This document shows, in pieces, positions 1 through 64,000 of a stretch of 64,000 nt of DNA. The DNA is from a bacterium. GTDB taxonomy: Bacteria; Patescibacteriota; Saccharimonadia; CAILAD01; GCA-016700035. The translations under genes were made by a program, and so were the position numbers. The stretch is taken from NCBI GenBank assembly GCA_016700035.1, contig CP064998.1:727551-791550 (forward strand). The letters run 5' to 3'. The notes below the pieces were generated by a model. The model was not told the DNA's origin. It saw only the letters and a program-made list of their open reading frames with translations, and made no database searches. Within the stretch, counting starts at the first letter, position 1; each line of letters begins with the position of its first letter.

Positions 1-18
1 AACTCCGCCACTCATATT

Positions 19-3000
19 TTAATACCCAAATATTCCCTTCAGAGCATTAAGCACAATTGCAATCACACTATCTGACGCCTTGCCGATAACTGCCGATCTA
101 ACATCTCCTGAAGTTTCGTTACCCGCCCGATCTTTTGATAGTGGCTGCACACTATAGATATGTGACGTTGATAAGTCTGAAATAATTACAATGTGCTCGT
201 TAGACAATGCCGCATCCTCGCTGGTTCGGCTAGTAAACTGCTTGCGCCCTGAACCCTCGCCGTACGCTATTTGACTGGTCGCCGGTTCATCGGTGTACCA
301 AGAAACAACTATCTGCCCGCGAGCCTCTGCGCCTGTGCCACGGATAGCAGTTTCAACCTTCATACGACTTATTTTTGGGGGTCGGGTGTCGAGTGCCGTT
401 TTTAGTCGCTGAACATCGGACACCGCAAGGTTACCTCCCGCATCGCGAGATTCGGCAACCAATGAATACTCAGTGTCATCTATAAGATCATGAATAATTA
501 CTGTGTGTTCTGTCGTAAGTTTAGAGTCGCTAATCTCTTTTTGATAGCCGTCTTTTGGTGTGTAGCGCACCAAAGATGTTGTTGGCACGTTGGTAGTCCA
601 GCTCACCTGCTGGGTACTGGTTGGCTCTCCATCCATTGACTGATAACCTAGATTTAATATGCGCGGTCGTGCGGGAGTAGTGAAATTTAATACAGTACTA
701 CCCTGATACTCATTACCATCCGCATCATAGGTATTTAATCGATAGTCATATTTGGTTCCGTCATCTAAACCGACTAATTCAATTTCATAGGTGGACTCGG
801 AGAGTGATGTGGCAATTTCTTTTACGCCGCCAAAACTCGCTGACTTACCATACTGCACGACGACCCTAGCCGCCGACACAGAAGTAAAGCGGATTTGCGC
901 TGATGACAAGCCGACTCGAATTACAGATATATCCTGGGTGCTTGGTGCAGGCTGAGTCTTAAAGCTAAACTCGCTAGAAAGCCCGGTGTTACCATCTTCG
1001 TCGGTCCACGAAGCCTTGGCATAATAGGTGGTTCCAGCAGTCAAGTTGTTAAGCGAAACAGCATGATCGGTTACTTGAGCGTTACTTGCCACCTGAAACG
1101 GGTCATACTCACCAGACTTAGTGCCGATGGAAATCTTACTATCGCTAGCACGGTCGGTCGACCATCTAACCTTAGCCTTCTTGGACGTAATATCCAGCAG
1201 TACGGGTTGGCTCGTGATATTTGCCGGCTCCGTAAACTTGCCTGTCGGTGTATCGTCCACAGTAGCACTATTGGCACCACAGTTGTTGGCACTGTCACAA
1301 GCTTTAATGCGGTAATAGTATTTTTGTGAAGACAGCCCACCATCAACATGACTCGTACCGGTCGTGGTGGCCACTTGGCTAAAATTATTGTTGTCAGTAG
1401 AACGATAAATCCGGTAGCTGCCTATGCCCGCTCCGATATCCGTGGGCTCATTCCACGACAGAGCCAGGCGCCAAGTGCCGGATGTCTTGATGGAAACATC
1501 GGCAATATCTACGTTCAGTGGCATACCCGGAGCTGAAGTATTAGCAGTAAAGGTTACACTAGCAGCGGTAGCGTAGTTGATGTTGCCAGCTTCATCTTTA
1601 GCCACCACATAAAATGTATTATCACCTGGCTGAGTGGCGTAGGCACCTGCCGGCAGACTGGTAACGCCGCCGGCCGTAAAGGTACAGCTAGTGTTTGTTG
1701 GAATAGTATTAATACTGTAACAATACGTTAAATTGCCGGCCGAACCCTGGTAAGAGCTTGGAGCAGCCCAGGAAAAGGCAAAGCTATTAGTGGTGTTAGA
1801 GGCGGGTGTGGCACTCACATTTTGCGGGCTACTGGGTGAGATGGTATTAATTTTAATCACTGTCGTTACACTTGTGGCACTCACATTGCCGGCCTCATCC
1901 CAAGTCCTGAAATATACTACATTATTGCCTTCGCTCAGGTTGGCGTAATCAGGCGGGTCGGTAGTAGTGTATGAGCCATCATTGGCCAGCAGGTCGGAAT
2001 TATCTTGACTGCCAGTATGGCCATCTCCGTACCAAGTTGTGTTGCCTATTTTGTACTGCAGACCCTCCAGCCCAGAGTTAGTATCATTCGGGGCATCACC
2101 ACCGCTAGTAGGCCAAGTTAGGGTAACATTTTTTGAGGCGACAAACTGAGATGGGGCACTAATAAAGCTTGGATTGTTTGGCGGAGTATTATCAAATCGA
2201 AAACTGAACTGAGCTAGCGCGCCAGCATAGACATTGCCGGCATTATCAATCGCCCGGATACTTAAGTAGTATGGACTATTGGACGAAGTTAGAGCAGTCT
2301 GCAGATAGCCACTAGTCGCTAGATCTACATTAGTGGTACTAACTGCAAACTGGCAGTCTCCGTCGGTATTAATTGGACTAGCCCCCAGTAGCCCCTTGGT
2401 CGTGACTGGATTGGCAGTATTGTCTTGGCCAAGATACAAGCAGTAACCCTGAATACCCGAACCGCCCGAGTTATCCGTACCAGAATCCCATTCAAAGTAC
2501 GGGCTCACCCCGTTGGTCCAGGCGTTAGACGCAACGTTACTGCCACCGGCCACTCTTTTCATACTAAGATTGCTGGCATTAGTAACTGGCGGATCAATGT
2601 CCCATGGATCGTACTGAATAGCCACATCCTGCAGAGTGGGCGTAGTACCATTATCTACATTTAGAGTAACCTGGTATTGCACATAGCGATGATCATTGCT
2701 AACACAGCTCTGACCAGTTAAGTCAGCACCACTAGCAATACCGGTGCAGCCAGTAAAGGCTGGAGCGCCACTCATACCAGGATCGTTACTGGTACGTACC
2801 TTGACTGTCGTAAAGCTAGGCTTATCGGTAGTGTAGGTCAAAGTGTCCCAGTCGCCACCGTAACCAAGGTCAAAGACATTTGAAGTCAGAGTACCAGAAG
2901 TAAACTCATACAGAAAGACATTATCTATATAGATGGTTTTACCGGCAGTCACCTGCACACCGTACTTTTGACTTGCGGCCACCCCAGCAACTGTAGCTGT

Positions 3001-4761
3001 TAGCTTATACCATCCAGGAGTCGAAGTTGCAGTATAGGTTGTACTAACCGCACTCGATCCAACATACAAACTAGCATCTGCACTCGTAACGGCAGTCCCG
3101 TTGGTGTAGACATAAGCTTCTAGCGTATAGGAGTTGGTGTTGCCAACATTATACTGCTGGTATAAGGTGCCGACCCCACCGGTGGTAATTGCTTTTGCGG
3201 CGCCAGTTGAGCCATTGTAAGCCTGAGTCGTTGATCGCGTTGCCCCATCTGTGGTATTAGAAAAAATTGAAATTGTACTGGCGTTGTAATTTGAAACTGC
3301 AATATCAATATCTCCATCAGAATCAAGATCTGCCGCACCTACACCATAGGCTCCATCACCAGCAGTAAACGTAGCCGTATTGCCAAACGTACCATCACCA
3401 TTATTCCTTCGGATATGCAAATTGTCGCTGAGATAATTCGCTACAATCAGGTCTGGGTGTTCATCGCCATCAATATTGACCACCTCCACCTCCCTAACTC
3501 CCGAGGCAACAGGATAATCCACTTTAGCAGCAAACGTGCCATCGCCATTGTTCTTAAATACAGATGCAGTATTATTACCTTCGTTAGTTGTTATTACATC
3601 TAGATCGTTATCGGCATCAATGTCTGCGACGTCTACAAAGTACGACCCAGTCGAACCATTTGTGTATGACACCATCGCGGCAAAGGTTCCATCGCCGTTG
3701 TTTTTGTGCACTCCAATGGTAGTACTGGTGTATTTAGTATTAACTGCATCGATGTCGCCGTCGCCATCGATGTCGCCGGTGGCAAGACCATATGAATTAC
3801 TACCCGCCGAATAAGCTACCCTCGCAGCATACGTACCGTCACCATTATTTTTGAATACTGATATGGTCCCACCATTATTGTTTGTGAGCACCACATCAAG
3901 ATCGGTATCACCATCAACATCTACCAAACTTATTTGTGATGGTGTTGAACCGGCGCTGTAGTCTACCTTGGCAACAAAAGTACCGTTACCGTTGTTCTTG
4001 AATACCGAAATACTCGAACCACTATAGTTGGCCGCCACTATATCCTTGTCGCCGTCACTATCAATGTCGCCTGTTTGCAAATCTGCCACCCCCCAACCGG
4101 CGCTGTAGTCTACCTTGGCAACAAAAGTACCGTTACCGTTGTTCTTGAATACCGAGACTGTTGACGATCCATAATTTGGCACAACAGCATCACTATCACC
4201 GTCATTATCAATATCACTCAGGCGCGCCGACTGTGGATTGGTCTGGGTGCTATAGTCAACCTTACTAGCTAGAGACGCCGAAGATGGCGTGAATTTCCAA
4301 TCTCCCATATTTGACTCAAACCCATTATTGGATAGCTTTTCACTATCGGGCAACGTGAGCTGTCCACTCGTTGAGCTTGTAATATTATTGATGCTTTGGA
4401 ACTGATTACTAGTACTACTGCCCTGTCCACCGCTCCAGTCAGTCTGGTTCCAGGTGCTAAAGGCGTTAGCGGGCTTTGCAAACTGAAGGACAACCAGTAC
4501 GGCAACGACAGTCCATAGGACAACTATGCCCCAGTGTACATGCTTATGATGGATGCCTCGATAACTCCAACTGTGCCACCGGACATACCGCTTTGAGCGA
4601 CTCATCATATAGGTGTGAGGCTTATGCGCAAGATGCTTATGAATAAATAAGTAAAGCCTAGAAAACCAGCGCCAGCGCAATAAGCTGGACCGAATGATGC
4701 CGGCTATCTTTTTGAAAAAATACGACGCGCGCCCTAAAACTCGCGCCATCCTCCGTGTCAT
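19..4761 (-). CDS. Giant membrane-anchored surface protein (1580 aa). It has a basic His/Arg/Lys-rich N-terminal leader and a single TM helix, then FG-GAP/VCBS-like beta-propeller repeats and a long run of fibronectin-III/Ig-like domains.
   Basis: Long uninterrupted ORF. Repeated units of the form SVFKNNGNGTFVAKVDYSAG...GDIDSDGD are FG-GAP/VCBS-like Ca-binding motifs. The region PGWYKLTAT...NTPPNNPSF...LTWPTSGGDA is Fn3-like and Ser/Thr/Asn-rich. The leader MTRRMARVLGRASYFFKK...HHKHVHWGIVVLWTVVAVLVVL is followed by a TM helix. The C-terminal ~1000 aa is closely similar to ORF 21684..25004. Confidence 0.7.
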   Translation of the reverse strand: MTRRMARVLGRASYFFKKIAGIIRSSLLRWRWFSRLYLFIHKHLAHKPHTYMMSRSKRYVRWHSWSYRGIHHKHVHWGIVVLWTVVAVLVVLQFAKPANAFSTWNQTDWSGGQGSSTSNQFQSINNITSSTSGQLTLPDSEKLSNNGFESNMGDWKFTPSSASLASKVDYSTQTNPQSARLSDIDNDGDSDAVVPNYGSSTVSVFKNNGNGTFVAKVDYSAGWGVADLQTGDIDSDGDKDIVAANYSGSSISVFKNNGNGTFVAKVDYSAGSTPSQISLVDVDGDTDLDVVLTNNNGGTISVFKNNGDGTYAARVAYSAGSNSYGLATGDIDGDGDIDAVNTKYTSTTIGVHKNNGDGTFAAMVSYTNGSTGSYFVDVADIDADNDLDVITTNEGNNTASVFKNNGDGTFAAKVDYPVASGVREVEVVNIDGDEHPDLIVANYLSDNLHIRRNNGDGTFGNTATFTAGDGAYGVGAADLDSDGDIDIAVSNYNASTISIFSNTTDGATRSTTQAYNGSTGAAKAITTGGVGTLYQQYNVGNTNSYTLEAYVYTNGTAVTSADASLYVGSSAVSTTYTATSTPGWYKLTATVAGVAASQKYGVQVTAGKTIYIDNVFLYEFTSGTLTSNVFDLGYGGDWDTLTYTTDKPSFTTVKVRTSNDPGMSGAPAFTGCTGIASGADLTGQSCVSNDHRYVQYQVTLNVDNGTTPTLQDVAIQYDPWDIDPPVTNASNLSMKRVAGGSNVASNAWTNGVSPYFEWDSGTDNSGGSGIQGYCLYLGQDNTANPVTTKGLLGASPINTDGDCQFAVSTTNVDLATSGYLQTALTSSNSPYYLSIRAIDNAGNVYAGALAQFSFRFDNTPPNNPSFISAPSQFVASKNVTLTWPTSGGDAPNDTNSGLEGLQYKIGNTTWYGDGHTGSQDNSDLLANDGSYTTTDPPDYANLSEGNNVVYFRTWDEAGNVSATSVTTVIKINTISPSSPQNVSATPASNTTNSFAFSWAAPSSYQGSAGNLTYCYSINTIPTNTSCTFTAGGVTSLPAGAYATQPGDNTFYVVAKDEAGNINYATAASVTFTANTSAPGMPLNVDIADVSIKTSGTWRLALSWNEPTDIGAGIGSYRIYRSTDNNNFSQVATTTGTSHVDGGLSSQKYYYRIKACDSANNCGANSATVDDTPTGKFTEPANITSQPVLLDITSKKAKVRWSTDRASDSKISIGTKSGEYDPFQVASNAQVTDHAVSLNNLTAGTTYYAKASWTDEDGNTGLSSEFSFKTQPAPSTQDISVIRVGLSSAQIRFTSVSAARVVVQYGKSASFGGVKEIATSLSESTYEIELVGLDDGTKYDYRLNTYDADGNEYQGSTVLNFTTPARPRILNLGYQSMDGEPTSTQQVSWTTNVPTTSLVRYTPKDGYQKEISDSKLTTEHTVIIHDLIDDTEYSLVAESRDAGGNLAVSDVQRLKTALDTRPPKISRMKVETAIRGTGAEARGQIVVSWYTDEPATSQIAYGEGSGRKQFTSRTSEDAALSNEHIVIISDLSTSHIYSVQPLSKDRAGNETSGDVRSAVIGKASDSVIAIVLNALKGIFGY
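3948..4155. repeat. Two identical 61-bp intragenic direct repeats (3948-4008 and 4095-4155), 147 bp apart, inside the FG-GAP repeat region of the giant surface-protein gene.
   Basis: The string aaccggcgctgtagtctaccttggcaacaaaagtaccgttaccgttgttcttgaataccga occurs verbatim at both positions. The spacing equals 49 codons, one protein repeat unit. Confidence 0.8.
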
Positions 4762-5115
4762 ATTCGAATGAAATTCCTCAATAACTATAATGTATATACA
4801 TTATGCCACATCTATTCGCATAGCGCTTGTGCCATTTTAATATTTAACCGTCAATCATGAACTTTGTGACAGATACCCGCGCCACATCTCCGCGACGTAA
4901 GCTAGTTCACCTGACAGCGAACTAGCGCTTGAGTCTCCCCCTCCTATAAGAAATACCAAACAACGCACCCAGCCTACTTGAGCATCTAGTATTGGTAACT
5001 TCACGGATAATCCCGATAAGCCTACATAATTCGCCCAGGTACTTGAAATAGATTTCTGTGGCTTTAGTTATTATCAGACTCCTTCGAGGCTCAATTTTAC
5101 GAGAAAACTACCATT

Positions 5116-5146
5116 AAAAACGCCCAAGACGAGCTTGGGCGTTTTT
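5116..5146 (-). terminator. Intrinsic terminator hairpin (A5, stem cgcccaag/cttgggcg, T5). On the minus strand it sits immediately 3' of the tRNA-Glu remnant (attL), so it is probably the ancestral tRNA-Glu terminator.
   Basis: Sequence aaaaacgcccaagacgagcttgggcgttttt forms a perfect 8-bp GC-rich stem flanked by A and T runs, so it is bidirectional in form. It directly abuts the 19-bp tRNA 3'-end repeat. Confidence 0.6.
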
Positions 5147-5164
5147 GGTGACCCCACGGGGAAT
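5146..5164. repeat. attL: a 19-bp direct repeat (tggtgaccccacggggaat) identical to the 3' end of tRNA-Glu at 30474-30492, T-arm 3' half plus acceptor stem plus CCA.
   Basis: An exact 19-mer occurs at both coordinates. Flanks diverge immediately on both sides. The partner copy lies inside a tRNA next to a serine recombinase gene. Confidence 0.7.
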
Positions 5165-5259
5165 ACACTGTATAACTTCCTAAAAATGCTCGAAACAAGT
5201 TTCTGCGCGTTTTTTTTCGTTAGCGAACCCCTGCGGGGTTCGGCTCTCTCGCGAGAGCT

Positions 5260-5302
5260 ACCAAAGAAAAAGCCCGAGACAAGCTCGGGCTTTTTCTTTG
5301 GT
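5260..5302. promoter_or_regulatory. Perfect 19-bp-arm inverted repeat (accaaagaaaaagcccgag / ctcgggctttttctttggt, 5-nt loop). It is a sequence relative of the 5116-5146 terminator and belongs to a cluster of three palindromes (5230-5302) just inside the element end.
   Basis: The arms are exactly complementary. Nearby are the palindromes gaacccctgcggggttc and ctctcgcgagag. It could be a bidirectional terminator, or an oriT or recombinase/repressor binding region. Confidence 0.45.
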
Positions 5303-5424
5303 GAGCTCTCGTGTATTTGGGTGGAACACCCTGGAGGACGATCTCATACAATTATACAGGAATCTTGTGGAGCTGGGGGTTGAGTATCATGATGGTAAAG
5401 TCTACCTAGCCGATCTGGAGGAAG

Positions 5425-5898
5425 ATGATGTTTAGGAGACACACTAAGCGATACCAAACTGACCTGTTCAATCAGAACACATTCGATAAACCGTTTTTAC
5501 GAGATTTACACAACTGCCGAGAAAGCCTGATTATAGAAAGCCCGTTTATACGATCAAAGCGAGTTGAGGCTCTAATGCCCATACTCTCTAGGCTCCGCAG
5601 ACGTAATGTAAAAGTGACTATCAACACTCGTAACCCTATTGAGCATGATTATGAGTACCGACTGCAAGCCGAGCAGTCTATTGAGATGTTCCAAGCCCTC
5701 GATATTCAGGTACTTTATACGGTACGCCATCATAGAAAACTAGCAATTATTGACCGCTCAGTCATTTGGGAGGGTAGCCTTAATATTCTCTCTTATTACG
5801 ATAGTTGTGAGATAATGAGGCGGACAGCTTCTGCATATGATGCAGAAAGGCTGATTAAATTTATTGGACTGCAAAAGTATTTGCAGCGTGTGAGTTAA
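5425..5898 (+). CDS. Phospholipase-D superfamily single-HKD nuclease (Nuc-like endonuclease), 157 aa.
   Basis: The motif HxKx4Dx6GSxN is present as HRKLAIIDRSVIWEGSLN. The ~155-aa single-HKD size is typical of Nuc-family nucleases on conjugative plasmids. Confidence 0.65.
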   Translation: MMFRRHTKRYQTDLFNQNTFDKPFLRDLHNCRESLIIESPFIRSKRVEALMPILSRLRRRNVKVTINTRNPIEHDYEYRLQAEQSIEMFQALDIQVLYTVRHHRKLAIIDRSVIWEGSLNILSYYDSCEIMRRTASAYDAERLIKFIGLQKYLQRVS

Positions 5899-5902
5899 AA
5901 CT

Positions 5903-6139
5903 ATGTTAGACAAGAATGATTTTCAGAAAGTAAATCTATCCAAGGATGAAGAAGCTATAGCCAAGGCTATTAACTTGTTGAAGTACCATGACCCAGAGAA
6001 CGCAACCAGGGAAAATGCAATCTCGTACCTTGAATATATGTTCACAGCCGCAGAGTGGGCCAGCAAGCAAACTGATCTTACTTTTGATGACTTTTACGAA
6101 AAATATAGGGCAGAACAAGCAAAGAAATCTGGCAGTTAA
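5903..6139 (+). CDS. Hypothetical small acidic protein (78 aa).
   Basis: ORF immediately downstream of the PLD gene on the same strand. No recognisable motif. Confidence 0.3.
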   Translation: MLDKNDFQKVNLSKDEEAIAKAINLLKYHDPENATRENAISYLEYMFTAAEWASKQTDLTFDDFYEKYRAEQAKKSGS

Positions 6140-8721
6140 CCTGCGACTTCTTCAATTCCTAATCCTTGAGTGACAAGCTCAGGCTCTTTGGTAGCCTCCT
6201 CTTTAGATGTCTTGGGCTTACTGACTGGTTTGGTTTTCTTCGGTTCCTGTTTCTTGGCAAATGTTTCTTGTGAATGCTTTATAGCCCGCTTCGCAATCTT
6301 CACACTACCCTCATCTTCAAGTAATAAAGTTTGACCGGATAACGGTTCTTGAGAACGAACGGCAGACAACTTGGCATAGAAGTTATAGGCTGGTAAGTTA
6401 CTCATCTCGCCTGGCTCAATATACGGTGCAAATAACGGCAGTAGTAACCGTTCATCTTCAGGGTTACCACTCCTAAAACTAATGACTGTACCGACATTGG
6501 CTAAGATTATACTGACCATCTGTTGGTCTTTCTGCTGTGAAGTAGATTGCTCAGCCATGACCATGAACATTTTATATTTCCTCGCCTCAGATAGCATCTG
6601 TACAAATGAAGCGGTGGCAAAGTTTTGGAACTCATCAACATACAGATAGAAATGACGACGTTCTTTTTGAGGTATGCGAGCCCGGCGCAGACTTGCCAGC
6701 TGGAGTTTAGCCAGTACAGTAATACCAAACAGCTCTGAAGTATCTTCACCAAGCAGCCCTTTAGAAAAGTTACAAATCAGTATTTTGCCACTATTGATAA
6801 TGTCATCAAAATCAATTGTAGACTTTGGCTGTTCAAGCACTTGACGAGCAGAGGCCGAGAATAGAAATCGACCAATCTTAGCCGTAATACCGGCTGCCAT
6901 CTTTACTTTCTGCATATCACCAGCTTTGCCAAGTTCATTCTTCCAGAAGTTAATCAGGTTTTTGTCTTTTAGGTTCTTGAGCACCGCTTTTCTATACTTC
7001 GTGTCATTGAGTAAATCAAAGACCGTAAATAAGGTCGCATCCTCAATTGTTAAGGCCGTCTGAATGGTGTTACGTAGGACATATTCAATACGGTGTCCGC
7101 CAGTATCTTCCTCAGAGAATATTTTACGGAACACTGATATGACCGACTCCGTAATAAGGTCTTTCTCTCTAAGCAGCTCATTTCCAGAGATACCAGGCGT
7201 CAGTTCCAAGAGATTAAGCCCAAGCGGGTACTCTAGGTCGTCAGGATTAAAGTAGACTACATCATTCACTCGTTCTGGCGGTACATGTCTGAGTAGCGTT
7301 TCCGCCATGTCACCGTGTGGGTCAACCACGGCTAAGCCTTTCCCACTTTCCATATCCTGCACAATCGAGTACTGCATGATGGTCGTTTTACCGTTACCCG
7401 TACCACCAATAATATAGACGTGGCGTTCACGCTCAGCTTCAACTAAACCAATTGGTGTCTGAACTCCATGGTGAATATTCTCACCTAAGATTACATCAAG
7501 CACCTTGCTTTGCTTCAGCGAAACTGGTGCTGGCAAAGTTCGGCTTAATGAAGTAATCAGGTTATCTGTTTTACTGATGCTACTTGAGGGAAAGTGATAC
7601 AAACTCGCCACTTCAGCAGCCGACAATATGAGTGATCGTTTTTTGAACAGACTCGGTAGTCGCACATTGGCCAGCCTTTTCTGATAACCCGCTATCAATG
7701 GTAATCGTAATTTGGTGCGCAGTGCCTGATACGGCGGCATCGAGTAGCCGTCAAGAGCCGATCGTAGCGCCTCAAGCTGCTGTGTAGCGTGGTCACTGCT
7801 AGCCAGTACCCGCAAGCTAACCTGGAATAATGGCTGGGTGACTTTTTGGTGCATTGATTCCATCAGCTCCAATTCAAAGGCGCTGAGGGTTCTAGCTGGT
7901 CGCTGGCGTTTTTGGACTTGCGCCTGGAACGCAGCGTCCTTACTCGACTTGTCCTTATAGTAAGAGGAGGTAGAGCCGTTATAGACTTCGCCGATTGTAT
8001 CAGTCACCCCAATCATGGCACTACCCAGTAGTTCGCTTATCTTACCAACCTTAGAGAAACCACCCAAGGAAACTTTGCGAAGTATATCTTCGTTGCCTAA
8101 TATCCGACGAGACAACCGTGAGGCTTCATTAAGTTTGACTGGAGTCACCACTAACTGCATGGTCAACTGCTCATCGTCACTGAGTTTTGTCATAGCCGCA
8201 GTGACGTAAGACAGTGGGTCATGCTGCTCAAAAGTACGAGTAGACATCAGCGGCAGCACGTAGTGGTGGGCTTGCTTAAATTCAATGACGTTTGCTGGGT
8301 CAAATGGCTGGTAGTCGATAGGTTTTACTTTGGCATCAGGAATGTAGGCAGTAATAGTTTTCTCAAGAATATCTGCTCGTGTTTGCTCAACCTGTATAAG
8401 GTAGCGAATCCCGTCTCGTTTGGTGGAAACTATCTCAAAACTTAGTACTGGCGTTCGATCAAGCAACCGCTCTTTCAGTGAGCGAGCAGCCCGTAAGCCA
8501 TGTATGACCGAAAACAATTGTATGGTCGATTCTGGTGTTTTCTCGAGTTGAGCTGGTGGTGTCAGCTCTAGCCAGACCATTACTCGCCGTTTAAGATAGC
8601 GGCGGTTGATAACTACTCTCACGAGGGCAATAAACCAATAGAGTACAAACAGTAGCAGTAGCCCAGCCAGCACAAACAGACACAAGCGAATTATGGTTGC
8701 GAAATAGGCTGAGGTGTCCAC
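6136..8721 (-). CDS. Type IV coupling protein (VirD4/TraG/TcpA-like ATPase), 861 aa.
   Basis: N-terminal TM helices. Walker A YIIGGTGNGKTT, then AVVDPHGD. Walker B YLYVDEFQNF. The motif ARKYKMFMVMAEQSTSQ is typical of T4CP/TraG-family proteins. Confidence 0.7.
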   Translation of the reverse strand: MDTSAYFATIIRLCLFVLAGLLLLFVLYWFIALVRVVINRRYLKRRVMVWLELTPPAQLEKTPESTIQLFSVIHGLRAARSLKERLLDRTPVLSFEIVSTKRDGIRYLIQVEQTRADILEKTITAYIPDAKVKPIDYQPFDPANVIEFKQAHHYVLPLMSTRTFEQHDPLSYVTAAMTKLSDDEQLTMQLVVTPVKLNEASRLSRRILGNEDILRKVSLGGFSKVGKISELLGSAMIGVTDTIGEVYNGSTSSYYKDKSSKDAAFQAQVQKRQRPARTLSAFELELMESMHQKVTQPLFQVSLRVLASSDHATQQLEALRSALDGYSMPPYQALRTKLRLPLIAGYQKRLANVRLPSLFKKRSLILSAAEVASLYHFPSSSISKTDNLITSLSRTLPAPVSLKQSKVLDVILGENIHHGVQTPIGLVEAERERHVYIIGGTGNGKTTIMQYSIVQDMESGKGLAVVDPHGDMAETLLRHVPPERVNDVVYFNPDDLEYPLGLNLLELTPGISGNELLREKDLITESVISVFRKIFSEEDTGGHRIEYVLRNTIQTALTIEDATLFTVFDLLNDTKYRKAVLKNLKDKNLINFWKNELGKAGDMQKVKMAAGITAKIGRFLFSASARQVLEQPKSTIDFDDIINSGKILICNFSKGLLGEDTSELFGITVLAKLQLASLRRARIPQKERRHFYLYVDEFQNFATASFVQMLSEARKYKMFMVMAEQSTSQQKDQQMVSIILANVGTVISFRSGNPEDERLLLPLFAPYIEPGEMSNLPAYNFYAKLSAVRSQEPLSGQTLLLEDEGSVKIAKRAIKHSQETFAKKQEPKKTKPVSKPKTSKEEATKEPELVTQGLGIEEVAG

Positions 8722-9275
8722 GGGGCGGCTCCTTTCTTATCATGTATGAATGTATAGTAGGCGGCTGATTCTCGTGCAAACGTTCGTTGGCTGACAATAT
8801 TAAGTCCAACGTAGTTCATTTCCGAGATTGTCCATGCGCCAGTCTGACTATTGACGGCAATAACGTAAGCCACGTGTCCCCACTTACCGTTGTCGGACTG
8901 AAAAATCGCTCCGACAGCTGGCGTGTGATTCACTGCATAGCCATCACGAATCGCCCGATCATCCCAGGTATTAGCATCGCCCCACGTGGTTGGAATCGGG
9001 TAGCCTGCCGACAGGCGCATCGAAAATGCCCAGTAGGTACAGTTGCCCCACTCATAGGTATTGCCCGCAACTGGCCCACCCATGTAAAACCCCTGGGATT
9101 CGGCCGCTGCCAGGCTCGGCACATTAGATAGAAACGACACTACGTCCTCGCCCATGGCAAAGACGGCTGCAAACGGCAACGCCACAATAACCGCCATAGT
9201 GGCCAGCACCAGGCTGATCTGTTTTTTAACATTTCCGCCTGTCACCACATTAAGTGCGACCAGGGCTGGATTCAT
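8691..9275 (-). CDS. CHAP-domain peptidoglycan hydrolase (T4SS cell-wall hydrolase, functional analogue of VirB1/Orf14/TcpG), with an N-terminal TM helix.
   Basis: CHAP catalytic pattern GNCTYWA...GYPIP...WGDANTWDDRA...VGAIF...GKWGHVAYV with conserved Cys and His. Positioned between the VirB4 and T4CP genes. Confidence 0.7.
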   Translation of the reverse strand: MNPALVALNVVTGGNVKKQISLVLATMAVIVALPFAAVFAMGEDVVSFLSNVPSLAAAESQGFYMGGPVAGNTYEWGNCTYWAFSMRLSAGYPIPTTWGDANTWDDRAIRDGYAVNHTPAVGAIFQSDNGKWGHVAYVIAVNSQTGAWTISEMNYVGLNIVSQRTFARESAAYYTFIHDKKGAAPWTPQPISQP

Positions 9276-11032
9276 GCGTAGAGCTCCGTCGGGTCAGTGG
9301 TAATCAGCGGATGTTCTTTATCACTGGCCACAACCTTAACAGCAACGTGGTTCTGGTCGGCAATAATCAGGGCATCGCCACGCCCGCAGGTCAGCAGAAA
9401 GTTTTCCTCGTACTCACTCAAATGAAACTCGCTCGCCACATTCTTAATAGTGGTAGTGTCCTGGCGCATGAGAATTCTTAGGCTACTCTGTGAAGCGATC
9501 ACCCGACCATAGTTACTTTTGAGGAAATCATCAGCTTGCTGGGTAACAAACGATACACCGAGGTAGTATTTACGAGCCCGACGGACCAGTCCAGCAATAA
9601 AGCGGGCACTTGGTTCATGCTCTAGCAGTGACCAACCCTCATCAATCACCAACAGTCGCTTTTCGGGTTTTACTTTGACTTGGTTTTGAATGAAGTTAGA
9701 AACAATCAACATCATGATTGGCCTGAGATTAGCCGGCATATCTTTAATGTCAAAAATCACTAAACGGTTATCCAGTTTGATGTTAGTCTGTGAGTTAAAG
9801 ATTTCAGCACTGGAGCCACTAATATATTTCTCTAGCCGTTCACACAGTTGCAATTGACCAAGGCTGTGTAGTTCAGCATACAAATCTTCAAGCAGTGGAT
9901 GTTGCTTCTTAGCTTTTCTGTAGACTCGTAAGATTGCTTTATCGACCGCCGCTTTCTCACGTTTATCCAGTCCCTCCGCCATCAGGTCAATCACGGCCGT
10001 CAGGTCTTGGACGTGCTCAGCCAGGTCAGCTTTAGTGTGAAAAGTGGTTGCTAGGTCAAATGGGTTAATCTTTTGTTTGCTTTTAGCCGACAGTTTGATA
10101 TAGGTACCGTTGACGGTTTCACTCAGTCGTTTATATTCACGCTCTGGGTCAATCACCAGCACTTTCGTGCCTTGCATCAGTTGTCTAAGTATCTCAACCT
10201 TAGTGGTATAGCTTTTACCCGAGCCGGATTGAGCAAACACAATTGAATTGGCATTATGCAAGCTAAAACGATCCAAAATAACCAGCGAGTTATTGGACTT
10301 ATTCACGCCATACAAAATACCGGACTCTTGCACGAGTTCAGATGACATAAACGGAAATGTTAACGCTGCACTGGAGCTATCTAAGTTTCTCTTTTGCGCT
10401 AATTGATCTTCGCCTCTAGGCAAAATAGATTGCAAGGCTTCAAGTTGTTGGTAGCGGGCTACTTTGGAATAAAACAACCGAGCTGACATAGTTGCTTCCA
10501 GTAACTTGGTAGTTTTGTTGAGCTCCTCCAAGCTATCGGCTCGGATAGCTACGTAGATAGACATTTGAAACAGTTTTTCCTGGCCACGTTGGATTTTGTC
10601 TCTCAGTTCAATCGCCGATTCGAGCGGGTCAGTGATTTCTGAGCCAATAATCTTACCAGCTTGCATCATCGAGCGTCTGGTGCTTTCCAGTTCGGTAATC
10701 TTGCGGTGCAGTTTTGGCAGGGCGTGCAAGGCACTGACTTCATACAGATGGTAGCTAATGTCGGTATTGTGGTTGAAGTTAATGATGCTATCCAACCAAC
10801 CGGAACTGGCCGTAAATGGATAGCCAGAAATATAGATCGTCCGCATGTACACACCGTCGATCACGAGGTGGTCAACGTTTTCCTCTAGTCCAGCGTAACT
10901 AAGAGCATCAACGGCATCTTGTTCGCCAAATGCTAAGTTCAGTTCTTTTTGCTTTTCTTGCCTAGTTTTTTGGTAATTTTGCAGTGGTTCCAGCACTTTA
11001 TTGATATCAATCATCGGGGTCTCCTTTCTCAA
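9272..11032 (-). CDS. VirB4/TraC/TrbE-family conjugative ATPase, C-terminal ATPase portion (586 aa).
   Basis: Walker A AQSGSGKSYTTK. LVIDPEREY. Walker B-like RLLVIDEGWSLL. Sized as the C-terminal two-thirds of Gram-positive VirB4 homologues. Confidence 0.7.
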   Translation of the reverse strand: MRKETPMIDINKVLEPLQNYQKTRQEKQKELNLAFGEQDAVDALSYAGLEENVDHLVIDGVYMRTIYISGYPFTASSGWLDSIINFNHNTDISYHLYEVSALHALPKLHRKITELESTRRSMMQAGKIIGSEITDPLESAIELRDKIQRGQEKLFQMSIYVAIRADSLEELNKTTKLLEATMSARLFYSKVARYQQLEALQSILPRGEDQLAQKRNLDSSSAALTFPFMSSELVQESGILYGVNKSNNSLVILDRFSLHNANSIVFAQSGSGKSYTTKVEILRQLMQGTKVLVIDPEREYKRLSETVNGTYIKLSAKSKQKINPFDLATTFHTKADLAEHVQDLTAVIDLMAEGLDKREKAAVDKAILRVYRKAKKQHPLLEDLYAELHSLGQLQLCERLEKYISGSSAEIFNSQTNIKLDNRLVIFDIKDMPANLRPIMMLIVSNFIQNQVKVKPEKRLLVIDEGWSLLEHEPSARFIAGLVRRARKYYLGVSFVTQQADDFLKSNYGRVIASQSSLRILMRQDTTTIKNVASEFHLSEYEENFLLTCGRGDALIIADQNHVAVKVVASDKEHPLITTDPTELYA

Positions 11033-11642
11033 TCAGGGCGGTGTGGATGAGACTCAGGGCCGTTTCAGTCAGCGGTTGAACTTTAGCCTGAACAGGACTA
11101 TAGAAGCTGTAGAACAAATCAAGAATCTCCAAGCTACCAAGCTGGCGAGTGTGCATACCAAGCCGAGACATTCCCTTAGTCACGATGTCTATTTTGAGAT
11201 TGAGTTGCTCTTTAATTAACTCAAAGTCTGTTTTATTGTCAGCAGTGTACGGAATAATCAGGTAGAAGTGGCGGGTCAGGATTTTGTTGCTAGTAATCAG
11301 CGAGCGGATGAACTCATCGTAATTATGTAGTTGTTTTTGGTAGATTTTTTCAGTCTCACCTTTGAGGCGCTCCGCCAGATCTTCCAGGTATTTATCCATG
11401 TCAATCTCACGAGTACGAATCAGGACTTGTATGTTAGTGCCGAGTGAGTTTAAGAAATTCTCGTAGGTGTCTATGATAGCGTCCTGCTCAGTCTCACTTT
11501 TCAGCTCAAAGTTCAGTGCCGATACTTGCAGCACCACTCGGTACTGGTTGTGCGGCAAAAGCAATATACCGTCTCGTACGCCCTTAATAGCGATCTGGGA
11601 CCGAGCGCTACTTTTAGTCCTCGACTTCTGTAAGGCGAACAT
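11007..11642 (-). CDS. Probable N-terminal domain of a split VirB4 (211 aa). It overlaps the downstream ATPase ORF by 26 nt in another frame.
   Basis: 211 + 586 aa is about 800 aa, the size of PrgJ/TcpF/Orf16-type VirB4. The two ORFs are adjacent, on the same strand and overlapping. No independent motif was found in this piece. Confidence 0.4.
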   Translation of the reverse strand: MFALQKSRTKSSARSQIAIKGVRDGILLLPHNQYRVVLQVSALNFELKSETEQDAIIDTYENFLNSLGTNIQVLIRTREIDMDKYLEDLAERLKGETEKIYQKQLHNYDEFIRSLITSNKILTRHFYLIIPYTADNKTDFELIKEQLNLKIDIVTKGMSRLGMHTRQLGSLEILDLFYSFYSPVQAKVQPLTETALSLIHTALIEKGDPDD

Positions 11643-12117
11643 ATAAGGCTCCTTTCTTGGTCATTTCAAATCTTAAATTACTGCCAGGTTTGTTGATGGT
11701 TTCTAGCACTTGGGCAGCATCGTGAAAGGCTAGTTTCGGTAGAGGTGGTACCTTTGCGGCTGTCGTGCTTGTCTGCTCACTTGCATCAGTTTTTTTGATC
11801 GTATATTCTTCTCGGTAATCAGCACTTTTCTGAAATACATAGTGCCGAGGACGCAGGTTATAGCGCAGAATTGTAACCAGCCAGAAAAGCACAATCTTGC
11901 CTTTGATGCGGATAGCCAGGATGCCGGATAGAAGTGCAATCACACTCATCACCAGGTACTTATATATGTTGCCCTCCATAATAGGCGGCAGTATGACAAA
12001 TAGTCCGGCACCAACAAAGATTGGTACGATACATAACACCAGTTGAGAGAAACCCAGGTTACCCATAATCCGATCTTCTACGGTAGTAACTTGGGCGGGA
12101 ACGGCAGTGCTTCTCAT
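11614..12117 (-). CDS. VirB3/PrgI-like small T4SS membrane protein (167 aa, two TM helices).
   Basis: Two hydrophobic helices (IVPIFVGAGLFVILPP, LVMSVIALLSGILAI). Located directly upstream of VirB4, as in Gram-positive T4SS loci. Confidence 0.4.
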   Translation of the reverse strand: MRSTAVPAQVTTVEDRIMGNLGFSQLVLCIVPIFVGAGLFVILPPIMEGNIYKYLVMSVIALLSGILAIRIKGKIVLFWLVTILRYNLRPRHYVFQKSADYREEYTIKKTDASEQTSTTAAKVPPLPKLAFHDAAQVLETINKPGSNLRFEMTKKGALYVRLTEVED

Positions 12118-13604
12118 GATTTTGTCTCCTTACTTTTACTTGCTGATTGCTTGATAGCTCCATCTCGAGGGGTTGGCTTCAGGGCCTCATTAGTCGTACC
12201 AGTCTTACCGGACACCAATGTGCCTTTACGGTGTGGTGTGCTTGGGCTAGCTTCAGCACCTCTCTTGGTGGCATAACTCGCAGTCTGAGTCCGATCGGTC
12301 TTGAGTCCTTGCGGATGAGTGCCAGTGTGTGATCCAGCTGATTTCACACCACTAGTCTTACTGCCAGCTGCGCCTGCCACTGCTTTACCTTTGCCAGTCA
12401 TGTAGCTAACACCATTCATAAACTGGCTGCCGAGCTTGCGGGCATTACGTGAGCCCATGCTGACATAGCTAAACTGCATCATGACACCTTGGGTTTTGAG
12501 TAGCACCAGTACCGTAGCTAGTCCAACTACCATCGACATCAGGACATTCGGCACCTGATTATCCCCACTCGTCGCCGACATACCGGTAAACAGGGTGGCG
12601 GCCAGCATCAGTGTCACCACATGCACAAACAGCACAAAGATCGTCGTCACATAGGTCTTGATTGCCGACACCGAAAAGTCTCGGAAACTAGGGATTAGCC
12701 ACAATGCAATTACCATCGGGGACAGTACTGCACCCAGAAATAGCACGACTAAACGGCCGACGTAGTAGACCAGCAATATGACCGAGAAGATTAAAAAAGC
12801 CAGCATGACCAGCAGTGCTGCTGCACCTTGACCACCACTTTCTTTAACTACTGCCGTCAGTGTGTCCCAGACTGAACTCGCACCACTGACTTTAGTAATT
12901 GCAGTAATCAGTACGTTGGATAGTTCGATCAGAGCATCGATGAAGAAGATCGAGGTGTTGATGAGCAAGAAAGCCAGCCCTAGCCGGGGCAGCAACTTCT
13001 TGATATCGAGCTCATCGAAGCCAAATGTCGTTGCACTCATAACGTGGAAACCGAGCAGTGCCACTATCAGAATAAACAGCACATCCGTAATGCCAACTAC
13101 TGCCAACCATAGACTAAAGACCCCTGAGTTTTGCAGCATCAGGGGTGTCTCTTTCGTAAAGTAATCCAGCGCCGCAAGGAACGGCGCAGCCACCGCTTGA
13201 ATTATATTATTGAGAAATCCCGTCACCGCTTTAATTAACACTTCTACCAAGCCACTACCAACATTATCAGGTTCAATCGCTTGAAGTGTTGGCAGTGTGG
13301 CGTTATTGGTGCCCGATGGGTCACCATAAGCACCAGATAAAATCGTGGTCAGTGTGGCAGCACCAAGGACTAAGACCAGACCAATCAGGGCGTTCTTAAT
13401 AACCCGTTTGGCATTTTCCAGAGCCTCGGGATTGCCGCTGCTGGTGATGTACTGATAGCCACCATTGACCAGGAAAAAGACACAGGCGATTGAGGCCAGA
13501 CCGGCTAGCACCCGAATAGTCGGTCCAACGTAATCCCGCATTACGGTGATAGCACCCGAGGTGTCCGCCAGGATTGGCAGACTACTGTGCACGACATTAA
13601 TCAC
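12114..13604 (-). CDS. VirB6/TrbL-like polytopic T4SS membrane protein (496 aa), with a low-complexity S/T/G/K-rich C-terminal tail.
   Basis: At least six predicted TM helices. The N-terminal segment shares the motif YITSSGNPE with the upstream pilin-like protein. The C-terminal 120 aa are Ser/Thr/Gly/Lys-rich. Confidence 0.5.
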   Translation of the reverse strand: MINVVHSSLPILADTSGAITVMRDYVGPTIRVLAGLASIACVFFLVNGGYQYITSSGNPEALENAKRVIKNALIGLVLVLGAATLTTILSGAYGDPSGTNNATLPTLQAIEPDNVGSGLVEVLIKAVTGFLNNIIQAVAAPFLAALDYFTKETPLMLQNSGVFSLWLAVVGITDVLFILIVALLGFHVMSATTFGFDELDIKKLLPRLGLAFLLINTSIFFIDALIELSNVLITAITKVSGASSVWDTLTAVVKESGGQGAAALLVMLAFLIFSVILLVYYVGRLVVLFLGAVLSPMVIALWLIPSFRDFSVSAIKTYVTTIFVLFVHVVTLMLAATLFTGMSATSGDNQVPNVLMSMVVGLATVLVLLKTQGVMMQFSYVSMGSRNARKLGSQFMNGVSYMTGKGKAVAGAAGSKTSGVKSAGSHTGTHPQGLKTDRTQTASYATKRGAEASPSTPHRKGTLVSGKTGTTNEALKPTPRDGAIKQSASKSKETKS

Positions 13605-13608
13605 GGTG

Positions 13609-13947
13609 TTACCCTCCGAATGCGCTGCTTGCCAGTGAAGTTACGATATTGCTAATCACAAATGCACCGATCACGATAGCCAGGCCAATCAAGGAGTAGG
13701 TAATTGTTTTCTTACCACGATCTAAATGTTCAGGATTACCGGAGCTGGTGATATAGATAAAACCACCTGCAACTAAAAAGCCGGTCGCAACAAGACCGGC
13801 TAGTCCAGCAAAAACCGTGATAATTGATCTAATAAAGTTTTCGACATTACTAACCCCAGCAGTTGCAGCCAAAACAGGCGGAGCATACAAAAGTTGAGTC
13901 CCTGTTACCAAAAAGGCTATGAGTTTTAACTTAGTCCTAGATCGCAT
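13609..13947 (-). CDS. VirB2/TrbC-like pilin-family protein (113 aa): signal peptide plus two hydrophobic helices separated by a short polar loop. Start reassigned to ATG at 13947 with an upstream AAGGAGG RBS.
   Basis: MRSRTKLKLIAFLVTGTQLLYAPPVLAATAG is signal-peptide-like. The helices are FAGLAGLVATGFLVAGGFIYI and SLIGLAIVIGAFVISNIVT. The rc of cctcctt at 13954-13960 is the RBS. Confidence 0.45.
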   Translation of the reverse strand: MRSRTKLKLIAFLVTGTQLLYAPPVLAATAGVSNVENFIRSIITVFAGLAGLVATGFLVAGGFIYITSSGNPEHLDRGKKTITYSLIGLAIVIGAFVISNIVTSLASSAFGG

Positions 13948-14201
13948 GTTACTCCTCCTTATGTCTGTAATAAATCTAGCACACACTATTGCGTACATGC
14001 AAATTATATTATATACATAAGCAATATAAGGGGTGCGGCGTTGCCGCTTCATTGACAGGTTTGCTACACTAGTAGAGTGAAAGCTAAGATAAAAACTCGA
14101 AAACATAGACCACTTAGGCGTAAATTAGTCAGCTCGAAACTCAAACTTACACCGTACCTTGATATACCGCTCAAGTAGAATCATGACTCAAGGACAAAAC
14201 C

Positions 14202-14230
14202 TTGACATTATCTTAGAATTATATTATAGT
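14202..14230 (+). promoter_or_regulatory. Consensus sigma-70-type promoter P1 (TTGACA, 17-nt spacer, TATAGT) upstream of the DGR target gene.
   Basis: ttgacattatcttagaattatattatagt: exact -35 hexamer, 17-bp spacer, near-consensus -10. Confidence 0.5.
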
Positions 14231-14265
14231 TATATTCCTAATTTTCGGCGCGCTTTTTCTAAATT

Positions 14266-14293
14266 TTGACACTATGCTAAAGCTTGTTATAAT
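14266..14293 (+). promoter_or_regulatory. Second consensus promoter P2 (TTGACA, 16-nt spacer, TATAAT), overlapping the first ATG of the ORF track.
   Basis: ttgacactatgctaaagcttgttataat: perfect -35 and -10 hexamers. This implies translation starts downstream at ATG 14307. Confidence 0.5.
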
Positions 14294-14306
14294 ATTTTTG
14301 AATACC

Positions 14307-15191
14307 ATGAAGCGTGATGTACAACCCAGATCAAGTTTGAACACCGGCCGCCAAATTCTCGATAAATTTGTACGGTCAAGGCATAGTCGTGCCGCCATAC
14401 TCCTGGGAATTCTCGTCGCCGTTACTTTTGTCGGACTGAGAGTCTACCACGCCTACGCCGAAACGTACCCAGGCGGCAGCGACAATGGCCAGACCTCCCG
14501 TCTCAAAAGTTTGTCCGACGATCTGCAAACTTTAGGCTTCGGCAGCCCGACCAACTCCCCAGATTGGGGTTCTTTGTGGAATCGCATCAACACAGCATCT
14601 CGCTGGACACCGCCAGGTGATGTCACCACCTCGGACGTTCGTCTCGGAAAAAAGTTTTACAACAACAATCGCACAGAGCAGACCGGCACACTTTCAGCTG
14701 TTGGTCCGTGCCCAACTCAGGACTGGAACGACGGTCACGCCTCAGCCAATCAGACCGCAAACTGTGTCGACACTGTCACCTGGACAGTTCCATCACCAGT
14801 CGTCACTGGAGACGACAAGCGTGACCCTCGCACCGGACTTGCCTGGAGTCAGTGTCTCATCAACAGCAGTGGTACTGTGACTTTCGGACCATCTGGTTGC
14901 ACCAGCTGGTCCTGGGACGCCTCCGCTGCTGCCAATGTGGCAGTCGGTGGTAAAACGGCATCCCAGTTGTGCTCCGAGCGCAACGGCGGAGGCGTTTGGC
15001 GTCTTCCCACTCAGAAAGAACTCATGCAGGCCTACATTGACGGCTCAAGCTACAACCTTACTTCCACCGGTGCGACCCACTGGAGTCTGACCCAGTTCTC
15101 GGGTTCGGTTGCGTGGTTCGTGTACCTCAGTAATGGCACCACGGGTACCACCAATAAGACGAGTACCTACTATGTCCGTTGCGTCCGGTAA
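14307..15191 (+). CDS. DGR target protein: membrane-anchored, with a C-terminal C-type-lectin/DUF1566-like domain carrying the variable region. The ORF track starts at 14274, but 14307 is preferred because of promoter P2.
   Basis: TM helix AAILLGILVAVTFVGLRVY. The C-terminal WRLPTQKELMQAYIDGSSYNLTS...VRCVR resembles the DUF1566/FGE-type CLec fold of DGR targets. The last ~120 nt match TR 18479-18601 except at TR adenines. Confidence 0.8.
   Translation: MKRDVQPRSSLNTGRQILDKFVRSRHSRAAILLGILVAVTFVGLRVYHAYAETYPGGSDNGQTSRLKSLSDDLQTLGFGSPTNSPDWGSLWNRINTASRWTPPGDVTTSDVRLGKKFYNNNRTEQTGTLSAVGPCPTQDWNDGHASANQTANCVDTVTWTVPSPVVTGDDKRDPRTGLAWSQCLINSSGTVTFGPSGCTSWSWDASAAANVAVGGKTASQLCSERNGGGVWRLPTQKELMQAYIDGSSYNLTSTGATHWSLTQFSGSVAWFVYLSNGTTGTTNKTSTYYVRCVR
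15066..15188 (+). repeat. VR1: the active variable region of the DGR target gene.
   Basis: Codon-by-codon alignment with the TR. All 17 differences fall on TR adenines (for example aac to acc, ttc, tac or ggt). The shared 3' IMH-like end is gtccgttgcgtccgg. Confidence 0.8.
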
Positions 15192-15329
15192 TCATTTGGT
15201 TATTGGATTATTTGGTTATTAGTCTTACCGCCGTAGGCGGCCGAAGCAATTTTTTTCGGGGGTAGGAGTAAAGGGTAGTTTTGCCTTAAGGCTTAGAGAC
15301 ACTGAAGCTTTGCTATATACTACTCTACA

Positions 15330-15716
15330 ATGAAGATATTCGATATTCTTTTTGAAGATGGTGCAGAACCTGAACCCCACGAAATACAGACTGCACTCTT
15401 CCTGCGTAAGACAGGTAAGAAAATAACGTTCATAGCACCCAAGAATCGAACCGGTGTGAAAACACCAGATATCCGCATGGATAGCTTACATTGGGAAATT
15501 AAATCGCCTATGAGTGCCAGTGCACGATCAATTGAACATGCTTTTCGTAGCGCTCTTAAACAGTCCGGAAATGTGATATTTGACTTGCGGCGTAGCAAGG
15601 CAAGTGACATGGCTAATCTAGCAAAAATAAACCGACAGATAAAGTTGATAAAGGGTAAGAAACTACGACGGGTACTCGTAATCACAAAGAAAGAAAAACT
15701 ACTTGACTTAAAGTAA
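15330..15716 (+). CDS. Hypothetical 128-aa protein with a possible PD-(D/E)xK nuclease-fold motif.
   Basis: The segment GVKTPDIRMDSLHWEIKSP carries a PD...ExK arrangement with 11-aa spacing. This is weak, single-motif evidence. Confidence 0.3.
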   Translation: MKIFDILFEDGAEPEPHEIQTALFLRKTGKKITFIAPKNRTGVKTPDIRMDSLHWEIKSPMSASARSIEHAFRSALKQSGNVIFDLRRSKASDMANLAKINRQIKLIKGKKLRRVLVITKKEKLLDLK

Positions 15717-15838
15717 CTATTCATGCTAATGTATTGGTACAGGCACCGAGGCCTCTGCTGGATAGCTAGGGTTGCGGTGTCTTTATATGTATGTTTACTT
15801 ATGGTCAGTGACTAGACTTCAGGCTGCTTCCTTCCATA

Positions 15839-16027
15839 TTACCGGACGCAACGGACAAGGCGGGCACCCGTCTTAGCGGCGGTTTCCGTGACGCCATTAC
15901 CAAGGTACACCTGCCACGCACCAGTAACCGAGTTATGAGTCAAACTCCAGTGGGCCGCAGCGGTGGAAGTAAGGTTGTAGCTTGAGCCGTCAATGTAGGC
16001 CTGCATGAGTTCTTTCTGAGTGGGAAG
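15839..16027 (-). repeat. VR-like cassette 2 (minus strand): a promoterless 3' fragment of a target-type gene with a distinct variable region.
   Basis: It encodes ...PTQKELMQAYIDGSSYNLTSTAAAHWSLTHNSVTGAWQVYLGNGVTETAAKTGARLVRCVR*. The 5' and 3' ends (VRCVR plus stop) are conserved. The variable part has the same length (35 codons) as VR1 and the TR. Confidence 0.65.
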
Positions 16028-16110
16028 ACGGCTTGAACACTCCAAGTATAGCGGATTACTTATATTACCAAAAGTTGCCATCTTTAACTACTTTTGGTAG
16101 TATTGATATT

Positions 16111-17331
16111 ATGCTACTGCAACGAACCGAATATATCGATAGGCTACTCAAGCTTAGAGATAAAAATGTCATAAAGGTTATCACTGGTGTTCGCCGTTCG
16201 GGTAAGTCAACACTATTATCGATATATCGCAGTAAACTTGAGGAAAGTGGTGTGAGTCAGGCACGCATACAAACCTATAACTACGAAGATCCTCGAGTGA
16301 ATGACATGCTTGACTGGCGCGAAATATATCACTCTATAGAGAGCAAGCTCGTGAGTGATACGAAAAACTACGTGTTTCTAGATGAGATACAAGTTGTTCC
16401 TGAGTTCGAGAAATTAGTGGATGGTCTGTTTATTCATGATGACATCGACTTATACATTACTGGTTCAAATGCGTTCTTGCTATCGAGCGAACTAGCGACG
16501 CTTCTATCGGGTAGATACATTAGTACTCATGTTCTGCCTTTGTCTTTCGCTGAATACTCCCAGGCGTTTCCTGATGAGAATAGGGATCGTGTTTTTGAGC
16601 GCTACCTGAACAGTAGCACGCTACCTGAGACAATAGAGATCGCCGAAGGCAGTCCAGAGCTCGTTGCTGACTACGTGCGTGACGTATATCAGACGGTGGT
16701 ACAAAAAGACATTCGGAGTCGTTTTGCAATCCGCGATATGGATAACTTCGAAAAAGTCGTCAAGTTTGCTTTCGATAACATTGGCAACCTCGTATCTGCC
16801 AAAAGTATTGCTGATGCTCTGAATGCAGGCAATACTGCACATCAGCAAGACATATCACACAAAACAGTCACAAACTATCTCGAGTATCTCACGACATCAT
16901 ACCTTCTCTACAAAGCTGACCGCTACGATATTAAAGGTAAACAGCTCCTTAAAACACAAGAAAAATACTATGCGGTTGATCTCGGACTACGGAGCGTGTT
17001 GCTGGGGCAAAGGACAGATATTGATCTTGGGCATAAGCTTGAAAACATCGTGTATCTGGAATTACGCCGTCGCAATAACGGTCACATTCTCGTCGGTAAG
17101 TCAGATAGTAAAGAGGTGGATTTTGTCGTACAAAACACATCCGATGATCGGCAGTATTACCAGGTCGCCCTGACGGTTAAGGACGAAAAAACACTTGCCA
17201 GAGAGCTTGAGCCACTCCAAAGAATTCGTGACAATTACCAGAAGATTCTCTTAACGACTGATTACGATGACAGTGTGTATGAGGGCATCCGTAAGATCAA
17301 CGTGGTTGATTGGTTACTTACCACTGAATGA
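16111..17331 (+). CDS. AAA+ ATPase of the COG1373/DUF4143 family (406 aa from ATG 16111).
   Basis: P-loop GVRRSGKSTLL. Walker B VFLDEIQ. Length and motif order are typical of COG1373 ATPases. Confidence 0.6.
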   Translation: MLLQRTEYIDRLLKLRDKNVIKVITGVRRSGKSTLLSIYRSKLEESGVSQARIQTYNYEDPRVNDMLDWREIYHSIESKLVSDTKNYVFLDEIQVVPEFEKLVDGLFIHDDIDLYITGSNAFLLSSELATLLSGRYISTHVLPLSFAEYSQAFPDENRDRVFERYLNSSTLPETIEIAEGSPELVADYVRDVYQTVVQKDIRSRFAIRDMDNFEKVVKFAFDNIGNLVSAKSIADALNAGNTAHQQDISHKTVTNYLEYLTTSYLLYKADRYDIKGKQLLKTQEKYYAVDLGLRSVLLGQRTDIDLGHKLENIVYLELRRRNNGHILVGKSDSKEVDFVVQNTSDDRQYYQVALTVKDEKTLARELEPLQRIRDNYQKILLTTDYDDSVYEGIRKINVVDWLLTTE

Positions 17332-17437
17332 ACTAAAGCTCATCTAAGGATATTCGAAGATACCTTAATGGGCATACCAGATACATATCATGGTCAATTT
17401 CAGTAGATTGAGTTGTGGTAGCTTCCTTGCACAATAC

Positions 17438-17627
17438 CGGACGCAACGAACAGAGCTGGGCTGCGTCTTATTGGCGCTACCCGTGGCGCCATTACTGAGG
17501 GTCAAGGCCCACGCACTCGAACCCGAGTTCTGGGTCAAACTCCAGTTGCCCGCAGCGGTGGAAGTAAGGTTGTAGCTTGAGCCGTCAATGTAGGCCTGCA
17601 TGAGTTCTTTCTGAGTGGGAAAGAACT
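17438..17627 (-). repeat. VR-like cassette 3 (minus strand). The stop after VRCVR has mutated (taa to tat), giving a read-through tail.
   Basis: It encodes MQAYIDGSSYNLTSTAAGNWSLTQNSGSSAWALTLSNGATGSANKTQPSSVRCVRY.... Same conserved flanks and the same 35-codon variable segment. Confidence 0.65.
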
Positions 17628-17865
17628 CAGCCTTATGTAGATATGGAATTCAACTCCATTTTGCATTTAACCTAAGTATAATATTTCATCCTACCTATCC
17701 TTTTAAGAAAATACCGTATGTTCAGGTTCAGTACATTGAGAGCACCGCTACTTCATTAAGATACAGGCATAGAGAGAAAATAACCCCATTTCGGAATATC
17801 GTAGTATTATGGTTATAGTTAACTTTAATTAAACTAAAAAACGTCTAAATGGCAAGGGACGCATT

Positions 17866-18222
17866 GTGGCTCGTTACGAACACTTACCAGTATTCAATGA
17901 TACCTACGATCTAAACCTGTATTTCTTTAAGTTGTCACGTGGCTTTCCAAAAGACTATAAGTACGGTTTATCGCAAGAAATCAGGGCGCTGCTGACCGAA
18001 CTGTTAGATGACATCATTATTGCCAATAGTAGCCCCGATAAACAAACCGTTCTCAAGCGGGCTGCGCTCATAATAGAACGGATTAAGTTTAAGATTCGGA
18101 TATTAAAAGACCTTAAAATTATGAATGTCCGCAGTTACGAGTACTTTTCAAAGCGCCTAATTGCCGTATCGAAGCAAATTAATAAATGGGGTGACTGGTC
18201 GAGAGGCAAGCAGCCAGCCTAA
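17866..18222 (+). CDS. avd: DGR accessory variability determinant Avd (four-helix-bundle, 23S-rRNA-IVS-protein family), 118 aa.
   Basis: The motif FPKDYKYGLSQEIRA matches the FPKEEKYGLTSQ signature of Avd/IVS proteins. The ~120-aa size and the position upstream of TR and RT both fit. Confidence 0.7.
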   Translation: MARYEHLPVFNDTYDLNLYFFKLSRGFPKDYKYGLSQEIRALLTELLDDIIIANSSPDKQTVLKRAALIIERIKFKIRILKDLKIMNVRSYEYFSKRLIAVSKQINKWGDWSRGKQPA

Positions 18223-18478
18223 ACCAGTTGTCGGCCCATAGGTGTGCTAAAAACTCTGGCGCTCCACTTGGGCCTATAACAGGCCCAAAAGAAAGGCATA
18301 ACGTGAGAGCCGGTAGTTTTTGCTATTATGGCTATCTACCGGGAGGAAGCAAGTGCCCCATTACGGCTGTCGCTCCTATTCTTTTAATAGAGTAGGAATA
18401 CTATCAGGAGCTACTACACTGCTCGTCAGTGATGTGGTACCCCTAACTGGCCGAAAGTCGGCAGCAGATACCTAGGCC

Positions 18479-18601
18479 CCCGCTGCGAACCACTGGAGTC
18501 TGACCCAGAACTCGGGTTCGAATGCGTGGAACGTGAACCTCAGTAATGGCAACACGAATAACAACAATAAGACGAATACCAACTATGTCCGTTGCGTCCG
18601 G
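18479..18601 (+). repeat. DGR template repeat (TR): an asparagine-codon-rich (AAC/AAT) template lacking the 5' coding context.
   Basis: It translates as AANHWSLTQNSGSNAWNVNLSNGNTNNNNKTNTNYVRCVR, with 13 Asn codons. VR1 differs from it only at A positions. There is no start codon and no conserved MQAYIDGSS segment upstream. Confidence 0.8.
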
Positions 18602-18671
18602 TACAGGGGCGCCTTTCTTTTTAATAAGGTTAGTAAACCCAATAATGAATCTTTCCCACTTAAGATAAGAA

Positions 18672-18842
18672 CTCATGCAGGCCTACATTGACGGCTCAAG
18701 CTACAACCTTACTTCCCCCGCTGCGGGCCACTGGAGTTTGACTCAGAGCTCGGCTACGGCTGCGTGGACCGTGCTCCTCGGTAATGGCTACACGACTGGC
18801 ACCCTTAAACCGGATACCTACTATGTCCGTTGCGTCCGGTAC
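18672..18842 (+). repeat. VR-like cassette 4 (plus strand). It shares the ccc gct gcg 5' junction and the cggtacagg 3' flank with the TR.
   Basis: It encodes MQAYIDGSSYNLTSPAAGHWSLTQSSATAAWTVLLGNGYTTGTLKPDTYYVRCVRY. Most differences from the TR are at A positions, with a few at non-A positions. Confidence 0.65.
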
Positions 18843-18998
18843 AGGCCGCTTTTCTTTTTATTGAGCCCGATTAAGATATGTCAGAAACTTAGGCATTTAA
18901 TCTTCCAAGGCTAAACCAAAAAACTGAACCACTAAAAAAGAGCATAGTATCGACAAAAAGCTCAACGGCAGCTCTCAATGTTTTAGATTTACTCTCCA

Positions 18999-19167
18999 CT
19001 CATGCAGGCCTACATTGACGGCTCAAGCTACAACCTTACTTCCACCGCTGCGGCCCACTGGAGTTTGACTCAGAACTCGGTATCGAATGCGTGGTTCATG
19101 AACCTTAGTCTTGGCACCACGGATGCCATCGGTAAGACGAATACCCGCTCTGTCCGTTGCGTCCGGT
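18999..19167 (+). repeat. VR-like cassette 5 (plus strand), immediately upstream of the RT gene.
   Basis: It encodes MQAYIDGSSYNLTSTAAAHWSLTQNSVSNAWFMNLSLGTTDAIGKTNTRSVRCVRY. It belongs to the agt ttg act subfamily together with cassettes 2 to 4. Confidence 0.65.
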
Positions 19168-19225
19168 ATCGAACTATTGGTTTGTATGGGGTAGATTTAT
19201 GCTGTAGGTCTCGTACACTTTAGAT

Positions 19226-20341
19226 ATGGATACGTACTTCACGTTTGCAAACTTGCACCAGGCCTATTTAGATTGTAAAAAATACAAAAATCAAACTTTT
19301 TATCATCAAAAATTTGCCTACGACCTCGAGAAAAACCTGTCTAAGTTGGAACTCGATCTTGTAAATCGCACCTACCGGCCTGAACGTTCGATTGCCTTTG
19401 TGGTGACACAACCAAAAATTCGTGAAATTTTTGCGGCCGACTTCCGAGATCGTGTCATTCACCACTTGTTGTATAACTACTTGGCACCAGTGTTTGAACC
19501 ACGTTTTATCTATGATTCGTGGGCCTGCCGTCCGGCAAAAGGCACCCATGGGGCAATGCTGCGCTTGCAGCAATTTACTCGGAAAGTAAGTCAGAATCGC
19601 CGTTCTCGTGATTGTTACTACCTCAAGATGGACATAAAAAGCTTCTTTACCAGTATCGATAAACACATTCTGTACCAGCTGGTTGAACGCCGAGTCAAAA
19701 ACAAGGAAATCCGCTGGCTAGCACACGTTAACATCTTCCATGACTGTGCTCGTGACATCCCGCCACGTATCCAGAGTGCACCAACTCTTTTTGATAGTCT
19801 CCCACTAGACAAATCGCTGTTTACCGTCGAACCAGGCAAGGGGCTACCAATTGGCAATCTAACGTCGCAGTTCTTTGCCAATGTTTACCTACATGAACTG
19901 GATGCCTTTGTGAAGCACCACTTAAAAGCCAGGTACTACGTCCGCTACGTCGATGATTTCGTGATAGTACATGAGGACCAAACAGTGCTCGAACGCTACA
20001 AGCAGGAAATTACCGAGTTTGTCTGGCAGCGCCTGCGCTTAAAGGTTCACCCTGGCAAAGTGTTTATCCGCCCGATTAGCGACGGCATTGACTTTGTTGG
20101 CTACGTGGTACGCCCCGACTATATTTTAATCCGTCGGCGGGTCGTCGGTGAGTGGCGTAGGCGTATGGAGCAGGCCGCTACTCCTGACCAGCAGCAGACA
20201 ATTTACCACTCCTACCAAGCCCATGCCCGCTGGGCTGATTCACATAAACTACAGCGGGTCATGCGCAAACGATTACCAGATGTAGAAACAGTATATTCCA
20301 ATCCACCAATGAGCCTGAACGAGCCAGTACGAACTAGCTAG
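19226..20341 (+). CDS. DGR reverse transcriptase (371 aa).
   Basis: RT motif 4 appears in the DGR-specific form PIGNLTSQFFANVYL. Catalytic YVDD is present (VRYVDDFVIV). Gene order is Avd, TR, then RT. Confidence 0.85.
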   Translation: MDTYFTFANLHQAYLDCKKYKNQTFYHQKFAYDLEKNLSKLELDLVNRTYRPERSIAFVVTQPKIREIFAADFRDRVIHHLLYNYLAPVFEPRFIYDSWACRPAKGTHGAMLRLQQFTRKVSQNRRSRDCYYLKMDIKSFFTSIDKHILYQLVERRVKNKEIRWLAHVNIFHDCARDIPPRIQSAPTLFDSLPLDKSLFTVEPGKGLPIGNLTSQFFANVYLHELDAFVKHHLKARYYVRYVDDFVIVHEDQTVLERYKQEITEFVWQRLRLKVHPGKVFIRPISDGIDFVGYVVRPDYILIRRRVVGEWRRRMEQAATPDQQQTIYHSYQAHARWADSHKLQRVMRKRLPDVETVYSNPPMSLNEPVRTS

Positions 20342-21585
20342 CGTTTAGTTGTAAAGATTGTTTGAAACAGTCTGTCTTTGGCTTGTTGCATAGCAACTGC
20401 CCAAGCTGTATCGCTCTCAGCATACGCTATGGTATCCATCTGCGTAAAGCTAATACCTGGCTTGAGATAGGTTTCAGCTTTTGGCAGTGACTTTAGTTTC
20501 TCATACGGTACCATATAGCCCTTGGCTGGGTAGTGGTATGTACGCTTGCCAGTCTTTGTATCAACCTCGGTTTCTCGGTAACCGCAGGGTCTGTGGAAAT
20601 TGAGGTAGGGCACAAACCAATCACGGTACCAATCGTTAATCTCGGGTGCGTGTTCTCTAGGTATGTGGGCATAGCCTAATGCCTTACGGATAATACTGCC
20701 ATTCTTGGTCTCCACTAGGCCATTATCTCCACTCTGGTAGGCTCGTGACTTACTGAGTTTAATCAACATGGTCTTGAGCAGAACAGCAACCTGCTTGTTG
20801 ATGTACTCTGAGCCATTGTCAGCATGGAACTCGGTAAGCTGAAATGGGAATAGCGCAAGAGCTACTTCAAGTGCTGGTAGCATATAGCGTTCAGTGATCC
20901 GTTCTACTGCCACTACTACCTCCCACTGAGTGACCTCATCTACTAGGTTTATGTGGTACACCCCTTTCTGTTTGTCCATATCTCCTTGGTGTACTGTATC
21001 CACCCTAATGTAACCAGGACGGCCTTCAGGTCTTGGCTTTCGTCGCTCACCAATGGCTACGGCTGTAGCTTGGGTGCGTGTAAATGTTAGAGACTGGTTA
21101 CGGTAACCGATGCTACTACGTAGGTTGTAGATATGACTGACAGAAATACCCGCCAATCGCTGGTAACGTTCATCACCAAACCGTACATAGGCCCGAATAC
21201 AGAGCTCCCGAGCAGCTTTGCCACTCAGCCGATCATGAACATTGTCAACTTCAGCCAAGGCAGTACAATCCTCGGCTGTGTAGCGTAAAGCAAACTGATT
21301 ACGGCTATTGGTAGGTTCAAGGCGAAGCTGTCCGTTCTTAGCGTACTGGCTAATGAGCCGAGTAACCTGTGCTCGGCTGTAACCAGTCACTGCAATGGCA
21401 TAGGCTCGAACAATACCTTTGTCTGGTTTACTAAGTTTGAGATAGCTCTGCTGTACGAGTAGCTTTTGTAGCCACTCATAGGCCTCTATCTTACTGGTTG
21501 TTTTGCATTCCAGAGGACTAACAGCAGTGAACTGTCGCATCTCCTCCATGCTTGTGGTTACTGAAGCGTACATAGTGATAGTCAT
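20338..21585 (-). CDS. DDE transposase/integrase with an rve core, IS481-like family (415 aa). Its stop overlaps the RT stop.
   Basis: An N-terminal HTH-like region, then a catalytic core with ...HADNGSEYINKQ...LSKSRAYQSGDNGLVE.... This is the typical IS481/ISNCY rve-domain pattern. Confidence 0.65.
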   Translation of the reverse strand: MTITMYASVTTSMEEMRQFTAVSPLECKTTSKIEAYEWLQKLLVQQSYLKLSKPDKGIVRAYAIAVTGYSRAQVTRLISQYAKNGQLRLEPTNSRNQFALRYTAEDCTALAEVDNVHDRLSGKAARELCIRAYVRFGDERYQRLAGISVSHIYNLRSSIGYRNQSLTFTRTQATAVAIGERRKPRPEGRPGYIRVDTVHQGDMDKQKGVYHINLVDEVTQWEVVVAVERITERYMLPALEVALALFPFQLTEFHADNGSEYINKQVAVLLKTMLIKLSKSRAYQSGDNGLVETKNGSIIRKALGYAHIPREHAPEINDWYRDWFVPYLNFHRPCGYRETEVDTKTGKRTYHYPAKGYMVPYEKLKSLPKAETYLKPGISFTQMDTIAYAESDTAWAVAMQQAKDRLFQTIFTTKR

Positions 21586-21683
21586 ACCTCCATGCTAGAT
21601 CAGTTCGACCCTTCAGGCTCATACTGTTTTAGAACCCGATGCCTTGTTCAGGCTCATTTTGCTTTGGATAAGAGTGAAACTGT

Positions 21684-24600
21684 ATGATTAATTCTTCTTA
21701 TGGTACACTGAAAGACAAGGATTTTAAGCAAAGTATGTCTCAGGGTAAATTATATCGGTTCCACATTGGTCAAATCATACAAGCGCTGCGACAAGATGTA
21801 ATCGCACTCCTCAAGAAACTCGCAAAGCAGCCCAGTGTACGGTGGGTCAGAAACAAATTTCATAAGCTACACGTCCGCACCACCCAAAAAGTACATCACC
21901 ATACGACCAAGAAGTTACACGACCAGCTTTACCAGCGGGTTTCACTCTACGCTCGTCACTGGGAGTGGCGCTACCGTAAACATTTCCACGCTATTACAGT
22001 GTCACTGGTTGTTCTTGTGGTGGCCTTTAGCCTTGTCGCCAGCCATAAGCGGGCGTTGGCTAGCAGTGACATGCCGGTTACCGGCTACATAGCTGTTATG
22101 AATACCAACGAGAAAATCTACTTTGGCGGTGATCATGGCAGCAGCGTTACCCTAGATAACTTCACCCGCCAGATGGATGGTCATGCCTGGAGCCAAGATA
22201 TTGGCTGGGTTTCTTTTGGTACTGAGAGTAATCCTCAGGGACCAGTCACGGCTGGGGCTGATGGCGTTTTAAGCGGCAAGGCCAAAGCCCTCAACGTTGG
22301 TACGATCGACTTTGATGACTTTGGGTCGCATGTCGTGGTGTCTGATGGTCAGTTTTCGGGTTATGCCTGGAGTAATGACTTAGGCTGGCTGGATTTCAGC
22401 CATCTTGAAGCAGCCGGCTACGACCCTGATCTCGACCTGCCAGTCAACGCCAGCGATATTAACATCTACAAGAGTGATGGCGGTGCCAGCGTCGCTGAAA
22501 ACGGCTGGAATAATACTAATGGCTTCTTTACCTGGGAGCCCGCCACTGATGAATCTGGCGGTTCTGGTATCTTAGGCTACTGTTTGTATCTTGGCCAAGA
22601 CGAGAATGGTGACCCCGCCAGCAACAAAGGACTGCTTGGTAGTTCACCACTCAACACTAGCGGCAGCTGTCCGTTTGCGGTCCAAGATGCTCAAGTCAAT
22701 CTAGCCACGGCCGGTTATATCGCAACCGCTATGACTACCTCGGATGAACCATATTACCTGCGGATTAAAGCTATAGATAACGCCAAGAACATCTACGACG
22801 GTGAAGCAGCTGGTACCCATTTCCGCTATGACAATACGCCGCCAACCAATCCGGCCTTTATTACTGCTCCATCCCAGTTTGTGGCTTCCAAGAATGTCAC
22901 CTTGACCTGGCCAACCTCTGGCGGTGATGCAGCCCAAGATGCTAACTCAGGTATTAAAGGGCTTCAGTATCGGATTGGTAATAGCGGCACCTGGTACGGT
23001 GATGGCCACAGCGGCAGTCAGAACATCAGCGACCTGCTAGTCAACGATGGTAGTTACACGACCGTTGACCCCATTGATTACGACCAACTGCAAGAGGGCA
23101 ACAACATTGTGGCTTTCCGTACCTACGATGAAGCCGGTAACATTTCAATCGCTAATATTACGACGGTGATTAAGCTCAACACCAGTTCACCGTCAGCGCC
23201 GCAGAACTTGTCAGCCTCACCACCAACTAACACCGTCAACAGCTTCTCGTTTAACTGGTTAGCACCAGCCAGTTTCCAAGGTTCAGTTAGTGCCATTAGC
23301 TACTGTTACACGATTAACGTCGCTCCAACCAGCAGCAACTGTAGCTTTACCGCCCCAGGCGTTACCAGCCTGTCAGCTGGCCCATATGCGACTCAGCCAG
23401 GCAGTAACACCATATACGTGGTCGCTCGTGACGAAGCTGGCAACATTAACTACGCCACCGCCGCCACTGAGACATTCTCAGCCAACACCTCAGCCCCTGG
23501 CGTACCACTCAATGTCGATGTCGCTGATATCAGTGTTAAGAACACCAGCAACTGGAAGCTAACGGTTGCCTGGGAACCACCAACCAATGTCGGTGCTGGG
23601 GTCAGCAGCTACCGAGTGCTGCGCTCGACTGACAACAGTAGCTTTACTCAAGTTGCTACCACTGCCGGTACTAGCTATGTCGATACGGGCTTAAGCCAAA
23701 TCGCCTACTACTACAAGATTCAGGCTTGTGATAGTGCCAATAACTGTGGAGCTGCCAGCGCAACTGCTAGTCAAACACCAACTGGGCGCTTTACCACGCC
23801 AGCTGGCCTGGTTTCCAGCCCATCCGTCACCGTCAAATCCCGCTCAGCTCGTATTACGTGGGCAACAGATCGTAATAGCGACAGTCGTATTCAGCTCGGT
23901 ACTAGCTCCGGCAGCTACTTTGACGCTGAGACTGCCAAGTCCAACCAGACCAAGAACCATGTGATTGAGTTGAATAACCTTGAGGCTGATACTCAGTACT
24001 TCTACAAAGCTCGCTGGACAGATGAGGACGGCAACACTGGTAGCAGCAGCGAACTGGTCTTTAAGACGTTGCCAGCTCCAACCGTCAAAGATGTATCGAC
24101 CAGGCGGATTAACTTAAGCTCGGCAATTGTCCAGTTCACCTCCAAAGACGCTGTTCGGGTAAAAGTCTACTACGGTCCCAACGAGAGCTTTGGTGGTGTT
24201 ACGACCGTCAATACTTCCACCAGTGAATCTGCCTATACCGTCGAACTGGCCGGACTGAGTGACGGCACTAAATATTTCTACAAGATTAATACTATTGACT
24301 CTGACGGCAACGAGTACAATAGCAACCGAATTGACAGCTTCGTGACTCCTGCCCGACCACGGATTACCAATGTCCAGTTCCAACCGGTGACTGGTCAGCC
24401 TACTAGCACCCAGAAAATAACCTGGGAAACCAATGTGGCCTCCACTTCATTGATTCGCTACAAGACCAATGGTGAACCCCAGAAAGAAGTCAGTAACTCT
24501 GAGTTAACCCGCAACCACAGCATCACGATTGAGGGACTACTGGATGATAGTGTCTACAGCTTAACTGCCGAGTCACGGGACAGTTTAGGTAATCTGGCAA

Positions 24601-25004
24601 CCTCCGACGCTCAAACTTTCCGGACCGAACTTGATACTCGCTCACCAGAAGTCAGCCGACTAAAGGTAGAAACATCGATTCGAGGAGTTGGCAGTGACGC
24701 TCGAGGCCAGCTGATCGTGTCCTGGCGGACTGACGAACCAGCCACCAGCCAAGTTGCCTATGACAAGGGTGCCTCTGGCACGAACTACGCCTCCAGTACG
24801 GCCGAGGATGGGGCTTTGACCACCGAACACATGGTTATTATCTCTGATCTCGATACTTCCCAGGTTTTCCACTTGCAAGCCATTTCACGAGATAAAAGCG
24901 GCAACAGCGGTAAGAGTGATGACCGAGCAGCCATTATTGGTCAACCAAGTGATAGCGTCATCGATATTATCCTAGGCACGTTGGAGAGGATATTTGGCCT
25001 ATGA
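21684..25004 (+). CDS. Giant surface-protein paralogue (1106 aa): basic His/Lys-rich leader, TM helix, then Fn3-like repeats. The C-terminal ~1000 aa are collinear with ORF 19..4761.
   Basis: Blocks shared with ORF 19..4761 include GLLGSSP.NT.G.C.FAV..., YDNTPPTNPAFITAPSQFVASKNVTLTWPTSGGDA and the C-terminal SDSVIDIILGTLERIFGL. The leader is ...KLHVRTTQKVHHHTTKKLHDQ... followed by a TM helix. Confidence 0.7.
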   Translation: MINSSYGTLKDKDFKQSMSQGKLYRFHIGQIIQALRQDVIALLKKLAKQPSVRWVRNKFHKLHVRTTQKVHHHTTKKLHDQLYQRVSLYARHWEWRYRKHFHAITVSLVVLVVAFSLVASHKRALASSDMPVTGYIAVMNTNEKIYFGGDHGSSVTLDNFTRQMDGHAWSQDIGWVSFGTESNPQGPVTAGADGVLSGKAKALNVGTIDFDDFGSHVVVSDGQFSGYAWSNDLGWLDFSHLEAAGYDPDLDLPVNASDINIYKSDGGASVAENGWNNTNGFFTWEPATDESGGSGILGYCLYLGQDENGDPASNKGLLGSSPLNTSGSCPFAVQDAQVNLATAGYIATAMTTSDEPYYLRIKAIDNAKNIYDGEAAGTHFRYDNTPPTNPAFITAPSQFVASKNVTLTWPTSGGDAAQDANSGIKGLQYRIGNSGTWYGDGHSGSQNISDLLVNDGSYTTVDPIDYDQLQEGNNIVAFRTYDEAGNISIANITTVIKLNTSSPSAPQNLSASPPTNTVNSFSFNWLAPASFQGSVSAISYCYTINVAPTSSNCSFTAPGVTSLSAGPYATQPGSNTIYVVARDEAGNINYATAATETFSANTSAPGVPLNVDVADISVKNTSNWKLTVAWEPPTNVGAGVSSYRVLRSTDNSSFTQVATTAGTSYVDTGLSQIAYYYKIQACDSANNCGAASATASQTPTGRFTTPAGLVSSPSVTVKSRSARITWATDRNSDSRIQLGTSSGSYFDAETAKSNQTKNHVIELNNLEADTQYFYKARWTDEDGNTGSSSELVFKTLPAPTVKDVSTRRINLSSAIVQFTSKDAVRVKVYYGPNESFGGVTTVNTSTSESAYTVELAGLSDGTKYFYKINTIDSDGNEYNSNRIDSFVTPARPRITNVQFQPVTGQPTSTQKITWETNVASTSLIRYKTNGEPQKEVSNSELTRNHSITIEGLLDDSVYSLTAESRDSLGNLATSDAQTFRTELDTRSPEVSRLKVETSIRGVGSDARGQLIVSWRTDEPATSQVAYDKGASGTNYASSTAEDGALTTEHMVIISDLDTSQVFHLQAISRDKSGNSGKSDDRAAIIGQPSDSVIDIILGTLERIFGL

Positions 25005-26953
25005 GTCGCACCACCCCACCACTGATTGAGGCCAACCACGTCAGTAAAGATTTTGTGCTCAACAACCAAAATCTGAACGTCTTAAAAGACATTAGCTTCA
25101 ACGTGCCAGATGGTAGTTTCACAATTATTCATGGTCCATCGGGCAGCGGTAAGACTACTCTGCTTAACACCATTACTGGTATGGAAGCGCCAACCTCTGG
25201 GGTAGTTAAGTACGAAGGCAAAGATATCTATGAACTCAGTGAGAGTGAACTAGCTCATTTTCGGGCTAAGACCATGGGTATCGTCTACCAGTCCAACTAC
25301 TGGGTGCCATCGCTCAACATCCTGGAAAATGTTGCCTTGCCGCTCTATTTCTTAGGCTATGACCGGGCCAACGCTGAACGTGAAGCCCAAGAGTCGCTGC
25401 GTCGAGTTGGCATGGAAGAACACAAGCACACGCTGCCAATCCTGCTATCTGGTGGTGAGCAGCAGCGAGTGGCAATGGCTCGGGCGCTGGTCAGTAATCC
25501 AAACTATATCGTGGCTGATGAGCCAACCGGCAATCTAGACAGTAAAAACGGTGACAATATTATTGCGCTGCTGCAATACTTCCACCAAAAGCTCGACCGC
25601 ACGATTATTTTAGTCACCCATAACGAAAGCTACTTGAAATACGGCACTCAGGTACTCAGCCTCAAAGATGGCAAGATTGAAGAATCTACCTCAAAGAGAC
25701 CGAAACAGGCCACCAGCACCGCCCTACCAACTAACTCGGCCAAGTTTATGTCGGTGATTCAAAACCTCAAGCCAATTAAGTTACGCATGTTGACCCATAT
25801 GGCGCTGGCCAACCTAAAGTTTAAGCGTTTCCGAAGCAGCCTGACGATTTTAGGTGTCACCATTGGTATTGGCTCCGTCTTTTTGCTGTTGTCGTTTGGC
25901 CTGGGGTTGCAATCGCTCGTCCAAAAGCAGATTATTGGCACCGATTCAGTCAAGGTGATCAATGTGTCCAGTGCCAACTCAGAACTGCTGAAGCTGGATG
26001 ATACGGCTCTAGGGCGTTTTAATAACATCGGTGGTATTGAGAAGATTGGGAAACAGAATACATCAGCTGGGGCGTTTAAGATAGATTCAGCCAATTCGGA
26101 TGCCGTAGTTTACGGAGTAGATAAGAACTTCCTGGAGCTCAGTAACGTTAACCTCGCAGCTGGCAAGCAACTCAATCCGGATTCATCGAGTGAGTTGCTT
26201 ATAACCAAGTCACTGCTGAATTCAATGGGCTACGAAGATGCCAACAAAGCCCTCCAAAAACAAGTCAGTGTAAGTTTGAAGCTGGATGATGGTGAGAAGT
26301 CATTCGATCAGGCCTTTACGATTGTCGGCGTGATTGACGCTGGTAACAGTTCAGCCCTCTACATTCCGCAAGCCGACTTCTCGGCCATTGGCGTGAAAGA
26401 ATACAAACAGGTTAAAGTAGTCGCTCGAGACCAAAATGATGTAGGCACTATCCGCCAACAGCTAGAGACATTTGGCTACCAAACCTCCTCACCCCTCGAT
26501 ACCCTAGCCCAGGTCAACCGCTTCTTTAACTTCTTTAACGTGATTCTAGTCGGCTTTGGTGGCATTGGTATGTTTATTGCCGTAATTGGTATGGTCAATA
26601 CCTTAACTATTGCACTGGTGGAACGAACCAAAGAGATTGGCCTGATGATTGCTCTAGGCGCTCGCCGTCAAGACATGCGTCGACTGTTCATTACCGAATC
26701 GCTTCTCTTGTCACTCATCGGTGGCTTCATTGGGGTAATTGCGGCTATCGGCTTTGGCGCAGTGATTAATGAACTCCTGAAATACGTGTCAGCTCGTCGT
26801 GGTATTACCGAGAGTTTCTCACTATTTGCCACACCGATCTGGCTAATTCTACTGACTATCGGTTTTATGTGCGGAGTTGGCTATGTAGTTTCTTATCTTC
26901 CAGCCAGACGAGCAGGACGCATCAACCCGATTGACGCTCTGCGGCGGGAGTAA
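25001..26953 (+). CDS. MacB-type ABC transporter: a fused N-terminal ATPase and C-terminal FtsX-family permease (650 aa). Translationally coupled to the giant protein (ATGA overlap).
   Basis: Walker A GPSGSGKTTLLN. ABC signature LSGGEQQRVAMARAL. Walker B IVADEPTGNLD. Then one TM, a large extracytoplasmic domain and three C-terminal TM helices, which is FtsX-like. Confidence 0.75.
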   Translation: MSRTTPPLIEANHVSKDFVLNNQNLNVLKDISFNVPDGSFTIIHGPSGSGKTTLLNTITGMEAPTSGVVKYEGKDIYELSESELAHFRAKTMGIVYQSNYWVPSLNILENVALPLYFLGYDRANAEREAQESLRRVGMEEHKHTLPILLSGGEQQRVAMARALVSNPNYIVADEPTGNLDSKNGDNIIALLQYFHQKLDRTIILVTHNESYLKYGTQVLSLKDGKIEESTSKRPKQATSTALPTNSAKFMSVIQNLKPIKLRMLTHMALANLKFKRFRSSLTILGVTIGIGSVFLLLSFGLGLQSLVQKQIIGTDSVKVINVSSANSELLKLDDTALGRFNNIGGIEKIGKQNTSAGAFKIDSANSDAVVYGVDKNFLELSNVNLAAGKQLNPDSSSELLITKSLLNSMGYEDANKALQKQVSVSLKLDDGEKSFDQAFTIVGVIDAGNSSALYIPQADFSAIGVKEYKQVKVVARDQNDVGTIRQQLETFGYQTSSPLDTLAQVNRFFNFFNVILVGFGGIGMFIAVIGMVNTLTIALVERTKEIGLMIALGARRQDMRRLFITESLLLSLIGGFIGVIAAIGFGAVINELLKYVSARRGITESFSLFATPIWLILLTIGFMCGVGYVVSYLPARRAGRINPIDALRRE

Positions 26954-27090
26954 CATCAAGGATAAATTAAAAGAGACTTCCGTCCTCTCGCAAGTGATGT
27001 GACGCAAGCCTCTTATGCTGCTAAGTATACACTAGCTTCCGGCTGGGCATAAGGACCGGAATAAAGAAATCCACTTGCTTTGGACCTACT

Positions 27091-27906
27091 TTAGATATCG
27101 ACGAGTGTCATTAGCTCATCATCGTCCAGAGCTGTCCAGATCAGGGCTTCACTATCCATGTTATGTAGTGCTTTTTTGGTTGTGGTATAGACCTCCAGTT
27201 CTTCATCTGGTTCAAGGTGACTAATGACACCTTTGACGATACGGCGTATCATACGCTCCACACTGGCAGTTTCAGCAATGAACAAGAGTTTTGGTGGTTC
27301 TGTATTTGTAGCCTCCCAGCCGCCAGTATCAAAGAAGTTGATGTAGGCAGCTATACGCTGGAATAAGGGGCGTTTTTCTTGGGCGGCTGGTACCACATCA
27401 AGAAAGAAGCGCTTAGTGGTGTCTTTGATAGTCATTGATATAAAGGCATCGGGCGGCAGCTCGGGAAAGTAAGTAAATCGGCTCATGTCACGGCGCAGGT
27501 AGGCTTTGAGTTCAGGGTAGCGGGATTTGAGGGCTACAACGGCTGAAAAGACGTCTATATGATGAGTAATGGTGGGTTCTTTCAGGGATTTATCACGGTA
27601 GCTGGCTTTGATGACTTTCTCAGTAATGTAATCATGCTTGGGCAGACTGGCCAAGAAACGCAGACCTTTGGGTGTTAGAAAGTAGGCTGCTGGTAGGCCC
27701 CTAATCTTCGATTGGTTGTCTAGTTTGCTGCCCACTAACTCGTGTTTTATAAGGACCGAGAGCTTTTTATATAACGTGCTGTCATTTATTTGCAAGACTC
27801 TAGCAAGTAATACCCGACTACCAAACCGATATTTATACAGAACTTCTAATATGTCTATTTGACTTGGCTTTATGGCTGATCGACCATCTATCTTCTTCAT
27901 TATCAC
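27091..27906 (-). CDS. Winged-helix DNA-binding protein, possibly replication-relaxation family (element maintenance/replication), 271 aa.
   Basis: N-terminal wHTH-like segment SQIDILEVLYKYRFGSRVLLARVLQINDSTLYKKLSVLIKHELV. Assignment is tentative. Confidence 0.3.
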   Translation of the reverse strand: MIMKKIDGRSAIKPSQIDILEVLYKYRFGSRVLLARVLQINDSTLYKKLSVLIKHELVGSKLDNQSKIRGLPAAYFLTPKGLRFLASLPKHDYITEKVIKASYRDKSLKEPTITHHIDVFSAVVALKSRYPELKAYLRRDMSRFTYFPELPPDAFISMTIKDTTKRFFLDVVPAAQEKRPLFQRIAAYINFFDTGGWEATNTEPPKLLFIAETASVERMIRRIVKGVISHLEPDEELEVYTTTKKALHNMDSEALIWTALDDDELMTLVDI

Positions 27907-28382
27907 TCACTCGCTTCATTTCTATATATTTATATACAAGAAAGAGAGAAAAAGAGCAATAGACTACAGATGTAAATAAGGGTAAATAGGTGGAATATCG
28001 GGATTCCATGTAGTTTGAACAACGAAGTAAATAATTAGTATTGCTTTTTATTTTAATTAGTAATACTATTTATATAGAGGTTGTACGTTAACAATTCGGC
28101 TAATGAGAGGTAGTAAATAGGAGGGTATATGGTATCAACTAAGGTGTATCATGTCTTTACGAATGAACAGGATGAATACGTAGAGGATTATAGTAAGGCA
28201 CTGGTACTGTTTACTAAATGGGTTACCGAATACGGTAGTGCCCGACTTTACGAAGAGACGTTTGAAGACGATGAACTTCAGAGTGAAGACTGTATAGGCA
28301 GCTTCGGTTATTTTCCGTGGTAACTGATACGGATATACGCAGATAGTAGCAGAAAAGCAGATTATGCGTTAAAATAGGACTA

Positions 28383-28586
28383 ATGTCCAGAAAGATAGTC
28401 AGTATGCAAGTCAAGGTTTCAGAAGCGGTTAGAAAGCGCGCTAGAGCTGTTGCAAAAGATAATGGAAAAACACTCAATGAGTTTATTATGAGCCTGTTCT
28501 CCAATGCTGGAGATAAAGAACTTAAGAAACTCGTAGAACAAGAATTAAAAAGCAGACCAAAACCAGGACGACCCTGGGATAAGTAA
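28383..28586 (+). CDS. Small ribbon-helix-helix/CopG-like DNA-binding protein (67 aa).
   Basis: VKVSEAVRKRARAVAKDNGKTLNEFIMSLF is an RHH-type pattern (beta strand, then a helix with TLNEFI). Confidence 0.4.
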   Translation: MSRKIVSMQVKVSEAVRKRARAVAKDNGKTLNEFIMSLFSNAGDKELKKLVEQELKSRPKPGRPWDK

Positions 28587-28608
28587 TTATTAGCCGGATT
28601 GTTAGCGT

Positions 28609-28818
28609 ATGGGCCTCTTTATACATGGAGGGTATATGTCGAGGCCAAAAGGTAGCAAGAACAATTCAAAACCGCTCGTTGTTGAAACGTTTTCATACAC
28701 GACCGAGCAGCGGATTACGTTGTTTGCTCACCTGATTGTCGAGAAAATACTTGAAGATCAGCGCAATGGGCGTATTTTCCTCAAAGTGATAAGGCAAGAA
28801 GATGTCCCAAAACAGTAA
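28609..28818 (+). CDS. Hypothetical 69-aa protein immediately upstream of, and overlapping, the recombinase gene. It is a candidate recombination directionality factor.
   Basis: The position is its only support. No recognisable motif. Confidence 0.25.
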   Translation: MGLFIHGGYMSRPKGSKNNSKPLVVETFSYTTEQRITLFAHLIVEKILEDQRNGRIFLKVIRQEDVPKQ

Positions 28819-30514
28819 ACCTCGCAACGGACTACTTGCCATACGGGTGTCCTCTGATAAACAGGGGCTGGACGGTGACTCACCGGAAGCTCAACGTGAG
28901 CAAGGTGAACGCTACGCCGCTACACACAATATTATTATTACCGAAACTGTCATCCTGATGGAGTCTGCCTCGCACGAAGACCAGCCAATGCAGGAAGTTA
29001 TCAACCGCTGCAAAGACAAGAGTAAAGGCATTGAGGTAGTGTTAATTAAATCTATTGACCGCTTTACTCGTGGTGGCGGTGACTACTATTCCCCCTTAAA
29101 AAGACAGCTAACCAAACTTGGAGTTGCTCTTGAGGATATGTACGGTGTCATTGGTAAACGACAAGTTAATACGTTGGAACACACTGGCTTCAAATACTAC
29201 TGGAGTGAGTTCAATCCTACGCAGAAATCCGAATACTTAGAAGCGGAACGAGCTAAAGACGAAATGCGCGACATTATGAGCCGTATGATCGGTGCCGAAA
29301 TCCGCTACACCCAGCTTGGTTACTGGATGCGCCAGCCGCCGTATGGTTTTATTAGTCAGAAAGTTGATACCAAGAATGGTAAACGCCTTATCTTGCAACC
29401 ACATCCCGAAGAATCACCGTATATGATACGACTGTTTGAGATGAGAGCCGAGAGTATTTACAGCGACCAGCAGATCGCTGATGAACTCAATCGACTTGGT
29501 TTTAGAACCCGCATCCGCTATGTGCGTGATAAATATGATCGGACCAAGATTGTCAGACAAATCGGCGGACATAAAATGACCGCTAAAATGGTTGACCGCT
29601 ACGTACACAACCCGATATATGCTGGTGTGATTAAAGAGAAATGGACGTACGATAAACCAGTCAAAGCCCAGTTTGACGGTCTGGTATTGCCAGCACTGTA
29701 TAACGCAGCTAATCGGGGCAAGTACATCATTAAGATTGACGCTCAAAACGTCGTAACGCTGTACCGCAAACAACCGCCAGCACACTTGACGAATAAGAAT
29801 ATGCACAATCCAGAGTTTCCATACAAAAAGGTGGTGACATGTTCAGAGTGCAAGAGAACATTACTTGGCAGTGCCTCACGTGGTAAAGCCGGTAAATACT
29901 ACCCAGCCTACCATTGCAGTAAGGATGGCCACTATTTCCGTGTCCCAAAGGCTGTATTCGAGCAAACCATAGATGATGTTGTCAGACGGCTTGAGATTGC
30001 CCCAGAAAAGCTAGCCGACCTTATGAGCGCTATTGAGCAAGCATGGCTTGAGAAACAAGCTCAGACCGCCCAGGACAACCAGAAAGTCCTAGAACAACGC
30101 CAGGCTATTGAAACGCAGATTAAGGCTGGAGTAGACCGCATGAAACTCGTTACCAGCAAAACGGCAATTAAATACATAGAGGAGGATATTGAGGGGCTAG
30201 AAAAACAGCTTACCCAGCTAGATGAACAACAAGCTAATAAATCGGCAGAAACGGTAGATATGGAAGTCGTGTTGCAATATGCAAGATACTTGGTGGAACA
30301 CCTAGCAGATATACTGCTTCACCTCCGTAATCCGCTCCGAAAAGCAGCCTTTTTTGGCGCTATCTTTAACGCAGTACCAACTTACGAAGATTTAGTTGGT
30401 GGAACACAAAAAAACAGCCCGATACCAGGGGTAAATGAGCTGTTTCGTATTGCGTTGTCGCCAAATCCTAATATGGTGACCCCACGGGGAATCGAACCCC
30501 GATTGCCAGATTGA
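28802..30514 (+). CDS. Large serine recombinase (570 aa). Its 3' end overlaps the tRNA-Glu gene.
   Basis: N-terminal resolvase catalytic motif LLAIRVSSDKQ, with the Ser nucleophile. Recombinase domain. Zinc-ribbon CSECKRT...YHCSKDGH. C-terminal coiled-coil. The last ~13 codons are antisense to the tRNA. Confidence 0.8.
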   Translation: MSQNSKPRNGLLAIRVSSDKQGLDGDSPEAQREQGERYAATHNIIITETVILMESASHEDQPMQEVINRCKDKSKGIEVVLIKSIDRFTRGGGDYYSPLKRQLTKLGVALEDMYGVIGKRQVNTLEHTGFKYYWSEFNPTQKSEYLEAERAKDEMRDIMSRMIGAEIRYTQLGYWMRQPPYGFISQKVDTKNGKRLILQPHPEESPYMIRLFEMRAESIYSDQQIADELNRLGFRTRIRYVRDKYDRTKIVRQIGGHKMTAKMVDRYVHNPIYAGVIKEKWTYDKPVKAQFDGLVLPALYNAANRGKYIIKIDAQNVVTLYRKQPPAHLTNKNMHNPEFPYKKVVTCSECKRTLLGSASRGKAGKYYPAYHCSKDGHYFRVPKAVFEQTIDDVVRRLEIAPEKLADLMSAIEQAWLEKQAQTAQDNQKVLEQRQAIETQIKAGVDRMKLVTSKTAIKYIEEDIEGLEKQLTQLDEQQANKSAETVDMEVVLQYARYLVEHLADILLHLRNPLRKAAFFGAIFNAVPTYEDLVGGTQKNSPIPGVNELFRIALSPNPNMVTPRGIEPRLPD

Positions 30515-30548
30515 AAATCTGATGTCCTAACCGTTAGACGATGGGGCC
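30474..30548 (-). tRNA. tRNA-Glu (anticodon UUC) with encoded CCA. Its 3' 19 nt are duplicated at 5146-5164.
   Basis: A manual cloverleaf can be drawn. Acceptor GGCCCCA/TGGGGTC. D-arm GTCT..GGAC. Anticodon stem TCAGA/TCTGG with loop TTTTCAA. T-arm CGGGG TTCGATT CCCCG. Discriminator A plus CCA. Confidence 0.75.
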
Positions 30549-30698
30549 ACGGCTAGAAAACTTGAGCTATCTTACCAGTTTTAAGTAGTTTCTTCAAGAG
30601 TAAGACCATATTGCTTATTGACTTTTCATGCTACTTATGCTATTATAGTAATTATCTTCAAAATCTGAAGTGTACCCCTTTTACCCAGGAGGTGTGGC

Positions 30699-31262
30699 AT
30701 GGCCACCAAGAATACCCGACTGACAGCCATCACGCTAGTGGTGACACTGATCATCATGACGATCATCATTGTGATGATGGTTGCCCAAGGCAACCTGGTG
30801 CGCACCGAAGGCAAGCCTCAGTCGACACACGGCGTCGACATGGTGGTGGCAACCACCTCCACGATCGAAGTCACGCACGAACCACGTATAAACAGCGCCT
30901 TGCATGGGCGCAGTAGCCTGAACACAAACTGCGCCGTCGAGCTGGCCTTCATCAACAACACCGAGAGCGACGTCGTCATCTCGATCTACGTCGAGACGGT
31001 GACCAACTCCGATGAGCACGAGGAAATGATTCCTGCAAAGGGCTCGTTCACCGTGACGCTCATCCGAGCAGAACCTGTCACGTTCGTCTCGGCCGGTGAG
31101 GCATCCGGTAGCAGTGACGCACTGGTCAACTGGGCGCCAGACTACTCCGGCTGTCCTAACGGGCCGGCCGTCACCCCGCCCACCGGCGGAGTTGGCGACA
31201 GCCAGCAGATTGAGCGACCTGCACCCAGTGCAGATTTGAACTCAGACCTGAATGTCGCCTAA
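30699..31262 (+). CDS. Hypothetical membrane-anchored protein (187 aa) in a GC-rich (~58-60%) segment.
   Basis: N-terminal TM helix LTAITLVVTLIIMTIIIVMMV. Composition is strongly shifted relative to neighbouring genes. Confidence 0.45.
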   Translation: MATKNTRLTAITLVVTLIIMTIIIVMMVAQGNLVRTEGKPQSTHGVDMVVATTSTIEVTHEPRINSALHGRSSLNTNCAVELAFINNTESDVVISIYVETVTNSDEHEEMIPAKGSFTVTLIRAEPVTFVSAGEASGSSDALVNWAPDYSGCPNGPAVTPPTGGVGDSQQIERPAPSADLNSDLNVA

Positions 31263-31286
31263 GCTCTATCCCTGAACCGCTGGGTA

Positions 31287-31340
31287 GTTCAGGGGTCGAA
31301 CCCCGGTAAGCTAGCCAATAGCTTGCCGGGGTAATTTTTT
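31287..31340 (+). terminator. Rho-independent terminator (12-bp stem ccccggtaagct/agcttgccgggg, then a T7 run), preceded by a second hairpin at 31264-31289.
   Basis: aaccccggtaagctagccaatagcttgccggggtaattttttt. Confidence 0.6.
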
Positions 31341-32638
31341 TAATCTAAGCCACCAGCCTTAATAATATCGGCATATATTCTAGCGCTTGGTCGCACCGTC
31401 CGACGCATCGTCTTCCGATCCACTGCTACCAAACCAAACTTGGGCCAATATCCCTTGTCCCATTCAAAATTGTCCAGCAAAGCCCAATATATAAAGCCCT
31501 GCACATTCACGCCGGCTCGCATGGCCGAATGCACATTACGCAATAGCTCTTTTATATACCAAGCACGACTCTCATCCTGTCCATCAGCTAGGCCACACTC
31601 TGTAATAATTACTGGTTGCTTAGGATAGCGTGCGCCAATCATTTTTAATAATTCCTGCATCCCCTCTGGATGTAAGCCCCAGCCCATGTCGGACGGGTTC
31701 TGATCCGAGATTCGCCAATGCAAGCCACGCAAGGTAAATTTAAAATAATAATTCAAGCCAATATAATCTTGGTAAGCTTTAATTTGATCTAAAAAATAAT
31801 AATTCCCAAACCAGTTTTGCATACCAGCTAAAACCGGTGTCAATAATCTGCCATCGGCGGCATACCACATCATATTTTTAGAAATCCCCACTTTGGCTTT
31901 TGGAGAATGCCTCTTAATAGCCTTGTAGGCTCGAATGTGAGCTCGAGGCATTAGTGATGTATATGCCATAAACGCCGCTGCAATATTCTTTTGCTGTGGT
32001 GGCCAAAATCCCAACCAATACGAAAAACTAGCAAAAACCTCCGGCTCATTCATGGTGCACCAGTAGCGTACATCATGGCCAAATTCCTTTGCCATACGCT
32101 CGGCGTAGTGCTCAAAATCAGTAATGGTCTTAGGATTAGTAAAGCCACCCTGATCTTCCACCCACTTTGGCAATGAAAAATGCCATAACGTAACCAGTGG
32201 TTCAATTCCGCGCCGATGAAGTGCCGTGATGACTCGACGATAATGCTCAATTGCCGAGCTATCAAAAACACCACGCTGAGGCTGAATACGACTCCACTCG
32301 AAAGAAAAACGATGGGCATTATGATGCAAGGTGCGGGCAATATCAAAATCTTTTTCGTACCGATTAAAGTGATCCACACCTCGCCCAGAAATATAATTTT
32401 CAGCCGTAATGGCTTCATCTTTAATGCGATACCAATGCACTGCTGGAGTGTCGAAAGCTTTTTTAGATCCTCGCGCTAATGCTGTAGCGTGCTTTTTTTC
32501 CCATTCGGTCCAATTATTATCCTGATGACCCTCAACTTGGTGCGAACTTGTGGCAGCTCCCCACAAAAAGTTCTTTGGAAACTGCAGGTGTGGTGATTTA
32601 TTAGACATATACCCATTATTATACTTGTCAGTGGACAT
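31340..32638 (-). CDS. Glycoside hydrolase family 1 (beta-glucosidase/6-phospho-beta-glucosidase-like), 432 aa.
   Basis: GH1 N-terminal motif FPKNFLWGAATSSHQVEG. Acid/base motif TMNEPEV. The nucleophile region is ITECG where GH1 normally has ITENG, which is atypical. Confidence 0.65.
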   Translation of the reverse strand: MSTDKYNNGYMSNKSPHLQFPKNFLWGAATSSHQVEGHQDNNWTEWEKKHATALARGSKKAFDTPAVHWYRIKDEAITAENYISGRGVDHFNRYEKDFDIARTLHHNAHRFSFEWSRIQPQRGVFDSSAIEHYRRVITALHRRGIEPLVTLWHFSLPKWVEDQGGFTNPKTITDFEHYAERMAKEFGHDVRYWCTMNEPEVFASFSYWLGFWPPQQKNIAAAFMAYTSLMPRAHIRAYKAIKRHSPKAKVGISKNMMWYAADGRLLTPVLAGMQNWFGNYYFLDQIKAYQDYIGLNYYFKFTLRGLHWRISDQNPSDMGWGLHPEGMQELLKMIGARYPKQPVIITECGLADGQDESRAWYIKELLRNVHSAMRAGVNVQGFIYWALLDNFEWDKGYWPKFGLVAVDRKTMRRTVRPSARIYADIIKAGGLD

Positions 32639-32691
32639 AACTTCGAGTTAGCATAAACATAATACCCTCAAAAACCAGGAGGAGGCGCACC

Positions 32692-33081
32692 TTGTCTAAA
32701 CGTAAGCGACGCCCCTATGCCCGTTTTAGCGTCAAGGCAACTCGGCGTAACCTAACTAAGTTACTGGAACTCGACTTAAACGTTCATCATATACACTACC
32801 CACGTCGTGCCTATGAAGCCGATCCGATCGCCAAACAATTTCGCGAGCTCCCCTGCCAACGCGTTATTACTGAGGTTAGCGACCACACCGCCCTGCACCG
32901 CAATCAGCCACAGCCCAATATGCCAACTCATCGGCAGATGGTAGCCGTTATCAACAACTGCTCCAACTCTGGTTGTGATCGACAGGGCTGCACTAAGCCG
33001 ATTAAGCTCGCTTGCGACCCGACACGAATAGACTTGGCCACTTTGCCGGCAACAGTAGTGGCAATCCGTCCATTTACGTAA
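32692..33081 (+). CDS. Hypothetical basic protein (129 aa). May not be a real gene.
   Basis: ORF only. No motif. Confidence 0.2.
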   Translation: MSKRKRRPYARFSVKATRRNLTKLLELDLNVHHIHYPRRAYEADPIAKQFRELPCQRVITEVSDHTALHRNQPQPNMPTHRQMVAVINNCSNSGCDRQGCTKPIKLACDPTRIDLATLPATVVAIRPFT

Positions 33082-33177
33082 TTTTTTTCAATACCCCGCT
33101 GCATCAGTCGTGTGGGGTAATTTATCGATCAGTTTATGCGCTCATAACAAAACCCTTATGGTATAATTTAGCTCAAG

Positions 33178-34764
33178 ATGCAGATTGCCTCGATTAAAGC
33201 CTACCAGGTACTCGACTCGAGGGGGGAGCCGACAATCCGCGTTCGTATGGAATCCGCCAGTGGTAACCATGCGCGGTTTGATGCGCCCAGCAGTTTGTCG
33301 GTTGGAGTGCGCGAGGCCAAAGAGCGTCGTGATAATGCTGGTGGTGGTTACGACGGCAATACTGTTACTGGCAATATTGAAGCTATTGAAAATATCATTG
33401 CGCCAAAATTTATTGGTTACCCCCTAGCCCATCAAGCTGACTTTGACACTCTCCTCAATGCCCTCGATGGTACGCCGGATAAATCCAACCTGGGTAGCAA
33501 CACCTTAACTGCTATGAGTGGAGCCTACTTCCTGCTTTCCTGCTACGAGCAAGATAAAGAAGTTTGGCGTGCCACCGCCGATATTCTTGGCACTACACCA
33601 GATATGCCTCGACTATATGCCAATTTAGTGTCGGGCGGTGCCCATGCTCCAGGTTTGGATGTGCAGGAATTTATGATTGTACCTAAGAGTACCGATCCTG
33701 CCGCCTCGCTTGAACTAATTTATAGCGTGCACCATACAGCCAAGCAAATTTTCCGCTCACTCTATGGTCCTAGCGTTGAACTAGTTTCTGAAGAAGGATC
33801 GATGGCGCCAATTGGCATTGCCACCGAAACTGTGCTGGAAGCTTTTGAGCAACTTTCCCGACGCTACAATCAGGCCTATCAAATCGCCCTCGACATGGCC
33901 GCCTATAATCTCTTCCAGGACGGACAATACACTCTGGGCGGTCAGGCTATCTCAATGGATCAGCTGGGCGCTACTTATATGCAGTGGGATCAGCGCTTCC
34001 CAATTCTTTCCATTGAAGATCCGTTCGCAGAAAATGATATTGAGGGATTAAAATACCTACTCACCCAACCGAGTCGTAAATTTATGGCTATTGGCGATGC
34101 CACAACCGCAACTGCAGCTGGCCGGATTGCCGAGCTTGGCCAGCAACGACTAATTGGCGGAGCAGTCATTAAGCCCGATCAAACCGGCACAATTACCGAA
34201 ATGCTAGATGCCATTCGGGCTGCTCTGCAATCTGGCGTGAAGGTAATTCTAGCTCATCGATCAGGCGAAACAAACGATACTTATCTAGCTGATATTGCTT
34301 ATGGCGTTGGAGCTTTTGGACTCAAGGCTGGAGCGCCTGTGCGCGGTGAGCGAGTGGCAAAATATAATCGGCTAATAGAAATTGCCGATGATATCCGACC
34401 GCCAGCTCAGCCGGTGCAACAAAATACAACAGCCGCAGTTAATCCAGGCCTAGCTCCACTACCTCCTCAGAGTCCACCGCCTACGCCGCAAGCTCCGCCT
34501 GTTATGCCAGCGCCATTAGTCAACCAAATGCCCCCTACGCCACAAGCTCCGCCACCAGCACAAACAGCTAGCGCCATACACTTTGATCGACCTCTCTACC
34601 CCACACCAGCTCCACCAATCCCTCAGGCCCCGCCACTCACACCAATTCAATCACCTCCGCCCATTCCTGCACCAAGGCCCCAAATTTCACCTAGCGTGAG
34701 TGATAGTCAGCCCCTCGCCGAGCCAGGACCAACCGCAAGCTACAATAGCGGCGCCCCTCTTTAA
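33178..34764 (+). CDS. eno: Enolase (phosphopyruvate hydratase) with a ~110-aa proline-rich C-terminal extension.
   Basis: N-terminal IKAYQVLDSRGEPTIRV. C-terminal core SGETNDTYLADIAYGVGAFGLKAGAPVRGERVAKYNRLIEI. After that comes a PQAPP/PPxP-repeat tail that canonical enolases lack. Confidence 0.75.
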   Translation: MQIASIKAYQVLDSRGEPTIRVRMESASGNHARFDAPSSLSVGVREAKERRDNAGGGYDGNTVTGNIEAIENIIAPKFIGYPLAHQADFDTLLNALDGTPDKSNLGSNTLTAMSGAYFLLSCYEQDKEVWRATADILGTTPDMPRLYANLVSGGAHAPGLDVQEFMIVPKSTDPAASLELIYSVHHTAKQIFRSLYGPSVELVSEEGSMAPIGIATETVLEAFEQLSRRYNQAYQIALDMAAYNLFQDGQYTLGGQAISMDQLGATYMQWDQRFPILSIEDPFAENDIEGLKYLLTQPSRKFMAIGDATTATAAGRIAELGQQRLIGGAVIKPDQTGTITEMLDAIRAALQSGVKVILAHRSGETNDTYLADIAYGVGAFGLKAGAPVRGERVAKYNRLIEIADDIRPPAQPVQQNTTAAVNPGLAPLPPQSPPPTPQAPPVMPAPLVNQMPPTPQAPPPAQTASAIHFDRPLYPTPAPPIPQAPPLTPIQSPPPIPAPRPQISPSVSDSQPLAEPGPTASYNSGAPL

Positions 34765-34780
34765 GCGCTAAAATTAAAGA

Positions 34781-35128
34781 CTATCTGTTTACGCTCGAAG
34801 AAGATGGCCCCATACAAACTCGGTGCCATACATCGCTATCGGGCTCCATGTTTGCACTATGCATCTGATAAAACTGAGCTGCCTTACTATTTGGATTACA
34901 GTACCGCTTTAAACCATTGTTAATTAAAACATTATCGCTAGCTGGTGTATAAATCCAATAGATTAGAAAGATAAAAATAATCATCCAAATAACATTTAAA
35001 CTAAAACTTAAGAAGAACAACAGCCTATAGGTTCGATCCTGACGCGATAGATGAGCTTCAATTTTATCGCGTCCCACAAATTTATGTAGTTTGGATGTTT
35101 TGGGTTTCGATTGAGCTTTCTTTGCCAT
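34781..35128 (-). CDS. Hypothetical small membrane protein (115 aa).
   Basis: One strongly hydrophobic helix NVIWMIIFIFLIYWIY. Confidence 0.3.
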   Translation of the reverse strand: MAKKAQSKPKTSKLHKFVGRDKIEAHLSRQDRTYRLLFFLSFSLNVIWMIIFIFLIYWIYTPASDNVLINNGLKRYCNPNSKAAQFYQMHSANMEPDSDVWHRVCMGPSSSSVNR

Positions 35129-35137
35129 GATCTTCTC

Positions 35138-36316
35138 CTACTTTGTTAATGCCATCACTGCAGGCAACTTCTTGCCAGCTAATAGCTCCAGGGCTGCACC
35201 ACCGCCAGTTGAGATAAATCCAAACTCCTTATGCATACCCAAAGAGTCAATAAATCCAACCGTATCACCACCTCCAATAACCGACAAAGCCCTAGAGCTA
35301 GCAATTGTTTTTGCAACTACTGTTGAGGCCGTGCGGAAAGCTTCTTCCTCGGTGTAACCAAGCGTACCATTCCAAAATATTGTTCGAGCATCCTGCAAGG
35401 CAACATGTATATTGGTGGTACTAGCCGGACCGATATCAAGCGCCATATCACCATCATCTAACTGCCCAACAGTAACCGTTCGTGTACGCTTCGATGTCGG
35501 ACTAGATGCCACCACTACATCAACTGGCAAAATAATTTCAATATTCTTATGTTTTGCAGTAGCTAGTATCTCACGGGCAACCGTGAAGCCTTTTTTATCC
35601 AGTACACTAGCTTGCATATTATGGCCTTGTGCCGCCAAAAAAGTATTGGCCATCACTCCAGAAATAATAATTGTGTCAGCTTTTTTCATGAGATTTTTCA
35701 TAAACTCAATCTTGTCAGATATTTTTGCCCCACCAATGATGGCTACAAACGGTTTTTTGGGTGCGGTCATCAAGCTAGATAATGTCACCACTTCGGTCTG
35801 CAATAATTTACCAGAAGCATGAGGTAAGAGTTTAGGTACCCCCACCAAAGACGCATGCGCCCGATGAGCTACCGCAAAAGCATCATCTACATATACTTCT
35901 GCCAAATCTGCGAGCTGACGCGCAAACTTAGGATCGCCAGCCTCTTCTTCAGCGTGATAACGTAAATTCTCCAATAAAGCTACCTGACCGAAACGCATCT
36001 GCAAAACTTTTTCTCGCACCGAATCTCCCACGCAGTCGTGCAAAAATAACACCTCACGCCGTAACAACTTTGAAAGCAATACTGCAACTGGCTCCAGAGA
36101 ATATTGTGGATCGGACTTACCGTCTGGGCGACCAAGGTGACTCGCTAAAATTATTTTGGCCCGCTGACTGATTAAGTATTGAATAGTTGGCAGAGCTGCC
36201 TCAATCCGCAACTCATCTATTACTACACCTTTGTGGAGTGGTACGTTAAAGTCTACTCGTACCAATACGCGCTTATCTCGCACAATCAAATCTTCTAATC
36301 TATTCATCACTATCAT
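35138..36316 (-). CDS. pgk: Phosphoglycerate kinase. Start reassigned to ATG 36316 with a GAGGAAA RBS.
   Basis: RVDFNVPL and ILASHLGRP signatures. About 392 aa. Confidence 0.85.
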   Translation of the reverse strand: MIVMNRLEDLIVRDKRVLVRVDFNVPLHKGVVIDELRIEAALPTIQYLISQRAKIILASHLGRPDGKSDPQYSLEPVAVLLSKLLRREVLFLHDCVGDSVREKVLQMRFGQVALLENLRYHAEEEAGDPKFARQLADLAEVYVDDAFAVAHRAHASLVGVPKLLPHASGKLLQTEVVTLSSLMTAPKKPFVAIIGGAKISDKIEFMKNLMKKADTIIISGVMANTFLAAQGHNMQASVLDKKGFTVAREILATAKHKNIEIILPVDVVVASSPTSKRTRTVTVGQLDDGDMALDIGPASTTNIHVALQDARTIFWNGTLGYTEEEAFRTASTVVAKTIASSRALSVIGGGDTVGFIDSLGMHKEFGFISTGGGAALELLAGKKLPAVMALTK

Positions 36317-36317
36317 A

Positions 36318-36554
36318 TTAATTTTCCTCTTGAAGCTGGAAGAGTTGTGCCGGATCAGCATAGCGCCCGTCCCACCGCCCCAGGTTGTTATAAGTAATCA
36401 TTGCAGCTACCAGTAAGGCAAATATCAATACTCCAATCCGATAATTCTTACTCTTATCTTTACGAATAAGATGGATAATTTTAACAAACCCCGCCCCCAG
36501 CAAATAGAAAATGATAAAAATCACCAAAAACATGCCAAGATCAATCAACTGCAT
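36318..36554 (-). CDS. Hypothetical small two-TM membrane protein (78 aa).
   Basis: ORF with two hydrophobic helices. Confidence 0.3.
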   Translation of the reverse strand: MQLIDLGMFLVIFIIFYLLGAGFVKIIHLIRKDKSKNYRIGVLIFALLVAAMITYNNLGRWDGRYADPAQLFQLQEEN

Positions 36555-36601
36555 ACTTCTAGTCTATCGCCTACACGGGGCTTTGTGCAACTTACTTATG
36601 C

Positions 36602-37024
36602 TTAAGCCGAAGCTTCACCTAGTTTACGTCGGATTAATTCCAGGACACCACGAGGAGTTTGATCGGCTTTTATAAGATAATCCGCCCCCATCGACTTAGC
36701 TTTTTCAATATCATTTGGATTGTTGGAGTTGGTAAGAAAAACAATTTTAGTACGTGAAAAATCGTAGCCATCATTTTTTAGTTGATTAACCGCTTCAATA
36801 CCAGTCATCTCGGGCATATTAATATCAACCAAGGCTAGGCGTGGTTGATGCTGCTTAATTAGCGTCACTGCCTCGCGACCATTTACACCCATGGCGATAT
36901 GGTAACCAGCTTTAGCTAGCTTGACTTGATACATGCGTGAAATAAACGGATCATCTTCAACAACAACGACATCGGCCTTTTCATTGACACTCGGAACATC
37001 AGATTTATGCACTTTATCTTCCAT
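36602..37024 (-). CDS. Single-domain response regulator (CheY-like receiver only), 140 aa.
   Basis: VVVVEDDPFI...LALVDINMPEMTG...KIVFLT. The phospho-acceptor Asp is in context. Confidence 0.75.
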   Translation of the reverse strand: MEDKVHKSDVPSVNEKADVVVVEDDPFISRMYQVKLAKAGYHIAMGVNGREAVTLIKQHQPRLALVDINMPEMTGIEAVNQLKNDGYDFSRTKIVFLTNSNNPNDIEKAKSMGADYLIKADQTPRGVLELIRRKLGEASA

Positions 37025-37172
37025 GATTAAAAATTATACCGCTTATCCTATCTGATGGCTAGCAACCAACCCCGACCTATATCCTACTAGTAATAAACTT
37101 ATTAGTATAAAAACCCTGAAAATCCTTGTATCCCTCTTTTCTAATACTAAAAACCCCCTGTTTAATACCAGA

Positions 37173-39353
37173 TTACTCCGTAGCCGCCTCATCACCCACA
37201 GCACCAGTCAAATCCTCGCCCGCGGCCTTGACTGGTAACTTAAAGCCAAAGGTCGACCCCTTACCCTCTTCGCTCTCAAAAATAACTTCACCACCCTGAT
37301 CTTTCGTAACTCTACCAACTAAGAATAAGCCAAGCCCCGTGCCATCAGGGCGAGTCTTTTGAGCATTCGGTGCACGATAAAACTTTTGAAAGAGCTTGGC
37401 TTGTTCAGCCTTTGGCACACCAATACCGTTGTCTACTACCCTAAAGCTTACCCAGCCAGCATTAGCTTCGAGATAAACATCCACCTTACCACCATCTCGA
37501 GCAGTCGATGAATAATAAATTGCATTGTCCATCAAGTTCATCAAGCACTGCCTGGTCTTACCTTCGTCAATCTGCAAAATTGGCACTGGCTCTTTTGGTA
37601 CATGAAAATTAATCACCACGTGCTTCATTTCTGCCGCAGTTGCTAGCATACTAATTTCTTCCGGTAAAACTTTATTGAGATCTACATCCGTGCGCTCAAT
37701 CTTAAATTTACCAGATTGAATACGCGATACATTCAAAAGGTCATCCACTAAGCGCGTCATCCGTGTAGCGGCATCAAAAGACTGCTTGAGTGTTTCCTTC
37801 TGCTCTTTTGAAACTCGCCCAAAGTCCCCATCCATCACCATCGAAGTATAGCCCCGCACAGCCGTTAATGGCGTACGTAATTGATGTGAAGCCATCGAGA
37901 TAAACTCATCTTTGGCTTTATCCAGCTCTTTCAATTCTGCGTTGGCATGTCGCAACTCGGCCGTCGCCTGACGAACTTTTTCACGCAATGTTTCGTTAAA
38001 GCCCTGAATCTCCTGATATGAACGCGCGTTATTAATTGCAATCGCCAATTCATCAGAAATAATCTGCAAGGTCTGTACATCTTGCGAAGAGAATATATCT
38101 CCCGACTGCTTCTCCCCCAGCAAAAGGTACCCCACAAACGCCTCTCTAGTACGCAATGGAAAAACAGCCCGAACGTTGTGGCGATCAAGAATATCTCGTT
38201 TTTGGGCATCTACTACCTCATCTACCAGCGTCACACCCTTATTAAACCGTGTAAGTTCCGGTGCATGATAGAGCTGCTGGATTTTATTAGCATGGGTTTG
38301 ATAAAAAATACCATCTTCACCCATCACCACAATATTACTATTGGCTAGATGTATCTGCGCATCAAGTATTTTTAGCACCTTGGCGGAAAGTTTTTCTAAT
38401 AAAATTTCTGATGCTAATACTCGACCAATGTCTGAAACAAGTTTCTGTGGGTCGTAGCGATCTCGATAAAATACCCTGTCTGTTATCTTCTCGAAAAAGC
38501 GCCGAATAGTTGGAAAAGTAAAAGCCAAAACGACGGCCAAAACGACATTAAAGATCTGACGTGAAAGCTGGGTGGTAAGTACATTTTTTAGCAATACTCC
38601 TTGCGCCAAACCAAAGGCCAGAAAAGCGTAGATGAGAGAAAAGGCACCAATCGAGAATACGTAGGCTAGCGAGCGAGCGACGACGGCTCGGATATTGAGT
38701 AGCCGGTGACGCACAATAGCAAATGAGCTAAAGGCAACAAAAATAAGCACAAAACTGGGTCCGGTATCCAAAAAACTATTAATCCCAAACAAAATTGCCA
38801 CTGCATTAGTAAAGATAACTGGCACAAATGCAAGAATAATACCGGTAAAGACATATAAGATCTGTTGACGAAGCATACCTCTGGCTTTACGGTAGCTTGT
38901 GCCAAGTACGATTAGACCACCACCTACACATAGCAACAGATATGCCAACAGCGGGATGTAGAGTGGGCCTACGACTAGATTATTCTGGCCGGCTGTTATG
39001 GATGTGGCGTTCAAATTAGTTGGCGCCAAAAACGTAAAACTAAGCGACGCAACCGCCAAGGCAACAATTAGCCACGGTCGCTTTTTCGGACTAGGTTGAA
39101 AACTCAAGCTTAATAAGAGAAAAAATGAGGCACTCAGAACAGCGGGTATAACTGCCAGACGCGACCACAACAATGCAGACGTATCTCGTGTCGCAATCGA
39201 GGCTAAAAAATTCGTCAAAAGCCACAGACTTGCCGAAAAGTTGAAGCAAGCTAGCAGTCGGTTTTGGTAACCCTTTGAATTCGCTAGTATGACGATAAGC
39301 CCCAGCACGCCAATAGCGACAATGCTAAAGATATACAACACATTGGAAAACAT
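37173..39353 (-). CDS. Sensor histidine kinase (726 aa) with a polytopic N-terminal membrane sensor domain.
   Basis: H-box MASHQLRTPLTAVRGY. HATPase_c G-boxes VVDNGIGVP and GTGLGLFLV. At least seven N-terminal TM helices. Confidence 0.8.
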   Translation of the reverse strand: MFSNVLYIFSIVAIGVLGLIVILANSKGYQNRLLACFNFSASLWLLTNFLASIATRDTSALLWSRLAVIPAVLSASFFLLLSLSFQPSPKKRPWLIVALAVASLSFTFLAPTNLNATSITAGQNNLVVGPLYIPLLAYLLLCVGGGLIVLGTSYRKARGMLRQQILYVFTGIILAFVPVIFTNAVAILFGINSFLDTGPSFVLIFVAFSSFAIVRHRLLNIRAVVARSLAYVFSIGAFSLIYAFLAFGLAQGVLLKNVLTTQLSRQIFNVVLAVVLAFTFPTIRRFFEKITDRVFYRDRYDPQKLVSDIGRVLASEILLEKLSAKVLKILDAQIHLANSNIVVMGEDGIFYQTHANKIQQLYHAPELTRFNKGVTLVDEVVDAQKRDILDRHNVRAVFPLRTREAFVGYLLLGEKQSGDIFSSQDVQTLQIISDELAIAINNARSYQEIQGFNETLREKVRQATAELRHANAELKELDKAKDEFISMASHQLRTPLTAVRGYTSMVMDGDFGRVSKEQKETLKQSFDAATRMTRLVDDLLNVSRIQSGKFKIERTDVDLNKVLPEEISMLATAAEMKHVVINFHVPKEPVPILQIDEGKTRQCLMNLMDNAIYYSSTARDGGKVDVYLEANAGWVSFRVVDNGIGVPKAEQAKLFQKFYRAPNAQKTRPDGTGLGLFLVGRVTKDQGGEVIFESEEGKGSTFGFKLPVKAAGEDLTGAVGDEAATE

Positions 39354-39386
39354 AAACTCATTATATAGTAAAAGAATGGGGAGGTC

Positions 39387-39983
39387 TCATAAGACCTCCC
39401 CATATACTGGAGCCGAGATCATGCCCTCAGTGGCCCACGCGTAAAACGCGGGATCACAGTCATGCATATTCTTCTCAAACTCCAGCAGATCCATGATGTA
39501 GGGCGGGATTGCCCAATCATGAAAGCCGATATCGCCACATTGCTCGAAGGTAGTATGAATGGCGGTATTGAGAAACTCAGTCCTCTCTGCCTCCATCACG
39601 ATACCCCAGTGGGTTACCCCCAAACCTCGAGAAGTCTGGAAGGCTGCCCGGTACAACTCGAGTGCGATATTGGCAGATCGGCTCGCCTCAACTACAACCA
39701 CCGTACCAAGCTCCTCAAGTTGCCCCGTGTGAAAAAGTGCCATCGGGACTTCCGGATGCCAGAGCTGGCAGTCGGTAATGAATGGCGGCAAATGCCGACC
39801 GGCGCCGATCATGCGCAACGCCCCGATGCAGATGTCACCGTCAAACGCGCCGAAAACGCGGCTCTGGTCGTCGAACTGGCGGTAGTCGTAGGGGTAGTTC
39901 TCCTCGCGGAAGATCTTCTCCTCAACAGCCAGTGCGGCCTCACGCTCAGCACCCTCGACCAATCGCACCTGAATGTCGGTCAT
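39387..39983 (-). CDS. GC-rich hypothetical protein, possibly a GNAT-fold acyltransferase (199 aa from MTDIQVRL).
   Basis: GC about 60%. Fold assignment is weak. The ORF track extends it to 40136 across an upstream GC-rich run. Confidence 0.3.
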   Translation of the reverse strand: MTDIQVRLVEGAEREAALAVEEKIFREENYPYDYRQFDDQSRVFGAFDGDICIGALRMIGAGRHLPPFITDCQLWHPEVPMALFHTGQLEELGTVVVVEASRSANIALELYRAAFQTSRGLGVTHWGIVMEAERTEFLNTAIHTTFEQCGDIGFHDWAIPPYIMDLLEFEKNMHDCDPAFYAWATEGMISAPVYGEVL

Positions 39984-39999
39984 CTTGATTCCTTTCCGC

Positions 40000-40407
40000 T
40001 CAACGTGAGCGAGTCGATTTGCGCACAAAGCGCATTCGGATAGCTGACAACTTCTCTCGCATTCGGTCCACCTTCGCGGCAAGCCGCAACAGTAGACCAT
40101 GGCCCAACTGATATTTGAACACCAGCGTGAGCGCAACCATGAAGGCGATGCTGGACGGGATGAGCCACTGGGGAAAGTTACGCCCCCACACCAGCACGTA
40201 AATGTACGGTGCGAAGGTTACAACGCGGTTGTACCAGATGGCTCGCCGAAAAGCGACCTTGTCGCTGCACCGATAAGAGCGCACGAGCAAGTACCACGAA
40301 TACCATACCTGAGGCCAAGTAATGAGGTATAAAGCAATGAAAATGGCGGGGTTAACCGCATAGTAGTCGGCCCTATCTAGGAGGCCATTCCAGAAATCGT
40401 GAAGCAT
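40000..40407 (-). CDS. GC-rich hypothetical integral membrane protein (135 aa).
   Basis: Several hydrophobic, aromatic-rich helices. Same compositional islet as 39387-39983. Confidence 0.35.
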   Translation of the reverse strand: MLHDFWNGLLDRADYYAVNPAIFIALYLITWPQVWYSWYLLVRSYRCSDKVAFRRAIWYNRVVTFAPYIYVLVWGRNFPQWLIPSSIAFMVALTLVFKYQLGHGLLLRLAAKVDRMREKLSAIRMRFVRKSTRSR

Positions 40408-40481
40408 GGCTACTCCTTATTTGAGGTACTTTTCACGAATAGGTATATGATTATATCATATTTATTCATTTTTTACAATAT

Positions 40482-41573
40482 TTATTTGTCAAAAATTGCC
40501 CTTGGAGGCTTGAAGCCATTAAAGCCATTTGCAAGCGCATTCGTGTATGCTCCAACATCATAAAAACGCAATTTATCGCCTAATTTTAGGTCATGAGGTA
40601 GCCGCACAGAAGTTGTAATTGTATCAATACTGTCACAGGTTGGTCCCGCTAAAACATAGCTTGCCTGCTTTGTTGACTTATTCTCAAGTGCCTCAACCCG
40701 ATACTGAATGTTGCCCTGGAAGTTCATTGCTTCAAAAAGTGCATTATATGTTCCAGCGTCTAGGTAAAGCCAGGTCCCTCCACGCCGCACTGTCCGATGA
40801 ATAATACTAGTAGTTAACGTTGCCACATTTGCCACCATGAATCTTCCCGGCTCAGCGAAAACAACTGGAATTTTGAGTGAGCGAACATATGGCCTGATCA
40901 CTTTTGCTATGTCTAAGAGGCTGGGTGCCTTCATATTGCGATACCCGTAAGGAAATCCACCCCCTAGATCCAGGGCTTCTATTTCTATTCCCTGTGCACG
41001 TAGTACACCCTGTATTCTCTTCACTTTCTCAAGTGCATATTTCCACGTATTGAGCTTGAGCGACTGCGAGCCAACATGAAAACTCAGTCCATAAAAGCGC
41101 AAACCTGCCTCTTGGGCTTTCTTCACTAAAGCCAGAGCTTGTCGCTCTTCTGCTCCAAACTTATCTTGCAATGAAAATACGCTCCCACGTTCGTAAACAC
41201 GAAGACGCAAAAGCACCGAAGCTCCAGGTGCACCTTTTGAAATCTTCGAGATTTCTTCTGCAGAATCATAGGCAAAGACCGTTATACCTTTCCTATGAGC
41301 GAATTCAATGTCTCCTGGTATTTTAACCGGATTACTAAAAATTATTTCCCTTGGATCAACATCATTCGCAATTAATAGCGCTATCTCACTTTTAGACGCA
41401 ACTTCAAAGCCCGACCCTAATCCCTGTAAAGTTTTCACTACTTCCGGCATTGGATTGCTTTTAAGCGCGTATCTCAAAGCAATACCAGGTAAGGCCTTCT
41501 CAAAAACACTATAATTCTTATGGATTTTTTCTAAGTCATACGAATAATATGGAGTTTTTTCTGCAAGATTCAT
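40482..41573 (-). CDS. Fold-type III PLP-dependent decarboxylase (Orn/DAP/Arg decarboxylase family), 363 aa.
   Basis: PLP-lysine motif YALKSNP. LDLGGGFP. GPTCDSID substrate/cofactor motif. Confidence 0.7.
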   Translation of the reverse strand: MNLAEKTPYYSYDLEKIHKNYSVFEKALPGIALRYALKSNPMPEVVKTLQGLGSGFEVASKSEIALLIANDVDPREIIFSNPVKIPGDIEFAHRKGITVFAYDSAEEISKISKGAPGASVLLRLRVYERGSVFSLQDKFGAEERQALALVKKAQEAGLRFYGLSFHVGSQSLKLNTWKYALEKVKRIQGVLRAQGIEIEALDLGGGFPYGYRNMKAPSLLDIAKVIRPYVRSLKIPVVFAEPGRFMVANVATLTTSIIHRTVRRGGTWLYLDAGTYNALFEAMNFQGNIQYRVEALENKSTKQASYVLAGPTCDSIDTITTSVRLPHDLKLGDKLRFYDVGAYTNALANGFNGFKPPRAIFDK

Positions 41574-41697
41574 CTCTTCATACTCTACAATTTTCCCGAT
41601 AAAAATACTAGAATATAACTAATGTGTAGTGCTAGGCACAATAGTATTGACTATACTTAGCATAACTGTTATAATATACACATAATTCAATCTTTCT

Positions 41698-42357
41698 ATG
41701 GATACAACACAATCACGAAAAAACATTGGCTTCCCCGCAAAGCGTAGCGACTGGAACAAAACTCCAGCCGTTTTTGATGACCACACGCTTAAAATTTCCG
41801 GACACCCCGTTATGGAAGACTGGGAAGACGGCTATATGAAGCGCCTTGCCCAAATTGCAACTATGCAGGGTGGTCGAGTGCTGGAGCTTGGTTTCGGTAT
41901 GGGTATCTCAGCGGGCTACATACAAAGCTCAGAAAACCTCAAAGAGCATATAGCTATAGAATGCCACCCGGATGTGATCAAGAATGCCGTTTCTATGTAT
42001 CCTGATCAAATAGCAAGTGGCAAAATGCATCTTATGTCTGGTTTTTGGGAAGATATTACTCCACTACTTAAGGATAGTAGCTTTGACGGTATTCTTTTTG
42101 ATACGTACCCACTAACAGAAAAAGAGATTCATGGTAATCACTTCTGGTTCTTCGAAGAGGCATATCGACTCCTGAAAAAAGGCGGGGTACTCACCTACTA
42201 TTCTGATGAGGCAACTAAATTCTCAGAAAAACATCTATTGCGCCTTAAAGCTGCCGGATTTCATGATATTACTTATGAAGTAGTTGACGTCGATCCTCCA
42301 GCTGATTGTGAATATTGGCAAGATAAAACAATCATTGCTCCAATTGTAGCGAAATAG
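41698..42357 (+). CDS. Guanidinoacetate N-methyltransferase (GAMT)-like SAM-dependent methyltransferase (219 aa).
   Basis: Collinear similarity to GAMT across the whole length: GHPVMEDWEDGYM, GGRVLELGFGMGI, IECHPDV, FWEDITP...FDGILFDTYPLTE...LLKKGGVLTY, DPPADCEYW. The comparison is from memory of the human GAMT sequence. Confidence 0.6.
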   Translation: MDTTQSRKNIGFPAKRSDWNKTPAVFDDHTLKISGHPVMEDWEDGYMKRLAQIATMQGGRVLELGFGMGISAGYIQSSENLKEHIAIECHPDVIKNAVSMYPDQIASGKMHLMSGFWEDITPLLKDSSFDGILFDTYPLTEKEIHGNHFWFFEEAYRLLKKGGVLTYYSDEATKFSEKHLLRLKAAGFHDITYEVVDVDPPADCEYWQDKTIIAPIVAK

Positions 42358-42442
42358 TAGAACTCATTAATACTTTGACCCCGTGCAAGCAAGCTCTGCT
42401 CGCCTGATCAAATTCGCTAATGCCTGAGGGGAGCCATGTTAC

Positions 42443-43774
42443 TCAAACACCCTCTAATTCCGCTAACAAACTTTCTTCAGTCATATCTTCAGCTTGGGTG
42501 ACGACCGAAAGTAGCCAATGTGCTTCTTTAGCTGATAAATACTTTTTGGCCACTACGCGCATATCTTCTATCGTAACTGAATCTAGCTCGGCATAATATT
42601 CAGCTGGCGATTGTAATTTCCGCCTATGACATAATTCGTCAAAATACCAGTTGAGAAAATCACTCGAGCGCTGCAGGCCTCCCTCTTGAGAGTTCATTAT
42701 TTGACCTTTAGCCCGCGCAAACGCAACTTCATCAATCTCGCCATCCGCAATCGATTGTACATACGTAAAACATTTCTGCAAAAGATGCTCTAGATTTTTA
42801 TGTGGAACTTGGTCAGAAAAGCCAAACCCACTATGCTCCGATTGATTCATCACAAACGCTCGAATGCCGTAGGTTAAGCCAGCTTCGCGCAGTTCACGTT
42901 GCATAACAGAACCCAAGCCACCTGCCAGATATGTTCGCAAAACTCGTCTTGTGGCCAGTGTTTGATCATCTAAATAAGGTACGTAGAAGCGCAGATCAAA
43001 CGTTGATACATCTTGTGCGGTTGCTCGCGAAACAATAATATTCTTTTTCGAAATACGATTTAGCTGAGGTTTATAAAAACTATGCTTTCCTTGAGGTGCA
43101 TATTTTAGGCCCAATCTAAACTGCTGCTTCAGCTTCTTGATAGCAGAGTTAGAAATATCACCACAGACCACAAAATGCAAATTTTGGAGAATATAATACT
43201 GATGATAAAAATCTAAAATATCTTGGCGTGAGATCTTTGGTAGTTTTACAATACGATCATTAATTGTTGATGTAATATCACCCCACAATGCTTGAGAGAT
43301 ATTTTCCCACACCAGATAACCGTCTTCTTCACGATTACGATGTAGCTCATTATGAATTACCTGCTTTTGCTGGGTAATAGATTTTTCTGCAAACAGTGGA
43401 GTGTAGAGCTGAGCAATGACGTGTTTCTGAATCAGCCCTAGCGAAGCCTGTGGGCCACTGAATTCGTACCAGTTAAACCCTGGACTGGTGGCAGCATTGT
43501 GATAAATGCCGGCAGTTTCAAGCTCAATCGACATTGTCTTGCCACTAGGATATGTAGAGTTACCTTCAAAAGCTAGATGCTCTAAAAGATGTGGTAGTTC
43601 GTATTGGTGTTTTGGTGCTAGATTAAAGCCGCTATTTACAATGGTCATAAAATGCACCATTGCCTTACCGGGTGTTTGAATAATGGTTAGTGGCACACCA
43701 GGAAATATTTCATCCTGCACAATTGCGTGGTCGAGATACGCCGCCATACTACTCCTTGTCTTTTTCGCGGGCAA
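42443..43774 (-). CDS. M16-family (pitrilysin/insulinase-like) zinc peptidase, 443 aa.
   Basis: Inverted zinc-binding motif HLLEHLAFEG (HxxEH). Confidence 0.65.
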   Translation of the reverse strand: MPAKKTRSSMAAYLDHAIVQDEIFPGVPLTIIQTPGKAMVHFMTIVNSGFNLAPKHQYELPHLLEHLAFEGNSTYPSGKTMSIELETAGIYHNAATSPGFNWYEFSGPQASLGLIQKHVIAQLYTPLFAEKSITQQKQVIHNELHRNREEDGYLVWENISQALWGDITSTINDRIVKLPKISRQDILDFYHQYYILQNLHFVVCGDISNSAIKKLKQQFRLGLKYAPQGKHSFYKPQLNRISKKNIIVSRATAQDVSTFDLRFYVPYLDDQTLATRRVLRTYLAGGLGSVMQRELREAGLTYGIRAFVMNQSEHSGFGFSDQVPHKNLEHLLQKCFTYVQSIADGEIDEVAFARAKGQIMNSQEGGLQRSSDFLNWYFDELCHRRKLQSPAEYYAELDSVTIEDMRVVAKKYLSAKEAHWLLSVVTQAEDMTEESLLAELEGV

Positions 43775-45440
43775 GATGATGGACTTTTACGTATCCCGCT
43801 GTCTCTTTTTCGCTCAGTACCCTACCTTCTTGAATTACTGCAAATCTAGATATCTTGGCGTCATCTAAAAATTCTCGATCATGACTGACCACAATGAGAG
43901 AACCAGGATAGGTAGCCAGCGCTTTACCGAGCGCTTCGGCGGCCCGTACATCGAGGTGGTTGGTTGGCTCGTCCATAATAAGCAAGTTTGTAGCTCGCAG
44001 GGCGTGTACGGCTAAAAATGCCTTACCCCGCTGACCAGGACTCACTCGATTAGCCGGTAACATTTGCGATTCGCGTGCAATACCAAAGCGAGCTAATTCG
44101 GTGGCAGCTTTCGTGCCATCGGCACCAGACATCCGGGCCACATTATCCACCAATGGCTCATCCGGGCGATCAAACTCTGGCTGTTGCTCCACTAGCCCAA
44201 TACATGTAGCTTCAGCAACCTCACGCTTACCTTTTGCTGGCATCAATAAGCCTGCGAGTAGCTTTACAAAAGTAGATTTCCCTTCGCCGTTTGGGCCAAT
44301 CACCGCCACTCGATCACCACCGCGAACTGTATAATTATACGGACCGAGCTCCTTGTCTTCGTACTTGGCAGTGGCTTTTTCGAGCTTCACCATATCGCCA
44401 CCCGGCTTTGTATCGGTCGTAGGGAAGAGTAGCTTCAAATCTATCTCCTCATCTGGTCTTTCAATATCCTCCAGCCGACCCAGGCGAGTCTCCAGGGCCT
44501 TAGAAGCTTTAGCTAGTGTCTTGCTGGCATTCTCATTTTTCTTATCAGTAGCCATTTTATCGTTATCTTTGGCACCCTTTTCCGCCCGATCAGTCCGCAC
44601 ACTCTGAGCCATCTTACGTTGCATCGCACCTTCAAGCTTAGCCCGCTCGTTAACAGCTTCACGATGGGCTTTGGCCTGGCTGGCCCGCTCCCGCTCCTGA
44701 GCCACACGCCAATCGGTATAGCCACCGCCAAAAAACTCCATCCCACCAGCATCTGGCTTAAGATCAACAATTTTATTCATGGTTTCTTTTAAGAATCGAC
44801 GGTCGTGCGAGATAATTAGAAAGCCAGCCTTAGAGCCAGCTATAAAGCGCTCGAGTATTTCAATCCCAGCAATGTCCAAATTATTGGTCGGCTCATCCAG
44901 GAGGAAGATATCATATTTGGCCACCAAAATAGAGGCCAGAGCCAGCTTGGTTTGCTGACCACCGGAAAGATCGCCAACTTTCTTATCTAGAAAACTAGTT
45001 GTCAGGCCAACTTCTTGGAGGGCCCGTGGCAAACGCTCGTCTAACGTATAAGCGCCGATAGAATCAACTTTTTCTAGGGCCGTATTATAGGCATCTTCGT
45101 CTTCTAGCATATTAGCACTGGCCGTCTCCAGCTCGGCATAGGCTACTCGAATACCAGTCAGCTCTTCAATGCACTCACGACAAGTGAGATTATGCCAAGG
45201 CGTAAGCTCTTGGGGCATAAAGCCGGCGATATCACGCGTACGGTCAATCTGCCCATCGGTTGGCACGAGCTTGCCCTCAATGAGTTTCAAAAGTGTAGAT
45301 TTTCCAGCACCGTTTGAGCCCACCAAACCAATGCGATCGCCAGGCCCTATCGTAAACGAGATTCCACTGAGTACCGGGGTATGATTATATTCAAATCGTA
45401 AATTATTAATCTTTATCATTGATGTTTTCCGAACTTTCAT
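43749..45440 (-). CDS. ABC-F family ATPase (two tandem ABC domains, no TMD), 563 aa.
   Basis: Two Walker A motifs (GSNGAGKSTLL, GPNGEGKSTFV). Two signature motifs (LSGGQQTKLALA, SPGQRGKAFLA). The charged inter-domain linker is characteristic of ABC-F. Confidence 0.75.
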   Translation of the reverse strand: MKVRKTSMIKINNLRFEYNHTPVLSGISFTIGPGDRIGLVGSNGAGKSTLLKLIEGKLVPTDGQIDRTRDIAGFMPQELTPWHNLTCRECIEELTGIRVAYAELETASANMLEDEDAYNTALEKVDSIGAYTLDERLPRALQEVGLTTSFLDKKVGDLSGGQQTKLALASILVAKYDIFLLDEPTNNLDIAGIEILERFIAGSKAGFLIISHDRRFLKETMNKIVDLKPDAGGMEFFGGGYTDWRVAQERERASQAKAHREAVNERAKLEGAMQRKMAQSVRTDRAEKGAKDNDKMATDKKNENASKTLAKASKALETRLGRLEDIERPDEEIDLKLLFPTTDTKPGGDMVKLEKATAKYEDKELGPYNYTVRGGDRVAVIGPNGEGKSTFVKLLAGLLMPAKGKREVAEATCIGLVEQQPEFDRPDEPLVDNVARMSGADGTKAATELARFGIARESQMLPANRVSPGQRGKAFLAVHALRATNLLIMDEPTNHLDVRAAEALGKALATYPGSLIVVSHDREFLDDAKISRFAVIQEGRVLSEKETAGYVKVHHLAREKDKE

Positions 45441-45550
45441 TTTACTACAGATACAGAATAAATGCGCATAAGATTAACGGTTATCTGGGCGGCCGGAAAG
45501 ATAAAAAAGTTATCTCTAGTACAAAATCTTGAATATGCAGCTAAGGTGAG

Positions 45551-46027
45551 CTATTGAGTTGGCGCAATCGCAATTACCTTAATGTGAACCTCACCGCTAG
45601 GTAGTGAAAAAGATCGCTCTTCACCTACTCTAGCGCCCAATAGTGCTATTCCCAGCGGAGCCTTCACACTGGCCCAATTTTCGTCCATCAGCCAGGCCGC
45701 ATCACCCGCCAAGCAAACCGAGTGTTCTTGTCCGGCATCTTCATTAAAATACGTCACACATGTACCTATCTCAACTTTTTTTGGATTTTCTGACGGCTCA
45801 ATAATTTTGGCTTGCTTATACAGGGCCTCTAATCTCGTTAGGCTCAGTGTGGCGATGTTCTTTCTATCTTTTGCAGCATCAAAGGCGGCATTATCATGCC
45901 AAGTTTCAGCACCGTTATTAGTAGCTTCAGCCAGCTCCTGCGTAGCTTGCTCATCTTCACTCCGCAGTACTGCGATGCGTCGCTCAATAGCTTCATATTC
46001 TGCTCGACTAATTTTCGGCTGTGTCAT
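45551..46027 (-). CDS. greA: Transcription elongation factor GreA (158 aa).
   Basis: Size and coiled-coil N-terminus plus a C-terminal FKBP-like domain pattern. Confidence 0.6.
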   Translation of the reverse strand: MTQPKISRAEYEAIERRIAVLRSEDEQATQELAEATNNGAETWHDNAAFDAAKDRKNIATLSLTRLEALYKQAKIIEPSENPKKVEIGTCVTYFNEDAGQEHSVCLAGDAAWLMDENWASVKAPLGIALLGARVGEERSFSLPSGEVHIKVIAIAPTQ

Positions 46028-46151
46028 TTATAAATTATAGCAAAAAAGCGTATATAAGGCGAACCTATCAAAGCCATATATTGCCCTAAAGCTAGATATA
46101 TGATATTATTGGTTGGTTTTTATTATCTTTGATCAATCACTTTTTATTATC

Positions 46152-46706
46152 ATGAAAAAACGCTTACAAATTGGTGTTATGGGTTCGGCCGCAGATCTTG
46201 AAAAAAATCAAGATTTATTTTCACTTGCCGAAAAAGTGGGTCAACTAATCGCAAAACAAAATGCCATACTAGTTTTTGGAGCCGAAAAAGACTATGACTC
46301 CCTATCTACGGCGGCATGTCGTGGGGCAAAAAAAGCGAATGGATTGACGGTTGGTGTAACATACGGTAAAGATCTCGCCACCTATGAAGATGCTGATGTA
46401 ATAATTGCTACAGGATTAGAGCGTGGAGGTGGAAGAGAATTCTCACTCGCCCTAAGCTGTGATGCTATTATTGCTATATCAGGTGGGTCTGGCACTCTCA
46501 ATGAGATGGTTGTAGCATATCAAGCCAACATACCCCTTATTGCTCTTACGGGGACTGGTGGCTGGGCCGATAAAATGGCTGGGCAATACTTCGATGGTCG
46601 TAAGCATGTGAAAATAGAGGCGGCAAAAAATCCAGAAGAAGCTGTAAATCTTGCGATAAGCCTTGCAACAAAATCAAGTAATCGTACAGAACACGAACAT
46701 TTATAA
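46152..46706 (+). CDS. TIGR00725/LOG-family Rossmann-fold protein (SLOG-like), about 184 aa from MKKRLQIGV.
   Basis: IGVMGSA...GGGREFSLALSCDAIIAISGGSGTLNE pattern of the LOG/TIGR00725 family. Confidence 0.5.
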   Translation: MKKRLQIGVMGSAADLEKNQDLFSLAEKVGQLIAKQNAILVFGAEKDYDSLSTAACRGAKKANGLTVGVTYGKDLATYEDADVIIATGLERGGGREFSLALSCDAIIAISGGSGTLNEMVVAYQANIPLIALTGTGGWADKMAGQYFDGRKHVKIEAAKNPEEAVNLAISLATKSSNRTEHEHL

Positions 46707-46772
46707 TACTTCTATAATAGTTAAATTAAAAATAACCCCGAGCTTTCACTCGGGGTTTTGTGTAGTAAGCCG

Positions 46773-47810
46773 CTACGTAGCCTGATACAGATCGAACGCG
46801 ACTGCATGCGAGAGTTCATTCAAGAACTCTCCTACAGCTTCCCGTCGCGTGAAGCCTGGGGTACCGTGATCGAGGCGGAATGGAATGGTCACCGGCTGTG
46901 GTGCCGCCAAAACCTCCTCGATCCTCACCTTGTGGTCGTTCATCAAATCGAGCTTGGTATAGATCTGCTGACTCAAGGACAGACAGACCTTCGCCAAATC
47001 CCGCTTGGTAGCAGTGGGAATACTCGCCCAATCCTCCACCGGGGAGAAAGGATGCAAGTACGGAATGGAATACGCGGCCCGCGTGGGCGAGTAGTAGGGC
47101 ACCGGATCCCCAAATGGCAACACGCCGAGAATGCGGCCGCAATTTGGAACCATCGGGAGGAAATCGTGATCAGGGACCCAGTCCACCAAATCGCCGAACT
47201 CTTCGAGCCAGGTGACCTCAACCCCCATCCCCATCAAAGTATCGATGCGCTCCTGTGACCCCGGAAAACGAAAGCCGACCACCACCTGGCTAACCTCGAT
47301 GCCAGCCTGCCGACACCTGTCAACAATGAACTGCACAGTGCCCCCAGAGAAGATACCATCTTCCACGATAACTACAGGACGATCCTAGGCGTGCAACTTG
47401 ATCACGCGCAACTGTTCGTCGATACTGTCTGCACCAGGCCGCGGGCCGATTCCGAGACTCTTACCCGACTGATCAACCATACGATTGATGTCGAGTGTAA
47501 CCCCCTTCATCGGTTCAGCGAACTCACGGCAAGTACTGACAATCAAACCACCTTCCGTCTTGCGGGCACGGTAGGCATGCGACAACACTTCACCTGCGAG
47601 ATCCGACATACTGACGGTTCGGACAGGAATATCATTACCGAGCGCCTCCTGCAACGCATCCACTGCGTCGCACTGGATGCGTCGGAAGAATGGGTCGTCA
47701 GCAGGTGGCGTCTTGATTCCAACATTCTGGAACGATGCCACCTTCTCGCCAATGTCCAGAGTCACCAGAAATTCCCGGCGACCACCAGCGTGAGCAGGAT
47801 CTCCACTCAT
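46773..47810 (-). pseudogene. GC-rich phosphoribosyltransferase-domain gene interrupted by one in-frame TAG (47385-47387). This is either a pseudogene or a read-through.
   Basis: ORFs 47385..47810 and 46773..47366 are in the same frame, 6 codons apart. The PRPP-binding motif VVIVEDGIFSGGT spans the junction. GC is about 58%. Confidence 0.5.
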
Positions 47811-47835
47811 CTTGGTTTCCTTTCAGTTGTAGGTA

Positions 47836-49140
47836 CTAGGAGAGCTTCTTGATAAGGGCGTCGATGGTAAGCAAATCCTGCTCGCCAGACACCATATCCT
47901 TAACCGTGTACACATCCTCGGCTACTTCTTTTTCACCAACGATGACCGCACACGGCACACCGAGTCGATCGGCATAGCGTAATTGCTTAGCCAGCTTCAC
48001 GACCTCGAGGTAGATCTGGGTTGAAATACCGGCCTCGCGCAATTGACTTGCCAGCTTGATAGCACCCGATCGCCCTGTCTCATCTATGGGGCACAGCAGT
48101 ACACGAGAAGGCGTAGATGATCCAGACTCCACCACACCAGCCTCACGCAGCTTGTAAAACAAGCGGGTAAGACCAATGGAGATACCAACACCTGGAAGAC
48201 GCGTCTTAGTGTAGTAAGATGCCAGATCATCATATCGCCCACCTGAGCAGACGCTACCTACGCCTGGATAATCGTTCAGAACCGTCTCGTAAACGGTTCC
48301 AGTGTAGTAGTCGAGACCTCGAGCAATCGCAAGGTCGAGCCGGAAGTTCTCTTCCGGAATCCCGAAACCTCGCATCGCCTCCAGAATGGTGGTGAGCTCA
48401 TCAACCCCCTCTTGGAAGAGGTCATTCTTGACATCCAGCGCACGTAAGCCAGCAATCACATCATCAGGACTGCCATCGATTGCAAGAAAGGTCATCAAGC
48501 GCTCGACGGCGCCTGAGGACATGCCAAGGGTAGCAAGCTGAGATCGCACCTCTTCAGATCCAATCTTTTCCAGCTTGTCGACCACTCGCATTACCTGAAC
48601 CGATTGATCGCCGGCACCAAGCTCTGCGAACAGTCCGTTGAGCGTCTTACGGTTGTTTACACGAATCGTGAAATCCGTGAACCCCAGCGCACGCATGGTT
48701 GCATAGATGACACTCGGAACTTCAGCGTCATAGAGGACGCAGTCAGAACCGATGATGTCGATATCGCACTGGTAGAACTCACGAAATCGCCCCGCCTGAG
48801 CACGCTCAGCTCGCCACACCTTCCCAATCGCGTAACGACGGAACGGAAATGACAATTCACCTTCGTACTGCGCGACGTAACGTGCGGTGGGTACCGTCAG
48901 ATCGTAACGCAGGGCCATATCGCGGCCACCACGCTCGAATCGGTAAACCTCCTGCTCAGTCTCACCTCCGCCCTTTGCAAAAAGAATCTCCGACAATTCG
49001 ATAGCCGGGGTTTCAACGGGCGTAAAGCCAAATAGTTCATATACGCCACGAATCGTGTCGAGCATCCTATTGAAGATGATCTGATCTGATGGATTAAGCT
49101 CCATGAAACCGGATTGAATACGTGGTTTTACAATGGCCAT
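47836..49140 (-). CDS. hisS: Histidyl-tRNA synthetase (434 aa).
   Basis: Class II aaRS motifs in HisRS arrangement: RYDLTVPTARY, YQCDIDIIGS, GGRYDDL. C-terminal anticodon-binding domain. Confidence 0.85.
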   Translation of the reverse strand: MAIVKPRIQSGFMELNPSDQIIFNRMLDTIRGVYELFGFTPVETPAIELSEILFAKGGGETEQEVYRFERGGRDMALRYDLTVPTARYVAQYEGELSFPFRRYAIGKVWRAERAQAGRFREFYQCDIDIIGSDCVLYDAEVPSVIYATMRALGFTDFTIRVNNRKTLNGLFAELGAGDQSVQVMRVVDKLEKIGSEEVRSQLATLGMSSGAVERLMTFLAIDGSPDDVIAGLRALDVKNDLFQEGVDELTTILEAMRGFGIPEENFRLDLAIARGLDYYTGTVYETVLNDYPGVGSVCSGGRYDDLASYYTKTRLPGVGISIGLTRLFYKLREAGVVESGSSTPSRVLLCPIDETGRSGAIKLASQLREAGISTQIYLEVVKLAKQLRYADRLGVPCAVIVGEKEVAEDVYTVKDMVSGEQDLLTIDALIKKLS

Positions 49141-49693
49141 ATGTCTACTTTCCCTTGTAGTTTACAGGTTTCGAAGGTACTTTTCCAGGTCTTTCTCGAT
49201 TGAACCTGAAAATTGTATAAACACTACATTATATTTATAAAAATGTCAATATTTTTTAAAACATCTACCCTTAATGTAAGTAGAATACCTAAAACTACCT
49301 ACACCTCACTTCGATAAGGCTCTTGTTATAAACTACTCACTATCATTGCACCTACCGGTGAAATTGATTCAGTAATGTAAGTTGATCTTCAAACCAACAA
49401 GATAACAAAGCCCTTCCGAGGATCACCATTGTTTAGAGAAAATACATTAGTACACATCCGACTTGCTATTCCTGGAGAAGCACTAATCATCAAACTTACC
49501 AATGTATTATATTAATAATAGAATCCAACTAGGCATAAGTATTGCAAATTCCCCACACAAGACTATAATGGTTTTCAGCAGTAGCACTGCTAAAACTAGC
49601 AGCACCAAAAACCAAGTTGTGGCAGCAGCACACTTGGTTTTTTAGTTCCTCTCGATTTAGTCAGATTATTCAGGTATAATAACCATCTAGCAA

Positions 49694-49770
49694 GCGCCCT
49701 TAGCTCAGCTGGATAGAGCGTGTGGCTTCGGACCACAAGGTCGGGGGTTCGAATCCCTCAGGGCGCGCCA
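49694..49770 (+). tRNA. tRNA-Arg (anticodon UCG).
   Basis: Cloverleaf: acceptor GCGCCCT/AGGGCGC, D-arm GCTC AGCTGGATA GAGC, anticodon loop CTTCGGA, T-arm GGGGG TTCGAAT CCCTC, CCA encoded. Confidence 0.8.
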
Positions 49771-49889
49771 TTTTATTGAGCGCAAGTTATCATCGAGAGC
49801 CATAAACAAGTCCTCAGATTGCAACATTCACCACTATAAAAGACGAGTATTGAAACTCGTCTTTTATAGTGACACGTAGCCCCTTAGGG

Positions 49890-50342
49890 CTAACTGGCTA
49901 CTGGAGTTGCCGGAGGAGGTGCAGGTGGTGGCGTAGTAGAACTTGCATCTACCCCCTGATATTGAGCTTTACCAAAGCCAAGCATTGGATAGCCAACCCA
50001 ACCAAATATGATCAACCCAAATATACCAAAGACCGTACTCTTACCAAATACCTTAGCTAGATCTAGCGCAATAATAATTGCAATTACAATATTCACAAAC
50101 GGAATCAGAAATAATAGTAGCCACCATACCGGGCGACCAACAATCTTGAGCATAATATAATAATTATAGATTGGTATAATTGCAGCCCAGCCCGGTTGAC
50201 CAGCCTTAGTAAATATTTTCCACAGTGAAGCTATGAGCACTAATGCAAGAGCTAGCCAAAAAAACATATAAAACATAGCAAATGCCGGATCAACAACTGG
50301 CCCAGGCGTGCTAGAAAAACTAACCGAGGGATCACTATACAT
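49890..50342 (-). CDS. Hypothetical polytopic membrane protein with a Pro/Thr-rich C-terminus (150 aa).
   Basis: Three or four TM helices. The tail is TPPPAPPPATP. Confidence 0.35.
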   Translation of the reverse strand: MYSDPSVSFSSTPGPVVDPAFAMFYMFFWLALALVLIASLWKIFTKAGQPGWAAIIPIYNYYIMLKIVGRPVWWLLLFLIPFVNIVIAIIIALDLAKVFGKSTVFGIFGLIIFGWVGYPMLGFGKAQYQGVDASSTTPPPAPPPATPVAS

Positions 50343-50513
50343 AATAAAGACTCCTTTAAATATTTATGTTTTAAGCATAAACCCAGACTTCACACATTTC
50401 AATGTTCTATTCTGGAGCTAATCTTGAAAATTACCACTAGATATAGTAAAATATCCTAGTTTTCAGCCGATTATGCAGTTACAATAAGATATCTCCACAG
50501 GAATTTCCCGCGT

Positions 50514-50590
50514 GGGCCATTAGCTCAGTTGGTTAGAGCACCTGCCTCTTAAGCAGGGTGTCCTGGGTTCGAGTCCCAGATGGCCCTCCA
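50514..50590 (+). tRNA. tRNA-Lys (anticodon CUU).
   Basis: Acceptor GGGCCAT/ATGGCCC, D-arm AGCTCAGTTGGTTAGAGC, anticodon loop CTCTTAA, T-arm CTGGG TTCGAGT CCCAG, CCA. Confidence 0.8.
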
Positions 50591-50623
50591 AAGATAATAT
50601 TTCAGGCACTTCAAAATAACTGT

Positions 50624-50980
50624 ATGAAACATACGGCATCCATCGACACCTATTTTAATCAGCTTGACCCAAACCAGCGGGCAGAGCTAGAACGTATTCG
50701 CGATATAGTTTTAGCTGTTGCGCCCGAGGCTTTAGAAAAAATTAGCTACGGTATGCCAACTATGACCTACAAAGGCAAAGTACTGGTGCATTTTGCAGCC
50801 TTTAAAAACCATCTGAGCCTCTTCCCTACATCTGGACCTACCGAAGAGCTAGCCTCAAAACTTCAAGACTATAAAACCTCAAAGGGCACAATTCAATTTA
50901 GTGTAGAAAATCCCCTGCCGGAAAAATTAATTCGTGAGATTATTACTATTCGAATACGCGACATCAATCAAGCGCAGTAA
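50624..50980 (+). CDS. DUF1801 (YdhG-like) domain protein. Start moved to MKHTAS (50624) to clear the tRNA.
   Basis: The ORF track starts it inside tRNA-Lys. The downstream ATG gives a 118-aa protein with the typical DUF1801 size. Confidence 0.4.
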   Translation: MKHTASIDTYFNQLDPNQRAELERIRDIVLAVAPEALEKISYGMPTMTYKGKVLVHFAAFKNHLSLFPTSGPTEELASKLQDYKTSKGTIQFSVENPLPEKLIREIITIRIRDINQAQ

Positions 50981-51031
50981 CTTAGAGATCATTGAAAAAT
51001 AGTAATATATCTGATAGAATATGGCAGTTTT

Positions 51032-51108
51032 CGGGGTGTGGCGCAGTTGGCTAGCGCGCCTGGTTTGGGACCAGGAGGCCGGAGGTTCGAGTCCTCTCAC
51101 CCCGACCA
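51032..51108 (+). tRNA. tRNA-Pro (anticodon UGG).
   Basis: Acceptor CGGGGTG/CACCCCG, D-arm GCGCAGTTGGCTAGCGC, anticodon loop TTTGGGA, T-arm GGAGG TTCGAGT CCTCT, CCA. Confidence 0.8.
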
Positions 51109-51148
51109 ATTCGATTATTCGTAATTATTTAGGTATATAATACAAACT

Positions 51149-51415
51149 ATGGATCAGAACATTTTTAATCAATCAATCGGGAATTTTATAGAACAAAACT
51201 TTCTATGGATTGCCTTGGTGTATGCTTGGTCACTTTTCTGGAAGGCAGTTGCACTTTGGAAAACCGCACGATCTAATGACAAGGTTTGGTTTATAGTTTT
51301 TCTAATTATTAATACTCTGGGAATTTTAGAAATTTTGTATATTTTTCACTTTTCAAAACACCCAGGCCTACCAAAACAACTAAGTCGTAAAAAAGAGCAA
51401 AAAAATACCACGTAG
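51149..51415 (+). CDS. Hypothetical small two-TM membrane protein (88 aa).
   Basis: ORF with two hydrophobic helices. Confidence 0.3.
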   Translation: MDQNIFNQSIGNFIEQNFLWIALVYAWSLFWKAVALWKTARSNDKVWFIVFLIINTLGILEILYIFHFSKHPGLPKQLSRKKEQKNTT

Positions 51416-51452
51416 CTTTGTCACTACGTGGTTTAGTTGAAGTAAATTACTG

Positions 51453-51947
51453 TCAGGCCTCTGAGTCACCAGTCATTACGGCCGAAGGCATGGTATCGCT
51501 GGCGTATGGATTGTCGAACCACCGTGTTAGCCCTTCGTACCGCAGTTCTGCATCCAGGTCGGGAAGCTCGCCGGCGTCGAAGGCGTCGATGAACACCTGT
51601 AGCTGTTCTGGCAACTGCACGTCATAAACGGTTGCCGTATTGCCAAATACCGGTCGCATGTCCTCATCCACTGATTCGATGGAGCAAGCCCGAGGCGACA
51701 CGCCCCAAGCTTCCCCAACCGCTGTTGCATCACCACGATCACTAACAAGGACACGATCGCAATACACAGCCACCGGCTGAGGTAGTGAGGCTCGGAATGC
51801 CCGAGAGATTACGCAGTCCAGTGGACTCTTACGAAAACCCACTGGCAGCTTTGCTGGTCGCTCGCCACCAAGTGCGCTGATGGCGTTACCAACCAGACCA
51901 AGGGCGGCTGCCCTCACATCTCGATACTGCAGGTCACCACTCATCAC
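51453..51947 (-). CDS. GC-rich (~57%) hypothetical protein, about 164 aa from MSGDLQ.
   Basis: Compositional outlier. No motif. Confidence 0.3.
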   Translation of the reverse strand: MMSGDLQYRDVRAAALGLVGNAISALGGERPAKLPVGFRKSPLDCVISRAFRASLPQPVAVYCDRVLVSDRGDATAVGEAWGVSPRACSIESVDEDMRPVFGNTATVYDVQLPEQLQVFIDAFDAGELPDLDAELRYEGLTRWFDNPYASDTMPSAVMTGDSEA

Positions 51948-52075
51948 ATTCCCTTTCTTATAGAAGGTGCAGGGTTGCCAACAGTGTACTCCGATATAAG
52001 ACTCTCGGCAATACGTAGTTTGCATTTTTTCTAAGCTCTTGCGATAAACCCCATGCACCTGCGAGAATAGCTACA

Positions 52076-53440
52076 ATGCAGAAAATACGCACAACTCCCG
52101 CCAATCTACTTGGCTGGGTGAGAAAACACCAGGTAGGTGTAGCTATTGCAGTCCTTCTCGTCGCCAGCTTTGTGTCGCGCTTTTATTTATTCGGCTATCC
52201 CAATCAGATAGTTTTTGATGAAGTTTATTTTGGTAAATTTGTCGGAGCTTACTTCTCTGGTCAATATTATTTTGATATTCACCCACCTTTCGCCAAGCTC
52301 CTCATCGCCGGCTTTGCTAAGCTCATGGGCTATAACCCAACCTCATCTTTCGCTTCAATCGGTACCACTTTCACCGATAATGGGTATCTATACTTACGCT
52401 TCCTACCTTCATTAGCTGGCGCCCTATTACCACTCGTATTGTTTTCCATTGCACGCGAGCTAGGTCTCAAGACCCGTTCGGCTTTTCTGGTTGGAATGCT
52501 GGTAGTTTTAGACACCGCCCTACTGGCTCAAAGTAGATTCATCCTCATCGACAGCTTACTTTTGACTTTTAGCTTCGCGTCACTCTGGCTATTTTTAGTA
52601 TGGCGACGCCGAAAGAAATTATGGATACTACTGCTCGCCACCATACTAGTTAGCTTGGCAATTAGCGTAAAGTGGATTGCGCTACCGTTTATACTCATCC
52701 CCATCCTCTACGAGTTTTTACACCATGCAAGCTTTAAACGAATGCTAAAAATATTAGTTGCCTACCTTGGGGTTGCGATTACTCTCTATAGCCTCTTCTT
52801 TGTCATCCATGTGACTCTGCTTACAAAAACAGGTGATGGCGATGCTTTTATGTCACAAGCCTATCAACATACTCTAGTTGGTAATCAGTATGCAGATGAC
52901 TCTAGCCAACCGCCCATCTCTCTAATAGGCAAGATATTAGAACTAAATCGTGAAATGTACGCTGCTAATGCTCGACTGACTGCCGACCATCCTTATGGTA
53001 GTAAATGGTATGGCTGGCCGGTTATGATTAAGCCAATTTCCTATTGGATTCAAGGCGATGCTCAAATCTGGCTGGTTGGTAATCCAATAGTTTGGTGGGG
53101 TGGAGCAATAGCTGTTATCTGGCTGGTAATCGACTTAGTCAGTAAAAAAATTACTACCAAAAAATTACCAACCGCACTTTTCCTATTGCTCTGTTTTTTT
53201 ATGGCCTGGCTACCATTTGCACTTATTTCGCGCGTTATGTTCCTCTACCACTATTTTATTCCGCTTTGTTTTGCCATATTAATAATTGGCTTTGTGGCAG
53301 ACCGAATCGAGTGGAAAGCGCAAATAACTATCATATTGCTAGCTATTGCTGGCTTTATTTTATTTATGCCGGCAGCTTATGGCTTGGCTTTCATTCAAGC
53401 TTTTACTAATATCCGTAACTTTATTCCGGGCTGGAATTAG
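52076..53440 (+). CDS. GT39-family (PMT/ArnT-like) lipid-carrier-dependent glycosyltransferase (454 aa).
   Basis: The N-terminal loop motif DEVYFGKF...FDIHPPFAKL matches the DE/HPP motifs of protein O-mannosyltransferases. About 11 TM helices. Confidence 0.65.
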   Translation: MQKIRTTPANLLGWVRKHQVGVAIAVLLVASFVSRFYLFGYPNQIVFDEVYFGKFVGAYFSGQYYFDIHPPFAKLLIAGFAKLMGYNPTSSFASIGTTFTDNGYLYLRFLPSLAGALLPLVLFSIARELGLKTRSAFLVGMLVVLDTALLAQSRFILIDSLLLTFSFASLWLFLVWRRRKKLWILLLATILVSLAISVKWIALPFILIPILYEFLHHASFKRMLKILVAYLGVAITLYSLFFVIHVTLLTKTGDGDAFMSQAYQHTLVGNQYADDSSQPPISLIGKILELNREMYAANARLTADHPYGSKWYGWPVMIKPISYWIQGDAQIWLVGNPIVWWGGAIAVIWLVIDLVSKKITTKKLPTALFLLLCFFMAWLPFALISRVMFLYHYFIPLCFAILIIGFVADRIEWKAQITIILLAIAGFILFMPAAYGLAFIQAFTNIRNFIPGWN

Positions 53441-53455
53441 ACTTATGCTAACCGT

Positions 53456-53869
53456 TTGGGCTATACTCGGGGTATGAAAAAGACTCCAATTATCATCATC
53501 GTATCAATCATCGCCTTAACCGCTATTGGCTTTGGCCTCTATACCCTCACCGTCCAACCGACCACAACATCAACTCCACCTAGCGCCAGTGTGGTATCAC
53601 CACAAACCTCGAGTAGCCCAGAGGCAAGTAATCCAGTCACGGCCGCAGAGCTAGCAAAAAATAATGGTCAAAATGGTAGCGCTTGCTGGATAGCTGTCAA
53701 TGGTACCGTCTATGATGTAACTGGTAACGCGGCCTTTGGTGATGGTACTCATAAGCCATACAGTAGTCAGGTGCAGTGCGGACAAGACGAATCGGCCGCC
53801 ATCGGCAAGTCGCCACACGGAGAAAGCGTTCTCTCTAAGCTTCCTGTTATCGGTCCATTAGCTAACTAA
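53456..53869 (+). CDS. Membrane-anchored cytochrome b5-like heme/steroid-binding domain protein (137 aa).
   Basis: N-terminal TM helix. C-terminal ELAKNNGQNGSACWIAVNGTVYDVTG...FGDGTH is a cyt-b5-like pattern. Confidence 0.5.
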   Translation: MGYTRGMKKTPIIIIVSIIALTAIGFGLYTLTVQPTTTSTPPSASVVSPQTSSSPEASNPVTAAELAKNNGQNGSACWIAVNGTVYDVTGNAAFGDGTHKPYSSQVQCGQDESAAIGKSPHGESVLSKLPVIGPLAN

Positions 53870-53872
53870 GTA

Positions 53873-54238
53873 TCATTTCTTTGGTTTAGTTTTAGTTCTT
53901 TTGGTAGTCTTAGATTTTTGAGTACTAGTTTTAGCTACAATCTCCGCCTCTGAATATTTCTTATCGGCAAGCTTACGAGGTTGCTTAATAACGTAATAAT
54001 AAACTACGGCAGTTATACCCCACAGCTGCACGAATAAGCTTAATATAAGCACAATTGTCCACACCATCCGCTCATCATCACTGCTCCAGTCGGTCCGCGT
54101 GAGTGCATCAATCAACATCATGGCCCACAAGACAAATAGAAAAATCATCAAGCCCATTAACAATAAGCCAAGCACTAATACCACCAGAATAACAAAAAAC
54201 ATCAACCCGGAATTTGTGACTTGCGCCAATCCAAACAT
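53873..54238 (-). CDS. Hypothetical membrane protein with a Lys-rich C-terminus (121 aa).
   Basis: Three hydrophobic helices and a KTTKRTKTKPKK tail. Confidence 0.3.
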   Translation of the reverse strand: MFGLAQVTNSGLMFFVILVVLVLGLLLMGLMIFLFVLWAMMLIDALTRTDWSSDDERMVWTIVLILSLFVQLWGITAVVYYYVIKQPRKLADKKYSEAEIVAKTSTQKSKTTKRTKTKPKK

Positions 54239-54347
54239 AATAATTACTCCATTATATTTTCAGTATACTAATCATCCTTTTTTAAGCCAACCACTTGGAA
54301 AATAACAGATATAATGGTAAAATAATGCGGTCTTTGAAAAATATTTT

Positions 54348-54422
54348 GCGGGTATGGTATAACGACTATTATTCCTGCCTTCCAAGCAGGCGATGCGGGT
54401 TTGATTCCCGCTACCCGCTCCA
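54348..54422 (+). tRNA. tRNA-Gly (anticodon UCC) with an atypical D-arm (no GG in the D-loop).
   Basis: Acceptor GCGGGTA/TACCCGC. Anticodon stem-loop CCTGC CTTCCAA GCAGG. T-arm GCGGG TTTGATT CCCGC. Discriminator T plus CCA. D-arm pairing is irregular. Confidence 0.6.
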
Positions 54423-54439
54423 CTTTTTTTCAGGACAGA

Positions 54440-54698
54440 TCTTCCCCTATGATAGGTGCCCTATCCATTCCTTTGTATGTGGGCTTTGTCCCGATAACTT
54501 AAGGTGGATGTCGAGCGCAAGCGAGCAATATAAATGTCTGCTCTATCCATTTCTTGGCTTAAGCGCATAGAATTGTGAATATATGTAAGTTTTGCCCCGA
54601 TAGCTTAAGCTGGATGTCGAGCGCAAGCGAGCAATATAGGTGCCTGCTCTATCCATTTCTTGGCTAAGCGCATAGAATTGTGAATGTATGTAAGTTTT
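54440..54698. repeat. Tandem ~105-bp repeat array of about 2.5 units, degenerating leftwards. Each unit carries a copy of the 5' 22 nt of tRNA-Arg(UCU), an inverted copy of its D-arm, and the tRNA upstream flank.
   Basis: Units at 54586-54690 and 54481-54585 are about 93% identical. The motifs gccccgatagct[tc]a.gctggat, ctgctctatccat and ttcttggct.aagcgcatagaattgtgaat.tatgtaagtttt recur. A shorter degenerate copy lies at 54440-54480. Confidence 0.7.
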
Positions 54699-54775
54699 GC
54701 CCCGATAGCTCAGCTGGATAGAGCAGGAGACTTCTAAGCTCAAGGTCGTAGGTTCGAATCCTACTCGGGGCGCCA
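54699..54775 (+). tRNA. tRNA-Arg (anticodon UCU) with an imperfect anticodon stem (G27·A43 and A31·G39 mismatches). It could be functional or a decaying copy.
   Basis: Acceptor GCCCCGA/TCGGGGC. Canonical D-arm GCTC AGCTGGATA GAGC. Anticodon loop CTTCTAA. T-arm GTAGG TTCGAAT CCTAC. CCA. Confidence 0.55.
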
Positions 54776-54776
54776 T

Positions 54777-54854
54777 GGTGGGTGTAGCTCAGTTGGTTAG
54801 AGCGCCGGGTTGTGGTCCCGGAGGTCGTGGGTTCGAGACCCATCACTCACCCCA
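54777..54854 (+). tRNA. tRNA-His (anticodon GUG) with a genomically encoded G-1.
   Basis: An extra 5' G opposite discriminator C73. Acceptor GTGGGTG/CACTCAC. Anticodon loop TTGTGGT. T-arm GTGGG TTCGAGA CCCAT. CCA. Confidence 0.8.
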
Positions 54855-54957
54855 TATACTTATTTAAAATAACCCTAAACTTGGGTTATTTTTATTGACA
54901 ATTGATATATTTTATTATAAAATACTTTTAATTAGTACCTCCAACCAAAGGATTGGC

Positions 54958-55512
54958 ATGACTAGCAAACCAAGCCCCACTCATATTGCAGGAGTTGAGA
55001 TCATTGATCTCGTGACTGCTTATGAGCCCGACTCAATCGACCCAGAGCACAAAGATACGATACACAACCGAGCCTCAGTGGCACAAACCTACTACCTACT
55101 GAAGAATGGCTCCATCATAGCCCAGGAAGTTGTAGTCCCCTCTAGTGTCCGGATTGGTACGGGATGCGTCATTGACAGCAGTGTCGTACTGGCCGAAAAC
55201 GTAACGCTGCATGACTTTGCACAGCTCAACTACGACGTTAGTATCGGAGCTGGTTCAGTAATTGGCAGTTGGGCAATGATTGCGATGGGCTGTAGGCTTG
55301 GAGATAACGTCCGGATTGGGCGGCGTAGCTATGTCGGTCCGGAAAACTATCTTCCTGATAATTTCCAGCTGGGGCCCGACTCGGCAATCGCCTGCGAGAC
55401 CGCAGATGAAAATGCATTCTCTAAGATTGCCCAGTATATCGGCACCGATCGCCCTACCATCATCGTCCCCTCGCAGTGGAACAGTGGTGTCCAGCTCCTT
55501 GTCATGGAGTAG
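54958..55512 (+). CDS. Left-handed beta-helix (hexapeptide-repeat) acyl/acetyltransferase, about 184 aa from MTSKPS.
   Basis: Tandem hexapeptide repeats IGTGCVIDSSVVLAENVTL...VSIGAGSVIGSWAMIAMGCRLGDNVRIG. Confidence 0.55.
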   Translation: MTSKPSPTHIAGVEIIDLVTAYEPDSIDPEHKDTIHNRASVAQTYYLLKNGSIIAQEVVVPSSVRIGTGCVIDSSVVLAENVTLHDFAQLNYDVSIGAGSVIGSWAMIAMGCRLGDNVRIGRRSYVGPENYLPDNFQLGPDSAIACETADENAFSKIAQYIGTDRPTIIVPSQWNSGVQLLVME

Positions 55513-55555
55513 TGGCACTTGAAGCTCACAGGCTTTTGACCCGTGGGCTTTTCTT

Positions 55556-56872
55556 TTATGCCCCCTTTGCGAGAAGCATATTCGCCAATGATAGAAAAAC
55601 AAAGAACCCACCCACATCTGTACATGTTGTAATAAAGATTGTGGCCGAAGTAGCTGGATCTTTGCCAAAAGCCTTCATAATAAGCGGTATGACGGCACCA
55701 AAAAAACCAGCAATAATCAAGTTTACCACCATGGCAATCGCCAACACTACTCCCAGCATTGGCGAATGATTAAAGAACGTTGCCACTAATCCGACGATCA
55801 GACCATTAACAGCCCCGTTCATAGCACCAGATAATATTTCGTTTCCAATAAACTTCCAGCCCGAAGCCAGATCAATTTCTTTAAGCACAATGCCACGCAC
55901 CGCTACCGCCATGGTTTGCGTGCCGGCATTTCCGCCCATCCCAGCAACAATTGGCATATAAACTGCTAAAAGAGTGAAGGCTGCAATTGTCTCCTCAAAC
56001 ATCCCCACCACAGAAGCCGCCATAAATGCCGTACCCAGATTAATAACCAACCACAGCCAACGATGCTTAAACTTATCCATCGGTGAATCAAGCGCACCCT
56101 CTTCGTTAGAAACACCAGCAAAACGGAATAGATCTCGCGTGGTGCGCTTATCGAGAATAGCTAAGATATCATCCGAATGAATTACCCCCAATACACTTTT
56201 ATCTTCATCCAATACCACCACTTTGCGATGCGGGTGCTTTAAAAAGGTCGTTACCACCTCTCGCTCATCGGTGTTGTATATGAGTGATGGAAGTCGCTTG
56301 ACGCTGGCACTAATTTTTGCTCGAGCAGGCTTTAGGGCTAAAGCATAGATTGGCAGTTCACCCAGAAGCTTTGACGCCTCATCCATTACCAGAATAATTG
56401 GCGGACGGCCCGTTTCTAAGTCGTGCTTTTCTATTAGTTTAGACACGTTACCAAATGTCTGATCCTGATGCACAATAATATAGTCAACATCCATCATGCC
56501 GGCTGCTGTTTTTGGATGGAAGCGTAATAGAAATTCAACTTTTTCACGTACCTGTTCAGAAAGCTGAGTTGTAAGGTGCTTGGCCTTTTTATCCGGCAAT
56601 AGCCGCATCAAATCGGTTGCTTGATCTGGGTCAACGCTATTAAGTAGCGGGATTAGCTCATGAGTATTCAATCTTGTTACGATTGCCTTTTGCACTCGAG
56701 TAGATTGGCAAACAATTACACGTGCCTGATCAGCCGTTTCTAAGCTACGAAATATCTCCATGCGCTGATGAGGCTTACGTAGTAGTTTTTCAACCACATC
56801 CTTGTCGCCAATCTGACAAACAGCCTGGCTGGTATTTTTCTTTTTTAATAATGAAGCCATGTTAGCCCACAT
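55556..56872 (-). CDS. mgtE: Magnesium transporter MgtE (438 aa).
   Basis: MgtE N-domain, CBS pair (VVVLDEDKSVLGVIHSDDILAIL), a membrane domain with the GNAGTQTMAV motif, and 5 TM helices. Confidence 0.8.
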   Translation of the reverse strand: MWANMASLLKKKNTSQAVCQIGDKDVVEKLLRKPHQRMEIFRSLETADQARVIVCQSTRVQKAIVTRLNTHELIPLLNSVDPDQATDLMRLLPDKKAKHLTTQLSEQVREKVEFLLRFHPKTAAGMMDVDYIIVHQDQTFGNVSKLIEKHDLETGRPPIILVMDEASKLLGELPIYALALKPARAKISASVKRLPSLIYNTDEREVVTTFLKHPHRKVVVLDEDKSVLGVIHSDDILAILDKRTTRDLFRFAGVSNEEGALDSPMDKFKHRWLWLVINLGTAFMAASVVGMFEETIAAFTLLAVYMPIVAGMGGNAGTQTMAVAVRGIVLKEIDLASGWKFIGNEILSGAMNGAVNGLIVGLVATFFNHSPMLGVVLAIAMVVNLIIAGFFGAVIPLIMKAFGKDPATSATIFITTCTDVGGFFVFLSLANMLLAKGA

Positions 56873-56899
56873 TATACCGCTTATGTCATGGATATGCGA

Positions 56900-57700
56900 C
56901 TATATTTCAGTTTGGCGCTCGACTCGCTCAATTGATTTGGCGAGGCCTGTTTTGGTATCAATATCAATAAGTACAGCCGACAACGTAGCCGACCCTGATG
57001 TTGGAACTTCGTGACGACGTGGAGCATCTTCTAGCCAACGGTGAATAATGATTTCTTTTTTTACACCAAGAACTGTATTATCTGGCCCCGTCATACCAAC
57101 ATCGGAAATATGAGCTGTGCCCCTTGGCAATACTCGCGCATCAGCCGTCGGCACATGAGTATGCGTACCAACTACGGCACTTACTCGCCCATCAAAATAG
57201 TGGCCCGATGCAATTTTCTCACTCGTGAGATCTCCGTGCAGATCAATGAGTGAACCAGCTAGCTTCTCGCCAGTGTATTTTTTAAGAATTTCGTCGGCAA
57301 TTTTTAGTGGATGGGATAGTTCCGATTGATCGGCATTATAGCGAGATCCCTCAATAGAAATGAGAAGAAATTTTCCATACGGCGTATCAAGTGTCAGTGA
57401 ACCACGACCCGGCCGAGAATCTGGGTAATTAGCCGGGCGTAAAACCGGTATTGAATGGTCTTCAAAGTACGGGTAAAAAACGGACTTCTTAAAACTATGG
57501 TTTCCACCAGTAAACGCATCCACGCCCGCATCCATCAACTCCTGAATAGCTTTTATTGTCAGCCCATTTCCAGTTGTCATATTCTCAGACTGAGCAATGA
57601 CGAGGTCTAGCTCCAGCTCCGTACGCAAGCCCGGTAAGAGCTTCTGCACTGTGCGGCGACCAATCCGCGCCACCACATCACCAATAAAAAGGGCTTTCAT
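56900..57700 (-). CDS. ymdB: YmdB-like metallophosphoesterase (TIGR00282; 2',3'-cyclic-nucleotide phosphodiesterase family), 266 aa.
   Basis: MKALFIGDVV...GNGLT...GNH pattern. Located immediately downstream of rny, as in Firmicutes. Confidence 0.7.
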   Translation of the reverse strand: MKALFIGDVVARIGRRTVQKLLPGLRTELELDLVIAQSENMTTGNGLTIKAIQELMDAGVDAFTGGNHSFKKSVFYPYFEDHSIPVLRPANYPDSRPGRGSLTLDTPYGKFLLISIEGSRYNADQSELSHPLKIADEILKKYTGEKLAGSLIDLHGDLTSEKIASGHYFDGRVSAVVGTHTHVPTADARVLPRGTAHISDVGMTGPDNTVLGVKKEIIIHRWLEDAPRRHEVPTSGSATLSAVLIDIDTKTGLAKSIERVERQTEI

Positions 57701-57702
57701 GG

Positions 57703-59217
57703 CTATTTCGCGTACTCCTCGGCGCGAGTTTCACGAATCACGTTTACCTTAATTGTGCCTGGATATTTAAGCGTTGCTTCGATTTTTGTGGCAATTTCTT
57801 GTGCCAGCTTGATTGCTGATAGATCATCAATCTCGGCCGGACGTACAAATACACGAATTTCTCGACCGGCCGACATGGCATAGGTTTTCTCTAGCCCCGG
57901 AAATGTATTGGCGATATTCTCTAAGTCTTTCATGCGCTTAGCGAAGTTCTCCACTGAATCCCCGCGTGCACCTGGTCGGCCAGCTGAGAGCGCATCGACC
58001 GCACGCACAATCACCGCCTCGGGAGTTGTAGCTTCGATATCATCATGATGAGCCTCGGCGGCGTGAATCGTTGGTTCATCCAAGCCATATTTTTCAAGCA
58101 ACACACGGGTGAGATGATGATGCTTGCCTTCCATCTCGTGCGTTACAGCTTTGCCCAAATCATGCAAATAAGCAGCCCGTCGCGAAATACGTACATCTGC
58201 GCCAACTTCTTCGGCAATCATTGCCGCCAGGTGCGCCATCTCCACCGAGTGCTTTAAAACATTTTGAGAGTAGCTGGTGCGAAATTTCATCGAACCCATG
58301 AGGCGAACAATTTCTGGTGGCAAGCCGACCACACCGGCATCTCGCCCGGCTTCTTCGCCAGCTTTTTTGATCTCATCCTCAATCTCATTTTGGGCTTTCT
58401 TAACCACCTCTTCGATACGTGCAGGATGTATCCGCCCATCTTTTATAAGTTTCTCTAAGGCCACTCGTGCAACCTGACGCCGAACTGGATCAAAGCCAGA
58501 TAGCACCACAACGCCGGGTGTTTCATCAACCAATATATCCACACCGGTAGCCCGCTCGAGAGCCTGAATATTGCGTCCTTCTTTACCAATAATTCTTCCC
58601 TTTACATCATCACTTGGCAATACGACAGTGGTTACCACGCGCTCGGTAGCAACCTCATTTGCCATGCGCTCCATTGCCTCCACCATAATTTCCGAAGCGT
58701 TGTGATCGGCTGTCTCCTTGGCTTCACGTTTGCGCTTTTCGATGTACTCAACTAAGTCATGCTTAATTTCTTTCTCGGTCATTTCCATAATTTTTTTTGT
58801 AGCATCGGCCTTTTTTAGCTTAGCAATTTTTTCTAGATTCTCTTCCTGTTTTTTACGGATTGTCCGTAACTCATCTTTAATGGCATCAATCTCTTTCTCG
58901 CTAGATTTTAAATTATCACTCTTGCGCTCTAAATCAGAAAACTTAGCATCTAGACTAGCTTCTCGATTAGCTACGCGTTTTTCTGCATCATCCAATTTTT
59001 CGCGCCGACGCCGTTCATCGGCTTTCGCCTCTTCGGCTATCTTCACCGATTCTTCTTTGGCGGCAAGGGTAATTTCTTTAGCCTTAGCTTTAGCACTATC
59101 AACTACTTTTTTTGCCTCACCTTCCGCAGATTTGGAGCGGTTTTTATCATAGACTGACTTTGCCCCTACACCAGCAACGAGCGCAACAACTGCAACGCCA
59201 AGTGTAATTGGTTCCAT
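57703..59217 (-). CDS. rny: Ribonuclease Y (N-terminal TM, coiled-coil, KH and HD domains), 504 aa.
   Basis: KH GRIIGKEGRNIQALE. HD motif AAYLHDLGKA. A Lys/Glu-rich coiled coil follows the TM helix. Confidence 0.85.
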   Translation of the reverse strand: MEPITLGVAVVALVAGVGAKSVYDKNRSKSAEGEAKKVVDSAKAKAKEITLAAKEESVKIAEEAKADERRRREKLDDAEKRVANREASLDAKFSDLERKSDNLKSSEKEIDAIKDELRTIRKKQEENLEKIAKLKKADATKKIMEMTEKEIKHDLVEYIEKRKREAKETADHNASEIMVEAMERMANEVATERVVTTVVLPSDDVKGRIIGKEGRNIQALERATGVDILVDETPGVVVLSGFDPVRRQVARVALEKLIKDGRIHPARIEEVVKKAQNEIEDEIKKAGEEAGRDAGVVGLPPEIVRLMGSMKFRTSYSQNVLKHSVEMAHLAAMIAEEVGADVRISRRAAYLHDLGKAVTHEMEGKHHHLTRVLLEKYGLDEPTIHAAEAHHDDIEATTPEAVIVRAVDALSAGRPGARGDSVENFAKRMKDLENIANTFPGLEKTYAMSAGREIRVFVRPAEIDDLSAIKLAQEIATKIEATLKYPGTIKVNVIRETRAEEYAK

Positions 59218-59384
59218 AATTCACCTCTTTTCTTAACATCAATTAGCAGTCGGTGGAGCTGCTCAATTGGTTAAATAATAATGTGTTGTATTTCAAAAAA
59301 TAATCAAAAACAGATTTACGGTACATTACTATTGTTCGCCTTTTTACAAGTAAGTGCAAGCGTGAAGCGTGTATACTGATAGCT

Positions 59385-59822
59385 ATGAAGATGGGTCCCG
59401 ATATTCCAGATAGTTATTATCGAGTTAGTGTAAAAGCTCTCGTTACCGATGAAAATAACCACATACTCGTAGTTAATGAGCGTGGTACAGGCTGGGGTTT
59501 GCCTGGTGGTGGCCTAGATTGGGGAGAAAGTGCTGAAACCGCCCTCGAGCGTGAGATTTGGGAAGAGCTTGGTTGTGCTGCGCAAATAGAGGAACAGCCC
59601 GTACTCATATCGCCAGCTCATGCCCACCCATATAACCAGCATGTACTTTGGATTATCTATCGGGCCAACATTAAGCCAGAAGAAATTAAGCGTACTAACA
59701 ATGTGGTTGATGCTAAATTTATGACTATCTCAGAGCTGAGAAAAAATGAGGAAGACTATGAGATGAAGTGGGAAAGCCCAATCAGTTTCTGGAATGAGCT
59801 AGAAAAACTTATTACTATATAA
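59385..59822 (+). CDS. NUDIX hydrolase (145 aa).
   Basis: Nudix box GLPGGGLDWGESAETALEREIWEELG. Confidence 0.75.
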   Translation: MKMGPDIPDSYYRVSVKALVTDENNHILVVNERGTGWGLPGGGLDWGESAETALEREIWEELGCAAQIEEQPVLISPAHAHPYNQHVLWIIYRANIKPEEIKRTNNVVDAKFMTISELRKNEEDYEMKWESPISFWNELEKLITI

Positions 59823-59964
59823 AAGCTGCTTAAACACCGTATCAAGGGTATAAAATATCAAGTTGTTCCACCAATACACGGACCAATATTATCGCGCATG
59901 GCAACAAAATCAGCCTCGTCTTGAGCGGAAAATAGTACCAATTTTTGAATACGCTTATCCATGG

Positions 59965-60357
59965 CTACTGCCTAGGTTTCGTTATATTTGGTTCACGATC
60001 ATAGGTGGGCGCTACATAGTTGCCCGGCTTGGTTGATTTTAGCTTCATCGCGCCACCTGTAAGCCAATTCTCACCTTCGCCAGCTACCACGGCAATACCA
60101 TGCGAATAGGCTAGGGCATTAGCCACTGTCGCACCTATACGCAAACCAGTAAATGAACCACTGCCAGAAAAAATGATTATGCCAGTCAAAGCTTGTGTAC
60201 CTACACTATTATCTGCTAAAAACTCATCAATCTTACTTACTAACGTGGTGGCCAATGCACGATGAGCTTCCCATGAGTAATTAGCCTGCGTATTCCCTGC
60301 CTCATCAAGTAAAACTAACTCCGCTACTGGCTTATCGGTACGGATGGCTAAAATCAT
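59965..60357 (-). CDS. tsaB: tRNA t6A37 biosynthesis protein TsaB (YeaZ), short form (130 aa).
   Basis: MILAIRTD...FSGSGSFTGLRIGATVANALAY is the pattern of the YeaZ N-terminal domain. Confidence 0.55.
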   Translation of the reverse strand: MILAIRTDKPVAELVLLDEAGNTQANYSWEAHRALATTLVSKIDEFLADNSVGTQALTGIIIFSGSGSFTGLRIGATVANALAYSHGIAVVAGEGENWLTGGAMKLKSTKPGNYVAPTYDREPNITKPRQ

Positions 60358-60857
60358 GTTATTGACTCCAATTCTTGCCTAACATCATTAAGTCTATTTT
60401 GAGTTGATTCGCCTGTACCAAAAATATCGTAGCGACGAGTCGACTCATCAATAAACTTTACTTCCACCACAAATCTATCCGCTATAAGGTGCTCACGAAA
60501 GTGGTCTGCCCACTCCACACAAATAATAGTGTCACCACCAACAATAACTTCGCGCATTTCCTCTAGCAAGATTTCATCTTCGCCTAGTCTATATAAATCA
60601 TAATGCTCAAGCCTACCACCTCTAGGTATTTTATAGGAGCGCTGAATGTTATAGGTTGGACTCGTAACAGTCTGCCCTATCCCCAGTCCAGCAGCAATCC
60701 CCTTAATGAAGGCTGTTTTACCACCACCTAAATCACCCACAAACTCCAGCACATCGCCCAGCTGGAGAACTTCTCCTAGCTTATGACCGAGCGCTAAACT
60801 TTGCCCGTAGCTTCGTGATAAAAGATGTAATCTCTGGTCGGTATTCATATATTCCAT
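60354..60857 (-). CDS. tsaE: tRNA t6A37 biosynthesis ATPase TsaE (YjeE), 167 aa.
   Basis: P-loop GDLGGGKTAFIKG...VTSPTYNI is typical of TsaE. Confidence 0.65.
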   Translation of the reverse strand: MEYMNTDQRLHLLSRSYGQSLALGHKLGEVLQLGDVLEFVGDLGGGKTAFIKGIAAGLGIGQTVTSPTYNIQRSYKIPRGGRLEHYDLYRLGEDEILLEEMREVIVGGDTIICVEWADHFREHLIADRFVVEVKFIDESTRRYDIFGTGESTQNRLNDVRQELESIT

Positions 60858-62088
60858 ATCCTAACGCAAGTACCCCTAGCCCGGCTACTAGCCACACCCA
60901 CGGTACTGTCTGTGTCTGCGCATCGACAGGATCGGATGCACCATTTGAAACTGAGGCACTGGCTGTTTTTGCAAGCTTTGGTGTCTTTGTTTTTGCAGAG
61001 GTTGCTTTCTTTTTTGCAGATTTAGCAGAATCTTTCTTAGATTTAGTCTTCGAGCTAGCCGCCGCTACAACATCTTCCTTAGCCAATGCAGTATTAACCG
61101 CATTTGGTGTTACTGACGCTAACCAACCCCAGCCCTCTACAGTCACACCAAATGATAGACCTTCTTTTGCATCCACGTAATTTGGTGTTTCCATCACGAC
61201 ACTCCCAGATGGATCAAGCAGTGAGATTGTGTCGCCAGAATTATTTAGAGATAATTTTGTCTGTGCCGACATCAGCGCCTTATATTGACCCGGAGCTAAC
61301 ACCGTTCCGTCTAGCTTTGCCGAATGCCCAGCAGCATCTTGTAATTTCCATCCTGCTAGACTAACAGCTTCAGAGCCGGCATTATAAAGCTCTATAAATT
61401 CATCCGAGCTGTCACTGGCTGGGTTTTTTGGATCTGGTAATAACTCGGTAATCTCAATACTTACATCTACTGCAGCTACCGTATCGATAGTTAGTGTAGT
61501 GGGACTCACAACTCCTTCAGTATTGTTCGCTAAAGAAGTCTCTAAGCTGACCACCTCAAAATCATTACTATTATCCCCAGTATCCACGCCAACTCCATTG
61601 CTGTCGATCTTTCGTGAAAGCTCATTGCCGGGCGATAGAGCCACCGTAGCAACCCCCTCTGGGGCATCTCCAGCACCCCAAGCAACCGCATCTAAAATGC
61701 CTCCCTTGGCATCAATCAGGCGCAGATTGCCATCTTTCTGCGCAAAACCACTGGTCATCTCCGCATCACGTTCTCGCTTAGTGGCAAAGATATACTGTTG
61801 TCCAGCAGATATTAATACTCCATCTCCAACTCGAGCTTTTTCATACCAACTCTTACCCGTAGCTGCTTTATACTCAATGGTATACCCACTAATATCTAGT
61901 GTTTCGGATGATGTATTAATAATTACAATAAACTCATCTGATGCATCAGTTTTTGAACCGAAAAATGCCTGACTGATTAATGCGTGAGATGTATTTTGTA
62001 CTAAATTAGACTCCGCAGCATTAACATTTTGTACAAACGGAACCAGGGCCATCGCAGAAGCCAACATCCCAAATAATATTCGTTTCAT
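60781..62088 (-). CDS. Secreted/anchored protein with two lamin-tail domains (LTD), a signal peptide and a C-terminal TM anchor (435 aa). Its 3' end overlaps tsaE by about 70 nt.
   Basis: LTD motifs SDEFIVIINTS and ITELLPDPKNPASDSSDEFIELYNAGSEAV. Signal peptide MKRILFGMLASAMALVPFVQNVNA. A Lys/Ser-rich linker precedes the C-terminal TM helix. Confidence 0.55.
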   Translation of the reverse strand: MKRILFGMLASAMALVPFVQNVNAAESNLVQNTSHALISQAFFGSKTDASDEFIVIINTSSETLDISGYTIEYKAATGKSWYEKARVGDGVLISAGQQYIFATKRERDAEMTSGFAQKDGNLRLIDAKGGILDAVAWGAGDAPEGVATVALSPGNELSRKIDSNGVGVDTGDNSNDFEVVSLETSLANNTEGVVSPTTLTIDTVAAVDVSIEITELLPDPKNPASDSSDEFIELYNAGSEAVSLAGWKLQDAAGHSAKLDGTVLAPGQYKALMSAQTKLSLNNSGDTISLLDPSGSVVMETPNYVDAKEGLSFGVTVEGWGWLASVTPNAVNTALAKEDVVAAASSKTKSKKDSAKSAKKKATSAKTKTPKLAKTASASVSNGASDPVDAQTQTVPWVWLVAGLGVLALGYGIYEYRPEITSFITKLRAKFSARS

Positions 62089-62225
62089 TTATTCCCCCTT
62101 ATTTTCAACTGTTAAACACCATACAGCAATAAAAAACCGAAAGTAAAGCGTATGCACAATACTTTCTTAAAAAACGACACCAATCACCCGCGTGTAACTT
62201 GCTTATGCTAAAATAGATGTTAATT

Positions 62226-64000
62226 ATGCGTATCTCTGTCGAAACACTCAAAAAACTCCTTATTTCGAGCGGTAAAGTAACGCCCGAAGTTTTAAAGCAA
62301 GCTGAAACTACTGCCGCGCAAACCAGCCAGCCACTAGAGCAAATCGTTATTCATCGACACATAATTGGTGAGCGTGAGCTGGTGGCACTATATGCAAAAA
62401 GCCTTAACCTCCCCTATGTTGACCTCACTAATGTCAAGATACCTCGAGAGATACTGTCTCGAATTCCCGAGCGAATCGCTAAAAAATACCAGGTCGTTCT
62501 ATTTGGTCAAAACCCTAAAACTCACGGTTGGCAACTTGCTATGTCCGACCCCGAAGATGTACAGGCTGTTGATATAATTGACAAACAACTGGGCGGTAAC
62601 CTACAAGTTTATGTGGCGACACAAAGCGATATTCTAACGGTCTTAGATCAATATCGCACTGGCCTTGATAATGAGATCAATAAAGCAATCCGTGAGAGCG
62701 CCACAACTGGTGATGGAGCCACCAAACAGGATACAGTGAGTGCCGAAGACATCTCGGAAGATGCTCCGATCGCCAAAACAGTCAATATCATATTGGAGTA
62801 TGCAGTAAAAAGTGGTGCTTCGGACGTACATATTGAACCGCGCGAGGGCATTGTGCAAATCCGCTATCGTATTGATGGTATTTTGCGCGAGTCAATGACT
62901 CTACCGCGTCAAATATTACCAGCCGTAGTCAGTCGTATTAAAATACTTGCCAATCTTAAAATAGACGAACATCGCGTCCCTCAAGATGGTCGTTTTAAGG
63001 CTACAATTGGTTCTAAAACAGTTGCTATTCGTGTTGCCACCCTGCCAGTTATGGAGGGTGAAAAAGTAGTAATGCGAATTTTAAATGAATCCACAAAAGC
63101 CGCTACCTTAGAGGAACTGGGTTTTTCCGGGCAAGCATTGTCCTCAATTAAAAATGGAATCAAGCAACCAGACGGCATGATACTCGTAACTGGTCCAACC
63201 GGTGCTGGAAAATCTACTACGCTCTACAGCGTATTGACACTTATGAATACTCCGAGCGTGAATATATCGACCATTGAAGATCCGGTAGAGTACCGTGTTC
63301 CAGGAGTTAACCAAACACAGGTCAATACTCAAGCTGGGATGACCTTCGCAAATGGATTGCGGGCGCTACTACGTCAAGATCCCAATATCATTATGGTGGG
63401 AGAGATTCGTGATGCCGAAACTGCCGACTTAGCTATCCAAGCCGCCCTCACCGGCCACACCGTACTCTCTACGCTCCATACCAATAACGCTGCCACCACC
63501 CTACCACGGCTCCTCGATATGAACATCGAACCGTTCTTGATTGCTACCACTGTAAATACAGTCATTGCTCAACGTCTAGTGCGTAAGCTCTGTACAAAAT
63601 GCAAAACCCCCTACACACCAAGTGGATCTCTGTTAGATGAAATTGAGTCTACCTTTGACTTAACTCGTGTACTACCCCATCTTAATACCGAATCATCGGC
63701 CACAGATACCCCTCAACAAGCTTCTGCCTCTGACCCTACCCCAGCTCCAAAGCCAATTGCCGATACCGCCCCAATTCGCAAAGACTCATCTCGAAAAGTT
63801 ATCCCCGTACCAGAAAATCTTGACCTCGAACGACGTAGTATTCTCGATCGTATCGCTCAAGACCCAAATATTATCGATCGCCCATCGGGAGACGGAGACG
63901 ACTCATCGATTGGGTTGCCAACAGACAATATCAAACCAAATCCAGTTCAACCACCACAAGCTACTGGTGAAGACAAAATCCAGCAAATTGTCGAGGGACC
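62226..64000 (+). CDS. pilB: Type IV pilus / type II secretion ATPase PilB/GspE. It is 3'-partial and runs off the window. A low-complexity insertion follows the zinc-ribbon CxxC.
   Basis: ATG at 62226 with an open frame to the window end. T2SSE_N-like N-terminus (LPYVDL...IPERIAKKYQVV). Walker A GPTGAGKSTTL. Asp box, His box TGHTVLSTLHTN. CTKCKTPY tetracysteine motif start. Missing from the ORF track because it has no stop in the window. Confidence 0.8.
   Translation, partial: MRISVETLKKLLISSGKVTPEVLKQAETTAAQTSQPLEQIVIHRHIIGERELVALYAKSLNLPYVDLTNVKIPREILSRIPERIAKKYQVVLFGQNPKTHGWQLAMSDPEDVQAVDIIDKQLGGNLQVYVATQSDILTVLDQYRTGLDNEINKAIRESATTGDGATKQDTVSAEDISEDAPIAKTVNIILEYAVKSGASDVHIEPREGIVQIRYRIDGILRESMTLPRQILPAVVSRIKILANLKIDEHRVPQDGRFKATIGSKTVAIRVATLPVMEGEKVVMRILNESTKAATLEELGFSGQALSSIKNGIKQPDGMILVTGPTGAGKSTTLYSVLTLMNTPSVNISTIEDPVEYRVPGVNQTQVNTQAGMTFANGLRALLRQDPNIIMVGEIRDAETADLAIQAALTGHTVLSTLHTNNAATTLPRLLDMNIEPFLIATTVNTVIAQRLVRKLCTKCKTPYTPSGSLLDEIESTFDLTRVLPHLNTESSATDTPQQASASDPTPAPKPIADTAPIRKDSSRKVIPVPENLDLERRSILDRIAQDPNIIDRPSGDGDDSSIGLPTDNIKPNPVQPPQATGEDKIQQIVEG

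Follow-up and report, generated by a model that had tools for sequence, protein, structure and literature searches.

Giant fibrillar surface proteins form a family in Saccharimonadia and are encoded in a conserved cassette with type VII ABC transporters

The window, by which we mean the whole stretch of 64,000 nucleotides that was analysed, comes from a tiny, episymbiotic bacterium of the Saccharibacteria and carries two ORFs for giant surface proteins: ORF A (1580 aa, QQS26788.1) and ORF B (1106 aa, QQS26805.1). That the two are paralogues had been proposed in an earlier note on this DNA and is borne out by BLASTP, which aligns them with 60% identity across 867 aa (A 714-1579, B 243-1105, E = 0). 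As the same note had it, B is part of a mobile element and A is not. The element is a 25.3-kb conjugative one with a tRNA-Glu at its right end, bracketed by an exact 19-nt direct repeat, which carries B as cargo.

19..4761, minus strand: ORF A, giant surface protein whose head is an FG-GAP propeller
21684..25004, plus strand: ORF B, short-headed paralogue, cargo of the element
5146-5164: left att repeat of the conjugative element, TGGTGACCCCACGGGGAAT, exact 19-nt direct repeat
30474-30492: right att repeat, identical with the 3' end of the tRNA-Glu, exact 19-nt direct repeat
30474-30548, minus strand: tRNA-Glu

Each protein consists of an N-terminal leader, a head, a long stalk and a short C-terminal tail. 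The heads of the two are of different types.

3202..4254, minus strand: seven FG-GAP blades of 49 aa each, the predicted seven-bladed beta-propeller head of A
3948-4008 and 4095-4155: exact 61-bp direct repeat in A, copies 147 nt apart
94..2622, minus strand: conserved stalk of A (residues 714-1556), tandem Ig/FnIII-like domains, 60% identical to B
22062..22418, plus strand: head of B, small and all-beta, in which G[YH]AWS.D.GW..F occurs twice
22419..24929, plus strand: conserved stalk of B, about ten beta-sandwich domains

In A, the head matches FG-GAP_3 of Pfam (E = 2.3e-42) with blade motifs at residues 204, 253, 302, 351, 401, 450 and 499. By these matches, A belongs to the FG-GAP/VCBS (integrin-alpha-like) propellers, a class marked by about seven repeats with Ca-binding-like D.D.DGD loops. 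B does not, as its head has no FG-GAP match in Pfam, such that the earlier description of both as FG-GAP proteins is right for A only. AlphaFold2 (AF2) models the head of B with a pLDDT of 86.8 and a pTM of 0.78, and a comparison with PDB structures returned nothing better than E = 0.2. The perfect 61-bp intragenic repeat that had been reported for A is indeed there, its two copies sitting in neighbouring 147-nt (49-aa) blade units. As to the variation in repeat number that the earlier note saw as a potential, the repeat unit of A is one blade of a seven-bladed propeller, and the sole other recorded member of its cluster is likewise 1580 aa long. Elsewhere in the family, LamG, DUF2341, RCC1 or F5/8C domains make up the head, which is a variable N-terminal part that has been swapped between lineages, whereas the stalk of about 860 aa with some ten Ig/FnIII domains is conserved. 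In A, the stalk gives Pfam matches to fn3 and Pur_ac_phosph_N. In B, residues 128 to 1085 are all-beta in the AF2 model, with a pLDDT of mostly 80-95, and the Foldseek matches of the stalk are Ig/FnIII arrays.

At their N-termini, both proteins carry a strongly basic, His-rich leader directly followed by a single hydrophobic helix.

4534..4761, minus strand: leader (n-region) of A, residues 1-76, with the motif HKHLAHKPH..(9)..Y..WH.W....HHKHVH, which fits the family alignment
4462..4533, minus strand: hydrophobic core of A (residues 77-94) and A-x-A c-region, ANA/FS, predicted cleavage after A100
4387..4461, minus strand: mature N-terminal motif of A, STWNQTDWSGGQGSSTSNQF, conserved in the family
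21684..21989, plus strand: leader of B, residues 1-102, with the motif HHHTTKKLH..(9)..Y..HWEW....KHFH
21990..22061, plus strand: hydrophobic core and c-region of B, ALA/SS, predicted cleavage after A126

The leader of A (about 76-77 aa) contains 35% K+R+H, no acidic residue at all and has a pI of 12; that of B (about 100 aa) contains 30% K+R+H, as compared to about 7% in the remainder of either protein. The two leaders can be aligned (BLASTP, E = 9e-6), which confirms that this unusual feature is shared. AF2 predicts helices at residues 25-47, 50-85 and 87-120 of B. In the family alignment, H49 and Y59 of A are invariant, and W62 and H76 are nearly so. Since 27 diverged homologues can be aligned in the leader, where a His and a Tyr are invariant, and since B has no ATG, GTG or TTG between codons 18 and 106, the latter already inside the transmembrane helix, the leader is not an artefact of a start codon placed too far upstream. 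Its former description as a cytoplasmic leader with a transmembrane helix has to be revised, because the small residue at position -1 of an A-x-A site is near-invariant (Ala in at least 90% of the aligned leaders). Leader and helix are better read as an extended signal peptide, which signal peptidase I would be expected to cleave at the A-x-A site according to the sequence rule for this enzyme. Nearly all relatives, like A and B, have an N-terminal signal peptide with such a site, and in most subfamilies the motif W.Q.DWSGG.G.ST.NQY comes right after it, irrespective of the type of head.

Over half of the family members have their signal peptide lengthened by the conserved basic, His/Trp/Tyr-rich helix of about 35 aa. 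The leader profile matches 245 of 1.84 billion representative proteins, and the long ones among these mostly carry the family stalk. Conserved basic extensions in front of a normal signal peptide are also found on other giant, adhesin-like proteins, namely ESPR on autotransporters and TpsA proteins, the KxYKxGKxW leaders of about 90 aa on serine-rich-repeat adhesins, and YSIRK. The motif here, HHH.A.RPH..L......Y.[RK]WH.W...H.HVH, is a different one and is limited to this family of Patescibacteria, and there was no match to signal-peptide families including ESPR (PF13018), KxYKxGKxW (TIGR03715) and YSIRK (TIGR01168) at E <= 0.01 in Pfam and E <= 1 in NCBIfam.

Downstream of B lies a gene for a fused ABC protein, and a second such partner may begin at the very edge of the window.

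25001..26953, plus strand: fused type VII ABC protein of 650 aa (ABC_tran, MacB_PCD and FtsX), with the NBD at 25001-25705, the MacB periplasmic core at 25835-26470 and the FtsX transmembrane part at 26555-26929
1..15, minus strand: MSGGV (ATG AGT GGC GGA GTT), first five codons of the gene that follows A, cut by the window edge

The fused protein combines what defines a type VII ABC transporter (MacB/FtsX/LolCE fold). The NBD has Walker A (GPSGSGKTT), signature motif (LSGGEQQRVAMARAL) and Walker B (IVADEPTGNLD), the MacB_PCD match at residues 279-490 spans positions 1-206 of the 207-position profile, and the FtsX bundle lies at residues 519-643 (Pfam: ABC_tran 9.5e-32, MacB_PCD 2.8e-21, FtsX 5.1e-19). 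Residues 8-650 align end to end with MacB (5LIL, E = 2.7e-66); BceA is also among the ATPase matches. The TGA of B overlaps the ATG of this gene (ATGA), and GGAGAGG is found 11 nt upstream of that ATG. Coupling to a MacB-type gene, as noted before for one of the two proteins, is thus correct for B, but it is probably not limited to it. MSGGV starts 3 nt past the TAA of A, and behind the nearest relatives of FG-GAP type, the ATPases begin with MSGG[IL] at the same position (four loci). By this resemblance, the codons at the window edge are likely the start of A's own ABC ATPase, which would place a MacB-type partner to the left of position 19 as well.

Our survey of 78 loci from different Saccharibacteria genomes, with 86 complete family genes, showed that this arrangement is the rule. 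In 82 of the 86, an ABC ATPase follows within a few nucleotides on the same strand, and then a MacB_PCD/FtsX permease. Of the four that deviate, two are the upstream genes of tandem pairs with one transporter in common, one lies at a contig end and one belongs to a convergent pair. The spacing is most often +1 or +2 nt, with ATGA overlaps in 12 and 1-nt overlaps in seven cases, and this close coupling is retained between lineages with as little as about 50% identity. ATPase and permease are fused in the lineage of B, whereas most members have them as separate genes. By score, the permeases of the cassettes stand close together (at least 290 bits) and apart from other MacB-like pairs at the same loci (62-108 bits), and when the search was started from the permease, four of four chosen homologues came directly after a family gene and its ATPase. 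In a divergent branch of the family, whose tail is different, one contig carries two copies of this cassette. Every duplicated cassette keeps its own transporter, which fits a one-to-one structural partnership. Such pairing alone is no proof of anchoring, since in type 1 secretion, too, each adhesin as a rule has a transporter of its own. With the MacB association conserved in relatives and the leader conserved as a translated motif, the earlier finding of paralogues with a shared leader and a MacB-type neighbour survives.

A and B are thus best read as belonging to a large family in Saccharimonadia (Patescibacteria) whose members are giant, fibrillar proteins of the cell surface, each with a type VII ABC partner. 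The family is apparently undescribed, as we found no curated model or paper that describes the combination of leader, stalk and tail with an ABC cassette. It appears to be absent from the only Saccharibacterium with Tn-seq data, whose annotation tables contain no PF16656 match.

Beside the cassette, the 78 loci have no conserved neighbour in common, be it a membrane-fusion protein, a sortase, a LolA-like carrier or acceptor or any other gene, and in the window the fused ABC gene is followed by a convergent Replic_Relax gene. The cassette resembles MacB of MacAB-TolC (PDB 5LIL) in domain order and, in B's lineage, in the fusion of NBD and permease, but in most of the family the two are encoded separately. 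With no MacA adaptor, TolC-like duct or conserved third gene, we rejected a tripartite efflux pump of this kind. The organism of the window is monoderm-like.

At their C-termini, both proteins carry a short conserved tail.

22..93, minus strand: C-terminal motif of A, AVIGKASDSVIAIVLNALKGIFGY, amphipathic helix
24930..25001, plus strand: C-terminal motif of B, AIIGQPSDSVIDIILGTLERIFGL

The nearly identical ends of A (SDSVIAIVLNALKGIFGY) and B (SDSVIDIILGTLERIFGL), which had been pointed out before, represent a motif present in 86 of 87 complete family genes, with the consensus IIGRASDSVLxIIFNTLxKVFG. This near-invariant, amphipathic and moderately hydrophobic terminal helix always ends 1-6 residues ahead of the stop. 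Its F is kept in all 86 aligned tails, I(-20) in 82, L(-4) in 80 and G in 78, and polar residues (S-D-S, N, R) are also conserved at the level of identity. In the AF2 model, B is all-beta except for the helices of the leader and transmembrane segment and a terminal helix of 15 residues (1090-1104), whose low pLDDT indicates that it is not packed on the body. An LPXTG motif, as expected for a sortase-anchored protein, was found neither in A (...IFGY) nor in B (...IFGL) nor in 86 of 87 relatives. Since family members with ordinary short signal peptides still keep the transporter, the tail and not the leader is the constant companion of the ABC system.

We lean, at somewhat less than an even bet, towards a Sec-exported fibre whose C-terminal helix is docked or handled by its cognate type VII ABC system, which would serve as anchor, actuator or extractor at the outer face of the membrane. 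The protein would cross the membrane through Sec and then lose its leader, whereupon the extracytoplasmic or membrane-interface part of the permease dimer would capture the helix. This would hold the conserved base of the stalk at the cell, while the variable head would project outward, towards host cells; a role of A and B as host-attachment adhesins, also suggested in the earlier note, is plausible. ATP binding and hydrolysis in the cytoplasm might be relayed via the permease to the fibre base (mechanotransmission), which could load, tension or release the fibre. A co-evolution test gave a partial correlation between tail and permease, given the stalk, of 0.37 (p = 0.001), but the last three stalk windows gave 0.30-0.38 with a 5'-to-3' gradient, so that the signal is not tail-specific and is equally explained by simple genetic linkage. 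Against docking counts that, to our knowledge, none of the type VII partners EnvC, PcsB, LolA, TesA and MacA is bound via a single short C-terminal helix.

One of the closest known systems is FtsEX with EnvC, PcsB, CwlO or RipC, where an ABC ATPase and an FtsX-family permease likewise act on a Sec-exported extracytoplasmic partner, bind it via helical elements and transport nothing across the bilayer. Here, in contrast, the partner is an Ig/FnIII fibre of 1000-2100 aa with a binding head rather than an activator of peptidoglycan hydrolases, a single short C-terminal helix takes the place of a coiled coil as the candidate handle, and the permease has a full MacB_PCD match, with adjacent genes in several copies per genome. 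An FtsEX cell-division system as such was rejected, as CHAP, LytM and coiled-coil matches are absent and the partner shows only FG-GAP, fn3 and Ig-like domains.

The same fold could also be used for extraction. Once Sec has exported the fibre, its hydrophobic C-terminal helix or else the signal anchor would lie in the outer leaflet and be pulled out by the type VII ABC with ATP, and the fibre would be released or passed on to the wall or surface layer. In favour of this, the transporter shows the fold of MacB/LolCDE complete with the periplasmic core domain, and the amphipathic tail would be a plausible substrate, comparable to the hydrophobic terminal elements handled by LolCDE and YbbAP-TesA. 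A precedent comes from LolCDE and YbbAP, which are described as pulling hydrophobic moieties out of the membrane (PMC8333309, PMC12646458). However, the cleavage regions of A (ANA/FST) and B (ALA/SSD) have no lipobox Cys and the fibre proteins hence carry no acyl chains, which led us to reject a LolCDE lipoprotein extractor proper, and a carrier gene is not conserved nearby. Furthermore, a freed fibre of 1000-2000 aa would still have to be retained by the cell in spite of lacking a wall-anchoring motif, and the conserved polar residues of the tail resemble a protein-protein interface more than a lipid-embedded segment. We regard extraction as rather unlikely, though as the likeliest alternative to docking.

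Other readings fare less well. The fibre might be the ligand-binding antenna of a BceAB-like type VII ABC that reports engagement of the host surface to a two-component system. Signalling through the permease is established for BceAB-type systems, BceA is found among the ATPase matches, and a response regulator and a histidine kinase occur within about 4 kb at 16-18 of the 78 loci, but they do so in varying orientation and distance and are missing from most loci, including the window, which makes a sensor improbable. Even less probable is that the ABC system is a common pump for efflux or for resistance to antimicrobial peptides, with no link to the surface protein other than a shared operon. 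Homologues are annotated as "ABC-type antimicrobial peptide transport system" or "macrolide transport", yet the start/stop overlaps or 1-2 nt gaps that persist despite divergence, the separate pump in every duplicated cassette and the four permease homologues all found behind a family gene speak against a chance association. The earlier note had considered a dedicated exporter, in which case the C-terminal end would be an uncleaved, type 1-like secretion signal and the ABC system would move the giant protein across the membrane. In this, the family recalls the type 1-secreted RTX adhesins (LapA, SiiE, MpIBP), which likewise combine a giant stalk of tandem Ig-like domains with ligand-binding modules, are conserved at the extreme C-terminus and have a dedicated ABC gene as neighbour. 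But the fibre proteins carry Sec signal peptides with A-x-A sites and no RTX repeats, the cassette lacks a membrane-fusion or outer-membrane component, and the partner, which can be aligned with MacB from end to end, is not of the HlyB/PCAT type, so that a type 1 secretion substrate was rejected. The MacB fold, as far as we know, has no transmembrane substrate path and conducts no substrate through the bilayer. A transmembrane exporter is thus unlikely, and the type 1-like version of it is the one to which we give the smallest chance.

The MacB-type pairing across the family suggests that attachment fibres are held or handled in a new way. If docking is correct, the cassette may add a fifth functional class to the type VII ABC systems, a socket of MacB/FtsEX fold that holds a giant modular adhesin fibre by its C-terminal helix and doubles as an ATP-driven actuator or release switch, a proposal that we put forward as doubtful. 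In that case, cassette, His/aromatic-rich extended signal peptide and swappable heads would together form a host-recognition and attachment apparatus of environmental Saccharibacteria, copies of which would spread via conjugative elements. The stalk matches the base of GhpA, the grappling-hook fibre of Aureispira (PDB 9fly; Foldseek, E = 2e-17), although this is a match between generic Ig/FnIII arrays (TM-score 0.16-0.20) with neither a sequence relationship nor an ABC partner on the side of GhpA; what the two have in common is a long beta-sandwich fibre on a cell that attaches to other bacteria.

ORF A and ORF B, which come from a 916-kb Saccharibacteria-type MAG, belong to a family of giant surface proteins that have a common architecture and two conserved terminal motifs and are paired, obligatorily and reciprocally, with an intact type VII ABC system to which they are translationally coupled.

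19-4761, minus strand: ORF A (QQS26788.1), 1580 aa
21684-25004, plus strand: ORF B (QQS26805.1), 1106 aa

The earlier note had described the two as giant paralogues with a shared basic leader and nearly identical C-termini, and this description holds. They align with 60% identity across 867 aa (A 714-1579, B 243-1105), A ending in ...SDSVIAIVLNALKGIFGY and B in ...SDSVIDIILGTLERIFGL. The leaders can be aligned with each other (E = 9e-6), and Lys, Arg and His together make up 35% of residues 1-77 of A, where no acidic residue occurs, 30% of the first ~100 residues of B, and ~7% of the remainder of either protein. FG-GAP domains had been ascribed to both; a Pfam scan finds them in A only, the domain matches of B being confined to fn3, Pur_ac_phosph_N and Ig-like. 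The exact 61-bp direct repeat reported in A is present as well, with copies at 3948 and 4095. They lie within two adjacent 147-nt units, which are two of A's seven 49-aa FG-GAP blades, such that recombination between them would keep the frame and leave the propeller with exactly one blade more or fewer; the resulting six- or eight-bladed propeller might not fold. The sole other member on record of A's cluster is likewise 1580 aa long.

More than 270 relatives came up in a protein search with B as the query, all 120 of those listed with E = 0. Among the matches listed, a C-terminal region of ~860 aa is common to all, while the heads N-terminal to it vary (FG-GAP, DUF2341, LamG, RCC1 or F5/8C). 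Few relatives are named by their sources, as fibronectin type III or VCBS proteins of Saccharibacteria, and the current labels in the family are "hypothetical", "VCBS repeat" or "fibronectin type III". The AF2 model of B (mean pLDDT 82.5) consists of three leader/TM helices, an all-beta region (128-1085) and a terminal helix (1090-1104). In Foldseek, the beta region matches Ig/FnIII arrays, for instance those of MyBP-C, gp130 and the base of the Aureispira grappling hook. For the head of B (residues 127-245), a fold is predicted with a pLDDT of 86.8 and a pTM of 0.78, and no PDB match better than E = 0.2 was found.

Directly after the predicted cleavage site, and irrespective of head type, most relatives carry a mature N-terminal motif of ~20 aa, S-T-W-x-Q-x-D-W-S-G-G-x-G-x-S-T-x-N-Q-Y, which in A is kept at 4387-4461 (minus strand); B-type (short-headed) and LamG-type members have different conserved mature N-termini. 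There is also a divergent branch of the family with proteins of up to 3086 aa (locus L080, 1-15686; proteins P0153, P0187, P0215, P0238 and P0247).

As the earlier note had seen, the TGA of B overlaps the ATG of a MacB-type gene, whose 650-aa product has ABC_tran, MacB_PCD and FtsX domains and can be aligned from end to end with MacB of PDB 5LIL (E = 2.7e-66). The note had allowed for the association with MacB being absent from related genomes. In the ORFs of 78 loci taken from different genomes, with the window's MacB and the stalk as queries, we found an ABC ATPase and then a MacB_PCD/FtsX permease behind 82 of 86 complete family genes. In these 82, the ATPase starts within a few nt of the family-gene stop, with a modal gap of +1 or +2 nt; the genes overlap by ATGA in 12 cases and by 1 nt in 7. 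Of the other four, two are the upstream members of tandem pairs with a shared transporter, one lies at a contig end and one is arranged convergently. Several contigs harbor two complete cassettes in tandem, each with its own transporter, and the divergent branch has the same gene-ATPase-permease layout, twice on one contig. Fusion of ATPase and permease is restricted to the lineage of B. The pairing also holds in the reverse direction, since four of four chosen homologues from a permease search (45-55% identical) lie directly 3′ of a family gene and an ATPase.

The view that one of the two copies is coupled to MacB thus stands for B and has to be widened, because the pairing is a trait of the family and a partner of A is indicated at the window edge. 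There, the 15 nt that lie to the left of A's stop spell ATG AGT GGC GGA GTT (MSGGV), the same start as in the ATPases behind A's closest relatives. Judging from these five visible codons, A probably has its own ABC partner just past the edge. No other gene is conserved beside the cassette in the 78 loci. A response regulator and a histidine kinase occur in 16-18 of them, ~3-4 kb downstream of the permease and in variable orientation; this pair is absent from the window.

The second of the terminal motifs is the tail, [ST]A-I-I-G-R-A-S-D-S-V-L-x-I-[IV]-[FL]-N-T-L-x-[KR]-[VI]-F-G followed by 1-6 residues, which ends 86 of 87 complete family genes, all of them from genomes other than that of the window. 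In the 86 aligned tails, the F is invariant, I(-20) is kept in 82, L(-4) in 80 and G in 78. The divergent branch has a longer version, ...SV[IL]DI[IV].NSLQ.S[LF]GW[IL]F..FK. The tail is amphipathic, has a length of 15-16 residues and contains charged residues, and is therefore no membrane-spanning anchor; it carries no LPXTG motif. The low confidence of the terminal helix of B (1090-1104) in the AF2 model suggests that it is not packed on the body. No curated model for the tail came up in NCBIfam or Pfam.

As for the leader, the possibility had been raised that it is an annotation artefact, with the true start at the TM helix. This does not agree with its conservation, nor with the available start codons. 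Leaders of 27 diverged members align readily as HHH.A.RPH..L......Y.[RK]WH.W...H.HVH, followed by a hydrophobic core of ~20 aa and A-x-A; the alignment shows no variation at one His and one Tyr, and at least 90% conservation at a Trp, at a His and at the -1 Ala. B has no ATG, GTG or TTG between codons 18 and 106, the latter already within the hydrophobic core, and an alternative start of A at M52/M53 would halve the conserved motif. The motif is present in about half of 155 members with a detectable TM; the rest, among them the RCC1-head group and the relatives closest to B, start with a short signal peptide of the ordinary kind. A leader profile found 245 matches (E <= 0.001) among 1.84 billion representative proteins, and many of the classifiable ones are N-terminal fragments or full-length members of the A/B family. 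In Pfam and NCBIfam scans, the leader matched no signal-peptide family. We regard it as an extended signal peptide specific to the lineage, analogous to the ESPR and KxYKxGKxW classes, yet a member of neither.

What might the transporter do for such a protein? MacB-fold transporters (MacB, LolCDE, FtsEX, YbbAP) act at the outer membrane face by mechanotransmission, and we know of no transmembrane substrate pathway in them. We propose that the fibre protein would be exported via Sec, that its leader would be cleaved at A-x-A, and that the cognate permease would then catch the C-terminal helix and so tether the conserved base of the stalk, with the variable head facing outward; ATP-driven movements might load, tension or release the fibre. 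The tail suggests itself as the handle because, besides the stalk, it is the sole constant companion of the transporter, the leader being dispensable, because its position is at the molecule's conserved end, and because its conservation extends to the identity of residues, polar ones included. The main rival is a Lol-like extraction and release of the protein. The earlier note had considered a dedicated exporter, which is less likely given that the MacB fold is not known to have a transmembrane path for a substrate; a sensor or an unrelated pump is also less likely.

Capture by the tail can be set against the sequence history of the cassettes. In a Mantel test, the divergence of the tail correlates with that of the transporter beyond the stalk (partial r = 0.37, p = 0.001), though this is not specific to the tail, since the last three stalk windows give similar values (0.30-0.38). 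Along the stalk alignment of loci L002-L079, the partial r with the transporter rises from 5′ to 3′, from about -0.3 to +0.38. Linkage plus an exchange of 5′ parts by recombination accounts equally well for the tail-transporter signal. The gradient suggests a modular exchange, in which heads and upstream stalk recombine between cassettes and the 3′ end stays with its transporter.

The cassette lacks a defining feature of each of MacAB-TolC, FtsEX with a hydrolase partner, LolCDE, type 1 secretion and sortase anchoring. Southlakia epibionticum has two VCBS/FnIII "adhesins", SEML1_0890 and SEML1_0891 (Cell 2023, PMC10633639), which are small and unrelated to the family; no PF16656 protein was seen in that genome, and its Tn-seq data are therefore not transferable. 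The CPR "Pam" pilus (preprint) is a different system without an ABC component. General remarks exist that host contact may be mediated by large adhesion-domain proteins of Patescibacteria (PMC13059738). In the literature covered, which is incomplete, such that an earlier description may exist, we found none of the family, its motifs or its ABC partner. We rate the cassette as a type VII ABC system with an extracytoplasmic partner of a new class.

Cassette copies have multiplied within genomes, and here one of them resides on a conjugative element. To our knowledge, little has been described of host recognition and attachment by ultrasmall episymbionts beyond type IV pili, and the family offers concrete candidates. 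Its heads vary by lineage and, from the gradient, appear to be exchanged by recombination; swapped heads, multiplied copies and a copy on a conjugative element form the pattern expected of host-range determinants. With a giant fibre tied one to one, and with strict conservation, to a MacB-fold machine, mechanotransmission would gain a partner of a new kind, and since the candidate handle is well defined and only 24 residues long, the hypothesis is directly testable. Leader and tail provide simple, specific annotation markers.

The claim that A lies outside and B inside a mobile element is borne out, B and its MacB gene being cargo between the repeats. The type IV secretion genes, the relaxase-like gene and the large serine recombinase between these repeats identify an integrative conjugative element.

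5146-30492: integrative conjugative element, 25.3 kb, at tRNA-Glu, bounded by the exact 19-nt direct repeat TGGTGACCCCACGGGGAAT
5146-5164 and 30474-30492: repeat copies, the second being the tRNA-Glu 3′ end
5425-5898: small PLD-like (PLDc_2) gene, left end of the element
6136-8721: coupling protein
8691-9275: CHAP hydrolase
9272-11032: VirB4-like ATPase
11614-12117: PrgI
12114-14106: two T4SS pilins
14274-20341: diversity-generating retroelement (DGR)
15016-15190: variable-region-like copy 1, 3′ end of an Lcl_C/DUF1566 gene
15840-16014, minus strand: variable-region-like copy 2
17434-17609, minus strand: variable-region-like copy 3
17866-18222: bAvd
18477-18628: DGR template repeat
18667-18841: variable-region-like copy 4
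18998-19168: variable-region-like copy 5
19226-20341: DGR reverse transcriptase
20338-21585, minus strand: rve-family integrase gene, between the reverse transcriptase and ORF B
27091-27906: Replic_Relax gene (relaxase-like)
28802-30514: large serine recombinase

A close homologue of the PLDc_2 gene (E = 1.1e-48) adjoins a B-type cassette in locus L010 (8712-9191), and a gene with a weak PLDc_2 match lies near one in locus L083 (13357-14208). Related loci have nothing at the position of the rve-family gene, which is therefore probably an insertion sequence that landed in the module.

Among the up to five variable-region-like copies of the DGR, mismatches fall mainly at template adenines (15 of 17 in the copy at 15016-15190). 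All variable regions lie outside B, which rules it out as a DGR target. Short-headed B-type cassettes are repeatedly found just 3′ of an Lcl_C gene or a DGR, namely in the window (14274-25004) and in loci L003 (5814-12943), L002, L004 (9055-13213) and L083 (1-4265); in L003, the DGR reverse transcriptase ends 22 nt ahead of the family gene. Possibly, DGR-diversified lectin-fold proteins cooperate with the near-headless B-type stalk.

Follow-up and report, generated by a model that had tools for sequence, protein, structure and literature searches.

Serine integrases are the main enzymes for the insertion of large DNA and are thought to avoid tRNA genes, and integration at tRNA 3' ends is a habit that until now has been linked almost only to tyrosine integrases. 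In the serine-integrase ICEs of the Firmicutes (Tn5397/TndX, the Clostridioides difficile CTn elements and the streptococcal rumA-targeting elements), the large serine recombinases (LSRs) target protein-coding genes and often disrupt them (PMC5357655). Short common cores are a general property of LSRs (PMC10654092). Use of t(m)RNA genes was found for 14 of 297 serine integrases, a use that 'has not been reported previously' (Mageeney et al. 2020, PMC7192596), and this survey, the only systematic one, holds that LSR use of tRNA sites needs proof. LSRs are also borne by 27 of 937 Prochlorococcus tycheposons (bioRxiv 10.1101/2020.12.28.424599). In Patescibacteria, most 'chromosomal' T4SS clusters are without a relaxase, and the words integrase, recombinase and tRNA are absent from the paper that describes them (Quinonero-Coronel et al. 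2025, PMC12102498).

We analyzed 64,000 nucleotides (the window) of a Saccharibacteria (TM7) genome. The window contains a conjugative-type island, a 25,328-bp interval (~25.3 kb) in the 3' end of a tRNA-Glu(UUC) gene, that was probably inserted there by its own LSR. The island is similar to the Firmicutes serine-integrase ICEs in having the modular make-up of an ICE, with a monoderm-type T4SS and a CD1110-family VirB4, but it differs in its target, a tRNA 3' end that a 19-bp copy borne by the element restores, in its MOBC relaxase and in having a Saccharibacterium as host. With the Islander class of tyrosine-integrase tRNA islands it has in common integration at a tRNA 3' end, regeneration of the gene and a displaced fragment at the far end, whereas the recombinase is serine, not tyrosine. 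The TIGER serine-integrase t(m)RNA elements and the tycheposon LSRs are also computational cases of LSRs beside tRNA genes. Those cases are sporadic and unproven by experiment; in contrast, the LSR described here belongs to a consistent clade (1628 database matches; 68 of 80 sampled loci), its ORF reads through the att site, and it is coupled to a MOBC relaxase. The Patescibacteria clusters share an MPF-FATA-related VirB4, T4SS_pilin/VirB2-like pilins and a coupling protein (T4CP) with the island, but here the T4SS belongs to an island that is bounded by repeats and also carries a relaxase and an integrase. An earlier note on this DNA had called a serine recombinase at a tRNA 3' end notable, and the frequency of 14 in 297 (PMC7192596) agrees with that judgment. 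The ends of the island and its recombinase region are:

5116-5145, minus strand: displaced tRNA-Glu intrinsic terminator (A5, 12-bp-stem hairpin, T5), host-derived (fold and terminator scan)
5146-5164, unstranded: attL copy of the 19-bp direct repeat, the displaced tRNA-Glu 3' end (repeat search)
28383-28818, plus strand: two small ORFs upstream of the LSR (67 aa; 69 aa, overlapping the LSR start), candidate regulator or directionality factor
28802-30514, plus strand: LSR, 570 aa, catalytic Ser17 in RVSSDKQ (Pfam, profile, homologue alignment and structure model)
30474-30492, unstranded: attR copy of the 19-bp direct repeat (repeat search and tRNA alignment)
30474-30548, minus strand: tRNA-Glu(UUC), the reconstituted target gene (ARAGORN; identical tRNA in sister strain L087)

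The 19-mer TGGTGACCCCACGGGGAAT is present in exactly two copies in the window, at 5146-5164 and 30474-30492, as the earlier note had reported. The identity is maximal (0 nt of extension on either side), and no third copy was found in the window, even when 2 mismatches were allowed. The number of exact direct 19-mer pairs expected by chance in 64 kb was 0.0075 (the earlier estimate was about 0.01), and a match was found in 0 of 100 shuffles. We consider it extremely unlikely that the repeat is a chance match, or that it was left by another enzyme (a lost tyrosine integrase or the rve transposase) with the LSR as a passenger. In addition to the low expectation, the position of the repeat coincides exactly with the end of the tRNA. 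Other exact repeats of at least 19 nt in the window were the internal repeats of an FG-GAP gene, the template and variable repeats of a retroelement, similarity between tRNA genes, and a 106-bp tandem repeat, all of which have ordinary explanations.

ARAGORN called the tRNA-Glu(UUC) gene at 30474-30548 on the minus strand, and the right repeat copy is its 3' end, as had been proposed: the last 3 nt of the T-loop, the 3' strand of the T-stem, the 3' acceptor strand, A73 and the encoded CCA. On the minus strand, the left copy is directly followed by a 12-bp-stem hairpin and a U-run (5116-5145; MFE -23.7 kcal/mol, z = -3.7), and a terminator scan found the same hairpin, in agreement with the earlier view of a displaced tRNA terminator. 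L087, a sister strain in which the site is unoccupied, has an equivalent hairpin directly against its intact tRNA, and another abuts the attL of locus L038. The island has flanking att repeats with an integrase gene at one end, as in an ICE, and, as in an Islander-type island, a direct repeat formed by a displaced tRNA 3' fragment, the target gene being regenerated.

The 570-aa LSR ORF does run into the tRNA gene, its last 41 nt (30474-30514) being antisense to the tRNA. The Resolvase domain (PF00239; 31.9 bits, cut-off 23.3) and the Recombinase domain (PF07508; residues 202-283, 23.5 bits, cut-off 21.1) both scored above their gathering thresholds. The XisF model matched residues 151-483 (E = 2.6e-9), below its equivalog cut-off, and the LSR family profile matched the catalytic domain of TP901-1 integrase (E = 3.5e-5) in an alignment that pairs RVSS with RVST. 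In 14 homologues, S17 and the R8/Q21/D86-R87/R90-type residues were invariant. The zinc-ribbon and coiled-coil architecture that had been suggested was borne out in part: C347, C350, C372 and H371/H377 were invariant in the homologue alignment, and a low-confidence structure model (pLDDT 58.9) places predicted beta-hairpins at 355-380 and a pair of long helices at 401-478, but there was no Pfam zinc-ribbon match in the LSR. The top Foldseek matches of the model were full-length serine integrase complexes (E ~1e-11, with low TM-scores).

In favor of a tyrosine integrase as the maker of the repeat, tRNA-3'-end targeting with long repeats is the classical signature of these enzymes (PMC4383910, PMC7192596). 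There was, however, no Phage_integrase or other tyrosine recombinase match among the island ORFs scanned (all main non-overlapped ORFs), and the sole site-specific recombinase found in the island was the LSR whose ORF enters the tRNA. DDE transposases such as the rve-family enzyme make short target duplications that are not tRNA-specific. A 19-bp identity between attP and attB is long for an LSR, and we counted this against the LSR explanation. Two other classes were considered and rejected: an Islander-type tyrosine-integrase island, given the lack of a Phage_integrase match among the scanned ORFs, and a prophage, there being no phage structural domains in the island and no LSR relatives in IMG/VR viral contigs.

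We compared the locus to 80 loci of Saccharibacteria that encode homologues of the LSR (47-93% identity); the family had 1628 database matches at E<=1e-10. The LSR ORF ended 11-197 nt inside a convergent tRNA gene in 68 of the 80 loci (Glu, Lys, Leu, Gln, Arg or Asp), and in another 10 the contig stopped at the LSR 3' end. When the LSRs were clustered at 70% identity, the clusters were pure for Glu, Lys or Leu targets, and the apparent tRNA target follows the LSR subclade. Across Saccharibacteria, this LSR clade is consistently placed against tRNA 3' ends. Because the homologues hold the same convergent, overlapping position in the 68 loci, the LSR can be credited, from comparative evidence, as the integrase and not a bystander. 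The recurrence of the overlap with several tRNA species, with the target following the LSR clade, also argues against a passenger LSR. In L027, L038 and L069 there were in-register second copies of the tRNA end (13, 13 and ~23 nt) located 9.5-11.6 kb upstream, and a homologue of the PLD-like gene found at the left end of the island follows the left repeat at a distance of 143 bp to 1.4 kb. A MOBC relaxase homologue was present in 69 of the 80 loci (in 65 of them 0.3-1.7 kb upstream of the LSR on the opposite strand), and T4SS genes accompany the LSR in at least 20.

The conjugation genes and the conserved left end of the island are:

5220-5350, unstranded: palindromes, a 19-bp-stem hairpin and the motif TTTGGTGAGC...CCTGGAnGACGA..ATAC, candidate oriT or regulatory region (fold)
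5425-5898, plus strand: PLD-like (PLDc_2) protein, conserved left-end gene (Pfam)
5903-6139, plus strand: conserved 78-aa ORF (homologues after the PLD-like gene in L027, L038 and L035)
6136-8721, minus strand: type IV coupling protein, VirD4/TraD-like, 861 aa (Pfam TrwB_AAD_bind and TraG-D_C; NCBIfam TraD/CD1115 partial)
8691-9275, minus strand: CHAP-domain cell-wall hydrolase (Pfam)
9272-11032, minus strand: VirB4-like conjugation ATPase (NF045971 CD1110; Pfam P-loop_TraG and AAA_10)
11007-11642, minus strand: 211-aa conserved T4SS-cluster protein (homologues in the T4SS clusters of L013, L015 and L016)
11614-12117, minus strand: PrgI-family membrane protein (Pfam)
12114-13604, minus strand: 496-aa protein with an N-terminal T4SS_pilin domain (domain search)
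13609-14106, minus strand: VirB2/TrbC-like pilin (Pfam)
27091-27906, minus strand: putative relaxase, Replic_Relax (PF13814; 33.1 bits, cut-off 25.3)

The earlier description of the island as ICE-like is upheld by this gene set, which is between the tRNA-3'-end repeats and includes both the mating-pair-formation and the coupling protein genes expected of an ICE (VirB4, T4CP, PrgI, pilins and CHAP). VirB4 matched the CD1110 family model NF045971 with 352.8 bits (cut-off 325), and PF13814 corresponds to MOBC (PMC5357655). No oriT was identified in the island, the conserved hairpin region at 5220-5350 being only a candidate. The hairpin there has a folding energy of -39 kcal/mol (z = -8.8), and the same arrangement of hairpin and motif is found in L069, between attL and the PLD-like gene. 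The remaining genes in the island are cargo or probable insertions:

14274-15191, plus strand: DGR target protein with an Lcl_C C-type-lectin fold, variable repeat at 15016-15190 (Pfam and repeats)
15330-15716, plus strand: 128-aa ORF with a CdiA_C toxin-like domain, cargo (domain search)
16033-17331, plus strand: AAA_14/DUF4143 ATPase, cargo (Pfam)
17866-20341, plus strand: DGR core, with bAvd at 17866-18222 and reverse transcriptase at 19226-20341 (Pfam and repeats)
20338-21585, minus strand: rve-family DDE transposase, likely an IS insertion (Pfam)
21684-26953, plus strand: cargo operon of a 1106-aa fn3/Ig surface protein and a fused ABC-MacB/FtsX exporter (Pfam)

The DGR core also has a template repeat at ~18470-18610 and two short ORFs with variable repeats. 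Over 864 aa, the 1106-aa surface protein and the FG-GAP protein of the left flank are 60% identical.

The mosaic gene orientation and the cargo could indicate that the island is a composite formed by tandem accretion, for example a mobilizable element with relaxase and LSR beside an older T4SS/DGR island, so that the repeats bound the sum. In L002 and L089, indeed, no T4SS gene lies within 10 kb of the LSR and MOBC module, and there are fossil att-like sequences near the L087 tRNA-Glu. Yet the lack of a third repeat copy in the window counts against accretion, and the left end of PLD-like gene, 78-aa ORF and T4CP recurs beside attL in independent elements of the same LSR family. An internal motif, TGGTGAGC, is kept in L069 and is therefore a feature of the element, not a relic att. 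We consider a composite origin very unlikely.

The earlier note had proposed a comparison with island-free relatives, and this was partly successful. Sister strain L087 (94.6% nucleotide identity) has the identical tRNA with the terminator directly after it and no LSR or island beside it, and its homology to the window begins exactly at 30474. An empty site with the left flank of the window itself was not found: neither in L087 nor around the FG-GAP orthologues is the left flank syntenic with it. In the species of L087, the right flanks of the tRNA site are 99.9-100% identical, and there are at least 5 different left junctions, one of which is another LSR island (L089). Because occupancy at an identical tRNA is polymorphic in this sister species, and contigs break there, these genomes show an LSR element family that is apparently active at population scale.

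This polymorphism, together with the intact LSR ORF, the perfect (19/19) repeat and the full-length relaxase, T4CP and VirB4 ORFs, speaks against a domesticated island, integrated by the LSR but now fixed, in which the T4SS serves the epibiotic lifestyle and the LSR and repeats are relics. Several observations fit such a fossil. Most Patescibacteria T4SS are held to be co-opted, with only a minority having conjugative potential (PMC12102498), and there is a DDE transposase gene inside the island; we counted both against present-day mobility of this copy. No circular junction or other excision product was found, and exact-protein look-ups and one metagenome scan yielded nothing of use. Decay occurs in the family, as in L005, where the LSR adjoins a 14-nt tRNA remnant and host core genes. 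On balance, fixation of the island is unlikely.

We tentatively propose, as a possibility still open to doubt, that the tRNA-3'-end clade switches among Glu, Lys, Leu, Gln, Arg, Asp and Pro, with a gene-restoring attP in the last LSR codons, and that its MOBC elements hold a substantial share of the Saccharibacteria T4SS regarded as 'chromosomal, relaxase-less and co-opted'. If so, many such T4SS, including those of cultivated oral TM7 strains, would be active conjugative elements. A large, consistent clade with readable attL/attR pairs offers many natural test cases for LSR use of tRNA genes, and candidate integrases whose targets, conserved tRNA 3' ends, occur in every genome. Genetic manipulation is difficult in Saccharibacteria and other CPR bacteria, and a native ICE with integrase, relaxase and T4SS would be a potential genetic tool for them. 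Such an element would likewise be relevant to the question of whether the T4SS of these bacteria transfers DNA or has host attachment as its sole role.

From the attL and attR sequences, attP in the circular form would span the last 13-14 codons of the LSR and bear the 19-nt copy of the tRNA 3' end. As in other members of the enzyme family, LSR dimers on attP and on attB (the tRNA 3' end) would come together and cleave a central dinucleotide somewhere among the 19 shared bases, and rotation and religation would follow. A dyad analysis did not locate the crossover dinucleotide and gave a weak signal (best 11 of 22 positions, AC in CCCC-AC-GGGG). As the junction sequences show, the element-borne copy rebuilds the tRNA at attR, and the original tRNA 3' end with its terminator is displaced 25.3 kb to attL. 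The LSR ORF would be intact in both states and differ only in its tail, ...MVTPRGIEPRLPD when integrated and a predicted ...MVTPRGIHCITS when excised. Speculatively, readthrough of the integrase ORF into the convergent tRNA may couple integrase expression to integration state. Gene content suggests that the excised element would be transferred by the divergent MOBC relaxase, the coupling protein and the monoderm-type T4SS. Excision probably requires a directionality factor, and the conserved small ORFs that precede the LSR are candidates for this role. The 67-aa ORF weakly resembles ribbon-helix-helix proteins, and the 69-aa ORF has a homologue in 56 of the 80 loci.

We found that the 19-mer TGGTGACCCCACGGGGAAT occurs exactly twice in the window, as an earlier note had read from the sequence, and that the maximal identity of the two copies is 19 nt. 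Approximately 0.0075 exact direct 19-mer pairs are expected in 64 kb, close to the note's estimate of 0.01, and no 19-mer match was recovered in any shuffled sequence. The two copies delimit an island of 25,328 bp, and the features at its ends are as follows.

5116-5145, minus strand: hairpin with a 12-bp stem and a U-run, directly after the left 19-mer copy
5146-5164: left 19-mer copy (attL)
28383-28586 and 28609-28818: small ORFs upstream of the recombinase gene, candidate directionality factors
28802-30514: ORF of the large serine recombinase (LSR), 570 aa
30474-30492: right 19-mer copy (attR)
30474-30548, minus strand: tRNA-Glu(UUC)

The tRNA call, made with ARAGORN, bears out the claim that the right copy is the 3' end of this gene. 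By sequence reading, the copy takes in three bases at the end of the T-loop, the 3' strands of the T-stem and the acceptor stem, A73 and the encoded CCA. The LSR ORF does run into the tRNA gene, with an overlap of 41 nt. The terminator proposed after the left copy was recovered both by folding (-23.7 kcal/mol, z = -3.7) and by a terminator scan. Beyond the intact tRNA, ~370 nt of sequence within the recombinase gene contain no comparable terminator; this fits the hairpin at 5116-5145 being the terminator displaced by insertion.

We classify the 570-aa protein as a large serine recombinase. Its Resolvase and Recombinase domains both scored over the Pfam gathering scores, and a profile of 14 homologues matched the catalytic domain of the TP901-1 integrase (E = 3.5e-5). 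In that match RVSS is aligned to RVST, so Ser17 is likely the nucleophile. An AlphaFold model built from 14 sequences was of low confidence (pLDDT 58.9); the predicted order of an alpha/beta domain, a long helix, a mixed domain, beta-hairpins and two long helices was as expected. The best Foldseek matches to this model were cryo-EM complexes of full-length serine integrases (E ~1e-11), followed by LSR catalytic domains. There were no phmmer matches to the LSR in the PDB, and exact-protein look-ups returned no record for the LSR, for P0001 (a database entry 100% identical to it) or for the left-flank protein. The zinc ribbon and coiled coil also claimed for the protein were verified only in part: Cys347, Cys350, Cys372 and nearby His residues are invariant in the 14 homologues.

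The conjugation genes of the island encode a coupling protein (T4CP), a CHAP hydrolase, a VirB4 ATPase (NCBIfam CD1110-family, 352.8 bits against a cut-off of 325), a PrgI-family protein, two proteins with T4SS-pilin domains and a Replic_Relax (PF13814) protein. Coluzzi et al. (PMC5357655) treat PF13814 as the MOBC relaxase class. The cargo includes a diversity-generating retroelement (DGR), in which a single template repeat is accompanied by five variable repeats. The other cargo genes encode an AAA_14 ATPase, a small protein with a CdiA_C toxin-like domain, a transposase of the rve family, and an fn3 surface protein together with a fused ABC-MacB exporter. Among the island ORFs scanned there were no matches to a tyrosine recombinase or a phage structural domain, and the GC content of the island was not distinguishable from that of the flanks.

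Several features of the cargo were observed in passing. The DGR (14274-20341) has bAvd, a reverse transcriptase and an adenine-rich template repeat at ~18470-18610. Its variable repeats are at 15016-15190 (+), 15838-16030 (-), 17435-17621 (-), 18667-18841 (+) and 18994-19168 (+), four of the five lying within very short (73-80 aa) Lcl_C-like ORFs. In the region 15320-15724, the 128-aa CdiA_C toxin-like ORF (+) is fully covered by an antisense ORF of 134 aa, and no immunity gene for it was identified. The fn3 surface protein (1106 aa; 21684-25004) matches the C-terminal part of the FG-GAP protein in the left flank (19-2613) at 60% identity over 864 aa. ABC and MacB genes come after the FG-GAP gene in relatives, an arrangement like the island's fn3 and ABC-MacB pair.

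Comparison with related genomes supported the right boundary. In a sister strain (L087, a 701-kb JGI contig with 94.6% DNA identity to the right flank), homology to the window starts exactly at 30474. An identical tRNA-Glu is followed directly by its own terminator hairpin, and no LSR or island is present beside the tRNA. Within the species of this strain, where right flanks are 99.9-100% identical, the tRNA-Glu site is polymorphic: short contigs (samples SRR26424594, SRR26425194, ERR10643342-8 and JGI 3300056999) have at least five different sequences adjoining the CCA end of the tRNA, and several break exactly there. This polymorphism and the contig breaks speak against the island being fixed or domesticated, a reading that we consider improbable. 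A different LSR island (~49% identity) occupies the same tRNA-Glu site in another member of that species (L089), and the right junction in SRR11674018 is identical to that of the window.

The sister strain also has, at 9575-9628 and 165 bp past the 3' end of the intact tRNA-Glu, a terminator hairpin followed by TGGTGATCCCAAGGAGAAG (14/19 identical to the repeat), probably a fossil att site of an earlier integration. Such an att-like fossil near tRNA-Glu would be in keeping with the island being a tandem composite of elements. However, the window has no third copy of the 19-mer, even at two mismatches, and we consider a composite very improbable.

The check for an island-less relative gave the intact tRNA with an adjoining terminator, but not an empty site with the window's own left flank. 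The available FG-GAP orthologues (52-58% identity) are not syntenic and do not adjoin tRNA-Glu, so no such site was obtained from them, and a single metagenome scan with an attB-like pattern returned just an unrelated tRNA-Glu (L086). As a result, the support for the left boundary is architectural. In-register second copies of the tRNA end were found 9.5-11.6 kb upstream in three relatives, L027 (13 nt), L038 (13 nt) and L069 (~23 nt). As in the window, the repeat in all three is followed, 143 bp to 1.4 kb away, by a PLD-like gene, and in L038 a terminator hairpin precedes the displaced tRNA fragment. No second repeat was found within the 10 kb available for L002 and L004 (78% LSR identity).

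We identified 1628 relatives of the LSR at E <= 1e-10. Scanning one genome per species, with a reach of 10 kb upstream of each LSR, short of most far ends, gave 80 loci. Nearly all of them are in MAGs of Candidatus Saccharibacteria/Saccharimonadales, and one complete oral-taxon-488 genome is also represented. The LSR ORF ends 11-197 nt within a convergent tRNA gene in 68 of the 80 loci, one of which is on CP128407.1, around 633-656 kb. In ten others the contig ends at the LSR 3' end, in one (L035) the tRNA is masked by Ns, and in one (L005) just a 14-nt tRNA remnant is present. The targets are tRNA-Glu-UUC (26), Glu-CUC (16), Leu (14), Lys (9), Gln, Arg and Asp. When the LSRs are grouped by average linkage at 70% identity, every cluster has targets of a single amino-acid family of tRNA, as expected of site-specific integrases, and the subgroup-specific C-terminal tails in our alignment (A1) are antisense translations of the differing tRNAs. 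The family survey is evidence that the LSR, and not another factor, targets tRNAs. A MOBC homologue was present at 69 loci, and in 65 of these it is encoded on the strand opposite to the LSR, 0.3-1.7 kb upstream; a small ORF overlapping the LSR start recurred in 56/80, and T4SS genes were found within the available 10 kb in 20/80. An LSR profile detected no relatives in IMG/VR viral contigs, and a 19-mer scan of viral contigs returned just phage tRNA arrays and one contig end.

L005 (4450-4700) is the sole assessable locus without a tRNA after the LSR; TGGTGACCTCAAGA is left, followed by DUF520, guanylate kinase, RecA, RecX and EF-P. The locus could represent att-site decay or a misassembly. 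We rejected an attP or circular form because the LSR is followed by these host core genes. One Saccharimonadales contig (DATIIP010000017.1, containing L004 and L038) has two family elements ~17 kb apart, one in tRNA-Glu and one in tRNA-Lys. The same architecture at another tRNA was seen in L098 (21553-23413), where an ORF of the resolvase family (613 aa) extends over the 3' end of tRNA-Pro, and in L045 (18588-18792) a 19-nt copy of the tRNA-Pro 3' end lies just 128 bp from tRNA-Pro.

The repeat anatomy, rebuilt tRNA, displaced terminator, gene content, family-wide placement and site polymorphism are the observations on which we base a mechanism. The LSR would act on an attP that spans the final codons of its own gene and recombine it with the 3' end of the tRNA, by a 2-bp staggered break somewhere within the 19 shared bases. 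Such long identity would most plausibly reflect that the tRNA has to be restored all the way from the crossover to the CCA, rather than a homology requirement of the enzyme. If the family shares one crossover position, the Lys elements, with their 13-nt repeats, would confine it to the final 13 nt of the tRNA. When reconstructed attP and attB sites of four elements were scored for dyad symmetry, no consistent centre emerged; the best, though weak, centre is a non-palindromic AC (30484-30485) in CCCC-AC-GGGG, at 11/22 positions and inside the last 13 nt. The predicted attP junction is ...CAAATCCTAATA-TGGTGACCCCACGGGGAAT-ACACTGTATAAC... and the predicted attB junction is ...GCTTGGGCGTTTT-TGGTGACCCCACGGGGAAT-CGAACCCCGATTGCC.... 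By sequence reading, the LSR ORF ends in ...MVTPRGIEPRLPD (stop) when integrated and is predicted to end in ...MVTPRGIHCITS (stop) when excised; with only the tail altered, the LSR would stay intact in both states. The gene set of the island suggests that excision would be followed by relaxase nicking and T4SS transfer.

Integration at tRNA 3' ends with long restoring repeats is the signature of tyrosine integrases. ICEs with serine integrases are well known in Firmicutes (PMC5357655), but their targets are protein-coding genes, often disrupted, in contrast to the tRNA 3' end used here. In the survey of Mageeney et al. (2020; PMC7192596), t(m)RNA genes were the targets of 44.5% of tyrosine-integrase elements and of just 14/297 serine-integrase elements, so the earlier judgement that a serine recombinase at a tRNA 3' end is notable was sound. 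Those authors wrote that such use by serine integrases "has not been reported previously" and that experimental proof was needed. Among Prochlorococcus tycheposons, 27/937 carry an LSR (bioRxiv 10.1101/2020.12.28.424599). A 2025 survey of Patescibacteria T4SSs described most clusters as co-opted and without a relaxase, with MOBC the commonest relaxase found, and mentioned neither integrases nor tRNAs (PMC12102498). We found neither this LSR clade nor Saccharibacteria ICEs described in the literature searched. The island joins an ordinary ICE plan and an ordinary enzyme family to a choice of target that is unusual and extends across the clade, in a phylum that has been little studied.

Between attL and the PLD-like gene, the region at 5220-5350 contains palindromes and a very stable hairpin (-39 kcal/mol), followed by the motif TTTGGTGAGC...CCTGGAnGACGA..ATAC. 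Because the same hairpin-plus-motif arrangement is present in the distantly related element L069 (130-330), this conserved stretch may be an oriT or control region. Its conservation inside L069 also led us to drop a reading of the second hairpin (5263-5310) and TGGTGAGC as a fossil attL. Elsewhere in the window, a tRNA cluster contains a 106-bp tandem repeat (54485-54719; 2.2 copies, 92% matches) between its tRNA-Gly and tRNA-Arg genes.

Follow-up and report, generated by a model that had tools for sequence, protein, structure and literature searches.

A Patescibacteria-clade T4SS operon in a probable integrative conjugative element of a Saccharibacterium, with VirB4 encoded as two genes and a candidate MOBC-type relaxase

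The closest described relatives of the locus considered here are the Patescibacteria-clade type IV secretion systems (T4SSs), for which the layout of TrsD followed by VirB4 has already been published and in which standalone TrsD is a described component, remotely homologous to the VirB4 N-terminus (PMC12102498). According to published surveys, relaxases occur in only a small minority of Patescibacteria genomes with a T4SS (PMC12102498), and the prevailing published view is that the T4SSs of Saccharibacteria serve protein secretion or DNA uptake and not conjugation (PMC10633639, PMC11665869). The cluster of Southlakia epibionticum (SEML1_0006-0019; Wang et al. 2023, PMC10633639) is essential for epibiosis and has no recognisable coupling protein (T4CP) or relaxase, which makes a non-conjugative role plausible for this family of machines.

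Here, we have analysed a stretch of 64,000 nucleotides (the window; contig CP064998.1, positions 727,551 to 791,550) from a Saccharibacterium. On balance, we favour the reading that its T4SS region is the transfer module of a conjugative ICE of ~25.2 kb, located at the 3' end of a tRNA-Glu gene.

The operon and the element that carries it

The minus-strand operon at 6136-14106 consists of seven genes, and Pfam and NCBIfam profile matches confirm both their identities and the order, from pilin to coupling protein, that an earlier note had read from the DNA. They are given below together with two adjacent genes (GA, gathering score).

13609-14106, minus strand: VirB2-type pilin (Pfam T4SS_pilin and TrbC, both above GA); 112 aa from the later start chosen in public gene calls
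12114-13604, minus strand: pilin-like N-terminal domain (Pfam T4SS_pilin) fused to a VirB6/TrbL-like polytopic membrane protein (TrbL_3 PF19590, precomputed)
11614-12117, minus strand: PrgI/VirB3-like membrane protein (Pfam PrgI, 32.5 bits, GA 27)
11007-11642, minus strand: TrsD-like protein of 211 aa, a standalone VirB4 N-terminal domain (NCBIfam, Pfam PF26593 TraC-like, AF2 model)
9272-11014 (longest ORF to 11032), minus strand: VirB4 ATPase body, 580 aa from ATG 11014 (NCBIfam CD1110 family; Pfam P-loop_TraG and AAA_10)
8691-9275, minus strand: CHAP peptidoglycan hydrolase, a VirB1 analogue (Pfam CHAP, E 1.2e-16)
6136-8721, minus strand: VirD4-type coupling ATPase (T4CP) with N-terminal TM segments, DUF8128 and P-loop (Pfam TrwB_AAD_bind 32.3 bits, GA 20.5; TraG-D_C 26.6 bits, GA 22; partial NCBIfam matches to SXT_TraD, CedD and CD1115)
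5903-6139, plus strand: conserved small protein of 78 aa, kept with the PLD gene in 16 loci; no family match in the Pfam and NCBIfam profile scans
5425-5898, plus strand: PLD/Nuc-like nuclease with HxK motif (Pfam PLDc_2, 31.6 bits, above GA)

Across a set of 80 related loci, nearly all from Saccharibacteria, the seven-gene order is conserved; in 68 loci the T4CP gene follows those of VirB4 and the CHAP protein, and in 40 the PLD nuclease is linked to the T4SS. The VirB4 is 67-90% identical to those of Saccharibacteria species representatives. The system is a Patescibacteria-clade, MPF_FATA-like machine with VirB2 pilin, pilin-VirB6 fusion, VirB3/PrgI, VirB4, CHAP hydrolase and VirD4-like coupling ATPase, and its description as a Gram-positive-style module thus holds.

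We are highly confident that this operon is carried by an integrative mobile element of ~25.2 kb, extending from about 5299 to 30479. The element had been presumed in the earlier note; its borders could now be set, and its mobility shown, by comparison with near-identical copies. The end structures are the following.

5146-5164: outer repeat of 19 nt, an exact match to the tRNA-Glu 3' end (30474-30492)
5299-5304: left junction core TGGTGA, antisense of the tRNA 3' end TCACCA; homology stops here and the element begins at 5305
5301-5435, plus strand: "tail" reading frame, 44 codons and stop, continuing the frame of the serine recombinase across the core
28383-28586, plus strand: small ribbon-helix-helix (RHH)-like protein (weak Pfam RHH_10 match, E 0.0024, below GA)
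28802-30514, plus strand: large serine recombinase, or integrase (Pfam Resolvase and Recombinase, above GA)
30474-30479: right junction core TGGTGA
30474-30548, minus strand: tRNA-Glu(UUC), the integration target (ARAGORN)

The last 12 codons and the stop of the recombinase are read from the antisense of the tRNA-Glu gene. In most of the related loci scanned that hold the recombinase, a tRNA gene abuts its 3' end, mostly Glu, with single cases of Arg, Phe and Lys and several Leu isoacceptors, and the same end structure is seen in 22 of 24 species-representative loci. At the other end, near-identical copies diverge exactly at ...GAGCTCACCA, after which four different terminator hairpins and flanks follow. 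The outer 19-nt repeat, for which shuffled sequences give an expectation of 0, lies 135 bp outside the element junction with its own terminator hairpin next to it (5118-5145), and is probably a relic of an earlier integration.

The stop of the tail frame overlaps the PLD start, and the frame is conserved at the protein level beside PLD in at least 30 loci. In one locus (L173/P0396) it is fused in frame to the C-terminus of the recombinase, which is an attP-type junction. The tail may accordingly be read as the recombinase C-terminus in the excised form, although this junction involves a diverged recombinase and could represent a tandem array instead of a circle.

The copies of the element (L161-L166) are 99.4-100% identical and lie in four different chromosomal contexts. 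A comparison of two of them (L161 and L165) gives an identity of 99.77% for the element and of 65.7% for the flanking PK-PGK-TIM genes, and the PGK of the copy-bearing genomes has 38-40% amino-acid identity to that of the window. These sequence comparisons show that the element has spread horizontally and recently.

Counted from the tRNA, the element holds the serine recombinase, three small ORFs (the RHH-like one, possibly a relaxosome accessory or excision factor, flanked by 28129-28323 and 28609-28818), a divergent Replic_Relax nuclease, MacB, a surface protein, an IS, a diversity-generating retroelement (DGR), a CdiA_C ORF, the T4SS operon, the 78-aa ORF and PLD. The cargo is listed below (Pfam assignments unless otherwise stated).

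21684-26953, plus strand: 1106-aa surface protein (fn3/Ig-like) and MacB-type ABC transporter
20298-21670, minus strand: IS481-like insertion with rve transposase (NCBIfam transpos_IS481, Pfam rve)
14274-20341: cargo block with DGR, CdiA_C ORF and AAA_14 ATPase (Pfam, repeats)
17866-18222, 18481-18603 and 19226-20341: bAvd, TR and RT of the DGR, which has Lcl_C target genes
16033-17331: AAA_14 ATPase
15330-15716: CdiA_C toxin-domain ORF

In the DGR, 15 of 16 TR/VR1 mismatches fall at TR adenines. A MacB gene is met in this position, between relaxase candidate and T4SS, in related elements too, and the IS481-like insertion is private to this copy, being absent from the otherwise collinear L171.

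The following course of transfer can be proposed. Crossover by the serine recombinase within the core TGGTGA would excise the element and restore a longer recombinase ORF running into the PLD operon, as the L173 junction suggests. The Replic_Relax protein would then bind and nick an oriT, probably in the intergenic region 27907-28128, and the coupling ATPase would pass the DNA to a channel powered by VirB4/TrsD, with the pilins mediating contact. In the recipient, the recombinase would integrate the element at a tRNA 3' end.

Another option considered is that the T4SS does not conjugate at all but is a host-interaction machine of Saccharibacteria, delivering effectors or importing nucleic acids or nutrients from the host bacterium. 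On this view, the roles of the recombinase and of the Replic_Relax protein would be limited to the integration, excision or regulation of a T4SS-carrying island. Since Saccharibacteria are naturally competent (PMC10633639), such an island could spread by transformation and site-specific integration, or by another route. The essential role of the homologous S. epibionticum cluster in epibiotic growth, with neither relaxase nor T4CP there (PMC10633639), and the rarity of relaxases near Patescibacteria virB4 (PMC12102498) are in line with this, as are the surface/adhesin-type cargo and the DGR. However, the operon here includes a VirD4-type coupling ATPase, the att-bounded element around it also encodes a MOBC-family protein, the order relaxase-recombinase-T4SS-PLD recurs over deep divergence, and an identity of 99.8% for the element against 66% for housekeeping DNA is what is expected of a self-transmissible element. 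We regard the purely host-interacting machine as a serious but rather doubtful alternative to a conjugative element. It is important to point out that a role in host interaction and conjugation are not mutually exclusive.

The candidate relaxase

We now turn to the protein that would process the DNA in a conjugative element.

27091-27906, minus strand: candidate MOBC-type relaxase (Replic_Relax, Pfam PF13814: wHTH and PD-(D/E)XK-like nuclease domain)

The earlier note had found no recognisable relaxase and had named an HMM search of the hypothetical ORFs as the test. In a Pfam scan of all element ORFs of at least 100 aa, no HUH-type relaxase was found, but the very wHTH protein that had been offered as a possible substitute passes the gathering score of PF13814 (33.1 bits against 25.3, E 7.8e-8), so that the claim does not stand. 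The match is modest. This family has been equated with the MobC relaxase superfamily of CONJscan by Coluzzi et al. 2017 (PMC5357655) and classified as a PD-(D/E)XK fold (PMC3424549). The AF2 model (pLDDT 90.8) combines a wHTH with an alpha-beta-beta-beta-alpha-beta domain, and its top fold matches include FokI and BstEII (ranks 1-3 and 20). In the alignment PD153, D170 and E212 are conserved, but there is no obvious counterpart to the canonical (D/E)xK lysine.

Among 80 relaxase-anchored loci, the large majority of those whose upstream sequence is long enough have this gene and the serine recombinase as a divergent pair. Where ~9 kb or more is available on the downstream side, about half of the loci contain T4SS genes, which start about 4.7-9 kb downstream of the relaxase candidate. 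When the loci are anchored on the T4SS instead, the candidate is found within 10 kb of VirB4, on either side, in only 12 species-representative loci.

Alternatively, the protein could act as a wHTH transcriptional regulator, as a recombination directionality factor or as a restriction-like nuclease of the island, with the relaxase acting in trans or no relaxase at all. In this direction point the names of its homologues in databases (PadR/HxlR-type regulators or hypothetical proteins), the fact that no NCBIfam model matches it, and the possible regulatory role that Steczkiewicz et al. noted for HTH-fused Replic_Relax proteins (PMC3424549). Its plasmid relatives are limited to proteins of 25% identity on Paenibacillus/Brevibacillus megaplasmids, which MOB-suite types as non-mobilizable. 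On the other hand, it belongs by gathering score to a family called MobC by CONJscan, its nuclease-like domain keeps the PD motif and acidic residues in a restriction-endonuclease-like fold, and the compact set of serine integrase, MobC and VirD4 corresponds to that of streptococcal IME class 8 (PMC5357655). We consider a role other than relaxase unlikely; the protein is likely a DNA-nicking enzyme and is a candidate relaxase.

VirB4 encoded as two genes

We consider it nearly certain that VirB4 is naturally encoded as two genes. The 211-aa ORF covers an N-terminal stretch of VirB4 models (positions 11-171 in the CD1110 family, E 2e-11; TrsD/TraD, E 8e-8; both NCBIfam), and the ATPase body covers positions 199-733 of the former (9272-11032; E 4e-105, above cutoff). 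The top 14 PDB fold matches of the AF2 model of the 211-aa protein are all TrwK/VirB4. The assignment proposed earlier is thereby confirmed; the VirB8-like NTF2 fold, named beforehand as the contrary outcome, did not appear. In VirB4, the TrsD-like N-terminal domain contacts VirB3 and the membrane.

As had been described, the frames of the two parts differ, but the 26-nt overlap given for them corresponds to the TTG start of the longest ORF. The likely start is ATG 11014, with AAAGGAG 7 nt upstream, which is also used in public assemblies (580 aa) and which reduces the overlap to 8 nt (ATGATTGA). A difference in frame is seen in 79 of 79 related loci, its offset being +1 in some and +2 in others, and the junction sequences vary; the Shine-Dalgarno sequence ahead of the second cistron is conserved, and an ATGA stop/start overlap, typical of translational coupling, occurs in 36. 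We thus read the two cistrons as translationally coupled. Among 2283 homologues of the 211-aa protein, the best 120 are all ~210 aa and standalone, and only one of 150 distant cluster representatives is fused (P0273, 734 aa), being collinear with both parts. A VirB3-TrsD fusion was also found (P0244).

Of the three options raised earlier (split gene, frameshift, programmed shift), only the first is retained: that the pair is a VirB4 broken by sequencing error or pseudogenization, or joined by programmed ribosomal frameshifting, has a negligible probability, since despite the overlapping ORFs that tile the full-length model collinearly and the one fused relative, the split recurs in every locus from independent assemblies with the offsets, junctions, Shine-Dalgarno sequence and overlaps described, ~20 near-identical contigs from different samples share the gene structure, standalone homologues number in the thousands, and standalone TrsD is a described T4SS component (PMC12102498).

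Comparison with known systems

With the Patescibacteria-clade T4SS (Quinonero-Coronel et al. 2025, PMC12102498), the present system shares the organism group, TrsD directly upstream and a cell-wall hydrolase downstream of virB4, and the VirB2-like pilins, VirB3/PrgI and VirB6. It differs in having a VirD4-like coupling ATPase in the operon, while t4cp is only rarely near virB4 in that survey, a MOBC-family protein and a serine integrase in the same tRNA-bounded element, and recent horizontal spread. Compared to S. epibionticum, it has a coupling ATPase, none being recognisable there, and one pilin and a pilin-VirB6 fusion instead of a six-pilin array.

The pGO1/pSK41-type MPF_FATA systems (TrsD and TrsE) likewise encode the VirB4 N-terminal domain on its own, in a ~200-aa protein upstream of the ATPase, and have a monoderm architecture without outer-membrane core components. 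The 211-aa ORF scores only 32 bits against the NCBIfam TrsD cutoff of 200 bits and is therefore a distant relative of their TrsD. Unlike these systems, the present one has pilins, a CHAP-only hydrolase and a MOBC-type candidate relaxase, and is integrated rather than on a plasmid.

Streptococcal IME class 8 (Coluzzi et al. 2017, PMC5357655) has the same combination of VirD4 coupling protein, MobC (PF13814) and serine integrase, the latter adjoining the relaxase at the element end. Members of that class are mobilizable elements with no T4SS, whereas the one here combines a complete T4SS operon with ~12 kb of cargo and targets tRNA 3' ends. The related loci L131 and L091/L092 have, within the 10 kb covered, only T4CP and PLD and no other T4SS genes, and may be IME-like counterparts.

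Finally, in SSV-type archaeal elements the integrase gene spans attP, and Tn916-type elements show circularisation-dependent expression; these precedents involve tyrosine recombinases or a different logic. For the present T4SS, the element context, and with it a recombinase gene that spans the attachment site, appear to be undescribed so far. With the crossover core inside the recombinase ORF, integration would exchange the recombinase C-terminus. It would also separate the recombinase from the PLD and 78-aa genes, which the circle would rejoin, in likeness to the SSV-type and Tn916-type elements. The difference is that the enzyme here is a large serine recombinase, of which only the last ~44 codons would be exchanged.

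Borders, attachment site and cargo of the element

A look-up of the exact 211-aa protein encoded in the T4SS operon (6136-14106) returned contigs of other samples that are 99.4-100% identical to the window over ~5299-15800. In every such contig the identity ends at one point, after ...CACGAGAGCTCACCA (5299-5304, plus-strand TGGTGA), and beyond this left core there is a different rho-independent terminator and different genes in each of the four contexts:

Sequence beyond the left core
Contigs L161/L163, and contig L165: PK-PGK-TIM
Contig L162: 1434-aa HATPase_c protein
The window: terminator, 98 nt, 19-nt tRNA relic, 1580-aa FG-GAP protein

Since the same TGGTGA also forms the last six bases of a tRNA-Glu at the other end (30474-30479), the element can be delimited to ~25.2 kb (5299-30479). 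It contains the T4SS, a coupling ATPase, a relaxase candidate, a recombinase and cargo. Over 6.5 kb the element is 99.77% identical between L161 and L165, compared with 65.7% for their PK-PGK-TIM flanks, and the PGKs of these two contigs share 38-40% amino-acid identity with that of the window. These comparisons argue strongly for an att-bounded integrative element that contains the T4SS and has recently spread horizontally, between genomes with very different housekeeping genes. As in an ICE, the borders are defined, the chromosomal contexts differ, and a site-specific recombinase is found at the element end by its target, a geometry repeated with several tRNAs in relatives:

28802-30514 (+), large serine recombinase, 570 aa, Pfam Resolvase and Recombinase
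30474-30548 (-), tRNA-Glu, overlapped by the recombinase 3' end

The tRNA abutting the recombinase 3' end in relatives is mostly Glu, with one Arg, one Phe, one Lys and several Leu isoacceptors; in L086/L142, two loci of one element, a tRNA-Val lies just past the abutting tRNA-Leu. This is the arrangement expected of a family of integrative elements with tRNA 3' ends as their targets. A second copy of the tRNA 3' end was absent from all 23 relaxase-anchored loci in which a tRNA adjoins the recombinase, the far end lying mostly beyond their 10-kb flanks. In the T4SS-anchored loci, there are 4 matches to tRNA-Glu-like 16-mers where chance would give ~0.4, an excess that is no more than suggestive. 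Six tRNA genes (Arg, Lys, Pro, Gly, Arg, His) are clustered at 49694-54854, in the housekeeping part of the window, and in the related locus L112, tRNAs for His, Gly, Arg and Lys lie ~7 kb from its own tRNA-Glu integration site.

The 3'-terminal 19 nt of the tRNA-Glu are repeated exactly at 5146-5164. This repeat was considered as the element border, but the near-identical copies place the functional junction at 5299-5304, so that the 19-mer is taken instead for an older relic. Outside the element there are two tandem units of a tRNA-3'-end-like sequence and a terminator hairpin, namely the junction core with a terminator at 5262-5298 and the relic with a terminator at 5118-5164, and the spacer in part resembles the diverged L161 flank. 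An earlier integration into this tRNA may have left the tandem units (5118-5298) behind as a scar. A search for an empty integration site, by the exact sequence of the neighbouring GH1 protein, gave no record.

The left end carries three short frames:

5301-5435 (+), 44-codon tail
5425-5898 (+), PLD nuclease
5903-6139 (+), 78-aa ORF

Running rightwards from the left core, the tail is in phase with the recombinase across TGGTGA, and its stop overlaps the PLD start codon. At least 30 T4SS loci have the tail peptide directly in front of PLD, conserved at the protein level. A database query with the synthetic recombinase-tail junction found protein P0396, on the 1566-nt contig L173. Here, a diverged serine-recombinase C-terminus continues in frame into an identical tail, followed by PLD, the 78-aa ORF and the T4CP end, and the contig is 99.77% identical to window 5291-6597. 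By its sequence, L173 represents an attP-type junction, which either a circle or a tandem array could give. It follows from this junction that integration would replace the recombinase C-terminus by 12 codons from the tRNA antisense and would part PLD and the 78-aa gene from the recombinase operon, to be rejoined to it on excision. We infer that excision rebuilds a recombinase-PLD operon and that the recombinase gene spans the attachment site. The excised attP junction is predicted to read ...CCTAATATGGTGAGCTCTCGTGTATTTGG..., and the empty attB would have the tRNA-Glu ...GGGGTCACCA and then AAGAAAAAGCCCGAG...

Twenty-four species-representative loci have the tail, among them two in complete genomes, CP011211 and CP128407 (oral taxon 488, a cultivable strain with a related element, locus L046). 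In 22 of the 24, a ...G(G/C)(C/T)CACCA-like end directly adjoins the position to which the tail start extrapolates, and a terminator hairpin usually comes next. Many of the T4SS clusters of Saccharibacteria thus seem to be bounded by an att site of this type. On the merged contig L124+L044, the tRNA-Glu and such an end are ~21.5 kb apart with the T4SS between them; this copy may be decayed, its recombinase appearing truncated.

The cargo and the nearby surface proteins are as follows:

19-4761, 1580-aa surface protein with FG-GAP/VCBS repeats and fn3/Ig, just outside the element
14274-20341, DGR, cargo: bAvd 17866-18222, RT 19226-20341, TR 18481-18603
15068-15190 (+), 15840-15962 (-) and 17435-17557 (-), DGR VR-like copies at the ends of Lcl_C-domain ORFs
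18719-18841 and 19046-19168, two further DGR VR-like copies
15330-15716, 128-aa ORF with a CdiA_C toxin C-terminal domain (E 4.8e-12), amid the DGR target genes
20298-21670, IS481-like insertion with a 415-aa rve transposase, between the DGR RT and the 1106-aa surface protein
21684-25004, 1106-aa fn3/Ig-like surface protein, inside the element, beside a MacB-type ABC transporter

Of the 16 mismatches between TR and VR1, 15 fall on TR adenines. The CdiA_C ORF is overlapped by an antisense ORF and is also present in locus L164; no immunity gene was identified for it. The 1580-aa and 1106-aa proteins are adhesin-like, which fits the essential adhesins reported for Saccharibacteria. Contig L171 is 92.6-98% identical to the recombinase-relaxase-MacB-RT part and is likewise joined to a tRNA-Glu; it lacks 20298-21670, and the IS481-like transposase insertion is therefore private to the window copy.

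The T4SS operon and its two-cistron VirB4

The operon consists of seven closely packed or overlapping ORFs on the minus strand (6136-14106). Pfam and NCBIfam bear out the gene inventory that had been drawn up in the earlier note from the sequence alone:

13609-14106 (-), VirB2-type pilin, Pfam T4SS_pilin/TrbC
12114-13604 (-), 496-aa pilin-VirB6 protein, pilin-like N-terminal domain and polytopic TrbL_3/VirB6 body
11614-12117 (-), PrgI (VirB3-like), by Pfam
11007-11642 (-), 211-aa TrsD-like ORF, NCBIfam VirB4 N-terminal and TrsD/TraD matches, PF26593
9272-11014 (-), VirB4 ATPase body, NCBIfam CD1110-family model
8691-9275 (-), CHAP hydrolase, by Pfam
6136-8721 (-), 861-aa VirD4-type coupling ATPase, TrwB_AAD_bind and TraG-D_C, both above the gathering score

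No VirB8-like component was recognised among the element ORFs by Pfam or NCBIfam. The coupling ATPase has additional, partial matches to the TraD, CD1115 and CedD models; all its matches span the profiles only in part. Its translation shows a hydrophobic N-terminus and the motifs GGTGNGKT and YVDEF. With a membrane anchor, Walker A and B motifs and TrwB/TraG-type domains, it is by sequence a VirD4-type coupling protein.

The VirB4 body reaches 352.8 bits with NCBIfam NF045971 (cutoff 325) over model positions 199-733 and also matches Pfam P-loop_TraG and AAA_10, so that the P-loop ATPase and the VirB4-type C-terminal half are present. Three models match the 211-aa ORF: CD1110-type VirB4 at positions 11-171, mycoplasma VirB4 at positions 125-281, and TrsD/TraD, the last with an E of 8e-8 and a score below the curated cutoff. 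PF26593 (TraC-like) is a precomputed match on the exact protein (P0001). Together, the two ORFs tile a full-length VirB4 (11-171 and 199-733). They form not a single polypeptide of ~750-800 aa but two cistrons in different frames, the first being a standalone TrsD/TraC-like homologue of the VirB4 N-terminus, ~200 aa long and directly upstream of virB4, with conserved adjacency.

The 211-aa ORF ends in ...GAT GAT TGA, and for the second cistron the ATG at 11014 (MIDINKV...) is the most plausible start, with AAAGGAG 7 nt upstream. With this start, the 26-nt overlap reported earlier shrinks to 8 nt, and public gene calls concur at 580 aa. In 79 of 79 related loci the two VirB4 parts are in different frames. 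The junction is an ATGA overlap in 36 of them; the others overlap by various lengths (1, 8, 11 nt or longer) or, in a few cases, are separated by a short gap. Frame offsets of +1 and of +2 both occur, and an SD-like motif is conserved. A sequencing error or a pseudogene is ruled out by this uniform difference in frame with varied overlaps and the conserved SD-like motif. A frameshift site, which would require a conserved slippery sequence, is ruled out as well. The junction pattern argues firmly for ancient, translationally coupled cistrons, that is, for a natural TrsD+VirB4 split.

The 211-aa protein has 2283 homologues, the closest 120 of which are all ~210 aa and carry PF26593. An exhaustive search of 50%-identity cluster representatives gave 2160 matches; among the best 150 of these, 111 are shorter than 260 aa and only one is a fused VirB4, the 734-aa P0273, to which the window proteins align collinearly (1-185 and 200-732). 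P0273 is a re-fused or unsplit TrsD-VirB4, a rare architecture in the same family. Another rare architecture is found in one representative, the 357-aa P0244, a VirB3(PrgI)-TrsD fusion that recalls the VirB3-VirB4 fusions of other systems.

The earlier note had set a VirB4 N-terminal domain against an unrelated, VirB8-like NTF2 fold for the 211-aa ORF. The first of these stands and the second can be rejected: in the AlphaFold2 model (pLDDT 81.7), the top 14 PDB matches are TrwK/VirB4 chains of the R388 T4SS (probability 1.0, E 6e-5 to 8e-3, TM ~0.5 on the query). The placement on the N-terminal part is taken from the NCBIfam coordinates, because the fold output does not name the aligned TrwK residues. 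The family profile gave no match to PDB sequences, and the fold comparison alone succeeded.

The relaxase candidate and its module

All ORFs of at least 100 aa between 5.3 and 30.5 kb were scanned for relaxases. There is no HUH-type relaxase among them, and PF13814 (Replic_Relax) is the sole Pfam relaxase family matched:

27091-27906 (-), relaxase candidate, Replic_Relax

This is the wHTH protein of the earlier note, whose statement that no relaxase is recognisable has to be revised, since the protein passes the PF13814 gathering threshold (33.1 bits, GA 25.3, E 7.8e-8), the match spanning 183 of the 191 profile positions. PF13814 is flagged on most of its 186 homologues. The AF2 model (pLDDT 90.8) has a winged helix (1-90) and an alpha-beta-beta-beta-alpha-beta domain, and its PDB fold matches have FokI at ranks 1-3 and BstEII at rank 20, most other high ranks being MarR-type wHTH. 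Model and matches thus give the N-terminal HTH and the restriction-endonuclease-like (PD-(D/E)XK) domain of MOBC. Conserved residues in the family are PD153, D170, E212, R166 and Y103/D105; no clear canonical (D/E)xK lysine was identified in this conserved-residue analysis. Replic_Relax has been assigned to the PD-(D/E)XK fold (Steczkiewicz et al. 2012, PMC3424549), and CONJscan recognises PF13814 proteins as the MobC relaxase superfamily (Coluzzi et al. 2017, PMC5357655).

On sequence and model, 27091-27906 belongs to Replic_Relax/MOBC. Of the MPF, T4CP and relaxase of an ICE, the T4SS and the T4CP are present, and this protein is the family-level candidate for the relaxase, a catalytic function that we infer. 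No NCBIfam model matches it or the three small ORFs beside it. A tblastn search of PLSDB gave only three 'replication-relaxation family' matches, 25-27% identical and on non-mobilizable megaplasmids, and hence no typing. An oriT inverted-repeat scan gave only a weak, AT-rich and imperfect candidate at 28028-28076, in the divergent intergenic region.

The three small ORFs, one of them weakly RHH-like by Pfam, and the 570-aa recombinase adjoin the candidate and are divergently transcribed. A metagenome scan with the relaxase-candidate alignment gave 80 loci, and the recombinase/relaxase pair is kept in the large majority of those having enough upstream sequence. Among the loci with at least 9 kb downstream, about half have T4SS genes starting ~4.7-9 kb past the candidate. 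Conversely, 12 T4SS-anchored loci have a relaxase candidate less than 10 kb from VirB4, on either side of the operon, and in L004, L006 and L068 the candidate and the recombinase lie just past the T4CP. Other arrangements were also seen, namely recombinase-relaxase-(cargo)-T4CP-PLD in L131 and L091/L092, with the 78-aa ORF also in L131, and recombinase-relaxase-MacB-78aa-PLD in L133. The rest of the T4SS is absent within the 7-10 kb of sequence of these loci, which are possibly mobilizable (IME-like) relatives of the element.

Conjugation, host interaction and known systems

The VirB4 scan of species-representative genomes gave 80 loci with VirB4 67-90% identical to that of the window, nearly all of them in Candidatus Saccharibacteria/Saccharimonadales MAGs and two in complete genomes. 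The seven-gene order is kept in every related locus long enough to contain it (tblastn, clustering). A monophyletic Patescibacteria VirB4 clade related to MPF_FATA has been described (Quinonero-Coronel et al. 2025, PMC12102498), and from these identities the window VirB4 very likely falls in it. The trait of that clade, TrsD, VirB3, VirB6 and VirB2-like pilins beside virB4, is present here as well, and the window system is the T4SS already described for Patescibacteria. The split VirB4 and the apparent absence of a relaxase, the main points of the earlier note, are already known and explained in print and ordinary for the phylum, and carry little weight alone. In the literature searched, no paper describing a Saccharibacteria ICE was found, nor were the ICE context, the relaxase-recombinase-tRNA module, the in-operon coupling ATPase and the attP-spanning recombinase found described.

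Five species-representative assemblies have two T4SS operon copies on different contigs (L016/L017, L024/L053, L045/L061, L058/L060 and L008/L078). T4SS contigs are also binned in MAGs outside Saccharibacteria (L006, Gammaproteobacteria; L037, Roizmanbacteria; L064, Nomurabacteria; L072, Sulfotelmatobacter). Duplicates and odd binning are what a mobile element of atypical coverage or composition would be expected to show.

As to what the T4SS does in Saccharibacteria and other Patescibacteria, Southlakia epibionticum, the sole species tested, cannot grow as an epibiont without the cluster (Wang et al. 2023, PMC10633639), and the role of the system is termed "completely unknown" in a perspective of 2024 (PMC11665869). 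The current view of Saccharibacteria T4SSs is of relaxase-less machines on the chromosome that have been repurposed for an epibiotic lifestyle, and the literature argues from the lack of a relaxase and of a coupling protein and from the chromosomal location that they do not conjugate. The main rival to conjugation is a role of the T4SS in host interaction, which has been proposed for S. epibionticum, with the island spreading by another route, e.g. natural transformation. In the window, a T4SS of the same family is accompanied by a MOBC-family nuclease and a coupling ATPase, all within a tRNA-integrated element with sharp borders, and the characteristic end of this element (recombinase tail, PLD, tRNA-like CCA core, terminator) stands beside the T4SS in many species-representative genomes. 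The T4SS probably conjugates the element. The two readings are compatible and do not exclude each other, and with defined att junctions and a candidate relaxase they are now directly testable against one another.

A broader proposal, which we offer tentatively and consider somewhat more likely to fail than to hold, is that the Saccharibacteria T4SSs, in many or most lineages, are the transfer modules of one widespread tRNA-integrating ICE family with MOBC-type relaxases and an attP-spanning serine integrase, still moving between distant Saccharibacteria. If so, the 'essential' T4SS would be a domesticated or dual-use conjugation apparatus. The element is also a candidate natural vector for genetics in a phylum that is hard to manipulate.

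Most Patescibacteria T4SS clusters are without a relaxase; 58 MOBC hits are reported, with 15 relaxases near virB4, and a minority is conceded conjugative potential (PMC12102498). While T4SSs of this clade are typically without a relaxase or a coupling protein, which is not strictly defining, the window copy differs in having a T4CP-like ATPase within the operon and a PF13814/MOBC candidate within the same element. Exactly the triad of VirD4, a MobC relaxase and a serine integrase is found in streptococcal IMEs (Coluzzi et al. 2017, PMC5357655).
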